A stretch of 63,846 nt of DNA from Vitrella brassicaformis CCMP3155 (lineage: Eukaryota > Protista > Chromerida): assembly GCA_001179505.1 (NCBI GenBank), contig CDMY01000251.1:1-63846 (forward strand), in the 5' to 3' direction. Below are positions 1 through 63,846 of this stretch, one piece after another; the stretch's first letter is position 1; every line of letters starts with the position of its first letter. A program made the translations under genes and the position numbers. A model generated the notes under the pieces. That model searched no databases and was not told the origin of the DNA. It worked only from the letters and a program-made list of their open reading frames with translations.

Positions 1-374
1 AGACGATAGACAGGCTGCTGACAGGCTGCTGCACAGACAGACTGCCGACAGGCGGATGATAGACAGACCTGTTAGGATCTGCCCAACTGCCGATCAGGCG
101 GAAAAGACAAACCAGATTGCTGCGCCCATGTCAGAATAGGGGGGAGAGAGTCGGGGAGAATGGTGAAGAGAGGATCTGCCGGGCGGTCAGTCCCGGATAA
201 AGGATTAAGTCAATGCAACGTAAGGTCTGTGGATTTTGTGGAGAGTCCACGTAGGACATGTAGTATGCGTCAGTCCATCCTGTCTGACGTCCTGTCCGCC
301 ATGGCCTGTCTCATGGAACGGACAAAGACTCAACAGCCGTCCTGTCTCACAGATCAGTGGATCGTCGGTCTATG

Positions 375-396
375 AACCCTAGACCCTAAACCCTGG
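375..396 (+). repeat. Three degenerate telomere-like heptamers (CCCTAGA/CCCTAAA/CCCTGG)
   Basis: AACCCTAGACCCTAAACCCTGG at 375-396; TTAGGG in the opposite orientation at 543-548. CCCTAAA is the plant/apicomplexan-type telomere unit. Confidence 0.5.
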
Positions 397-539
397 ACCG
401 ACTTGCACTTCTGACAGTCTTACCATCACGGAGGGCAGCGATTCGCCGAGGGCGGCGTGGCAAGGCAAGGGGGGCGACAGCTGTGACACAAAACAAACGA
501 AAGAAGGTGGGGCCACCCATTTCCCCCAGTTGAGAATCA

Positions 540-794
540 AGGTTAGGGATCTCTTCAAACGGAATATTGAAACTTTCGCCCCGCAGAAAATAAGTTTCGC
601 CCCGTAGAAAATAACTTTCGCCCCATAGAAAATAAATTCCGCCCCGGAGAAAATAATCTTTCGCCCGGGAGAAAATAAGTTTCTACCGGGCGAAAGTTTT
701 TGTCTGACGGCTGACATTCCTGCCATTTTCGCTTCATCCCGATGACCAAAATCATCATTTTCCAAACTTTTCCCTACTTGTCGTATTTACAGTG
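540..794. mobile_element. Possible right end of a CACTG-type (CMC/EnSpm) DNA transposon
   Basis: AT-richer segment carrying the direct/inverted 21-bp subterminal-like repeats and ending TATTTACAGTG (revcomp CACTGTAAATA) at 784-794. No left end or transposase in the window. Confidence 0.3.
574..700. repeat. 21-bp tandem array TTTCGCCCCGNAGAAAATAAN, 5 direct copies plus 1 inverted copy
   Basis: Units start at 574, 595, 616, 637 and 659. The unit at 680 (TTTCTACCGGGCGAAAGTTTT) is the reverse complement of the unit. No spacers. Confidence 0.9.
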
Positions 795-1376
795 CTTCTG
801 ACCACTCCCAGCCTGTTGGCCGTCTGTGCCCTTCCAATCCCATCACTCACAAGCCAGCACCTCCAAGGGAAGTCAACATCAGACCGTGACTGGTGAGGTT
901 CGTGTCTCATCACCTCTCCTCACCTCAGGCACACACTAAGAGATTCCCCGCCCGGAGAGGGGAGCCATTCCATTGAGCCTAAGGCACAGGGCGTGTCTGA
1001 CGACAGTCAAGTTGCCCACTCGAGGGAAGCCAAAGCAGCCAAGCCCCAAGGCGTCGAGACGTGTCGAAGGTCAAACACACAGGGCTTTGTTGTCGTGATT
1101 CATTGGCTGTCGCAGGTGTGTGTGTCAGTCGTGTCAGAGCCTTTTGTTGTCAGCAAGTGTGACTCAGTGCTGCGTGTTAACTCTTTGTGACGTTGTGAGA
1201 TCCCGTTCGTGTCTCCGTGTTGGTGTGCCTGTTGATTGAATCGCTGAGTGTCTCCCATCAGGTGTGGTGTCTCAAGAGCATCGAGTCAACGCTATCTCTA
1301 TAGCGTGAACCACATTAAACCGGACCCTTGCACACGGGCTTGGGTGGAGGCTGCCATTGGCTGGCCGTCGGTGGTC

Positions 1377-2141
1377 TCACACAGAGAAGCCCGAGAGCCG
1401 GCGGTAGGGTACATTGCTGCTGTCCCCCGACTCAGATTTGCTGGTGTCCTCCGACTCACATTCATTGGGCTGGCGTGTCTCGTCAATCTCCTCGGCTTCT
1501 TCCTCCCATCTGTCCACGTAGAGGTCCAGAATCTCACTCAGCTCCGACGGCAGGACGATACCGCTTTCGTCCACAGGTCGGCTGCCGTCCTCACGGCAAG
1601 GTACGGGAGGCAGTTTCACGCCTGGATCGGACTTTGTTTTCCTCACGCCCAACTCCTTCACCAGAGTAGGATCAGAGGCTTCGATGTCCAGGGCGCAACC
1701 TTTTGTGTCGCCCTCGTAGTGCGTCAGGCGGCTCGACGGTCGGCTGTGGTCACTGGGCTGTGAGACGCTGGCCGTGACGGTGGTCGTGGTGTTGCTTGGG
1801 ACCCCTGTGGCATTGGCGATCTCCTTCTCTGAAGGCGGACAGCCTACCCCCCCTTGCGCGTCGCCATCTGCATTGTGCTGCGTCGTCAGGCGACTCGATG
1901 GGCAGCTGGCTGGTGGGGGAGACTCAGCGTCGTCGTCGTCGAGGGGCTCCTTCTCTGACGGCGGAGGAGCATCACCCTCGCCACATGCCGTGACTCTGGT
2001 GGCCTTGGGCCGGCGCAAGCCACGGGGGAAGGGGAGGCAGCCGCACATGAACTTGCGTTGGGGGCGCGGAGCCTCGCCGATGTGCCGCGCCTCACGCACT
2101 GCAGAGGCGCGAGCGGGACGGAGGCGAAGCCTTCGCTGCAT
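1377..2141 (-). CDS. Hypothetical low-complexity protein (Ser/Pro/acidic); start 2141 or 2048 (MCGC...)
   Basis: Long non-microsatellite ORF (1377-2195) with protein-like composition (…LYVDRWEEEAEEIDE…). No recognisable domain; 3' end may be spliced. Confidence 0.55.
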   Translation of the reverse strand: MQRRLRLRPARASAVREARHIGEAPRPQRKFMCGCLPFPRGLRRPKATRVTACGEGDAPPPSEKEPLDDDDAESPPPASCPSSRLTTQHNADGDAQGGVGCPPSEKEIANATGVPSNTTTTVTASVSQPSDHSRPSSRLTHYEGDTKGCALDIEASDPTLVKELGVRKTKSDPGVKLPPVPCREDGSRPVDESGIVLPSELSEILDLYVDRWEEEAEEIDETRQPNECESEDTSKSESGDSSNVPYRRLSGFSV

Positions 2142-2336
2142 GGGGAGTGGGTTGTAGCCTCGTAGGAGGGCTGATGGGTGGGGGACGAGTTGCAAAGGAC
2201 TTCGATGAGACGCGCGTTGAGACAGGTACAGAAAGCCGGTCTTCTCGAGCTGCTGATGGCTCAGAAGCTGCAGAAGCTTTGCAATTTGGCTCTTGCAACA
2301 CTCTTTCTACACTCTTTTCCTTTCGCGATCGAGAGA

Positions 2337-2344
2337 TGCGAGCT
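2337..2344 (+). promoter_or_regulatory. Candidate promoter element TGCGAGCT (hypothetical/SDR divergent spacer)
   Basis: Exact octamer about 80 bp upstream of SDR ATG 2426; recurs in other divergent spacers. Confidence 0.5.
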
Positions 2345-2425
2345 CAGAAATACTCAGGATCCGGAAAGGTACGCCACGGAAAGGTTCTGCAATGCATGCA
2401 GTTGTTGTTGATGTATGCAGGTCGG

Positions 2426-3767
2426 ATGGCTCTGACTCATTGTCTGCTGCTGATCTTCGTGCTGCCTCACTCTTCCCAGCTGCTGGCCGTATCGCTGCGC
2501 TCTCCGACGAGGCAATCCGCACCAGCCTTTGCCCAGATGAAAGGCAGCGTGCTTGTCACTGGTGCTGCGGGCGGCATCGGATCTGCGCTCTGCAAACTGT
2601 TCAGGGAGAAAGGATACCAGGTTTTTGCTGCCGATAGGAAGGCATCGCCTGCCATCGATTCGCTCAAGGCAAGAAACGAGCAGAGAAGTGACCGATGCAT
2701 GCCACTGGTTCGGTTGTGTTGATCATTGCAGGGCGACAGCAGTGTGGTGCCGCTTCCTGGTCTTGACCTGACGTCCAGCGAGTCCATCAAGCGGCTGGCC
2801 GACAGCCTCCTCTCGTCAAATGCGAAGCTCGACATTGTCATACAGAATGCGGGGGTGCTCGACGAGCGAGGCATCGATCTGTTTAACCTCGATTTCGATT
2901 CGATAAGAGGTGAAGTGATTTCGATTCGATAGATAAACACTTTGTGTATATGTGTGCTATGTGGTATGTGGTTGCGCCCCAGAGAGTATGCAGGTGAATG
3001 CCGTGGGCCCGCTGGAGCTCACTGTGGAGCTGCTGAAGCGGGACTTGGTCAGGTCACCTGGCGGGAAGATCGCCCTAATGACCTCCCAGGTCAGCCCGCT
3101 ACACATGGATGTGTTTGCTTGGTTGACGCATTGGGATGGGTGATCTGTGGCTGAATGGTTAGCTAGATGGCTCGATGGATGAACCACACAGAGAGATGGA
3201 TGGATGGATGGATGGATGGATGCAGATGGGAAGTGTCGATGACAACTCCTCTGGAGGATATTATGGCTACAGGATGAGCAAGAGTGCCATGAACATCTGC
3301 GCTAAATCCCTCAGCATCGACTTGAAAAGATACGGTCAGTCAGCCAAGCAAGACACACCCACACCCACACCTACACACCCACACACCAACCACCACCTTT
3401 TGTTTCTTGTCCTCTGTTCCTGCAGGCATTGCCGTGTGCCTGCTGCACCCAGGGTGGGCATGTGACAAAGGAGACACTCGCAGCCATCGAAGACAATTGT
3501 GTCGATCTGTTGTGTGGCGGGTCCATCAATCAGGTACGTGCAGACACAGATGACGGGTTACAATGGGAACATTAAGCCGGAGACCAGTGCTAAGGGACTC
3601 GAGGCTCAAATTGATGCTCTTGACATGACCAACACAGGAACATGGTGCGCCAGAAGCGAACGAGGAGGGGGGAGGCGCTCATTCACCAACCGATCGTTTT
3701 GCTCTGAGTGTGTGTGTGTGTGTGTGCTTGCAGGTGGAATTATAGAGGAGAAGTCTTGCCGTGGTAG
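2426..3767 (+). CDS. Short-chain dehydrogenase/reductase, CsgA (C-factor)-like, 7 exons
   Basis: Exons 2426-2668, 2732-2909, 2983-3089, 3226-3334, 3426-3453, 3534-3644, 3734-3767 join in frame. Motifs TGAAGGIG, NAG, YRMSK, HPGYVQTQM and C-terminal WNYRGEVLPW. First intron is GC-AG. Hydrophobic N-terminal extension (start could also be 2411 or 2537). Confidence 0.93.
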
Positions 3768-4122
3768 CACTGGCGCCTTCCGGTCTTGGTAGCCGTGTGT
3801 ACTTTGATAATGATGTACGTACAACGATCTTAAGAGAGTCCGTTTGACCATTGAGACTGACCGGTTTGCAAATCATGCGTGCGAGTTTCGACTTCACCCA
3901 AACCTTACGGTGAATCCCTCATTGGCCCAAGACACCATGAATGAGTCGGGTTGGTCGGGCCCTCACGCCGATGCAGAAACGGCGCAGAGAGGCCTCCCTC
4001 CCACCCTCTCTGTCTGTTCGTTCTGGTGTACCGTATCAATCACATGGCCCCCGGTGTGTGCGAATCCGTCTGCTGTGGCCGCCCGGCCACACTGGCACAG
4101 CCCCTGACCCGACATAAACTGA

Positions 4123-4458
4123 CCCCCCCCCCCCCCCCCCCNNNNNNNNNNNNNNNNNNNNNNNNNNNNNNNNNNNNNNNNNNNNNNNNNNNNNNNNNNN
4201 NNNNNNNNNNNNNNNNNNNNNNNNNNNNNNNNNNNNNNNNNNNNNNNNNNNNNNNNNNNNNNNNNNNNNNNNNNNNNNNNNNNNNNNNNNNNNNNNNNNN
4301 NNNNNNNNNNNNNNNNNNNNNNNNNNNNNNNNNNNNNNNNNNNNNNNNNNNNNNNNNNNNNNNNNNNNNNNNNNNNNNNNNNNNNNNNNNNNNNNNNNNN
4401 NNNNNNNNNNNNNNNNNNNNNNNNNNNNNNNNNNNNNNNNNCCCCCCCCCCCCCCCCC
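4123..4458. other. Assembly gap (300 N, 4142-4441) flanked by poly-C tracts (19 C and 17 C)
   Basis: Directly visible in the sequence. Confidence 0.99.
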
Positions 4459-5397
4459 TGGTGGATTGGTCCACTCATTCATGCATTCATTCATACGGAC
4501 GTACGGACACGCATGGCATGGACTCATATGGTGACTGACCAAATATCAAAAAACATGGAGCGAGGTGAGTGAGGTGGATGGATCGAAAATGCACAATACA
4601 CAATACACGTAGACACACATACGGAGGAGAGGCCGGCCCACCAGGGGTCAAAATTGGCCGGCACTCCACACTCGCACTCGCACTCAACTCACACCGACAC
4701 TGACTGACCGGAAAGGACACATTAAACCCACCCGCCCCCATTTCATTCATTCATTACACTCTCATGTAAACCAACCGGGGACATATGGATGGATGGAAGG
4801 ATGCGTAGATGGATGTGTGTGCAAGGAGTGAGTGAGTAAAAGCCGCGAGTGGGAGCGTTAGATATCCAAGCAGGCCGGGGGGGAGGGAGGTAAGCAAGGC
4901 GAGGAAGCGAAGGGAAGGGAAGGGCAGGGGGCGGAGAAGGCACGTGAACGCCCGTTATGGAATGAATGTTACGTACATGCATATGTATGTGTGGATATGG
5001 TCTGTCTGCCCACGTATACATGGAGACTTACGCACCTGTCGTTCATTAGCAAGGCAGCACACACACACTCACACACACCCAGACACTCTCATTCACCCCA
5101 CACAAAGCAAGCATAAGCCAGTCGTCCTGTGTGAGTGTCTCTGCAGCAGCAGCACCCACCAGCCGCCAAAAAGGGCCGACAGGTACTCACACAGACAGAC
5201 AGACAGACAGGGAGACAGACAGGCCACATCACACACGCTGAAGGCAAGAGTGACCAGTGCTAGACAGTGAGGGAGTGAGAGCGTCACGATTAGACCATGG
5301 TCGAATTGAGAATACACCAACAAACGTCCAAACCAAACAAGCCAGTCAGACAGTCAGTACTAGTGAGTGACTGAGTGAGTGGCAAACAAAAATAGCG

Positions 5398-5431
<34 letters not shown>

Positions 5432-8400
5432 CAGACAGACAACCAACCAACCAGCCAGCCAGCCAGCCAGACGTTCCTTCCTTCATTGCCAGGGTGAACC
5501 GTGGTGTGATGTGCCGTGTGTGCAGGCAGTGTCGTATGAAAGACGCGACGCCAAACACCAAACAGACATTCAGTCAGACAGACAGACAGACATTCGACAA
5601 CAACACACACGTACACGCAATCAGCCATGCCATGCCATCGAACCTTACCTTACTTACCATCCTCAGAAGAAAAAGATGCAAACAGGTCGGTCGGTCGGGA
5701 TCGGTCAGGCACTTGAGCAACACACACACACACACACACACAGACGAAAGGCTCGTACAGGCATGCAAGTCAAGAAAAATGGGCATCTCGGTGACCCCCT
5801 CCCTGACTCCCTGCCTTTCTTCTGGGTGGATGGATGGATGGACGGATGGATGGATGTCATCCACTCACTGCTACGGTGCATGGAGGAAGGAGGTAACGTA
5901 CCATGGGTGGGTGAGAGGAGGGAGGGGGACACCTGTGTATGGTCTGTGTGGTCCTCAATTACGTACTTAGGTGGTGGAAAAAGATGGATCGATGTCATGC
6001 ATGTCAGCTGGCATGCATGGATGGATGGATGGATGGATGGAGACATCATATACACGTACGTGTAGGCAGGTCAGGCCGATTCGCACCTCTCCTGTCTGTC
6101 CCCTTCGAACATCGATCCACGCAAGCAAACCAAGCGCAAAAATACGGTAGCCATGCATTCATCCACCCACCCGTCCATTCACGGCAGCCATGCCTCGGTC
6201 ATCCACGCAGGTACGCACGCATCACCATCACCACACGCAAGCAACGCTCGGCCATACTTGCTTTCGTCCTTTGAAACGGTCGGCGATTTGAAAACAGGCC
6301 CCATACACACGCATACACACAGACGCAAGCACTTACAGACAAGACAAGACAAGAAGACAGTCCCTACCAAGTGTGGAGTCAGAGAGAGAGAGAGAGAGAG
6401 GAAGATCGACACAGCGCAAGCAAGTTCCCTGTGTGAAAGTAATCCTTCCTTTCTGTCTTCAGAGGCTTTCCTTCGTTCCTTCGTGCTAACCTCCCCCTCC
6501 CACTCGCCCATCCATCCATCCACCCATCTGTCCGTCCACTGACTCAGCGACCAACCAGCCAGCAACACAGTCCGCACCACATCACTCACTCACATCGCAC
6601 GTCAGCCGGCCAGCCAGCCAGGCACCACACACCGACTTCGCTCGCACAACCATACAAAATGTACAGATGGATCGATCAATCGCTCAGTACGGCAAAAAAT
6701 GGCTCGCATGTGATGGATGGCATGTGCTATGCTATCTGTGCTGTCATGTCCTGTGCTGTCCTGTGCTGCGTGTCGGTGTAGGTGTAGATATGTACTGCAG
6801 GGTGTGCCGGCCATAGACAGACAGACACGACGCGTCTGTGGAGTGTGAGTGGATGACTCGCGGTTGGTGTGTGGCTGGTGGATGGATGGAAGAATGGATG
6901 GATGGATGGATGGGTGACACACGGAGAGAGAGGGGGACGTTAGATAGATACTTCGCCAGGCCAACCAGGTACTTGTGTACTGACTGCAGGCAGGCAGGCA
7001 GAGATATATCAACCAAAGACAGACAGGTAGGGTAGGTCGAAAAAGCGCAAGACAGCAAGACAGCAAGACATGCAGAAACCGATGCACACGCACCGCGCCG
7101 CACGCATGGATCACGCCACATTCGCACAACAAATGTATGGTTCAAGGAAAGAGACAGCGCAGCCACGCCCCAAACCTCTCAACCTGCTCAGACGCCTTCC
7201 GTCCCTCTCCCTTTAGCCTTGACGTGACGCTGAAAAAACAGGGCCGGGGACGCATGGAACAGGCAGGCAGCTTCGATTCGAAAGTCAGTTCGCTTGTTAC
7301 CAAATACACACCACACACACGAGAGCCAGGTAGTAAGTACTCCCCACAGTCAGTCAGCCAAGGTGATGCAAAGTCGGTCGGTCTGTCTGTCTGTCTGTCT
7401 GTCTGGGTGTTGGTGTTGGTCGGTCGAGGTGGCCGTCGCTTGAAAACCTTTCGGTGAAGGGCCGGCCACCCCACAAACAGCACAGCAGAGACAGACAGAC
7501 GCCAGCACCAGACAGAAGGACAAGATCAGACCAGGTCACCCACGCAAAGACCTCATGCGATGCATCCATCATCTCACTAGCCGCCCCTAGAGACAGGGGG
7601 CGACGCCGTCTCATTCAGGTGGCCAGGCGCACGTAAGGCAGGCAGGTCAGTCACAGGTAGGTAGGTTGGTGCTGTGTGTCTTTCGGTCAGCCAGTCCGTC
7701 CGTCCGTACATATCCACAAGACGAAAAAGATAGACATAGCCACATCGACATCAACTGCTGCCTCTCTCTCTCTCTCTCTGGTTGCATCAGGCCGGCCTCT
7801 CAGCAGCAGCATCCCAGCAGCAGCAGCATCAGCAGCATCAGCAGCAGCAGCAGCGTGGGTATCTCACACACTGATCTGAGCACTACCGTACATTAGGTGT
7901 TAGGTTCGTTCCACGAGAGATTGTGTGAGTAAAAGGGGAAAAAACCAGGCATCCAAGCAAGCAACAACCGACAAACACTTCTCGCGTCCTGTCTGGCACA
8001 TCACAACACAACAAAGGGATTCAAAAGCAGCCACCCAACCACCTCGCCCAACATACCTCCCTCGTATAGACAACAAAATCATACCCATACAGAGACACCG
8101 ACAGAAAGACAGACACGTGAAAACCTACAAGTCAATCAAGGGTAAACGAGACTGACTGACTGACTGACACCTGCACGCACACACATATAGATGACTCAAC
8201 TCCCCGCTGAGGCAGAACAAAATCGCTCCCCTGTTCCCTCCCTCCCTCGCCCCCTGTCTCCCTCCCTCCCTCCCGTGGTCCCCAAAATGCAGCAGGGCTC
8301 ACTTCCCTGAGGGAATGGCGGGCCCGCCCGTGGACGCACCACAGACGGGCCCCATGCAACAAAAGAGGCCCTCTGCCGGCTGATGCAGCCCCACCCCGAC

Positions 8401-11400
8401 CCGCCCCGCCCCCCCAGACTAGGTGTGTGAATGTGTGTGTGGTGTGGTGTGGTGTTATGTCATGACGAATGCAGTGGTGTGCATGGCATGGCAATGGCAT
8501 CACAGAACAGGGGACGTACTTTACTTACACATGCATGCACGCCTGCCTGCCTGCATGTATGAGCCGCAGAAAAATCATCTTCCTTCCCTCCCTCCCTCAC
8601 TCTGACTGCCAGACTGACTGACACCTGTCCGTCTGTACCAACCTTCACCCATTCGTTCGTTCATTCCGACCATACCTACCATACGCAAGTGACAGGTTGA
8701 GCGACGTAAGCCAAGCACGTAAGCAGGCAAGCAAGCAAGCCAGCAGGGGGGCGGTCTCAAGAGTTCCCTGGCCAGGGAGGGAGTGGGAAGCATACACGCC
8801 ATGGACCATAGACACACAGACAGACAGACAGACAGATCCACACATCCATCCATCCATAAGAGGGTCGACGAAACGTCTTAAAGAAAATACAGCACAGCCA
8901 CCACCCCAAGAGCAAGTGGCGCGTGCAAGGAGTTGCGGGCATCTACCTGCCGCCCAGAGATCGCAAGCGAGAGAGGAGTGAGTCAGTCAGTCACGTAAAC
9001 AGCTAGAAAGGAGCTGAGGGAGGGACGGCCAAGTGAGAGATGGGATGAATGGCCACAAGGGCGAGCGCCACACCACACAGGCGGCTAGCGAGGTAGGTAG
9101 CCACGCCTCGGTCGAGCGAGCAGAAAAGCGCAGCCGGGGCAAAAATTCAGGGGAGAGAGAGGGGAGGGGCGCCTGACTCCATCCATCCATATGTCCACTA
9201 GGTGTCGGCCGTCGTGATGTAGTCTAGTCACTCATAGGTAGTGGGTGGAGTGGGTGGGGTGAGTGGAGTGGAGAGGGTGACTGACTGACTGATTCAGAAA
9301 GCCGGCCAGCCAATCAGCCAGGTGCACCAAAGCCATGATATGAGCGTGTGGTGTGTGTGTGTATCTACCTGCCTCTCTCTCTCTGCGTGGGAGGGGAGGG
9401 ACTAAAGCAACCTCGGTCGCTCGCGCGCAAGCCCGATAGCAGGCAGATGTGAGCTAAGGGCGAGCCGATGTTGGACCAAAGAAGCAACCAACCTCGGCCT
9501 CCCGCTCCCCTCCTCCCCTGTCCTGTCTGTCAGTGTGTGTCCTGAGAAGCTAAAGCTATGGCCAGCCAGCCAGCCAGTAAGCCAGTGAGTGTGGGCGTGC
9601 GCGTGTGACTGAATTGTGCAATTGGACTCAAAGCGTGTCGACGTAAAGCGAGCGTGCTGCAGAAACAATTCGGCAATCAAGAGAAAGAGAGAGAGAGAGA
9701 GAGGGGAGAAAGGGATGACGGATCGCGGACGGATCGCATCGAATCGATGGGAGACAGCCAGGCAGCGTACCACCAACAGGCGAGGCGAGAGAAGGACAAA
9801 AAACTTGCGCCGAGGCAGACAGACGGAGAAAAGGCGAGAGAGAGAGAGGCCAGAAGCTAGCTTGAAAAACAATGAATGCACACAGCCTCTGGCTGAACTG
9901 AGCTGCTTCGATGGCAGGCAGTGAGACAGACAGACAGACGCGCGAGAGGGCCTAGCAAGACAGACACGCTGAGACGGACAGCAAAGAGTTGAAAGAGTTG
10001 GTACACACACATGCATTGAGAGGTCGATTGACGCATGGATGGAGGAATGCACTGACTGCAGGCAGGAGAAAAGGCCAGCCGCTCACACAATGTCACACAC
10101 ACACTCACACTCACACACGCGCCAGGCAGGACTCACACCGCAGCAGCAACACACACACATGACCGACCGACCGACCGACAGTATCCGCAGCCCCCAATCG
10201 AATGACAGTTAGATATGCACATACACACATACACACACGCATACACGTATGTTATAATACACCAATCATCATCTCTTGGACAAGAAATGCCGCCCAGAAA
10301 TACCAACAACCGCCCGACCGACCGACACATCTCCCTTCCCTCCCCTTCCCACTCCCTCCCCCCTGCTGTGCTATGCTGACTGACTGACTGACTGACGGTA
10401 GGTCGCTATAATATCCAGTAATATTGATTGTCTACCCGTATAGACTTCCCTTGACTCCATCATGGCCATGATGGATGGACAGACAGCTTCTTGATGGTGG
10501 CCGGGTCGAGCGCTGAGAGGTGTTCTTAGTTGTAGGCAGAAGGTAGGCAGAGCTGGTAGCTTACGTGCACATCACTTAAGTAGAAACAAGCCATATAGAC
10601 AAGACAGACAGACAGACATACATGATGAAAGATCCATCATTATCGAGAAACAAGGGCGAGGCAGCCAGGCCAGGCAGGGAGGTCAACAGGCCGGGCCGGT
10701 GTGTCGCCCGACCCGATCGTAGCTAGCTACCGATCTAAGGTAGGTAGGTACGTACCAGCCGGTACACCGCATAGCATCTGCACATGTTTACGCACACGTA
10801 CACGCCATCAGCTCCTACACGCCGCCAGCACACACACGTACGTCAGCAGGTCAGGTCAGTCCTGGACGGACTGACAGGTAGGTGTGTCCTCACTCACAGA
10901 GAGAGATGTCATAGAGAGCAACCAGCCAGCCCAGGCAGACAGATAGATAGATGATCGATGCGGAGGGAAGTCATGCCATGCACGTACGAACACAGCCATG
11001 CAGCCATCAGTGTAAGGCTTGGTCGTCCGTCCGTCCGCCCACCCACCCATCGGCAGCAGGCAGGCAGGCAGGCAGGAGGCAGCTGGCCAAAAATCCAGCA
11101 CCCCAGTCGAGAAGAGTAGGTAGTGGCAACCATAGCATAGCATAGCATAGCATGTATCGAGAGCGATAGATAGCATAGCCGCAAAAATCAGGCACCAGGC
11201 AACGACCGACGGATGGATGGATGGATGGACGGATGGATGGATGGATCACCTGCTCGTCAATCAGGTCACCAGTCAGTCAGGTATGGGCGGGCAGCCACGC
11301 ACAGCACACGAAGGCAGGCATAGCATGCGCACACACAAACATCTCAGGGCAAGCGTCAGGTAGGCATCAGGTGCAGGTATGTGTGAGGACCGGTTAGCAC

Positions 11401-22426: not shown

Positions 22427-25400
22427 TTAAGCCGTGAAATTTACTACTGAGATATCAATCGCGCAGTCTGAGAGAGCAGTCTGTCTGGTGGGGCTGTACA
22501 CACACGCGCACACACACACACGTTTACATGCAGTCTGAGTGAGCGCGCTGTCAGGACACGCAAACAGACGGACAGACTGTACACCGAAAGACCATACAGA
22601 CGCGAGTGCCTTACACCCAATAACATACCTTACTCTAGCCATCCCACCCCTTCCCCATCACCTACCTACACCTGTCCGCTCCACGCCACTCACTCACCAA
22701 AGAGAGTGGCCAGCCTCGCCTTGGCTCTCCTCCTGTCGGCATGCAAGGCGTGTGCGACCCCCTTTCCCGTTTCAGCCCTGCCGTGGACGGCCCCCTCCCG
22801 CCCACCGGCCACCTCCCTTATCTGCTGCAGCGTCTCCTTCCGCCGCTCCTCATGCTCACGCTGACGACCCAGAGACGACGCCAAAGACACATAACGGTGC
22901 ACCAACTCACGAGGCCCCGGACGGTACGGCAACGACGTGGGCCATGTGCTGCTGCTGCTGTCGTCAGCTGGTGTGGCTGTGTTGTCGACTATCTGCCACC
23001 GCTTGTCGAGGCTGGCTATGGTGTCCTCGGTGATGCGTGCGCCATGCAGAAGGGGCGGAACCGACAGGGGAGAGTGGGGTGCCGCCGGGGCTTCTGCCTC
23101 GTCGCTCCGTCGCACGAAGGAGTGCATGAAAGGCGTGATGCATGGGGGGCCGAAGTCGCACTCGGGAGCAGAGAGTGACAAGTGGTCCGTGACTGCTGTC
23201 CTGGCCCCTTCCGTGACGGGCAGCGCGGGGCATCCCTCAAACATGGAAGCCACCATCTCTGCCGACAGGTCCTCCGAAGAGATCAGCTTGACGCCGCCCT
23301 CGCCCCGCTCCGCCATCCCCTTCCGCAGGCGCCTCACAAACGCCATCTGAGGGATCAGGGGCCACGCATCGTCGCCGCCCTCCTCTCTTCCCTCTGTAGC
23401 CGATGACGGCTGCACGGCCAGCGGGTCAGACGAGAGGAGGGAGCGGCATGCGCAGTAGGGCGATGGGAGCCAGGAGGGGTTTGGGGCGGCTGCGAGGGGG
23501 GTGGGGTGCTGCTGGTCCTCCTCCTGCGGGATGGCGGTGGTCGTGTGCAGCTCGCAGTCCAGCAGGCCGCATGAGGCAAGGTGATGCGTGTACTCGCCTG
23601 ACGCGGACACAGATAACTTGAGACAATAGGTGGCACATTTGCTGACACTTCGTTGATCGCTCACCGGCAGAGCACAGCTGGTTGAGCACTTCAATAACGT
23701 CTGATGGCTCTATGCCGGCCGAGCGAGCTGAATTAAGGATTTCTAGCCTACAGAAGCAGCACGACAGAGAAGGCACAGGAGTCCATACACAGCCCCACGC
23801 CACTCATGCCTCAGTGAGAGCGACAGGCCTTACAGGAGGACCGGCTTGCCAGGTTCCATGAGCCGCTTCAGCCATTCAGGCACATCGGCAGCATCACCGG
23901 CGCGAGCCGGTATGTCGCTCTCCGATTGCGGCTCCTCCTTCTTCACCTCTCCATCCTCCTCAGCCTTGGTCGACATCGGCTGTGGTTGGGCCACGAGCTC
24001 TAGCGGCGTGTCGTGTGGTTTGGACTCCAACAGATACCGCAACAGGTAGTTGTCCTGCATGGCCATGCAATACAGAAAGAGCGACAATGGCGTGGCAAGC
24101 GTCTCTCTCCTGTCTGTCTCGTGACCACTGACCGCTCTGGCAACTCGCTTCTTCCAATCATCAGTGCCGGTGTCATCCATTCCACCTAGTTGGTCATCCT
24201 CAGCCCCACCAGAACACTCTCGCCCCTCAGTGTCGCTCTCGTCACCTTCATGGTCGCCCTCCTGGCCGTCCATGGCACCGCTCCCCGTCTCCATTGCTCT
24301 GAGCAGCCGCTGCACCCGCTGCGGCAACAGACGCCGAAGCGGCACGTCAGCCATGGGGATGTCCGCCAGCAACGCGCTGATGGACAAAGGCGGAGAGGGA
24401 TGGAGCCCTTGGTCGTAGTCGGCGTCGTATACAGGCTTGTCCAAGCCTGACATCTTGGAGGGCTGCGTGGCTTGTGTGTTGGAGGAGGCCGAGTGTGGAT
24501 GTGGGGCAGCGTCAGGTGGAGACTCGAAGATCGGCGTCCACATGTGCTGACCTGATCAACACAGAGAGGGCGAGAGCATCACACGAACGCTCTTGACGGA
24601 CCGACCAACATGCCCCTTGTCTTCCTTGACTCACCGTCTGTCGTGACGCCCAGCACAGACACAACAGGCTCCCTGCCACGTGATGATGGAGATCCGTCGC
24701 CCCTCTCGTCACTCATCGTGGGCAGCACACACGCCCCCACGAGCCCACGAAACAGAGCTGTGGACCTGCCTGAGTCGCTCCGTCGGCGAGAGCCCCCCAC
24801 ATCCATCGGCACGTGCACCTGTGGGTACACCTTCATGTGGTAGGGAGGGCGTCCCTGGGCCATGTGGAAGGGCGGGGGGAAGGGAATCCGTGACAGCCCC
24901 TCACCGGACGGCGGGACATCGCACTCAAGCGGCGTGCAGACCACGTATGGGTAGGCGGGGGCGAAAGCGGTGACGAGACTCCGGCCGGTGGGCAATTCGG
25001 TCCACTCGAGTCGACGGAAGAACGAACCAGTGACGCGGAGAGCAGGGAGGGGCAGCTGCTTCAGGGGCACTGGCAGCTTCCTCAGGTCCACAATCACCAA
25101 CGAGTTGGTCTCAGCCGATGCAGCCGCCACAAGGTAGGGCTTGCCGGGGTGCCTCTCGACGGCCGTGAAGAGGTCCCTCCAGTGGGCGGAGACGCCCTGC
25201 CTGGGTCTGTCGACTCCCACTTCCAGCAGGGTCTCCCTCCCCACCCGCCTCATCCCCACGGCCATCCGCCCCTCTCGCGCATCAAGGGTCCACAGCGCCC
25301 CACCGCCCACAATAAGGTGCGACGGGTGCATGCCGTACGTCACCGACAGGAAGATCTCGTCCTCCAGACTCATATGGCCGCTGGCGACCTTGCGGCTGCG

Positions 25401-26492
25401 CATCGATTGGGGGACAGCTGAGGGCACCGGGGCGCCGAGCCGCGTCAGCTGGAAGATTTCTTGCCCGTCGCCACGTTGAAGGGTGCCCACCTGGCCCTTC
25501 TTGTCCACGGGTTGCGGCTCGCTCGACTGGAAGTGGAGCCCGTCCCACATGCAGGTGCCCTGGTTTACCGCAGCGTCCCACAGCAGCACTTTCCGCGACT
25601 CCGTGACGATAGCAGCGTAGGCGAAATCGAAAGGCGAGACCGCCATGCCGATGACCGGGGCATCCCTGTCATAGATAGACTGGAAGGCCACCGACAGATT
25701 GCCGCACCCATCGCCGTTTGCTGAAAACGACTCATCGCCATCCGCATCTGACACAGATAGAGATGCAACCCAACCACCAAGGATCGATTAATTGATCACG
25801 TGCGCATGAGGCTGCGGCATTGCATTCACGGCCGTGCTTTGCTTACGCGGCAGGAAGTGGGCGACCGCGAAGTGCCGCTTGGACCTTGCGTAGATGAGCG
25901 TCTGGTCGGCGTGCTTGTCGTCCACCCGCAGCTCCAACAAGGCATCAGTGGCGCCCTTGATGCGCACCTCACTCATACCACTGACAGTCAGCCGCCGCCT
26001 CTTGGCCCCTCGCTCCTCTCTGCCCCCGTCTTCACCGTCTTGTGCCACCGGCAGCTCCACACTCGCCCAACTCTCACCACCCCCACCGCCACCGAGCCCT
26101 ATCTCCATCTCGTAATCATCCCCCTCGCCGTCCGCATCCGCCTCCCTTGCGCACCCAGATTCGTGGTAGCCGATCCGCCCAACACATATCCTCTCCATGT
26201 TCTCCCCAGTGGGCTGACAGATGTAGGCTTTGTCGTGCAGGCGAAACGAGGCAGCAGCACCGACGGTCCCCCGATGGAACTGTGGCTGGTAGGCCGCCTT
26301 GAGCTTGTTGGCGTCGCCTCCAGACGGGTCGCCGGCGGTGAGGAGGTGGACGCATGAGCGAGCGATGGCATCTCCCTGGGCGTCGGAGGAATGTGGGTGG
26401 TCGTGGTGGATGGGAGGGATGTGGATGGCACACCGAGGGACCGAGTAGGGTGAAGGCGACGCGAAGGAAGATGACTCGGCGATGCGACTCAT
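22427..26492 (-). CDS. TAF1C/Rrn6-like beta-propeller protein (putative RNA Pol I SL1/core factor subunit)
   Basis: Exons about 26492-25847, 25747-24635, 24551-23834, a short exon near 23780-23670, a large exon to about 22695, and probable small terminal exons to 22427. Motifs IYARSKRHFAVAHF, MAVSPFDFAYAAIVTESRKVLLWD, YGMHPSHLIVGGGALWTLDAR and LVIVDLRKLPVPL occur in the order I recall for TAF1C. 3' end uncertain (22690 if unspliced). Confidence 0.6.
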
Positions 26493-26572
26493 GCGCGATG
26501 AGTCATCGGCGCCCGAAGGAGAGCATGTTAGTGGGGAGAGGAAGTGATGCGATTCAACTCACGAATTCGGGG

Positions 26573-26582
26573 AAGCTCGCAA
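26573..26582 (-). promoter_or_regulatory. Candidate promoter element TTGCGAGCTT between two tandem minus-strand genes
   Basis: AAGCTCGCAA on + strand, about 80 bp upstream of ATG 26492, inside a 142-bp gap after the stop at 26635. Confidence 0.5.
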
Positions 26583-26634
26583 ATCACTGTTTACGAATGG
26601 CATGCAATGGGGCTGTGTCATGGCTACAGTCAAG

Positions 26635-28641
26635 TCAAGCTAATCTGAATCTCTTCCTCGCCCGGCTCACGTCCTTGACCATCCGTCGGATTCGCCGCCA
26701 AATCCCTCGCGCTCTCCTTTGTTGGTCTCTTGCGGCCTTGTCCACCTGATGTTTGAGGAGGGAAGAACGGGGCGGGCAGGGAGGTAAAGAGGACATCAGG
26801 CAGGCCAGGAGGTGGTGTGTGGATGTGTTTGCAGTGTCGCTGACCTCGCCTTTCTTCGACGGCTCGTTTGCTACCGATGTAAACAGATATCTGCTGGGAG
26901 GGACCCTCGGAGGCGCACGTGCATCTGCAGTGGGTGCAGACACAAGAGATCCGACACACCAGACACGTCGCTCGCTGCCCCTTTGTGTCCAGCTGCATGT
27001 CTATGTGCTCGCTCACGCTTGAATGTATTGACGTAGTTCTGTAGGTAGATGGCCGTTGTGAAGAACGACTTGCACGTGTCGATGGGCGCCCGCGGCTTGT
27101 CGAGGTCATACCGCAACGAGAACTGCACATACGTCTCCATCGACGCACAGTCGGCGGGGGTCCCTGAGACACCCTCCCCTTGCCGCAGCTCCCCGGCCTC
27201 TGCAGCCGTCAAGCCTCGCGAGAGGCAGTAGTGAATGAGGCCATCTACGATAGCATGGCTGGTCTGCCATGTCGCTAAATTGACGGATCGCAGCATGAGG
27301 CGGCAGTGGGTGAAGAGCTCGCCAGGCACCTCCACGCGAGGCATCTCCTTCGTTCAAGCAGAAAAAAAGGACACACACGCGAATGCAATGCAGCCAGCCT
27401 CGGCCCCCTTTTGCTTCTTTGCTCACCGGTCCGAGGTCATAGTAGTATTTCGTTTCTTGTTCTTCTTGTGTTGGGTCGTGGACATGCTTCCTTCCGCCCA
27501 GTGCGGCCACGGCGGGATGAGCGGTTCCCGTGGTGTGAGGGACGAGGTGCAGGTTGACGACGGCGGCCTTCATGGCCTCGATGGACGAATACACTTGCTG
27601 CAGTGCACGCAGAAGGGATAGTTGATGGAAGGCGCCAATGGCTGGCATGGCTTGTTTGCAGTCCACCCATCAGGCAGGGAGGCAGACTGACCGAGCAGAC
27701 ACTGTTGAGGTCTCCCACGTCTGTGCGGTTGAAGTGGGAGATGAGGGCCATGGCTGTGAGGTCGTCGAACACCTGGCAAAGCGCCTCCCCCACGCCATTC
27801 GTCTTGGCACACCTGCAGGGGCAGCGCACATCAGTCGTGTGGTCTGAGGCAGGCAGGCAGGCAGGTCACCCACCACTTCCACACGCCATTTCTGGCGTCC
27901 TGGATGGTCCGCTCGTCGTCAGTGCCCGGCAACCCGCCGCCCACCTGCACGGAGAGAGCGTTGGCAGTTCGGCCTCGGCGTGTGTGTGCCGTACCACTTG
28001 AAATAGCTGGCCGCAATCGAGAAGAAACGTAGACTCCTCCATATTCACAGGCTGGAACTGCACACACACACACATGACGCCGTCCATCCATCCATCCATC
28101 CACTGGTGTTCTCCCTCCCGCCCATCTCTCTCCTCCTTTGTGCTGGGCTGACTGACCATTGAGGCGACACACGATATCCCTCTGCAGGGCTCCTTTTGTG
28201 AGTTCGGGACCGACATATCTGAAAGCCCCGCCCCAACCTGCAGAGCCTCACCCGCACCGACACCAGCGGGGTGGCTGCGGGCGATGTCACGATACACGCA
28301 TCCGAACCCCCTGAAAGGAAACACACGCGAGTCCATGGGTTGTCTGCCCTGCCACCCACTACCACCCACCTGGAGCAGTGCGTTCCTCCGAAGGAAGGTA
28401 TGGCATGATTCGCGGTGGCAGGGAGGCCCTTCCTGAGGATGGATCTCCTCACCGACTCATAGATCTGCTGCTGGCCGACGCCGAGGCGTGCAGGTTCTTC
28501 GCCTTGTGGTGTTCTCTCACCCTGGGCTTCCGTCGCTGGTGCCTTTGCAAAGAGGGAACGCACCACAGCCGATCCATGGATTTGCGGCGCCTCGAGCAAG
28601 AGAGCAGTAATCAGAAGCGAAATGCATCCAAGCCAATCCAT
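26635..28641 (-). CDS. Hypothetical secreted Cys-containing protein, about 8-9 exons
   Basis: Signal-peptide-like start MDWLGCISLLITALLLEAPQIHG. Exon chain …PSFGGTHCSR|GFGCVYRD…ASM|FQPVNMEE…|…EMPRVEVPGELFTHCRLML…YVNTFK|HARAPP…KKGE|VDKAARDQ…RKRFRLA*. One internal junction unresolved. Confidence 0.65.
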
Positions 28642-28697
28642 GCCTCCTGCATCGGGTGGTGGTGGTTAAGGGTAAGATTTTTCTGCGTCAGGCATTT

Positions 28698-28705
28698 TGC
28701 GAGCT
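28698..28705 (+). promoter_or_regulatory. Candidate promoter element TGCGAGCT (TTGCGAGCTT)
   Basis: In the 188-bp spacer between divergent ATGs 28641 and 28830. Confidence 0.5.
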
Positions 28706-28829
28706 TGAATGTGAGCGTGCAACCCCTTTCCAGTGAGCAATAGTTTGCTTGTTGCTCGGCGGCTCCAACAGCAAGACGCCTTCCTTGCCGGTTCAGTCTT
28801 TGATCGATTTCAGCCTAGCTCTCGCACAC

Positions 28830-29558
28830 ATGGCGACTGAGGCTCAGGTTCCCACTACCGAGCAGCCCAAGGCTGAGACCACTGCTGCCGCCGCCGGTAA
28901 GGCACCCAACGCACACACACGCTCGCATGCACGTCGCACGAGGCAGAAAGGGGGTCACAGGGCGGAGAAATGGCAGTGACGGGGAGGCGGGAAGGCCGTG
29001 GATGGGTGCCGTGAAGGCGTATGTGGCGCATGTGATGTCATGTGGGAGTGGGAATGGCCTGCATGGGTGCCAGAATGGCATGTCTCCCTCATCCGAGTTG
29101 GGTCCTGCATCGCTCATGCGTCCCTTTGGTCTCTCTGTGCGCCTGCCTTGTGTGTGTGTGCAGCGTACCCGGCTGGTGCAGTGCCTGCTCAGTACTACTA
29201 CCCCCAGGCTGGGGCGTATCCTTCCGTTGGCGGCGTTGGCGCTCCCGGGTGCGCCTCACACTGACTGCACATCACATGCACGGGACACATGTCTCTGCCC
29301 AACGCGCTCTGTATCTCTGTGGCCTGTGATGTGTTGTGTGTTGTGTGCAGAGCGTATGCATCGTACGGCGTGTATCCGGGTGTGGCGGGCGCCGAGGCGG
29401 GTGCTCCTGGGGCCACGTCTGCGACCTACCCGGCCTACTCGGCCTACGGAGGCTACGACCCCTCGGCCTACCAGTACGGCGGCTACGGCTACCCCACCTC
29501 CTACCAGTACGGGGCCGCACCCGGCAAGAAGGCCTTCAAGAAGAAGTCCTGCTGCTGA
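28830..29558 (+). CDS. Small Tyr/Gly/Ala/Pro-rich protein with polybasic-CC C-terminus, 3 exons, 119 aa
   Basis: Exons 28830-28896, 29164-29248, 29351-29558 total 360 nt. MATEAQVPTTEQPK…AYPAGAVPAQYYYPQ…YQYGAAPGKKAFKKKSCC*. Confidence 0.85.
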
Positions 29559-31040
29559 ACACACACACAACACACCACTGCGACATCGCACCGCACCCAC
29601 ACAACACACGGCTGACCGACAACTCCTCGGTTGGCTGTGAGGGAGTGGGGAAGGTGTTACTGTGTGCAGTGAGTGGTGTGCGCGTGTGGTCCATGTAGCG
29701 AGGCTGATTTGCATTGCATGCCTGTGTGAGTGAGTGTGGTGTTGTGTGCGCAGACGGTCCGCTGAGATGTATCTTAATACGTCTCGTGGACTCCACCTGT
29801 GCCGTGTGTGTGGTGTGTCTGGCTGAGGTATGGATGGACCGGCCTGGCTGATCTATAGATAGATGCGTACGTATTTCGTGGATTGGATGGGTGGATGCAT
29901 GGCCATGCATGGATGGATGTGTGGATTGATGCCTAAGATAGCCCAAAATAGACAGACAGACCGATAGCGAGCGAGCGAGCGATACAGACGACACTCTCTC
30001 TCTCTCTCTGGCCGCCGAGCGACAGACAATCAGACAGACAGATATCTGACTGACGTGCCATACGGTGCATTCATTCTTACTGACACACAGCGAGGCACAG
30101 TTGAGTTGACTGAGAGAAGGAAGGCTCTTGACTGACTAAGTAGCGAATGAATTGATGGGTGGACCGGCAGGCGGACGGGATGCGATGCATCACATCATCC
30201 ATCAGCCCCGAAGCCACACGGCCACTGCATCACATCACATCACCCCTGTGAATACATAAAGCTGACTACCTACCTAGCTCTCTATCTTCCTGACCGACCA
30301 TACATACATACGACAGACACGTGCGCACAGTTTTGTTTTCCCCGGACAGACAGACACACAGACAGACAGTCCACCTGCCTAAGATTTGCCACCCTTTTCA
30401 CACCACTGACTGACTGACGCATGATACCTGTGTGTCCGTGCGTGTGCAGGAGGGTTCTTTTCGTGTGGTTGGTGGATGGATGGATGGATGGCGGCGGTTG
30501 GTGTGTCGGTGTCGGTCGTGCCGTGCGTCTGGTCGTCCGTGTGTGTGTTGCTGATGGCTCCGCTCGGACCCTTGAGCTTTGCCTGACGTGACGGCTGACT
30601 GGATGGATGGATGGATACATAAATGGTAGATGGGTGCATGCGGTGCGGTGCGGTGGGTGGGTGGGTGGACCGGCAAGGATGGCGTCTATCTTTTTTGCCA
30701 TAGATAGCCGCACACTGGGTGGGTTTTAACATCGGGCGGTTTTACATCCATCGATGGAGGGCGAGCGGACACGCGATGGACGGACCCACGCAAGGAACAA
30801 TGAAAAGATTGCTTTTCGGTTCGCATGTGTGTGAGTGCACCACTGAAATCCGACGTTGCACCGACACATCCAGGACAGACATCGCACACTAGCCAGCCAG
30901 CTGTCCTTTCAGTTACTCCCACACCAGGCACCGTCCATAATCGGCATATCAACACACATCACACAGCACAACAAAAGGCCTCACGCGAGCAGTCTGGAAA
31001 AACGACATGGCAGCCAAATATCGCCACCGCCCCTCCACAG

Positions 31041-31990
31041 TCATTCCATCGTGCAACTGGACGATGACGCCTGTCTGGCAAAGAACGGCTCCGACGATGC
31101 GTCGAGGACCTTCATGACCTCGTCGACGAAGGCCGAGAAGTGGGGGTCTCGCAGGAAGCCGCTCAGGGCCGCACGCTTGTTGGGGGCGGTGCAGATCTTC
31201 CGCAGCACATTCCGCATCATCGTATCGTCCAGGTAGCCTCGCACAGACGAACTGGCTCCTGCACAGACAGAGACTCCATCCACACATACCACACATTTGT
31301 AGCTCCGCGCGTGTGTGTGTGGGTGCTCACTCAGTGCGGCTCGGTGCGCATCCGTCAGCAGCACATCTTCATCGTCACCATCTTGGCCGCCCCCCTGCTG
31401 AGCAATGTCTTGTAGCCTCTTGTCCTCCTTTGCCTTCAGCTCGGCCTCGTGGTCGAGCCGCCTCTTCTTGATGGGACAGTCGTCGGCTGAGTGGCGCTGG
31501 AAGCACTCCTTGCCTACACACACACACACATACACATGCCATCCGTGCCGTTCGTGCTGCATGGGATGGATGGATGGATGGATGGACAGACACGTCAAGT
31601 CTACTCACTGCAGAACCGACGCTTGCAGCAGGGGAAGCGGTACTTGCCCTCTTGCGACTCACACACCACACACGGATCCTTCAGACGATGTTTCGACACA
31701 CTATCTCGCGATGACGACGGATTGCCGCACCCGCGCCCTCCCCTCCCTCTGCCGCCACGGCCTCGCCTGACGCTCCCTCTCCTCTGGTGGGGCTGTTGAG
31801 GGTGTCGTTCATGAGTTGTCTTTGCTTGTAGCTCGTCAGGCATGTTGTCCTGCGAGGGAGCACGGCCGTGGTGGGTCTCTGGCTGATGAGATGGCGGGGG
31901 AGAAGCACCGATGGATGTCGATGGATCTTCACGGTGGGTGTCTGTGGAAGAGCGCTGTTCTGAAGTAGGAGGAAGCATGGTTGGGTCCAT
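31041..31990 (-). CDS. ZNHIT3: HIT-type zinc-finger protein, ZNHIT3/Hit1-like (box C/D snoRNP assembly), 3 exons
   Basis: CVVCESQEGKYRFPCCKRRFCS|KECFQRHSADDC (zf-HIT) plus C-terminal LDDTMMRNVLRKIC…RDPHFSAFVDEVMKVL. Introns 31608-31514 and 31330-31259. Start 31990 or 32119. Confidence 0.88.
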
Positions 31991-32022
31991 TGCGGGATGC
32001 GTCTCCTTCCCTCGCAGTCTTA

Positions 32023-32030
32023 AGCTCGCA
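32023..32030 (-). promoter_or_regulatory. Candidate promoter element TGCGAGCT
   Basis: AGCTCGCA on + strand, 33 bp upstream of ATG 31990 (intergenic only if that start is used). Confidence 0.4.
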
Positions 32031-32323
32031 GCAGGAAAGGGAGAGGGACCGGAGAGGAGATCTGCCGCGTCTGTGTGGGCTGCGCATCCATCTCGGTGGG
32101 AAAGCCAAACAGCCGCCATAAAGATCTCGACGCGCACTTTTTGTCATGTATGTTGGTTGCCTCCTCAGACTTGGGCCTGTTGAGCCTGCCTGTTCCCTTC
32201 TGCTCTGGGGGTCATCGTTGACGGATGCAGGCTGCCACCTGTCGATGAAGTGACAGCTCGTTCGAGGCGTCGAGATCATCGCCTCGCCAGCGCGCATGGT
32301 CAACTGCTCCTCTCGCCGCCATC

Positions 32324-33544
32324 ATGATGTATCAATCTCCATCGGCCGTGCTCGAGCGGCCGCGCCACGACCAGCACAAGAGGCATGGCCGGCCCGGCCA
32401 AACCACGATGCGGCCTCACTGGACCTGCACCCGAGCAGAGGCGGCCATGGGTGGTGGTGCTAGGTACATGGGTCACGACTCGCAGCATGTTGAGCCGACG
32501 AGGGCGAGGACAATGCAGCAAGTGGTACCCCCCTCCGCCGGCGCCACCGGCCCATCGCAGCAGCAGGTCATGTACCCCTCCTTTTTGCCCTCTTCCACCC
32601 CTCCCCTGCCCCCCGTCCTGTCCAACCCGCCGCCACAGCCCATCCACGCGTTGATGCGGCGGCCCGACGACCACCTGCTGGCCACCTGTCCGTCGACTGG
32701 GCTGCTGCCCATGCCCAAGGGGTGTCCGAGCGCTTCCAACAGCGGCATGGCTGCCGGGGTGCGCGAAAGCAGCACCGATGGCGACTATGGGTCGATGATG
32801 AACACCGTCAGCCTTGACAAGCCGACCAGATGGGAGCTCTGTCGGCACTGCCTGCCCCCTGACTGGATACCCGTGGTCACTCTGGGTAGCCCAGTGGTGC
32901 TCTTCGGATCGCCGGCCTATCACCACAGCTGCGGGGACGGTGACGGTGGCGGTGGGTCGGCGCGACTGGGAGTGTGCCGGTCGACTGGCGAGGCCGTGAG
33001 GCTCGTCTCGAGCAACGGCTGCACCATGTGCAAGGCGGCCCTGAGGAGCGACGCAAGCAAGAATGGATATGTCGTCGGGTCTGTGGCGTACTCCACCCCG
33101 CCCCCGCCCCCCCTTCGGGAGTACACCAACACTTCATCCACCAGCTCGCCGTCAGGCGCCGGGGGCCCCCTCTCCCAGGCCCTCACGGATCTGCCAATGT
33201 CGTCGGGCAGCGGGAGCGATGTCATGACAGGTTCGTCGCGGGAGAGTCTGCTGCCGACACAGTACCACCCGGTGTGTACGGTGTATGGGGAGCCGGAGAG
33301 CCATGACGGCAGTGGTGAGGCGACTGGGCGGCGGAGGGACCAGGCTGATGGGCGGAGGGGGTATCTGCTGGAACTGCTCAACTGGAGGGGATCCGAGCAA
33401 GGTGAGCGAAGCGAGTGGCTTGCATTGCTTGCAAGGCAGCCAAATTGGGAGGGATACACACACATGATCGACGGATGCGGCTGGCTGTTGGTATTTAAAT
33501 ATTGGTGTGTTTGTCTTCTTAGACTTGTTGGCTGCGCAGCCTGA
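32324..33544 (+). CDS. Hypothetical protein (about 400 aa, Pro/Ser/Gly-rich with Cys-containing central segment)
   Basis: 406-codon ORF with protein-like content (WELCRHCLPPDWIPVVTLGSPVVLFG; GCTMCKAALRSD). Probable donor G|GTGAGC near 33402, so the true C-terminus is uncertain. Confidence 0.6.
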   Translation: MMYQSPSAVLERPRHDQHKRHGRPGQTTMRPHWTCTRAEAAMGGGARYMGHDSQHVEPTRARTMQQVVPPSAGATGPSQQQVMYPSFLPSSTPPLPPVLSNPPPQPIHALMRRPDDHLLATCPSTGLLPMPKGCPSASNSGMAAGVRESSTDGDYGSMMNTVSLDKPTRWELCRHCLPPDWIPVVTLGSPVVLFGSPAYHHSCGDGDGGGGSARLGVCRSTGEAVRLVSSNGCTMCKAALRSDASKNGYVVGSVAYSTPPPPPLREYTNTSSTSSPSGAGGPLSQALTDLPMSSGSGSDVMTGSSRESLLPTQYHPVCTVYGEPESHDGSGEATGRRRDQADGRRGYLLELLNWRGSEQGERSEWLALLARQPNWEGYTHMIDGCGWLLVFKYWCVCLLRLVGCAA

Positions 33545-34507
33545 CTATTACTCGGAGTGAAACGACGGGACGCCAGGCTTGTGGTGTGGTGGCTGGGACA
33601 TTTTGAGCGACCGCGGGAGCGCATCGCATCGCATCCATTCGACACACGTCGAGTCGTTGCGCGACACGTGTTGTGTGTGTGTGTGTTTGTGTGTGTGTCT
33701 GACCTGTGCCTGCGAATGAATCTGTGAGTATGCGAGTGTGCGTGCGCTGTTTTGCATACCTCCCTCCATGGCATGGGGGGTGGGTCGATGCGATCGATGT
33801 ACAAGTACACGTCTGTCTGCCTACACGTCTGCATCTACTCTACAACGAACAGGGCAGATTGATTGATTGATTGATAAATGGGTACATACGAGGGCGGGGC
33901 GGGTCGTTTTACAACGGGTCGGGCTTGGCTTGGTCGGGTCGGGTCGGGGTGGTTTGGGGGTCGGAGGGTCGGGAGTGGACAGTTCGTTGAACAGTAGGTG
34001 CTTTCCATGCGGAGGGAGCGAGCTCTCCGTGTGTCTGTGTCTGCGTTGATCTCGCTAACATCGTTCGATAGGTCATATGTATGCATCGATGGCCTACCTG
34101 CCTCACAGTGGGCAGTGTGCGTACGTTTCGACACTAACTGACATGAATGTCATGGCTGCCCTGCCCTGCGCCTCCCACTCTCTGTGTAGGCAGGCCTGTT
34201 TCTCTCTGGTTGGTTGGCTGGCTGACAAGACAGACAAGAGGCCGGGCGCTAACAAGGAAGGAAGCATGGCGGCGCTTTGCTCGACTTGTACGTGTGTATG
34301 TGTATGGCAGGCGGGAGTGTGCTGCCTACCGTCGATTGAGCTTGATTCGCAGGCCTTGGGAGAGAGGGAGGGAGGGAGGGAGGGAGGTGGGGAGAGCCTG
34401 GTCTCGTTTTGTACGGATGGGATGCCGATGGGTGCGTCTCGTGCCTGTCTGTCTGCTGGCATTCATGTGAGAACCGATGGATGATGGGTGGATGCTGACT
34501 GGTTTTG

Positions 34508-34538
<31 letters not shown>

Positions 34539-36065
34539 TCCGTCTGTCTCTGTTGCTACGCACCTTTGTCTTTGCGTTGTTTGTGCCTTCCTTATATATA
34601 TTCGTTTATAGCGTGCCTGCCTGCCTGCCTTGGCTGCCGGGCGGTGCGGTGCGCGCGGCGCTTTTTTGCTGCCTGTTTAAACTTACAGACAAACGTACAA
34701 GCAACGATCTCTCCTTCCTTGATGCTTTCCTTCCCTCGGTCTGCCCGATGCATGGCAGACAGACAGACAGACAGACGTATATACGTGTTGGCTGGCGTTG
34801 GCATGTTTAACAACAACAGTCCTGTCTGTCTTGGTTTGCCGTCTTGTCTTGCCGCTCGGCTGCCCTGCCTGGCGTCCACACACAGAGCAAATGACGCCAC
34901 GTCCCATTTCCATTCAAGTGCGCTGCATTGGTTGCATAGCTCTATGCGTGAGATGGATGAGATGAGCGAAAGGTGGCTAGCTGGGGCCGTCGGTCGCTGA
35001 ATGTATTTGTGCCTGCCGGGGCTGTGTGTGGCCGTGTGCGGCTCGGTTTCCTTCCTTCTGTGGGCAGGGCAGGCAGATACGTACGTGACATGACAAGTAC
35101 AAGTGCGTGGGATGGGATGCATCCCACGAAGCGAAGCCACCGTCCTTCCCCTGTCTGTGGGTGCGCACCCCGTTTTTGCGTACTGACGTGCTGGACAGCA
35201 CGGTCTGTACCAGGGGTGGTGACTGACGATGTATGTCGATGTGCACACACACGTGCAGTGCAGTGCACGATGGATGGATGGACGGATGGATGGACGGATG
35301 GCATGTGTCAGTCAATGTTCTGATCGTTCGCCGTCCGCACACACACATACACATGGACAGCCAGACAGAGCCCTCTTCTTCTCGCTTCATGGACGGACGC
35401 CACATTCGGGCTCACGAGCTGGGATTGGGTTCCATCTCTCTCTCTCTCTCTCTGTGTGTGTGTGCCGTGAACTCAACTCGTATGTTTGTGATGCATGAGT
35501 TTTTGGCAGTGCATGCATACCAGTGGACAGACAGTGCTGTGACTTGACTTAATAGTTGTCTGCCAATGCTGTCAGCCAACACTTGCCTTGCCTTTCCTCC
35601 TTGCGGAAGTCGGTGAGTCGATTCGTTCCACAGCACCGCAACGTGTGTGTCTATCCGGTGAGTGCGTCAGGCAGTCTGTCTGTCTGTCTGTCTTGGCCAA
35701 CGAGTATATCAACACTGCAGACGGATACCACACACCACACCACGACACGCAGGCCAGCCAGCACCCGTCTTGTCTGTCTCACCCACCTCCCCAATCACAT
35801 ACACGACAAAACGCTGCGTGGGCCCACATCTACACCGCACCCACACAGATGGAGAGATAGATCTACACTGGTCGGTACACCTAACTGACACTCGCCAAAA
35901 CCGATCGCCCAACCGATCGCTCAACCAATCATCCAATCAGGCGAAATGTGATGTTGCGATGCGGCAATCAATCCAGGCCCGCCCATAACTCACTCTCTTT
36001 TCTAAGTCGCTCGGCAAAAAATCCTACCCTTTTGGATCGCAAAGATTCGTTGTCCCTTCGTTTGT

Positions 36066-37694
36066 TCACTGTTTGGCGATGTCCTCGAGTCGTTTGATGT
36101 GGGAGTTCCAGTTGATGAGCTGTATCTTGGTCTGCAGCGTGGCGGGGTTGACGTCCACCACATTGATGCCGCAGTTGTTGATCACCGCCTGACAAACAAG
36201 AACAAACAACATATGACAGACATCCCGCCTCCCTCTGATCCATCCATCTTGATAGATGTTGCTCGCTGCGCTGACCGTCTCGGCACTGAGTCGCAATCCA
36301 ACGTCGTCGCCAGCAGCGTCCGCCAGCAGGCGCCGCAGAAACTCACCATGGGCTACAGCAACGACCTGAATCACACACACCCATTGACACGTACTCCACT
36401 CCCTGTGTCGTAGGTCGTCATTAATGCATTGCGTTTCCCTCCTTCCCTTCCTCCCTCACTCACCACAGGCGGCTGTTGGTCCGCCTGTGAGGCGAAGGCG
36501 GCGGACACGTCGATGCCCAGGCGGGATGCCAGCATGGGTGGCTGTTTGGCGACCACAATGAGGTCGTCGATGGCGGCCCTCACTCGGGTGGCGATGTCTA
36601 TGCCGCTCTCACCTATCGACCCCAGACGGGCCTCACCCTCACCCAACCGCCATGACGCATACGTGCCTGTCCAGAGGGAGGGAAGGACAAAGAAAGAAGG
36701 ATGGGTGAATGAATGTATGCACTAATCAAATCAACCAACGGATGGCAGACGGTCACGTGGTAGGTGGGTGTTTCTCTCTTGTGTGTGGTCGTCGTTGAGT
36801 TGACTCACTGGTGAGTGATGGTAGGCCGGATGCGATGCCCCTTCCCTCCAGCTCACCAAAGTCCACCTCATCCAGGTCCTTGAACCGAAGCCGAGGCACA
36901 TCACGGTGACGCCTGACAGACCGACAGCCAGCCAGCCAGACAGACAGACAGACAGATGGGCGTCTGTCTGTGTTGTGTGTGTGTGTATGTTTGTGGTGCT
37001 GGCTGACGAGTGGACGATGTCGGCTGTCTGCCCGGCGCGCATCATGGATGACGACACGACCGCACGAACGTCCATGCCCTCAAGCACTCCGGCGAGAGCT
37101 GTTGCTTGACGGACCCCTGCACAGCACACACCACACCACACCACGCACCGGCACAGGCACACAGACATCCAATCCACGGCCCAGCAGGTCAGTACTGTAC
37201 AGACATGCAATGAATGCATCGTGATCGATCTGTCTGTCTGCGTGCTGTCTGTGCACTGCACCTTCATCGTTGATTGGCGCGTTGATTCTCCTGCCTTGGA
37301 TGAGCCGCTCCTTATTGTAGTCTGTCTGCCCGTGGCGACACAGCACCAGCCGCACCCACCCAGGCTCCACAGGGCCCAGCTGTGACCGAAACTCCTCTCC
37401 CAGTGAAGATGAGCCATCCGCTGCAGCACGAGCACCGGGCGGGGCAATTAAGGAGGTCAGCAGCACCAGCGGCAGAGCGCTGCTCTCGGCAAGGAAGAGC
37501 CGTCGCGAAGATGAGGCTGACGCGTCGCTGGGTGGGTCTGCGGACATGCTTGGTGGTCTCCGAAGCTGTGAGTGGGTGCGAGAGGCAGCGGCAGGCAGGG
37601 GAAGTGTGGGAGTGAAGCCCAAAACTATAGATGTATGGAGGATGGCCATGGTGCAGAACAGTAGTGGGAGAGATGCAGATGAGAGTGCAGTCAT
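36066..37694 (-). CDS. Histidine phosphatase / phosphoglycerate-mutase family protein with plastid leader and Tat-like signal
   Basis: LVLCRHGQTDYN (RHG), SSSMMRAGQTA, LDEVDFGELEG, GES and VAVAHGEFLR motifs across at least 5 exons. Leader ends IVLG-FTP, then a Ser/Arg/Pro-rich segment, then SRRLFL…hydrophobic…ARA. One junction near 36850-36680 unresolved. Confidence 0.87.
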
Positions 37695-37760
37695 CGCGAA
37701 GCGCGAAAATTCCAGTCGTCCTTTGTGTGTGGAGGCACTGCAAGCTAAACTTGCTGACTT

Positions 37761-37768
37761 TGCGAGCT
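37761..37768 (+). promoter_or_regulatory. Candidate promoter element TGCGAGCT (TTGCGAGCTT)
   Basis: In the 179-bp spacer between divergent ATGs 37694 and 37874. Confidence 0.5.
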
Positions 37769-37873
37769 TTTAAGCGGCTTCCCTCTCAGATCTCTCGCCA
37801 GGCACACACACTAACCAACCAACCAACCAGGCACTCCTACGCCTTCATCTGCGCTATCCATCCGTGGCGTTCA

Positions 37874-39400
37874 ATGGCATCTTTAGTCGTCTTGTGCGTG
37901 GCGGTCTCCCTCGTGCCGTCGACACTGGCCTTCATCTACTCATCTGTCAGGCCAGCATCTCACTCTTCGAGGCACAGATCAAGATGGAGCCGCTTCACAC
38001 GCCCTTCAGCAACGAAACCGACGGTCGACGTGCGAGTCTGCAATGGTATGGATGACTGCCATGGATGGTTGCGGGTATTCATGTATGTGATGGGCGAGTG
38101 TCGGGGGTCCGATTGATTTTTGTCTGTGTGTCACACGGCAGGTCCTACATGCGGCCCGAAGAGTGAAAAGGCGTTCGGAGGCGCGCAGGTGCTCGCAGAG
38201 CATTTCCGCTTCCTGCTCGGGACGGTGGGGAAAGAGGATGGTGAGGCTGACGGGAGGGGCTTCGGCGAGGGAAGGCCTTATGCCTTGCAAGTGCAGACGT
38301 GCAGCTGCCTCGGCAACTGCGACTACGGCCCCAATGTGCGTGTGATGGTGAGTCCATCACGGCAGAAGAAGCCGATGGTGATGCGACGTCAAAAAGACCT
38401 CGCTGAGGCTGTGACTCTCAGCAAAGACATCATACAACAGGTGTGTCAGAAACGCAGACAGGCACAAATACATCAGCTTAAGCTCTGAGTCATTGTTTGT
38501 TTGACTGCCTGCAGGCGATTCGTGTGGGTGGCCGCAAGCCGCCAATGACGGAGTCCGAGGCCATCCTGCGCTGCAAGGAGAAGGGCATCAAGTCGCTGAG
38601 AGACGACGACCCTCAGGCGGCGTTAAGTCACTTCAATGAAGGCATCGCCGCCCTCACCAAGTGGGGCGAGGCGCTGCTGGCCGACGCGCAGCAGGGAGAG
38701 GGCCAGTACGACATCGACTTTCCTGAAATTCTCAACAGGTCAGCTCAGCTGAGCTGAGCCGAGCGGAGCCACCTGAGCAAGGAGGACTGATGTGTGGCTC
38801 ATTCTCTTTCTCTGTGTGTCCATCCATCCATCCATCCACGTGAAGGGCGTATGCCACGCTCGTTGGCGGCAGGGGGATCGCGCACGTGATGATGGGACAG
38901 ATGGATGAGAGTCTTAAAGACATCAACGAAGCCGTCGGTGAGAGTGAGAGTGAGAGAGAGCAACATACAGAGTTGCGTGCATACACGAGTTCAGACCTCG
39001 ACCCGGCGAATGTAGTGCTGTGGCGCCTCAAGTGTGAGGTCCACCGGGCCAGATCAGAAGACGAGGAGGCACTCCAAACCTTAAGGCATGTTGCAAACCA
39101 GCAGCCATGCGCTTATTCGCCTCTGCACTGAGGAGCCGTGCGGCTCTCTGTCTGTCTGTCTGTCTGTGTGTTGTCGAGTGCAGGATAGCGATGACGTTGC
39201 CGAATGTCTATCTGCCGCGCGTCAAGGCGTTGGAGGCGTGCGAGAAGGAGCTGGACCCAGCCATGGGTGGGCTGCTGGGCGCCGTGAAGCAGATGACTAG
39301 GGGCAAGGGAGAGAGATATGAGCTGACTGAACTGACTTAGAACTGATTGGTGGGCTGATGCTATTGATATTCTCTATCGACAGGGGAGGGATTCACATAA
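37874..39400 (+). CDS. Thioredoxin-like [2Fe-2S] ferredoxin domain + TPR-like repeats, plastid-type leader
   Basis: Signal peptide ending TLA-F plus Ser/Arg-rich transit segment. VRVCNG|PTC…TCSCLGNCDYGPNVRV (CxxxxC…CxxxC). TPR-like RGIAHVMMGQMDESLKDINEAV-DLDPANVVLWRLKCEV. GC-AG intron 39086-39183. End 39340 or 39400. Confidence 0.8.
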
Positions 39401-39731
39401 CGGGCACGCAATGCCGTTCACGTCAGTAAGAATCAGGCCAAAAAGGTCCAGTGGGTGCCACACGGCAAGACTGATAAGCGAGTCTCTTGTCGAATCCCTT
39501 AGGCCCCGACCACCCTACCCTTCCCCCGACCATGCATGCCATGCTAGTCAGCCTCGTTAAAGCGTAGCGGCCGTGTAGAGAGAGAGGAAGCATCCATCCA
39601 TCCGTCAAGCGACGATATCAATCATCTCAGCAATCAATCAGTATGCAATGCATACGGACTGGATTGGGGGGCGAGTCCCTGCCTGCCTCTGTCAGTATCA
39701 ACATCGACATGTGTATCTATCGTCCTATCTG

Positions 39732-40417
39732 TCAGGGCTTCTGCCCTCCCCCGCCCCCCTGTGACCGTATGTGGTCCTCAAGGACCTCCTTGGCGATCTC
39801 CACCTTCCGCTGCAGGTAAGGCGACCCCGGAAAATTGTCCTTCTTGGCGTTGATCTCGTGCAGACGATGGAAACGCTGCAGCCAGCCATTGTAGAAGGAA
39901 GGACACACAACACAGTGGGAAGCGAATCCGCATGTGTTGGTGCTGGCAGGGTGGAGTGGTGTGGTGTGGTGTGGTTGTGCTCCGCTGCACACCTGAACGA
40001 TTTCTTCGATTCCGGTTCGTCTGAAGTCGATTTCGAGGATCTTGCTGGCCTCGTCGAGGGACATCTTGCGACTAAACGTCTGCTGAAAGGCGGGGTTGGC
40101 CGCACCACCTGCACACACAGATACATATGGACACGCACACAGACAGACAGACAGACACAACCATGAGCATTCTCTCACATGCACAGAGAAAGGGCCCATG
40201 TCAATCAGGCTATCATTCATGATGAATCTCTGTGTGTGCGTACGCATGGCAGCTTCTCTGTAGGCCTGTATGAAGGCTCTGAAGAGGGCACCACCGGCGA
40301 TGAAACCGACTTGAGCGATGATTCTGATACCAACCACACAACACACAGACATGGCAGCGCGTGTGAGTGGTATCCATGCCCACGAAGCACCCACCTGGCA
40401 AAGGGTCCCAGCACCAT
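39732..40417 (-). CDS. PAM16: Mitochondrial import motor subunit Pam16/Tim16 (J-like)
   Basis: MVLGPFAR|IIAQVGFIAGGALFRAFIQAYREAA|…MSLDEASKILEID…|RFHRLHEINAKKDNFPGSPYLQRKVEIAKEVL; diagnostic MxLxEAxxIL and GSxYLQxKV. Confidence 0.93.
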
Positions 40418-40537
40418 ACCATCACCGACTCAAACAGATGATGCAGCGACGCGAGATCTCAAACAAACTCGGCTGGTTTGCACTCCTACTGTCAACGACA
40501 GCAACGCTCCACGTGAATATTTCTTCCTCCGGCTTCA

Positions 40538-40545
40538 AGCTCGCA
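40538..40545 (-). promoter_or_regulatory. Candidate promoter element TGCGAGCT
   Basis: AGCTCGCA on + strand in the 155-bp spacer between PAM16 and RAP ATGs. Confidence 0.5.
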
Positions 40546-40572
40546 GGAGGATCGCTGCGTTCCTCTAATGCT

Positions 40573-42225
40573 ATGCGGTCCCTGGTGATGGCCCGAGCGC
40601 GGCTGAGGACAGCCCTGTGCGCCAGGCTTCATCATCATTCAAGATCATGCCGTTCGTTTTCGTTCAGCACTGCAGCGGCAGCAGACGGCGCAACAGAGCC
40701 ACCCGAAGCATTGGCCTTTAGCCCTCTGGTCGTCGGGACCATCCGACTCGCACAGTCCGTCGACAACGACGTGGAAACCAAGCCCATCCCGCCCTCCCCC
40801 ATCCCTCGCCCCTGGCCTGCATCCGCTGATCCATCACAGATAGACGAGGCCGCCTCTCAGCTTACCGGTCGCCTCAATGCCAGGGAGGACTGGTGGCGGC
40901 AGTGTGAGAGGGTGTGCGACGCAGCCAGGCGGGGCGAGCTGCCGAGTGCCGACGTCCTGAAGGTGCTGCATGCCTTTATGGATCTGGACGGGCAGGAGGC
41001 CCGCGAGGAGGAGGGAAGGACCACCGCACACAAGCCTTATCTGAGGAAGCAAACCACCAAGGTCGACGAGCGGCACGTAGAATGCCTTTACCGCAGCCTC
41101 CTGCTGACGGAAAAAGTTGCTCCATTGGGTGAGAAAGAGGATGGAGAGGGCCCGCAAGGGGCACAGAAGGCCGACAAACCAGCCACCGCTGCCCTCGATG
41201 CGGATGACATCCTGTTCCTGCTCAAGGGTCTGCGGGAGCTCCACTTCACCAGACGAGCGAGAGGGGAGTTCTTCCCCGCCATCGTGACGGCCATGCGTCC
41301 CCTCCTGGCCCAGTACTCAACCGTCGACCTCATTGAGGTCCTCGACCACCTGGCAGCGCTCTCCATCCGCGGCCTTGAGGAGCGGCAGGTCTTCCTGACC
41401 GTGCCGCAGCTACTGTCTAAGCGGCTAGACAATACCGGCGAGTTCGGTGCGCCGAAGCCGTACGAGCTGATCCGGGTGTTCAAGGCCTACTCGAAGGCCA
41501 GGGTGTCGACGGAGCTGCTTAGGGTGCTCTATGACTACGTTTCCCGGGACCTGGGGGAGAGGGAGGGTGATGGTGGCGAGTCTGGTGGTGGTGGTCTGCT
41601 TACGCCCGCTCTGGCGATTCACCTGCTGGCGACGATGCTGGGGACCCGGCTGTACACGGTGCAGGCGATCGAGAAGCTGCTGCTGGTGGCCAGACGGACA
41701 CACCTGGGCCTGTGGGCGTCCGACTCTGTGGAGCTGCGGTCGTTGAAGTGGATCGAGGTCTCCCTTCGACTCGACTACGCCCAGACCTACGCGGGCCTCT
41801 CGAAGGAGGCGCTGGAGTACCTGTCGCTGGTACGGGACCTCAAGTACACGGACAGGTCGCTGCAGCACCACACCATCCTCTCCTACCAGCTGGCACACTT
41901 CCTGGCCAAGCACAGCTTTCCTTGCAAGAGGGAGATGGTGGGCCCCTACGCACTCAAGGTGTGCGACCGGGACGAGAGGGTGGCCTTCGAGCCCATAGAG
42001 AAGGTCCACGTCTTCCCTGACAGCAAAGGCAAGCTGCGGCATTTCACAGAGACGAAGCTGCGGCATCTCGAGGCGATGGGGTGGAAGGTGTACACGGTCG
42101 CATTCCATGAGTGGGGGCGGCTGAGGGATTACCAGGACAAGGCCGACTTCGTTCGCCGCTTGCTGCGCGAGAATGGGCTGCTTGGGTTCCCTGTCGAGCC
42201 GAGACACGGTGGCACCACGGTGTGA
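40573..42225 (+). CDS. Intronless RAP-domain protein with mitochondrial-type presequence
   Basis: Single ORF. N-terminus MRSLVMARARLRTALCARLHHHSRSCRSFSFST (Arg/Ser-rich, no acidic residues), helical middle region, C-terminal VGPYALKVCDRDERVAFEP…TETKLRHLEAMGWKVYTVAFHEW (RAP pattern). Confidence 0.85.
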   Translation: MRSLVMARARLRTALCARLHHHSRSCRSFSFSTAAAADGATEPPEALAFSPLVVGTIRLAQSVDNDVETKPIPPSPIPRPWPASADPSQIDEAASQLTGRLNAREDWWRQCERVCDAARRGELPSADVLKVLHAFMDLDGQEAREEEGRTTAHKPYLRKQTTKVDERHVECLYRSLLLTEKVAPLGEKEDGEGPQGAQKADKPATAALDADDILFLLKGLRELHFTRRARGEFFPAIVTAMRPLLAQYSTVDLIEVLDHLAALSIRGLEERQVFLTVPQLLSKRLDNTGEFGAPKPYELIRVFKAYSKARVSTELLRVLYDYVSRDLGEREGDGGESGGGGLLTPALAIHLLATMLGTRLYTVQAIEKLLLVARRTHLGLWASDSVELRSLKWIEVSLRLDYAQTYAGLSKEALEYLSLVRDLKYTDRSLQHHTILSYQLAHFLAKHSFPCKREMVGPYALKVCDRDERVAFEPIEKVHVFPDSKGKLRHFTETKLRHLEAMGWKVYTVAFHEWGRLRDYQDKADFVRRLLRENGLLGFPVEPRHGGTTV

Positions 42226-43321
42226 CTTGACTTGATGTGATTGATTGCGTGTTGACTGATATGTTGGGGTGTGTGTGTGTGTGTGTGTGGTGTGGACCGT
42301 CGACCTGCTGGTCAGTGTCTCTGTACGCTTGTTATGTTAACCACACCGAGCAAATGCACACACCTACGTACGCAGCGGTCCTCTGTCCATCGTCTGTTCT
42401 GTCTGTCTGTCTGTCTGTCTGTCGCCCTTGTTGCTCGCAAGCCCTCGTCGGGCTTGCCTTGCCTGCCTCTCCCACGTACCTATAGGTACCCTCTACACAA
42501 GCGACCCGTCGTTCCCCCGTTCCCCCACCACCACAGACAGACAGACAGACAGAGAGACTCATCCATGGCAGCAACATGAGCGTTATATTGCGGCAACACG
42601 TGCCCGCAGAGAAATACAGCACCAACACAACACAACACCACCGTCAATGACATCATGTACACACCATACACACACACACACACGGCACTTGAAAGGAGCA
42701 AGTAACACGACACGCAAAATTGCCCCTCCCTTCCTTCCTGCCTAACTGCCTTTGCCCCATCAATCCCATCCAGTGTCCTTGAAAACGTGTAATTCGCCTC
42801 CTGGCTGGCTGGCTGGCTGGCTGACACGCCTGACACGGCCGGCCAGCCAGCAAGTACCTTTCCCCGTGTGCTGTGCTGTGGGACGGCCCCACAGTGGGTC
42901 ACATCTGGACTCCTGTCTGTCATGCAGTCGCCACACCACATGTAGCACGACACGGCGCTCTATCCATCCTTCCATCGATCATTCAGTCGTGCACACTTAC
43001 AGGCAGGCAGGCAGGCAGGCAGCCCTTTGGGACAGCACCTCACTCACAGCAGCAAGACAAGCACACACACCACACAGCCACAGCCCCCCCTCCGTCCGGC
43101 CCGGCCAGCCAGCCGCATCCCCCGCTCGCTGGAGGAAAAGAGACAGACAGGCAGTGCCCCCCTCCCGCCCCCCATAGGCAAAAGCCAAGGTACGCCCATG
43201 CATATAGTTCTGTGGATCGGATCGCCCACGCCACGCACAGCTATGAGACACCACACCACACCATACCACACCACACCACACCCACCGACATCCCTCCCTG
43301 TTGTGTGTGGTCGGTCGGTCG

Positions 43322-44719
43322 TCACTCGGCTCGCTGGAATTGGGTGAAAAGGAACAGCGCCTGGATGGTGCGCTTGTGGTCGGACGCCCACAGGGCCAGG
43401 CTGACGAACAGGACAATGGGCAGCAGCACATAGAGGGCCTTGACAAAGAGGAACAGGGGCGGCAGCAGGAACACCATCGGCAACAGGATGACCACCAGAG
43501 GCTCCACCATCGAACGCGCACGCTCGTCGCGACGCTGACCGACCAAACGACATCCCAACCATATAAGCACCGCACACAATGCATTCGTTCAGCCAAAGAA
43601 AGAAGAGGTCACCACGCCTCCAACAACTCACCTGCTGCTGTATGCGCAGTTCGCTGTCGTCCGTCTGGGCATCGTCGGCCAGCCCCAGCCCCCCCAGCGA
43701 CTGAGATGACGTCCCATTGCCGGTGGCCCCGCTGCTCGACCGCTCGCTACCTGATATCGACCCGCTCGACCCCCCTCCACTGAGCATGCTCAGCCGACCG
43801 CTGCTGCCCTCCGCCTGCCCACGACCAGCCAGCCGCCCAGACGACGGATGGCGCCCCACACAGCACGAATCATGCCCTGCGTGTGGTGCCGTGGCTGTTG
43901 TTGCGTCATGGAGGGAGGGGAATGACCGGCGCGTGTAGGGGAGCTGTTTGCTGGTGGCCGTGAGTGTGGGCGGTGGGGAGGGGGTGTAGGAACGGGAGTG
44001 CTGGATGTCGCAGAGGTCGTCGTCGTCCAGGAAGAAGGCACGGCCCTCTCGGTGGTCGGCAGGATGCATGCCGAGGCCACCGTGTGTATGTGTATGGGTG
44101 TGCAAGGGGTGGGGACGAGAGGCGTGGCTGTGGGGGTCTCGATGCATCACCGTACGGGCATCCACACGTGTGAGGTGTCGCGTGGCGGCCCCATTGTTGC
44201 TGCTGCTGCCGGTGGTGCCGCTGCCGCTCTCATTGCCCGTCGTCATGCGGCTGCCCGATGTCAGCTCCTGGCTGCTCAGGTCACCATATCCTCCCGTACG
44301 ATGTCCGTCGCCGTTGCTGCACACATAACCAGCCAGCCACAGCCCAACCGATATCCCAATGGACGACGACCTTGCTCCTTGTGCTTGTGCTGCACTCACT
44401 TTCTCACTCACCTTCCCGAAAATCTCGTTTCTTTCCCAGACGTGTTGGAGTCGCTTTCTGACCGGTCAGCCAAGGCAGCCTCGCCATTTGTCAGCACAGT
44501 AACACCATTCCGGCCGGCCGAGCTGACAGGTGCTCCGTCATTGTCACCGCCTTGCTGATGGTGCGAAAGTAACGGAGCTGGCGCCTCTTGTGCACTGGGG
44601 AGGGCGCCGCTGTCGTCTGGTGGAGAGAGGGATGCCTGCGAATGTGTGGCGTCTGGCTGTGATGACTTGTGGTCCGCGGCTGCAGGTCGCCCGCTGCGTC
44701 GCCGGCGCTTCGGTGACAT
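43322..44719 (-). CDS. Hypothetical protein: basic N-terminus, long low-complexity region, C-terminal transmembrane hairpin, 3 exons
   Basis: MSPKRRRRSG…RFSG|SNGDGH…ELRIQQQ|RRDERARSMVEPLVVILLPMVFLLPPLFLFVKALYVLLPIVLFVSLALWAS…; both junctions canonical and phase-matched. Confidence 0.7.
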
Positions 44720-45040
44720 GGGTGAGGGTAGCTGACGAGGGTGGCAGCGGTATAGGGGCCGAGTCGAGAAGAAGAGGATATGAGATCACATGGCACAGAC
44801 AGTCTTCGCGGCTGGTCTTCTTCTTCAGAATCTTCTTCTTGGCCGCGTTGTTGGAGCTCTGTGTGCCGGGTCCTTGAGGGCATGGCCTTCGCCGCTTTCA
44901 TCGCGTATGCACTGGCTGACCGCCTTTGGATCGATCTTGATCTAAAGGCCTCCCCGTTGCAGGCCGGCTCTCATACGACCCCTGGAGGACTTAAGTGGAA
45001 GAGGGGGGGAGGAAAGGTGGAAAAGGATGGATGGCGGAAT

Positions 45041-45048
45041 TGCGAGCT
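45041..45048 (+). promoter_or_regulatory. Candidate promoter element TGCGAGCT (TTGCGAGCTG)
   Basis: In the spacer between divergent ATGs 44719 and 45504. Confidence 0.45.
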
Positions 45049-45503
45049 GAGAAAGCGCGCAAAAGACCACACTCATTCGCTGAGAGGAGTTTTCCACAAG
45101 GAGCACGGAGGGCGGCTCGACCTGCAGGAGGTGCGTACCGAAAAGAGAAGATGAGAGAGACCGATGTGGGTGAAGCAAGGGAAAGAGCCTGTCGATTGCC
45201 TGTAGATAGCCTTCTGTGAGGCGTCAAAGGATCTGGGGACGCCCTATGGCTGTGCTCTTGTCTCTGTCTGCAGATCTGAGCACCGATACCGAAGAACATC
45301 ATCTCATTACTGCCTTTCCCTGGCGCTTGTCCAACCGAGACCCACCGAACCGAAGGCCCCTGTGACTCACGTAAGGCAGTTGCACTTGAACCGAACCGAC
45401 CAAAAGGGTTGAGTTGATTCTTCTCTCCTATCCTAGGTGAGTTGGCTGCTTCGCCACCCACTATGCTCCCGCGACATCCCCTTTACCCACCAGCAGGCCT
45501 TTT

Positions 45504-47202
45504 ATGATCCTGTTGCTCATATCGACAGCCCTATTTCTCGTCATGAAGGCCTTCTGTACCGTCTGGCGCCTCGTGGTTTCTGGCCCTGTGGTGGGATGTG
45601 ACCTCGTCCTCAAGACAGCCTTTGTCGAGAGAAGTTTGCCTGCTACCACGAACTTCCTGAGGAGGAGCCGACAGCACCACCAGCACCAGCACCAGCACCA
45701 CCAGCACCAGCAGGCTCACGCCCGGCATCGGCCGTTGCATGGTGCTCCGGTGCCGGAGCGGGAGAGGGAGCGTGTGGTGGTGGTGTTTCCTTTTGGAGGC
45801 GTCTTCTGGTTCTGGCAAGCTGGGTCAGTCACTTTCCCACGGAAGCACAGCACATTATATCACATGCATAGTCACCATGCAGCCACACTGCATCAATTGT
45901 GAAGGTTCGCGCGTCTGTGGATGGGATGGGATGGGTCGTCTGTCTGTCAGGTATGCCGACTACCTTCGAACGCACTACGACCTCTCTGATTGTCGCTTCG
46001 TGGGTGCGTCGGCGGGTGCAATCTCGGCGGTGTTGACAGCGTCTGAGGTGCCGCTGGAGAGAGCGGTGGCTCGTGCCCTCGAGATTGCCGACGACACCGA
46101 CCTTTGGTCCAGGCCGCTCGGCGTCTTTTGTAAGGAGGGCACTCACTGCGTGGCCTGGCGTGGCGTGTGTGGATGGATGGATGGGTGCGCGATGTCTGTG
46201 TGTGTGTCTGTGGTCTTTGTGCTTCGTTGCGTTGCGTTGCGTTGCGTCTCGTTGCATTTGGTCAGTCATATGGGGCCCTCTGATAAGGCAATGGCTCCAC
46301 GAGATCCTCCCACCGGACTGCGACGAACTGTGCAGGTGAGTGACTGAGTGACCCTGTCTCACCCACCCCCAACAGGCAGGCATCTTCCGGCCGGGCCGCG
46401 TGCATCCTTGTTTGTTTGTCACTGTCGCTGCTTACCTTACTCACCCACCCCACCACTGATGTCATCCATCAGGGGCCGAGTGCGGATGCGTGCCACGGGT
46501 CTGCCATCGCTGGAGGCGCGTATGCTGCCGCGGGAGGAGGGCAACGTGAGCAAGGCTGACCTGATTGACGCGGCAATGGCGAGCGTGCACATCCCCTTCT
46601 TCCTTGACGGGCGGCTGTGCTGTCAAGTGGGCGATGACTTCTACGTGGATGGCGGGCTGCACGTCAGGTGGGTAAAAGGGAGGGAGGGAGGGGAACTGGG
46701 ACGGTGGTCGATATTCCTGGTTGCCGTCCGTCTTACCTATCGTGGTGTGTGTGTCTGTGTGGGCGAGCAGGCCTTTATACGAAGGGGAGTCGCCGCTCAT
46801 CTACGTGTCGCCTCCATCCGAGCAGGTGCGTGTCCGCCAGCCACTGACACACAATCATACATACCGACACGCATAATGCGGTGGGTGGATGGGTTGCAGA
46901 AGCTCTGGAACCAGCTGGGGATGCTCAACAAAGCGGGCGTGTGGCGTCTGTTCGAGAAGGGGTACGAACACGCCCAAAGCCAGGACCGGGACGGCCACCT
47001 CTCCATCCTCCACAAACACTCACCGCCGACCACTGACTCGTCACCGCCCCCACCACAGCAGCATACCATCAGGCAGCGGGTGGTCGGCGTTGAGCCGATG
47101 ATGAATGTGACCCGAGCTGCGGGGGCGAAGGGCATGTTAGCAAGCGGTGGGGGGCTCTCTCTGGCGAGGGAGTACGGCGGGGAGAGGGAGAGGGGTGGTT
47201 GA
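45504..47202 (+). CDS. Patatin-like phospholipase
   Basis: FPFGGVFWFWQAG, nucleophile GASAG, ASVHIPFFLDG and catalytic VDGG motifs across about 5 exons; hydrophobic N-terminus. Confidence 0.9.
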
Positions 47203-49308
47203 GAAGGGAAGAGGTGTGTAAAGAGAGCGTAGAGGAGGGTGTAGAGTGAGTGTTGGTCATGTGGTTTTATGCCCCTGCCTGTGGGGTGGGTGGGAGTCAT
47301 TTCACTCTACAGCAGCTGACTGTCTGATGAGTGTGCGCGGCGCGGTGGGCTGGGTTGGTTTGTTATGTTTTTAGATGGTCGGGAGCTCACTCATGAGCCA
47401 CAGCCAGCACCAGAGAGCCTGCCTTCACTCGTGAGCCAGGAAGGAGCTCTTGCACTGTCTGTGGTTGGCCTGTAGGGTCGACCCCTCCCTCCCTCTACAC
47501 CGGCCATCCGCATCGCCATGAAAGTGTTGGTGGCGTGGGTGAGTGCTTGATGCTCTCTTTGTCTGCCATTGAGGGGTTCCAAAGCTATTGCTTACCCTCA
47601 CTGGCCCTCACTTATTCCGACCTGTGAGGGACGGATGGACGGATGGACGGACCTGATGGATGGATGGATGGATGGATGGGCTGGGATGGATTCACTGAAG
47701 GGTAATAGCCAACGAATGACCGGTCGATTTTCTTCCTTTATTTCTGTGTCGTCAGCTGAAAGGAGTCGGTCAGTCGGTCAGTGTCTGAGTGTGTTTGCCC
47801 CCAGCCAACTGCCACAAGTGTGTACTAACTGTCTCCCTGCCTGTCTGGATATCTGTGTCTGTCTGTCTGTGCGACCATCTCTCTCTGTTCCACCCCCCCA
47901 CCCCCCCCCACGTGTATCCCTCCCCCACCCCCACCCATGCAGACATGTACATGGTACATGCACGTGCACACACGCGCATACATACAAAAGGTGTCGATGC
48001 TGACGGATGAATGGTCTTGCCTGGGGAGGCAGGCAGTGAACGGCACGAGTGGTGCCTGCCTGCAAGGATGGATGCCTGCTGCTCGCGAGATGAAAAGGGC
48101 ACACACAGCTCCACTCCACTGGCGAGCAGCCTCCGCTCGTGCATTCTCTGACTCACTGGCTCAGACGCTAGCCACTGCTGATGGATGGATGGATAAAGAC
48201 AGGACAGCACAGTTGGTAATGTGTGTGTGAGTGCTCCGACGTGGGGGGATGGCTTGAATCAAACGAAGAGAAGAAACACCACATGCGCAGCAAAGCGGCG
48301 CACTCCATCCATCCATCCAGAAATAACCACAAACCGTGTCACACGCACACACACACGCACACACACGTATACAGCATGCACCCAGAGCAAAGGCACCACC
48401 GGGAGGCAAGCCAATGCAGCAGAAAAAGGAAACGTTACACACATAAAGAAAGAAAAACACCACACCCGCAAAGAAAAAGGCAAGGCCACTGCTAGTGCGA
48501 GGGCTGCATCATGTCTATCAAGGCCATCGGGTGTAGGGTGGGTAGGCACCGAGAGACTCGTGCATCTGTGTGCGTGTGTGGGTCTCTGTGTGTGCGTGTT
48601 TGCGCAAAAACCCATCAAGCCACCTAGCCATCCGTCTATCCATTCCGTTGCCCATGAGCAGCAAAAAACCGGCACAGCACAGCAGCCAAAACACACACAA
48701 CGTTGGAAGCAGCCAGCCACATACACGCACAGGGGACTAGTGGTGGATGTCATGTCAAAATGGCGGGCTCTGAGAGCCGCCCCGTCAGTCAGGATATAAT
48801 ATAAAGCACTCTCACTCACACACAAACTCTCGGTGCACTCTCACTCAATCAATTCAATACCAATAGATAGCTGGTATCAATAGATACCTGGTATATCAAT
48901 TTCTCCCTCCCTCCCTCCCTCCTTGCTTTTGGGTTGGGAGCTCGGGGCGTTCCCCGACCGCACACCGCACATGACAAGACATGACATGACGCCCTTGGCA
49001 TGGCAACGCAGCCATCCCATTCAGCCATTAAATACAATACACCACACGCGCTCTCTCTCACTATCCCTATCCCCCCCCCTCTCTCTCTCTCTCTATCTCT
49101 CTCAGTGTGTGTCGAATTGTGTGCCTCCCCTCCCTTGACCTAAAACTGCAAACTGACTGCATCTGCATCACTAATCAAGGCATGCATATCCATCGAAGCA
49201 TCTCATCATGCCACGCATGCACCAAATGAATGAGCCAGCCGTGCAGCCAGCCAGCCGCAAAAAACGCCAAACGCGACGACCGACGCCCAGGATCGGGCTG
49301 AGCATGTG

Positions 49309-51970
49309 TCACCAGAAGAGGGGCCACTTCCGTCTGGGCGAGAGGTTGTTCATCAGCAGGGCGACGCCGAGCAGCACGATCCACCCGATGAGGAAGGGCG
49401 AGACGAAGAACCAGAAGGTGCCGCGGTGTACTGCAGGGGCCGCCTGCAGGAAGGCGATGGGCGTGCTCGCCGCGGGGGGGCAGGTGATGCCCTGAGCGAT
49501 AGTGACGACAGACAGACATGCAGGGAGGGAGGCAGGAGAGCGGAATAAGTGGACGAATGCATCGCGTGTTGCGAGGGGGGACGGTGGTGCTTACAATCTT
49601 CGCCATGCCGACGACCGACACCGTCATGCACAAGGTCGCGCCAAGCCTGATACACAGACACCCACACAAGCTCTTGATGTTTTGACCTCTCTCTATGCGT
49701 CCGTCCCCGTGTGCTTATTCCCTGGTTGCATTGCAACCAACCTCCCTCACCAGAAGGGCAGTATCGGGTAGTGCCAGGGGTGCCCCGACTTGCCGACGTC
49801 GGTGATGAAGGAGAAGACGATCGACACGGTGAGCGCGAACAGGGTGGACAGGAAGAGAATCCGCGGCTGGCCGAAGGGCGAGGCCGGCGCCACGAAGTAG
49901 AGGACCGCCATCGCACCGAATGGTCCGATCAAATGGAACTGAACACACGAAGTCGTTGGGAATACACGCTTGTGTCTCTGTGTCTGTGTGTGTGGTTTTG
50001 TAACCTACCGAGTCGGGCGAGTCTGAGAAGGCGTAAGTCTGCAGGAGGGTGAGGATCATGAACGACAGAAAAACTTCCACGGTCGCCAACACACAGTGGC
50101 GGTCATCCTGCACGTAGCACCACACACCAAACAACACATGACAGACACACCACACCCTCGGAGCAGTCAGTGACACCCACCCACCCACCTCGTCTCGCTC
50201 ACCAGTGCCTTAGCAGGGTGTCCCTTGGCGCCGCGCCACTTCTTGAAATAGGCCCAGGGGTCGTTGATGACCGCCATCAGCCACCGGCGGTCGTACGGCT
50301 GCATCCCCGCCTGCGAGTCCTCCACCCCCAGGCGCATCATCTCACCCTCCTTGGCGGCGAGTGCCTTGAGTCCCCCAGCCCGGAAGTGCTCCTGCAGTTT
50401 GCGCCATCCGTGGTGCACCACGACCATCCGATGGCGGGCGAGGGCCCCCTTGGCACCGCACTTGCGCAGGTCCCACTGCACCACCTTGAGCGCTGCCTTG
50501 AGGTAGGCGTCGAACAGCGGACCTTTCATCCCCGGCACGTCGCTGTCAACCTGATCAGTAATTGCACCCAGGGAGGGAGGGATGGTGCGGTGTGGTGTGG
50601 TGTGGTGTGGTGTGGTCCCACCGTCCACATGTGCACGTACATACCCGTTGCTCCCTGCGTGTGTAGACGACGAACACGGCGATGAGCTCCCGTGTGTCGG
50701 TCAACATCAACGTGCTGCGGCGCCGCGTCAGCACCATCGACTGCGCTACGTTGCCGATAGACGCCCTTCCGCCGTGCCGATGCTGCAGCAGAGAACTCGC
50801 CGCAGCCATCTCACCTGCGGTGACGCCACACACACACACACATAGTTAAACACATGGGAATGTTTGCTTGTCCCGTGTGTGTGTGTGCGGCGTGTGTGTG
50901 TGACTGACTGACTTTGCACGGCAGCTGCAGCGCTTTCCGAGGGGACGGTGCCGGACCTGGCGCGGGGAGGGCGAGGTGGTGGTCGCTGGGGTCGTTGCGG
51001 CCGCTGCCTGATGCCGCCTGCGGTCATGGCGAAGATGGGTATCGCGCACGAGGTGTGGAACAGCTCCCTCGCCGGCGCATCCAGCGGCGTGGAAGGGTTC
51101 TCGGGGTCGTCAAACACCTGACAGACATGACGCACACACACACACAACGCAACACATGGGTGTGGTGTGGTGTGTGAGAGGTGTTTTGGTTTAGTAAGTG
51201 TGGTGCCGTGCCGCGCACCCCCCCACTCACCTGGTCGAGGACGTTCCACTCTGTTTCTCCCTCCTGCCACGCGCGGCCAGCCAAACCCACACCGGGAGAC
51301 AGCCTACACACATGGCACACACGACACACACACACAGCCCAATGCCCATGTACAAACTAGCTGGGCTGGCCGACCGCATCTCATCTCGCTTACGTGATGT
51401 TCTTCTCGCTGGGCAATTTGGCGAATGCCTGGAGCTTCTCGACGTCGTCCCCCGCGCCCGTGTTGGGCCGCATCACCCCGTCCACACGCGAGAGCGACGC
51501 CATTCCGTCGTTGGGCGTCCACATCTCACCGTACACGAACCCGCTGTCAACCAAATCCTCAAGGTGCCTGCGCAAACAACGCTGCACGGCCGACAGATCC
51601 TCGGCGGCCAACGCCTGCACACACGCCACACACACGTGTGACACACCCAACCAGGATGACGCCATTGCAATCCTGCCTACGCACCTTCCTCTCCCACACG
51701 TACCTGCAGTCTGGTGGAGTAGCTGTCGTCGATAGCGGGGCTGTCTGGGGGCACGGCGCCGTGGATGACGTTGTACGCATCGCCCACTGTGGTGGCGCAT
51801 CGTCTCAGGGGAACGCCGTCGATACCGGGCTCGAGATGGTCACGGTGCTCACGCCGGGAGGGTGTCAGCGCCCCACCGCTGGCGGCAGATGAGTCGCTGT
51901 CGAGCAGCAGGGGGGTCTCCAGGCTTGCCAGTGAGCCCGAATGGCTGAAGGGGTACATGACGCCCGCCAT
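49309..51970 (-). CDS. GAF-like domain + HPP-family (nitrite-transporter-like) membrane protein, 10 exons
   Basis: All junctions phase-matched by hand. GAF-like YGEMWTP…LSPGVGLAGRAWQEG…SCAIPIF…ELIAVFVVY; then YFKKWRG, GPFGAMAVLYFVAPASPFGQPR, GITCPPAASTP and LLMNNLSPRRKWPLFW* typical of HPP proteins. Confidence 0.85.
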
Positions 51971-52083
51971 GATAGATGCGTCACTTTCAAAGCTTCTGCA
52001 GGTGGCCTGCGTCCCACGCTCTCTCTCAACGACGTCAAAACCGCTATCTCTCTCGCCTCCCACCCTCTTCCCTCTGCAAGTCT

Positions 52084-52091
52084 AGCTCGCG
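52084..52091 (-). promoter_or_regulatory. Candidate promoter element variant CGCGAGCT
   Basis: AGCTCGCG on + strand in the 165-bp spacer between ATGs 51970 and 52136 (one mismatch). Confidence 0.4.
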
Positions 52092-52135
52092 AGGACCAGG
52101 AAGGCAAGTTTCTCTGAGATCCTGTGCAGCGAGAG

Positions 52136-52586
52136 ATGGTGAGTGAGATCAAGCCGTTCAGCCCTCTGGTTCACATCTCCCAGTTTGGCAATCTCGCGTG
52201 GACGCTGCTCCTCGTCGGCGCCTTGCTCGCGGCCTGGTTCTTCATGTAAGTGACACGCAGAGGCGCCCAGAGATGAGCACACGCGAGACGGAAGATCGAT
52301 CAGCATGCTTGTCGTGTTTGTACGTGCCCTGCCTTCCCTTGTGTTGTGTGGTCATTTCAGCTACGAGGTGACAACAGGCAAGTTCGAGCGCAGCCTGCTG
52401 AAAGAGCTGGTCATCGCCCTGTTGTCGTCCGTCTTCCTCGGTCAGTCAGTCAGTCGGCAGACAGACACGGGCACACAGCAGGGAGCAGCCCATCTCTGAA
52501 TGTCTGTCTGTCTGTGTGTATGTGTGTATGTGTGTGCAGGTATCGGTGGCATGTTCCTCTTGCTGTCCATCGGTCTCTACTTCTGA
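52136..52586 (+). CDS. TMEM258: Oligosaccharyltransferase small subunit OST5/TMEM258, 3 exons, 78 aa
   Basis: Exons 52136-52245, 52361-52440, 52540-52586: MVSEIKPFSPLVHISQFGNLAWTLLLVGALLAAWFFIYEVTTGKFERSLLKELVIALLSSVFLGIGGMFLLLSIGLYF*. Confidence 0.93.
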
Positions 52587-52672
52587 CTGGCCAACAGACC
52601 CACTACCTACAGTCAAGCAAACAAACAAACAAAGCAGCCGTCAGCCCCTCCCCTCCCCCCCCCATCCCATCC

Positions 52673-53604
52673 ATGGCGTCAAGTTTATCTGTCGAGTGCG
52701 TCCATCATCTGTTGGGGTTTGTGGATTGCGGCAAGACCCTCACGGTGTGCGAGCGTGTGGCCACCTTGTGGCGCCAGGCTATACACCTCGCCGACCAGCA
52801 GCTGTGGAGGCATATGTGTGACCGTCACAACATATGGCAGACCGGCACTCGGTCAGTGAGCTCCCCATCGACGCGCGAGCAGTCGCAGACGTCGTCTCTG
52901 TGTGTCTATGTGTGTGTTTTGTGTGTCAGATCTCGTGGCCGGCTGCCGTGGAAGACTCTGTACAAGCAGCGGCTGTGCCTCGAGTGCTGCCAACCTGCCG
53001 CTGTCATACTCAATGGAGAAAAACGTAAGGCAACCAGCCGGTGAGGTGTGTGTCATGTGACGGCATGTTTGTATGGTGTCGTGTCGCGCGGCTGCAGGCA
53101 GCTTGTTTCCCACATTTCCCCTGTGTTACGCGTGTCTGAAGGTGGGAGGAGGGCGGAGGGGGGAGGGGGGACACACACACACACAGACTCGCCCACTCAT
53201 CACATGATCCATGTCATCTGTCGGTGTCGTGTTGTCCATCCGTCTGTTCGTCTGTCGGGCTGGCAGACCAATCCGAAGAACAAGGACTCCTTCCCTCGCG
53301 TCAACAGAAACCTCCACGGCACTGACGACCTACTCCACTTCAAGGTAGCCACGACACTCCTACACGCACTCCAACACGCAACCATTGATGCCTCGTCTGT
53401 GTGTGTGTGTGCATTCAGCTGGTACTGGAGAACTATCAAAACGACATAGTGACGGAGCGGAAGCAGAAGGCCAAGAAGCGTGCCGCTGCTGCTGCCGTCG
53501 CCGGTGGTGGTGGCGCAGGTCGTGGTGGGGGCGTCACACGCGGCCGTGGTGGCCGGGGTAGGGGGAGAGGTGGGGGTGGCACGTACATCACGTGGAGGGT
53601 GTAG
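52673..53604 (+). CDS. F-box-like protein with CxxC…CxxC module and RGG tail, about 5 exons
   Basis: LSVECVHHLLGFVDCGKTLTVCERVATLWRQ…LWRHMC (F-box-like), PWKTLYKQRLCLECCQP…FPLCYACLK, C-terminal GRGGGVTRGRGGRGRGRGG. Confidence 0.7.
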
Positions 53605-54336
53605 CTAGCGTCAATGGTCATGTGTGTCCGTCCGGATGGGCGTGGCCTCTTTTCTCTTGTGTGTGGGTCGTTTGCATTGCATCTGTCTGGGTCGTGTCTG
53701 TCGAGTTGTGGTCCCTCTCTTGTGCATCACGCGCCGAGGAGGGACCATTGTCAGAATCACGCGACGAGGACGGTCTGACGATGGTCGGTCCCTCCTCGTA
53801 GCGTGGTGGATTGGCAGGGCGGCGAAGCACATCCGACACGTGGCAACGATGAGTGACGGCGTGATGCGGTGGGTGAATGTGCACGATGGATAACATCTGG
53901 GCGCGACGGGAGTCTCTCTCCTCGTGTGGATGAGTGCCTGGTGTCCGGTTGCACGTGTGAGTGTGTATGTGGTGTGGTGTGGACGCCATGTGGTGTAGGT
54001 TTCTCCCGCAATGTTCGTAAGCATTGTGCGGCAGACCTGCACCGCAGAGAGGGCTTCCACAGCACAGCACACACACATCACCAGGTGCACGGAGCACACT
54101 GGTGTGAGTGAATTAGCCAGCTCTCAGCGATGGGGCCGACAAATTGTGTTCTGTGGACACTGCACGTTTGCCATCGTGTTGCTATGGATGATCGTCCTTT
54201 CTCCCCGCCCCCTTTCACCGCCTACACATGCTCCCTCATTATGTGTGCCTGAACAGACCTGATTGTGTGAGGCTCACACACACAATGAGCACTGACAAGG
54301 CACGAGACATGAGCCGCGGTGTGAGGTGTCTGTTAG

Positions 54337-56367
54337 TCAGGCCGGCTCATATCCCATGTCAGCCTCGTCCTCAGCGCCCTCGGGCCAGGCCCAGTCGCTC
54401 TCATCTCTGTCGCCCATCAGCTGACACACACACACACACGTTTCCGCACGGACGGAAGTGCTGAGAGTGCATGCGCGCCTCACTTTCTGTTTGAGGAGCT
54501 GTGTCTGTATGGCGTATTTGGCCGTGTAGTAGTCCCTCTTGGCTGCAGTGCGCTCCGCCTGCGCCACACAGACATTCACTGGAGCATATGTGTAAGTATG
54601 TATGTCTCGGCTGGCATTGTGGTGTGGGTACTATGGCTTGGTTGATATCAGCCTCAAGCTTGGCAGCCGTCTTTGCCAGCTGGTCCTCGCCCTCCTGCCA
54701 CTGGCCGTACTCGCTGCATTCATTGCATGGCGACACAGAGACATACACATCAATCGGCGCCTCCCTCCCCCTGTGTCTCACCCACCGTTCCGCATCATCG
54801 ACTGCTCTCTGCGCCTCGGCCTTCTTCTCTTCCAGCCCCTTCATAGCACTCGACACCCTACCCACTGCGTGCTGACGAGCCAAGACACACAAATTGGTGC
54901 CGAGTGCGTGTATGTCTGTGTCTCCGCACCTCTTTGGCCTTCTCGACCTCGTCGATCTCGGCTGACCTGATTGAGGTGAGGCATGCATGGCATGGAGGGA
55001 GGCATTCAAAGAAGGGCCTGGCCTGTCTGGTTGTCTCTCTGTCTGTCGGTCTTACTGTATGTCGCGATATTTCTTGAGGGACGCGTTAGCAAGGGCCTCC
55101 TGCTCACGCCTTCTCTGAGCATCCACCAAACCAACAGAGCATCCAGCCGGTTTCAAAGGTTGGTCAGTTCGCGTATGCGCTAAGTATGTTTCTTGCCTGT
55201 AGTCTCCTCTGGTACCCGCTGAGGCGGGCGAGGGCTGACCCATACTGCTGGTTGACCGACTCAAACTGACCACACCACAAACATGGAGGGAAGTGGCTTA
55301 TTCTCATCACGTGTTAGGCTTTAATTGAGGTTACTTTTTCGCGTGCTTGTTTGTACGCGTTCTTGGCTTCCTTGAACGATTTCTGCGCCTCGCTCAGTCT
55401 GTCCCATGCCTCCTTCATCGCTGTCGACGACTGCACATATGCACACGCACAGAGGAGGCGAGCGTCTGCTCGTGCCGTGGTCCTTTCCTTTGCCCCACTA
55501 GGTCCTTCTTGTGCATGGCATCTCTCGCCGCCTCGTGGTAGTGTCTCGCTGCCTCTGCATCAGAACAATTCCCATGAAATTGTGTTTAGGTGTGTGTCTT
55601 CTCTCGATCAGCGTACGTTTCAAAGCGTCGACTGTGAAGAGGTACTTCTGTACCTCTTTGGCCGTGTCGGCATGCATCATCTGAGCATGCTGCGAGAAAC
55701 AGGCCAGCCAGAGGAGCCGATTCATGCGTGTGGATACCAGGTCTACATACTTACGTACTTTGATTTTGGTTGACATGGCTTGGTGGACGCGGTCCTTCAG
55801 ATCTGGGGGCGCGCCATGCCACAGTGATAGCTATGCATAGCTATTCAGCGATCTTGCGGCCAGCTTACGTGCGATGCGGGCCTCCACGTTAGCCTTCTTG
55901 CCCGCCAAGCGATGGATCTCGCCTGCAAAACCACTGACGCATTGTTGTCTTGCTCATCGATGAGTGTCTTCTCTGACCACCAAGTGCTCTGATGTTGTCC
56001 TGTTCGACGACCTTCTGATGCATTATGGACGCCACCTGTGCAGCCAACACGCACGACACGACCATGAAGAGATCTCATTGATGCAGGGCGGTCGGCAGCT
56101 GCCTACATACGTCCTGTAGGTGTTGGTGGGCCTCATCCACAGCCACGCTCAGCTGGTAACGGAGCTCCTGTACGGGTACGTATACAAGATTCACGAATTG
56201 ATCCACGTGCACTGCATAGCCATCGGACGCATCTCGATCACCTCTTCTTTCTGGTCCGCTACATGGTATCGGTCCGCAGGTGCCTGAAGGGGATCCGGTG
56301 CCCTGGTGCTGAGTCCCTTAGCAACGGCCATCCACAAGCTGCACGCGAGGAGCGCCAACCAATCCAT
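54337..56367 (-). CDS. Secreted long coiled-coil protein, about 13 short exons
   Basis: Signal peptide MDWLALLACSLWMAVAKG. Phase-matched helical exons (ELRYQLSVAVDEAHQHLQD; AMKEAWDRLSEAQKSFKEAKNAYKQAREK; AMKGLEEKKAEAQRAVDDAER), ending DMGYEPA*. GC-AG intron 55196-55115. Confidence 0.72.
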
Positions 56368-56442
56368 TGCCTCCAACAATTCCAGATCACAGCTTTGGGG
56401 CCACGCGGGGACAGTTACCTCCGTTCGGTTCCGTTCTCGAGA

Positions 56443-57428
56443 ATGCCCATATTCGGCAGAAAGAAGCAGGATGGCAAGGCCAGCGACAGTCCTGCTGCCG
56501 CCAGCCGCAGCCCCCTGCGAGTCAGCGACCAGAAAGGCACAGAGAGCCCGTCCTCAGCTGTGGCGTCGACCAAGTCCACAACAGTCAACGACTTCGTCAG
56601 CAAGGCCAAGCAGGGCGGCATCAGGCCGAGTGGACCTGAGCTAGTTGCGTACGCAAGGTGCCTGCGGGAAGGCTGAGCACACTGTACTTGCTTGGGCCAT
56701 GGTGTGTGTTGAGTGTGTGTGTGGTGGAATGGCGCAGGTATCTGGGTATCGACGCCGTGACCGATGCCGACCTGATGTGGATAGCAGAGGAGTGCCTCAA
56801 AGCACCGCTACCACCAGGTGACAGACAAATGGGACAAAACGGGCGCGTGTGTGTGTATTGAATGTGGCCCGTTGGGCGAATGACGTCGCGCAGACTACAC
56901 GGAGCATTTTGACAGCAATGACCGGATCTTCTATTACAACGCCACCACGCGCACCAGCACCTGGATCCACCCACTGGAAAGCCTCTACAGAGACACATAC
57001 AAGGAGATCAGGACCTTCAGAAACCAAACAGAAATGACCGCACAAGAACAGTACGCAAACCAACATGAGATCGATCGCCTGTGAGACGCCCGCACTGCGT
57101 GTATACGAGGGCCTCTGTGTGTTGTGTGTGGTCGCAGGCTGGACAAGCTCTATGAGCTTCGGGATCAGGTGGCCAAGTGTGAGCGGCAGGTGCAGCGTGC
57201 GATGAAGGAGTGGGGGGAGCACACCGACAGCGGCGGACAGCTCTTCTACTACAACAAACGGGACGGCAAGAGCTACTGGACTGACCCCAGGCCGCCCAAA
57301 TTCGCCCTTTACGCCCTCAAACAAAAGACACTCAAGATATGCGCACAACATGCAGGTCAGGTAGTCACAAAATTCAAAAACATCCACACTCTCCCAGCAC
57401 ATGTAGCACCCCCTCTCTCCCTCTCTCC

Positions 57429-57461
<33 letters not shown>

Positions 57462-58578
57462 TGTGTTGATCAGGTGTGCCATTGTCATCCCTGCAGGAGC
57501 CCTCAGACGACGAGCAGGACCGATCCCTCCCGCAACGGCCGTCGGCACCGCCACAAGCCGCGACATCCGCCGACAGGGGGGAGGACACACTGCCACCCGG
57601 GCAGGGCAGGAGAATAAGGGGAGCGAGGCAAGCGGCTGCAACATCAGAGTGGCGGACGGAGCTGGAGCCGCCTGTCCAGGCCGCCAGAGAGAGGCCGCAG
57701 GAGAGAAAGTGAGCTTCTAATATAGTAGGGAGAGGCAAGGCATGTGTGTGGCTGGTGGGTGGGTGGTAGTGTCCTTTGCCCATTTCCATGGGTGGGTGGT
57801 GTGGTGTGTGCATCTCTCTGTGAGTCTTTCTGCCTCTCTGCCTTTGTGTCTGTGCTATGTATAGGTCTGAAGGTCATGTTTATGAGTACATGGAAGACGA
57901 GGGCGTGCTGAGCGATGCCGCGGGGGTGCTCAGTGACGGCGGACACCAAAAGAAGAAAAAGAAAAAGAAAAAACGTTCGCACACACACACACACACTCCA
58001 CTGACACTGAGACAGATGTCTGTCTGTCTGTCTGCATGAAACACGTGTGCAGTGCGCCCACCAGCGACAGACGGGGAAGGCAGCCCCACAGATGAGCAGC
58101 GACACTTCTCGCCTGCACCGGTATGGCGTCTCCGCGCCTCACCCACTCCCTTTGTACGTCTGTGTGTAAATGGCTTTCACTCCTCCGTCTGTCCTTTCAG
58201 CAACCTGTTCCCTTCGCCCCTGCGGAGTCTCAGCCGGCCGTGGGCGGACCCGCACCAATGCAGGCTTCCGGTGGGGATCGATTAACTAACGAAAGAAAAC
58301 AAGAAGGGACCCGCCAATGATTGACGGATGGATGTGTGTATTTGCTTTGCGCCATGTGTCAGGATTTGGGGCGCTCAGCGAGCAGGGGCGGGCGAGGTAA
58401 GCACCACACACATACACACACACTATGTAATCTGTGTGTAGCTATGTGTGAATGTGTGAATGTGTGCAGGGTGAAGGCGGGTGTTCGCTTGGCTCCCCTT
58501 GACGCCAGGCTGCCCGCCCTGCCCACACTTAGTGGGCCGGGGACGGGCCTGCCAATGCCTCCCGGACTACTCAGGTAG
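56443..58578 (+). CDS. WW-domain protein with CEP164-like N-terminal module and a second WW domain
   Basis: ELVAYARYLGIDAVTDADLMWIAEECLKAPLPPDYTEHFDSNDRIFYYNATTRTSTWIHPLESLYR (CEP164-type helix + WW); second WW EWGEHTDSGGQLFYYNKRDGKSYWTDPRP; poly-Lys tract. Distal small exons tentative. Confidence 0.78.
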
Positions 58579-59759
58579 ACAGACAGACGGACAGGTGGAC
58601 GTCTTTGCTCTGATATCGGCTGCTAGCGAGCCCAGGACTCACATGCCGTGCCGTGCCGTGCCGTGTGTGGTGGGTGGGGGGGCGGGTGGGTCTATCTGTG
58701 TATGTGTTTTTGCGATTCCTCCTCTGCTGAAAACCTCATGACACGTACGTGGCTCTTTCTGAGTGGATGTGTGTATTCATCACCACTCGTGCGCCTGACC
58801 CGTGTCGCATGCACAATTGCATCCATCCATCCATCCATCTTGCACTCACTCTTACAAGACGCACGCAGCCCCACACAGCAAAGACTGACTGACTGACTGA
58901 CCAAATAGCGCGTAAACACACAGGACGTGGGCCAGCCTGTGTGGGTGGATGGGTGGTGCGTGCGTGCGGGCGTCATGGAAGCAGCTTCAGGCAGGCAAAA
59001 AAGTGCTCTTCCGTCCTTCGTCTCCTTGTCTGTGGCTGGGGAGGAGGGAAGAAAAGAAGAGAGGAAAAACATCATCGTCAGCAGCAGCAGCAGCAGCATC
59101 GGTACACACTTAGAAACCGGTAGCTCGCGAGCTGTCCTGTCCCTCTGTCAGCCATCCATCAATCAATTGTCCGGCCGGACACAGACACGCACACTCTCTC
59201 TCTCTCTCTCAAGCAGCCAAAACTTCCCTGGGCCTTCCTTCCCTGTCGCTTCCTTCCTTCCTCGAGTGGCACACTAGGTTAGGCTGCAACAAATATGTAC
59301 GAGTACATACATAACAGACAGGCAGGAGGGAAGGGGTTGGGCTGGGTTGGGTTGGGTTGCCTGCAGACATACAGACATACATACACAATAGCCTATCAAA
59401 ACCGCTGACAGCTTCACTGTACAATGCAGACAGACAGACAGACAGCACTCACTGACCGATACATACGAACAGCATATGAACGGGTGTCGCGGTTTCTTGC
59501 TGGTCCCCTTTGGCAAGGCAGAGGAGGGCAAACGGGGCACCGTTCCCTCAGACAAGAGGGAACACTGTCACGTATCCCCATCCCGACGGAGCAAAAAGAG
59601 CCACGCAAGAACCGAACCCACACGCATCACACCGAGAAATCCGCCATGAGAAGAGCCATACAGTAATTCAGTAGAACCGAGAATAGCCGAAAGGACGAAC
59701 CAGCCCAAAAGGCAAACCCATCCCATCCGGGTACCCTCGCTCCCTCCTCCCTCCCTCCC

Positions 59760-60131
59760 TCACTCCCCCTTGCCCTCCTTCTTCTTGTTTCTATGGTTCT
59801 TGACTTTCTTGCTGGCCCAGTTGGTGATCCAGTGGCAGTGCATGGCGAGGGAGAGCGTCACGAACACCAGCGTCACCGACAAGCGTACGTCGGCCATCCA
59901 GATGCGGTGGTAGAGAAGCAGCCCCAGCACACAGGTGTGCCACACCACACGCGTCAGCCAGAAGGCGATGCCGAACGACCAGTCGAACCGCCACGGCACG
60001 TGGATGTTGCCTGGGAGAAAGAGAGTGAGTGAGTGAGCGAGGGGACGCACACACGCACACGCACACGCAATGAAACGAACGGAAAGCATCCATGTTGGTG
60101 TCTGATGTGCAGTGCTCATCTCTCCTCTCCA

Positions 60132-60165
<34 letters not shown>

Positions 60166-60957
60166 CGTCTGTCTTCTCTTTCTCTCACCGATTCCGAGCA
60201 TGACAGTGGGTATCTCGTCGATGCCGAAGAGCATGAAGATCCACACTTGCTTGGACGCCAGAGCATACAGCATGATGACCGTATACACGCCGTGGTGCAC
60301 CCACCCAGACAGCACGTCGATCGTCCGCGGGTAGAACAGCGTCCCCAGCACGCAGTCCGTGTGCAGGGCCGCCACAAACAGCACGCACACCACCTGTAGT
60401 GCCGTCGGGTTGCTCGCAACCACCGCGCGAAACCCGGCCCCCAGCAGGTCGCCCTCTGCCAGCGTCACCGGGATGACGTAGACGCCACACACAGTGAGCA
60501 CCACCCCACTGGCCGTGGTCAGTATCCAGCCGTCAGCCTTCTGCTCGTCCTTGTACTTTGCCCCCAGGGCCCTGATAGCCATTCTGCTCACCAAGAACAC
60601 GGCCGCCTGCAGCTGCACCAGCCCGACATACCACGCGAAGAACCACGGCGAGTCGAGCATCAGCATGCTCCGCAGCGGCACGTCGCTGAAGGGCCAGATG
60701 ACGACATAGCCCACGACGCAGGCCATGAGGAACCACCCAAGTCCGACGATGGGCGAGAGGCCCTCGGCGGGAAGGGGCGACTCGTATCGCGAGTCGATGG
60801 ATGACACGGATGTGGCTGAGGGGGAGTGGGAGGGCTTGGCGGGGATCTGCAGGGACGAGAGGGGCGGCTCCAGGGCGGAGGAGGGTGCATTGGGCGTCGC
60901 CGGACGGCCGCCATTCAGCCCTGTGTGCACCACGTGGGGATTCTCACTCACTACCAT
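59760..60957 (-). CDS. TLC (TRAM/LAG1/CLN8) domain multi-pass ER membrane protein, 2 exons
   Basis: Intron 60188-60011. Motifs DCVLGTLFYP, SGWVHHGVY, EIPTVMLGIG and FGIAFWLTRV; Lys-rich tail KKKEGKGE. Confidence 0.87.
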
Positions 60958-61213
60958 GGTGAGTCAGTCAATCCGTGAATCAGTGCCGACAGACCAGACA
61001 GCAGGAAGAAGGACGGTCGCTACAATGCTGCAGACCTGCGAAGCACACCAGCAGACGCACATTTGCGGAACCGGTGAATCAATACGCACCGGGCTCTGTC
61101 TGCGTCGCATCGTTACTCACTCGTGGCGATTATATTTGCGATGGCAGTTTAGATAGATAGACTGTCGTTCTCGCCGCATTCTTCCTGTTGTCGTTCTGTC
61201 CCTCGTCGTTCCC

Positions 61214-61221
61214 AGCTCGCA
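61214..61221 (-). promoter_or_regulatory. Candidate promoter element TGCGAGCT (TTGCGAGCTG)
   Basis: AGCTCGCA on + strand in the spacer between ATGs 60957 and 61320. Confidence 0.5.
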
Positions 61222-61319
61222 AAAGGCCTAGGGTCTTCCCCCGTGAAACCGCAACAACCCACCGCGACAACCGAGACCACGAGAGCACAAGGAGAGGAAG
61301 AGATGATGTTAGTGTGATC

Positions 61320-62822
61320 ATGACCAGCGGTTTTGTGACGACGGCATTTGTCTTGGCCGTGCTAGTCCTCTCGCGTGATGCCTCTGCGCACGTCCCGCAC
61401 ATCCGGACGGCGGCGGCGAGAGATGCGGCGGAAGGCACCTCATGCGGCAACAACACCTCCTGCGGCTTCATGGCCGAGGCGCGCACACACACGGAGGAAC
61501 AGGGGTTGACCGCCGAGCAGCTCGTTGCCCCAGACACGGTGGCTGAGCAGAGGAGGTTGGGGAGGCACGAGAGGGGATCTCACGGACAAGTCTTCGGGTT
61601 TGTGCTCTTCTACGGGTACGCAGGGGGAGGAAAGGAATCTCAAGCCAACTGTGTCACTTGCTCGCTCTATCTGTGTGTGCGCGCTGCGCTGCAGGTTGTT
61701 TTTGCCCTTCCTAGTCTACGTCTTCTGGCGAAGTCGGAGATGCGCTCAACGAGGCCGCAGCGACGATGCCAATCATCCCATGCCCCTGTCACGCGTCTAC
61801 CGCCGATACGCGCAGGCACAGCAGCGAGGGGCTCTGGCATACGGCCTGAGCCGGCTAGGCCCCAGCGGCCGCTCAATCTCCCGAAGACCGAGGGGCAACA
61901 ACAATGGCGGAGGCGATGTGGCGCCGACGTACGCCATCTTTGTGTCGCCGTGTGTGTTGCCGTACGTGGCGAGCGATGGCGACAGCGTGTGGGAGGGCGA
62001 TCTGGTCGATCTGCCGGAAGAGGGCGAGATCCACAAAATGAGCGGTGAGGAAGGGAGGGCGGGCGGGGTGACTGACGTGGTTGTGCCTGGTTTGTTGTGC
62101 ATGTGGCTTGGTGAACTCGATCATGTCATGCAGGTTTGGCTGATTTTGTGGAGTGTCGCGTGGCGTCTTTCCCCGACACCATCCCCATCGAACGGATCAA
62201 CAGCACCTACTTCAAGTTCGTCGACCCCGTTGCAGCAGCAAAGGCCGATGCCGGCCAGGAGATCACCCCCACCGCCCCCACCGCCCCCTCTCTCACCGAC
62301 ACCCCCGTCCAGATCCCCACACCCGTCAACACACCCATCGGCGAGCCAGCCGCCCCCGCCCCCGCCCTCCCCGCGATACGCGTCGGCGACTCCCCCCAGG
62401 AGCTCACCCCCCTCCCAGTCTTACCGGCGAGTCAGCTGTTCGCTCCACCGATATCCGCCTCACCGTTTGGCTCCCCCAGCCACTCGCCCTCCCGCAAAGC
62501 CACATGCGGCGTGTGTTTCGCCAACACGCCCACGGCTTTGTTCGGTCCGTGTGGGCATGGCGGGTGCTGTGTGGAGTGTGCAGCGATCATCCTGGTGCTG
62601 CCGTTCACGAAAGGCCGGCGACGGTTTGAGCCGCCGTGCTGCCCCGTGTGCCGGACGCACATCGACCAGCTGCTGGTGATTGAAGAGCCGGAGCCGCCTG
62701 GGAGTGGTTGGCAGGAGGGGCAGGGGGAGGGTGAGGCAGAGGGGGAGGGAGCGAGGGAGGCTGGTGGCGGTAAGATGGCTGCTCAGGTGGTCATGGAAGT
62801 GAGATCTGTCCAGAAGGAGTGA
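61320..62822 (+). CDS. Type I membrane RING-HC (C3HC4) E3 ligase candidate, 3 exons
   Basis: Signal peptide MTSGFVTTAFVLAVLVLSRDASA; TM helix VFGFVLFYG|LFLPFLVYVFW formed across intron 61616-61694; RING CGVCFANTPTALFGPCGHGGCCVECA…CCPVCR. Confidence 0.85.
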
Positions 62823-63846
62823 CGGACGGATGTGTATGTGCCGATGGATGGATGGATGCTGTAGGATATCATCCATGGCATGGGATATATACAAGGGTGG
62901 GATATAGGGCTGGATGGGTGTGTGTTTTATTGATTGATTGATTGATTGGTGTATGTATCCTTGGGCATGTACATGCGTGCAGTGCATACCTCGTACATGT
63001 GTGTGTGTGTGGAGTTGATGGCGTGTATTTGTCGTGCCTGCATGTGTTCCCTCTCTCTCTGTCTCTCTGCGTGTGCGTGTTTTGTGTTTGTCTTTGTGTT
63101 GTGTCTGTGTGTGTGCGCGGCCCGCATGGCGACAAGGCGGGCGCCCGGGCGCTTTTTCCTGTCTCTCTCTGTCTCTCTGTCTGTCTGTGTGTTGGTGTTG
63201 CTTTGGTGATGGCACGCGTGGCCCACACGACCCTTGGTCAATCCCTCGGCTGCTGCAGCGGAAGCGTGTAAAGACCGAGTGCGGCGAGTACTGTGGGGGT
63301 TGTGTGGGGTGGGGGTGGTGTGGGTGTGTATATAGCTCAGCTCCCTGCGCGTGTGCCTGCCTTTATTTATCTGTGGTGGTGGTGGTGGTGGTGGCCTGGT
63401 TGGTTGCTGCACGGCATAGCACGGTCAACCCGTCACTCACTCACTCACTCAGCCACTCAGTCACTGACTCCACACACACACACACACACACGCATAATTC
63501 AATTCCCCGATGGACGTATGCATTCAATTCCGTTTATCGCCACGACACACATCTTGTGGTGGATGGATGGATCCATCCAGATCCACCATTACATGTGTTG
63601 TGGTGGTATTGAGCGGAATGGATGGATGGATACGGGCGGGCGGGCGACGGACGTGTTGTACAGCTAGGTGGGTGGGCGGGTCTTATGCAGTCAGTGTGTC
63701 TTATCTATCTATGTCTCTATCTATCGGTTGGCGTATCTCACCTCCCCTGCTTGGTTCGTTCTTTCTTTGTTGTGAGTTTCATGTGTTGAATGAATGACAC
63801 TGCCGTGGGATGTGGTACGATCAATCAATCGGGCGTGGGAGAGGGG

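What the first reader, a model, noticed from the sequence alone, without database searches (positions are those of the whole stretch)
1377..62822. Near-perfect strand alternation: genes organised as ten head-to-head modules
Seen: order of my 22 models is - + - + - - + - + - + - + - + - + + - + - +, so 19 of 21 neighbour pairs are on opposite strands. Under independent strands P(at most 2 same-strand of 21) = 232/2^21, about 1e-4. Divergent ATG-ATG spacers are short (75-784 bp, mostly under 400), while most long microsatellite spacers (up to 11.8 kb) lie between convergent 3' ends. Inference: transcription is organised around compact bidirectional promoters.
Basis: partly seen in the sequence, partly recalled or inferred. 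Interest (0 to 1): 0.75.

Follow-up and report, generated by a model that had tools for sequence, protein, structure and literature searches.

The report
Alternating head-to-head gene pairs in Vitrella
In this 64-kb stretch of the alga Vitrella brassicaformis, about 22 genes switch DNA strand at 19 of 21 junctions, forming ten back-to-back pairs on short shared start regions; the pattern is real and is a much stronger local version of a bias already mentioned for this genome and for brown algae.

Summary
The window is the first 63.8 kb of contig 251 of a 72.7-Mb, 1064-scaffold assembly that matches Vitrella brassicaformis CCMP3155. A strand model trained on the window alone found 20 alternating strand blocks. 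Pfam hits, four proteins on public record and distant homologues fix the strand of 14 genes. A conservative set of 17 genes still gives 13 of 16 (P = 0.011).

The ten divergent spacers are short, with a median of about 0.4 kb. The convergent ones are longer (median 1.5 kb, largest 12.4 kb) and rich in microsatellites. The 8-mer TGCGAGCT lies in 7 of 10 divergent spacers and in none of the 9 convergent ones. This fits shared promoter regions, but no start sites or expression data could be examined.

The assembly gap lies in a non-coding spacer and affects one junction at most.

The scan has made the same note on at least eight other pieces of this genome, one of them followed up. The genome paper mentions head-to-head excess without data. 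Brown algae show over 60% alternation.

The parts
1377..2141 (-). G1, single-exon gene, 254 aa, no Pfam family
   Evidence: The exact protein is on public record; coding LLR 63.
2426..3143 (+). G2, short-chain dehydrogenase-like gene with at least 3 exons; only profile positions 3-91 were found
   Evidence: adh_short/Epimerase hits in two collinear exons.
3144..15591 (.). Convergent spacer of 12.4 kb, with tetranucleotide microsatellites and no coding potential; it contains the assembly gap 4142-4441 flanked by C-runs
   Evidence: Largest coding LLR is 15, at a CAG run. Only (CAGA)n and (GGAT)n repeat families were found. A>T skew of 0.19-0.28 throughout. Gap flanks read.
15592..18704 (-). G3, CCCH zinc-finger gene, ORFs joined by canonical introns
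   Evidence: zf-CCCH hits in two exons. A GTAAGT...CAG intron at 17539-17621. LLR 269 and 88.
19210..22202 (+). G4, wax-ester synthase/DGAT-like gene (approximate ends)
   Evidence: WS_DGAT_cat hit, E = 1.7e-8; HMM segments.
22690..26492 (-). G5, one long gene in four ORF pieces
   Evidence: The ORF pieces at 25.8-26.6 kb and 24.6-25.8 kb are collinear with 1000-2000-aa homologues. A GTAAGG...CAG intron lies at about 23.6-23.83 kb. Coding potential runs upstream of the first ATG of the last ORF.
26871..28336 (-). G6, in tandem with G5 (start uncertain)
   Evidence: Three minus HMM segments, LLR 29, 18 and 15; no family hit.
28405..29558 (+). G7, Tyr/Gly/Pro-rich repeat protein (start uncertain)
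   Evidence: Plus segments with LLR 21 and 42. A 33-nt coding repeat at 29445-29512. No family hit in the right frame.
31041..31843 (-). G8, HIT-type zinc-finger gene, 211 aa
   Evidence: The annotated Vitrella protein P0010 maps here in two pieces.
32324..33544 (+). G9, gene of unknown family
   Evidence: LLR 110; codon-position GC of 0.61/0.59/0.75.
36070..37694 (-). G10, histidine phosphatase gene
   Evidence: His_Phos_1 hit; three HMM exons.
38117..39340 (+). G11, gene of unknown family (start uncertain)
   Evidence: Three plus segments with LLR 20, 39 and 19.
39732..40352 (-). G12, small Pam16-like gene
   Evidence: Pam16 hit, E = 3.5e-5, below the cut-off; LLR 31.
40573..42225 (+). G13, single-exon RAP-domain gene, 550 aa
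   Evidence: The exact protein is on record, including in a transcriptome source; RAP hit.
43322..44901 (-). G14, gene of unknown family, about 4 exons
   Evidence: LLR 35, 66 and 22; introns of about 80-115 nt.
45504..47202 (+). G15, gene of unknown family
   Evidence: LLR 19 and 31; the first-exon ORF 45441-45899 has a coding-like GC pattern.
49312..51970 (-). G16, HPP-family membrane protein gene
   Evidence: Two collinear TM_HPP hits, at 49750-50004 and 49315-49506.
52305..52499 (+). G17, Ost5 (oligosaccharyltransferase subunit 5) gene
   Evidence: Ost5 hit, E = 5.9e-7.
53452..53605 (+). G18, the weakest model; it may not be a separate gene
   Evidence: LLR 16-21 on plus against 15 on minus; no family hit.
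54340..55680 (-). G19, 235-aa gene with a deaminase-like SPCNEC motif
   Evidence: The annotated Vitrella protein P0009 maps here in five pieces. Weak APOBEC_N and PDB hints.
56443..57720 (+). G20, WW-domain gene
   Evidence: WW hit, E = 1e-5, 25.9 bits against a cut-off of 26.9. Three plus segments. The 338-aa antisense ORF has no coding score and is not on record.
59760..60957 (-). G21, gene of unknown family, 2 exons
   Evidence: LLR 97 and 23; intron at 60009-60194.
61400..62822 (+). G22, RING-finger gene (start uncertain)
   Evidence: zf-C3HC4_3 hit, E = 1.1e-9.
2337..2344 (+). TGCGAGCT in divergent spacer G1|G2
26574..26581 (-). TGCGAGCT at the tandem junction G6>G5, 82 nt upstream of the G5 start codon
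28698..28705 (+). TGCGAGCT near the G6|G7 junction; its position relative to the G7 start is ambiguous
32023..32030 (-). TGCGAGCT in divergent spacer G8|G9 (31844-32323)
37761..37768 (+). TGCGAGCT in divergent spacer G10|G11
40538..40545 (-). TGCGAGCT in divergent spacer G12|G13, 27 nt before the recorded G13 start codon
45041..45048 (+). TGCGAGCT in divergent spacer G14|G15
61214..61221 (-). TGCGAGCT in divergent spacer G21|G22

Best explanation
This piece of the Vitrella brassicaformis nuclear genome carries 21 or 22 protein-coding genes laid out as ten divergent (head-to-head) pairs. Within each pair the two start codons lie about 0.07 to 0.8 kb apart. Seven of the ten start regions carry the word TGCGAGCT.

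Most likely each start region is one nucleosome-free promoter region from which RNA polymerase II leaves in both directions. The transcripts end in the longer, microsatellite-rich spacers between convergent 3' ends.

The alternation is probably kept because, in a genome with almost no intergenic DNA, it lets two genes share one open promoter region. It also keeps read-through transcription from one gene away from the next promoter, since collisions happen only in the long 3' spacers.

Shown: the strand order, the spacer asymmetry, the motif placement and the flip of strand composition inside convergent spacers. Inferred: bidirectional initiation, termination in the spacers and the selective reason.
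For: - Strand order from an independent HMM.
- Strand checked by Pfam, exact protein records, mapped annotated proteins and homologue collinearity.
- 19 of 21 opposite, P = 1.1e-4; conservative set 13 of 16, P = 0.011.
- Published density predicts 20 genes here, so the 20 strand blocks cannot hide many tandem genes.
- Divergent spacers are shorter than convergent ones, P = 0.001.
- TGCGAGCT ranks first in an unsupervised count. It is in 7 of 10 divergent and 0 of 9 convergent spacers and is enriched 3.7-fold genome-wide.
- Introns show T>A and G>C on the sense strand. The same skew runs in from both sides of the convergent spacers and flips inside them, as expected if transcripts extend into them.
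- Woo et al. 2015 (PMC4501334) state that closely spaced genes in Vitrella are head-to-head more often than chance.
Against: - No start-site, chromatin or expression data were available.
- Eight genes rest on coding statistics alone, and one of them (G18) is weak.
- The HMM was trained on the same window.
- Three spacers lack the exact motif. One copy sits at a tandem junction and one inside an exon.
- Paired genes show no obvious shared function, apart from a possible organellar link for Pam16-like and RAP.
- The genome-wide rate of alternation was not measured here. Sparse 5' splice-site marks on contig 7 include same-strand runs of 4-10 kb, so the genome average may be lower than in this window.
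Confidence: 0.62

Rival explanations
1. The alternation is real, but each spacer holds two independent one-way promoters placed back to back. The layout is then kept for 3'-end insulation, or arises from neutral rearrangement in a compact genome, and not from promoter sharing.
For: The orientation of TGCGAGCT has no fixed relation to the nearer gene. The same word also marks the tandem start of G5. In other contigs it often comes in doublets 7-40 nt apart, which could mean one copy per gene. Paired genes look functionally unrelated.
Against: Several spacers are too short to hold two separate promoter regions comfortably: about 70-285 nt between start codons at G6|G7 and G1|G2, and 27 nt from the motif to the G13 start. 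Most spacers carry a single copy.
Confidence: 0.25
2. This is a local chance run in a genome whose gene orientation is only weakly biased.
For: Only this window was measured. About 1100 windows of this size exist in the genome, so extremes are expected somewhere. Marks on contig 7 show some long same-strand runs.
Against: P = 1.1e-4 predicts about 0.1 such window per genome. The scan's first readers noted the same pattern on at least eight other pieces, and one follow-up found 22 of 23 (these are unchecked notes). The genome paper reports head-to-head excess.
Confidence: 0.1
3. This is an artefact of gene calling: same-strand exons of several tandem genes were merged, or shadow ORFs were taken for genes.
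For: A block count alternates by construction. The HMM made one strand error (49277-49492). Eight genes lack outside support.
Against: Fourteen genes have independent strand evidence, and none disagrees at gene level. The gene number equals the published density. The long blocks were tested: G3 and G5 are single genes by splice signals and homologue collinearity. The promoter word falls in the predicted 5'-5' spacers and not in the 3'-3' ones.
Confidence: 0.03

Closest known systems
Head-to-head clustering reported for the chromerid genomes (Woo et al. 2015, eLife 4:e06974, Appendix 'Genome characteristics')
   Same: It concerns the same organism and the same direction of bias: closely spaced (<1000 bp) genes are head-to-head more often than chance, in a very compact genome (median intergenic distance 92 bp).
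   Different: The paper gives one sentence with 'data not shown', restricted to closely spaced pairs. It does not report that nearly every neighbour pair is on opposite strands, the long microsatellite 3' spacers or a promoter word.
Alternating gene pairs in brown algae (Ectocarpus genome; Phaeoexplorer preprint 10.1101/2024.02.19.579948)
   Same: Adjacent genes lie on opposite strands more often than 50%. Divergent intergenic intervals are shorter than tandem ones. Divergent pairs share nucleosome-depleted regions.
   Different: The reported proportion there is 'greater than 60%' at most; here it is about 90% locally. Brown algae are stramenopiles with much larger intergenic regions. No shared 8-mer is described there.
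Bidirectional promoters of head-to-head gene pairs in animals, yeast, plants, Plasmodium and Toxoplasma
   Same: Two genes on opposite strands have 5' ends less than 1 kb apart around one short GC-rich region.
   Different: In those genomes such pairs are a minority class, roughly a tenth to a quarter of genes (from my own knowledge). Here they account for 20 of 22 genes.
Unidirectional gene arrays of dinoflagellates, Amoebophrya and kinetoplastids
   Same: They are relatives within Myzozoa (dinoflagellates) with strongly non-random gene orientation.
   Different: The polarity is the opposite: long same-strand blocks there (98% of genes in co-oriented blocks in Amoebophrya, PMC7789003). Here the longest same-strand run is two genes.

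Membership tests
Bidirectional-promoter (head-to-head) gene pair | Two genes on opposite strands with adjacent 5' ends | tested here: met
   There are ten such junctions. The strands are fixed by the HMM, Pfam and records.
Bidirectional-promoter (head-to-head) gene pair | Start sites less than 1 kb apart | tested here: met
   Start-codon-to-start-codon distances are about 70-820 nt, so the start sites must be closer still. The start sites themselves were not mapped.
Bidirectional-promoter (head-to-head) gene pair | One shared regulatory region drives both genes | not testable with these tools
   The only indirect evidence is a single TGCGAGCT copy in 7 of 10 spacers.
Genome-wide alternating gene orientation (as in Ectocarpales and compact genomes) | Proportion of adjacent genes on opposite strands significantly above 0.5 | tested here: inconclusive
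   Met in this window (19 of 21, P = 1.1e-4).
Genome-wide alternating gene orientation (as in Ectocarpales and compact genomes) | Divergent intergenic intervals shorter than the others | tested here: met
   Median 0.41 kb against 1.48 kb for convergent, P = 0.001. The two tandem spacers are 378 and 952 nt.
Unidirectional or polycistronic gene arrays | Long runs of genes on one strand | tested here: not met
   The longest same-strand run is two genes.

The most novel reading that the evidence does not exclude
Vitrella's whole nuclear genome may be built as an almost strict alternation: shared promoter, gene, long low-complexity termination zone, gene, shared promoter. In that case 80% or more of neighbours would lie on opposite strands, far beyond the roughly 60% known from brown algae. 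Tandem arrangement would be counter-selected because termination is sloppy and needs kilobase-scale microsatellite spacers. This would be the most extreme orientation grammar known in a eukaryote, and the mirror image of the one-way arrays of its dinoflagellate relatives.
Probability: 0.45. Interest if true: 0.75.

Novelty: new variant of a known kind. Interest (0 to 1): 0.55.

Why it matters
Gene order and orientation are usually close to random in eukaryotes. If about 90% alternation holds for the whole genome, Vitrella would be a natural system for three questions:
- How divergent promoters work.
- How transcription is terminated in a very compact genome.
- Why close relatives took opposite routes: dinoflagellates have one-way arrays, and apicomplexans have a near-random order.

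There are practical uses too. The strand rule and the TGCGAGCT word can help find gene starts and correct gene models in chromerids. The short spacers are ready-made two-way promoters for transgene work in these algae.

Tried and rejected
**Fetching genome annotation or DNA**
- My first fetch from genomes assumed contig 1 was long. That contig is one long minus coding stretch and says nothing about neighbours.

**Genome-wide test by pattern search**
- Splice-site and k-mer strand markers had only 60-70% purity in cross-validation. The strand correlation they give is too weak to separate alternation from random order. I dropped this approach.
I regenerated the words by program instead.

**My own gene finder**
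- An exon-chaining gene finder either fused everything into giant genes or lost nearly all introns. I rejected it and checked junctions one by one.

**Protein look-ups**
- The representative search did not return the window's own protein.
- 28 of 30 exact look-ups of single-exon candidates found nothing, as expected when 95% of genes have introns.
- For G7 I searched the wrong reading frame (28819-29637). The right frame (29265-29555) has no Pfam hit.
- Spliced models were searched exon by exon, by reference.

**Other checks**
- Rfam, tRNA and tandem-repeat scans of the window found nothing relevant.
- A second word, GCGAGAGAT, looked spacer-specific. One copy lies in an exon of G19, and genome enrichment is only 2.5-fold.
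Full report
**What the DNA is.** The window has 58% G+C, many short tetranucleotide repeats, no tRNA and no Rfam hit. It is the first 63,846 bases of contig 251 of an assembly of 72,700,666 bases in 1064 contigs. That size and scaffold count are those published for Vitrella brassicaformis CCMP3155 (Woo et al. 2015, PMC4501334). Two proteins later retrieved from the window are named as Vitrella proteins by their sources. The paper gives 22,817 genes, a median of 7 exons per gene, a median CDS of 1199 nt and a median intergenic distance of 92 bp. This predicts 20.0 genes in the window.

**The assembly gap (tested first).** The 300 N at 4142-4441 are flanked by runs of C on both sides. No coding potential lies within about 1 kb to the left or 0.4 kb to the right. 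The ORFs that cross the gap exist only because N carries no stop codon. No gene model crosses it. Continuity cannot be proven. If the join is wrong, one junction (G2|G3) and the length of the longest spacer are lost, and nothing else.

- Coding ORFs show GC1 of about 0.65, GC2 of about 0.48 and GC3 of about 0.72.
- A 7-state HMM (non-coding, three plus and three minus codon phases, third-order periodic Markov chains) was self-trained on the window. It gave 57 coding segments in 20 alternating strand blocks.
- Pfam scans of the enclosing ORFs hit on the predicted strand for adh_short (two collinear exons), zf-CCCH (two exons), WS_DGAT_cat, His_Phos_1, Pam16 (weak), RAP, TM_HPP (two collinear exons), Ost5, WW and a RING finger.
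- The second TM_HPP exon (49315-49506, minus) showed that one plus HMM segment was wrong. This removed a possible extra plus gene.
- Two single-exon proteins are on public record exactly as read from the window: 1380-2141 minus and 40573-42222 plus.
- Two annotated Vitrella proteins found with exon queries map back by tblastn. A 211-aa HIT-type protein maps to 31044-31843 minus. A 235-aa protein maps in five pieces to 54340-55680 minus. The second confirms the weakest minus block.

**Are the same-strand blocks single genes?**
- Block 15.6-18.7 kb is one gene. Its ORFs are joined by a consensus GTAAGT...CAG intron exactly where coding potential stops.
- Block 22.7-28.3 kb is two genes.
- In the lower part of that block, the last ORF has coding potential 240 nt upstream of its first ATG. 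A GTAAGG...CAG intron precedes it. A 38-nt GT..AG interval joins two ORFs in frame.
- Also in the lower part, the two upper ORFs are collinear with homologues of 1000-2000 aa. Hence G5 is 22690-26492.
- G6 is a separate upstream tandem gene ending at 26871.

**Statistics.**
- 19 of 21 neighbours are on opposite strands (P = 1.1e-4).
- Without the weakest gene the figure is 19 of 20.
- With only 17 strongly supported genes it is 13 of 16 (P = 0.011).
- Merging cannot explain this. Random orientation would need about 30 or more genes to give 19 switches at P > 0.05. That is far above the published density, and it would have to fit into only 21 kb of detected coding sequence.

**Spacers.**
- Divergent spacers have a median of about 0.41 kb. 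Convergent ones have a median of 1.48 kb and a maximum of 12.4 kb (Mann-Whitney P = 0.001).
- Simple repeats cover 11.3% of convergent spacers, 3.8% of divergent ones and 1.8% of coding sequence.
- The 12.4-kb spacer holds only (CAGA)n and (GGAT)n families and no coding signal.
- Introns have T>A and G>C on the sense strand. The same skew enters the convergent spacers from each flanking gene and flips inside them. From the gap onward, the 12-kb spacer has the minus-sense skew throughout.

**Promoter word.** Earlier notes of this scan pointed to TGCGAGCT. I tested it here.
- An unsupervised count on my own spacers ranks it first among 8-mers. It occurs in 7 of 10 divergent spacers, and 7 of the 9 window copies lie there.
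- None lies in the 24.5 kb of convergent spacers (binomial P = 6e-6, Fisher P = 0.003).
- Of the other two copies, one lies 82 nt upstream of the tandem gene G5. The other lies in a G5 exon, which is about the chance expectation.
- The genome has 7692 copies against 2061 for the reversed word.
- Its orientation is not tied to the nearer gene.

**What is known.**
- The genome paper says in one sentence, with data not shown, that closely spaced genes are head-to-head more often than chance.
- I found no paper that gives orientation numbers for Vitrella.
- Brown algae show 'alternating gene pairs' at more than 60%, with shared nucleosome-depleted regions.
- Dinoflagellate relatives show the opposite, one-way blocks.

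**Limits.**
- Eight gene models rest on coding statistics alone.
- Spliced proteins were not assembled; exons were searched separately by reference.
- The scan's first readers made the same note on at least eight other pieces of this genome, and one follow-up reported 22 of 23 junctions. I treat these as leads, not as evidence.

**Verdict.** Promoter sharing fits the anatomy but is inferred. This is a strong local case of a known kind of genome feature. Its interest depends on the genome-wide rate.

Noticed in passing
window 25788-25790 and 24547-24584 (minus strand): The long gene G5 has an in-frame stop codon in the middle of continuous coding potential. It also has a 38-nt GT..AG interval that joins two ORFs exactly in frame. 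These may be very short introns, a sequencing error or a decaying gene.
   Followed up: partly
window 4442-15591: Eleven kb have no coding signal but a uniform A>T skew of 0.19-0.28 on the plus strand. This is the sense-like skew of introns if read on the minus strand, and it starts right at the C-run-flanked gap. The stretch could be a long minus-strand non-coding transcript or an extended 3' region.
   Followed up: partly
window 52129, 61416, 37790 (rc), 55520 (rc): GCGAGAGAT occurs four times, three of them in divergent spacers. The genome has 872 copies against 349 for the control. One copy is inside exon 2 of G19, so it is at best a minor start-region word.
   Followed up: partly
other contigs of the genome (list): TGCGAGCT often comes in doublets 7-40 nt apart, in the same or opposite orientation. 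Examples are contig 7 at 38781/38790 and contig 22 at 178403/178413.
   Followed up: no
window 54653-54865 (minus): G19 encodes ...IDVYVSVSPCNEC..., which resembles the zinc-binding PCxxC strand of cytidine deaminases. The hits are weak: APOBEC_N E = 0.006 and APOBEC3G in PDB E = 0.3.
   Followed up: partly
window 39732-42225: The head-to-head pair G12|G13 joins a Pam16-like protein (mitochondrial import motor) and a RAP-domain protein (organellar RNA metabolism). It is the only pair with a plausible shared compartment.
   Followed up: no
window 2426-3143: The SDR-like gene G2 shows only profile positions 3-91 of adh_short. The catalytic part was not found in the 1 kb before the gap.
   Followed up: partly
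introns listed, e.g. 60009-60194: Many introns are CA/GA-rich in their 5' half and GT/pyrimidine-rich in their 3' half. The donor consensus is AG|GTGAGT and the acceptor is TGCAG|G.
   Followed up: no
window 59122-59133: The palindrome AGCTCGCGAGCT (two overlapping 7-mer cores of the promoter word) sits in the middle of the convergent spacer G20|G21. No coding signal is nearby. It might be an unannotated start region.
   Followed up: no
window 571-683: A 21-nt unit is repeated 5.3 times upstream of the first gene.
   Followed up: no
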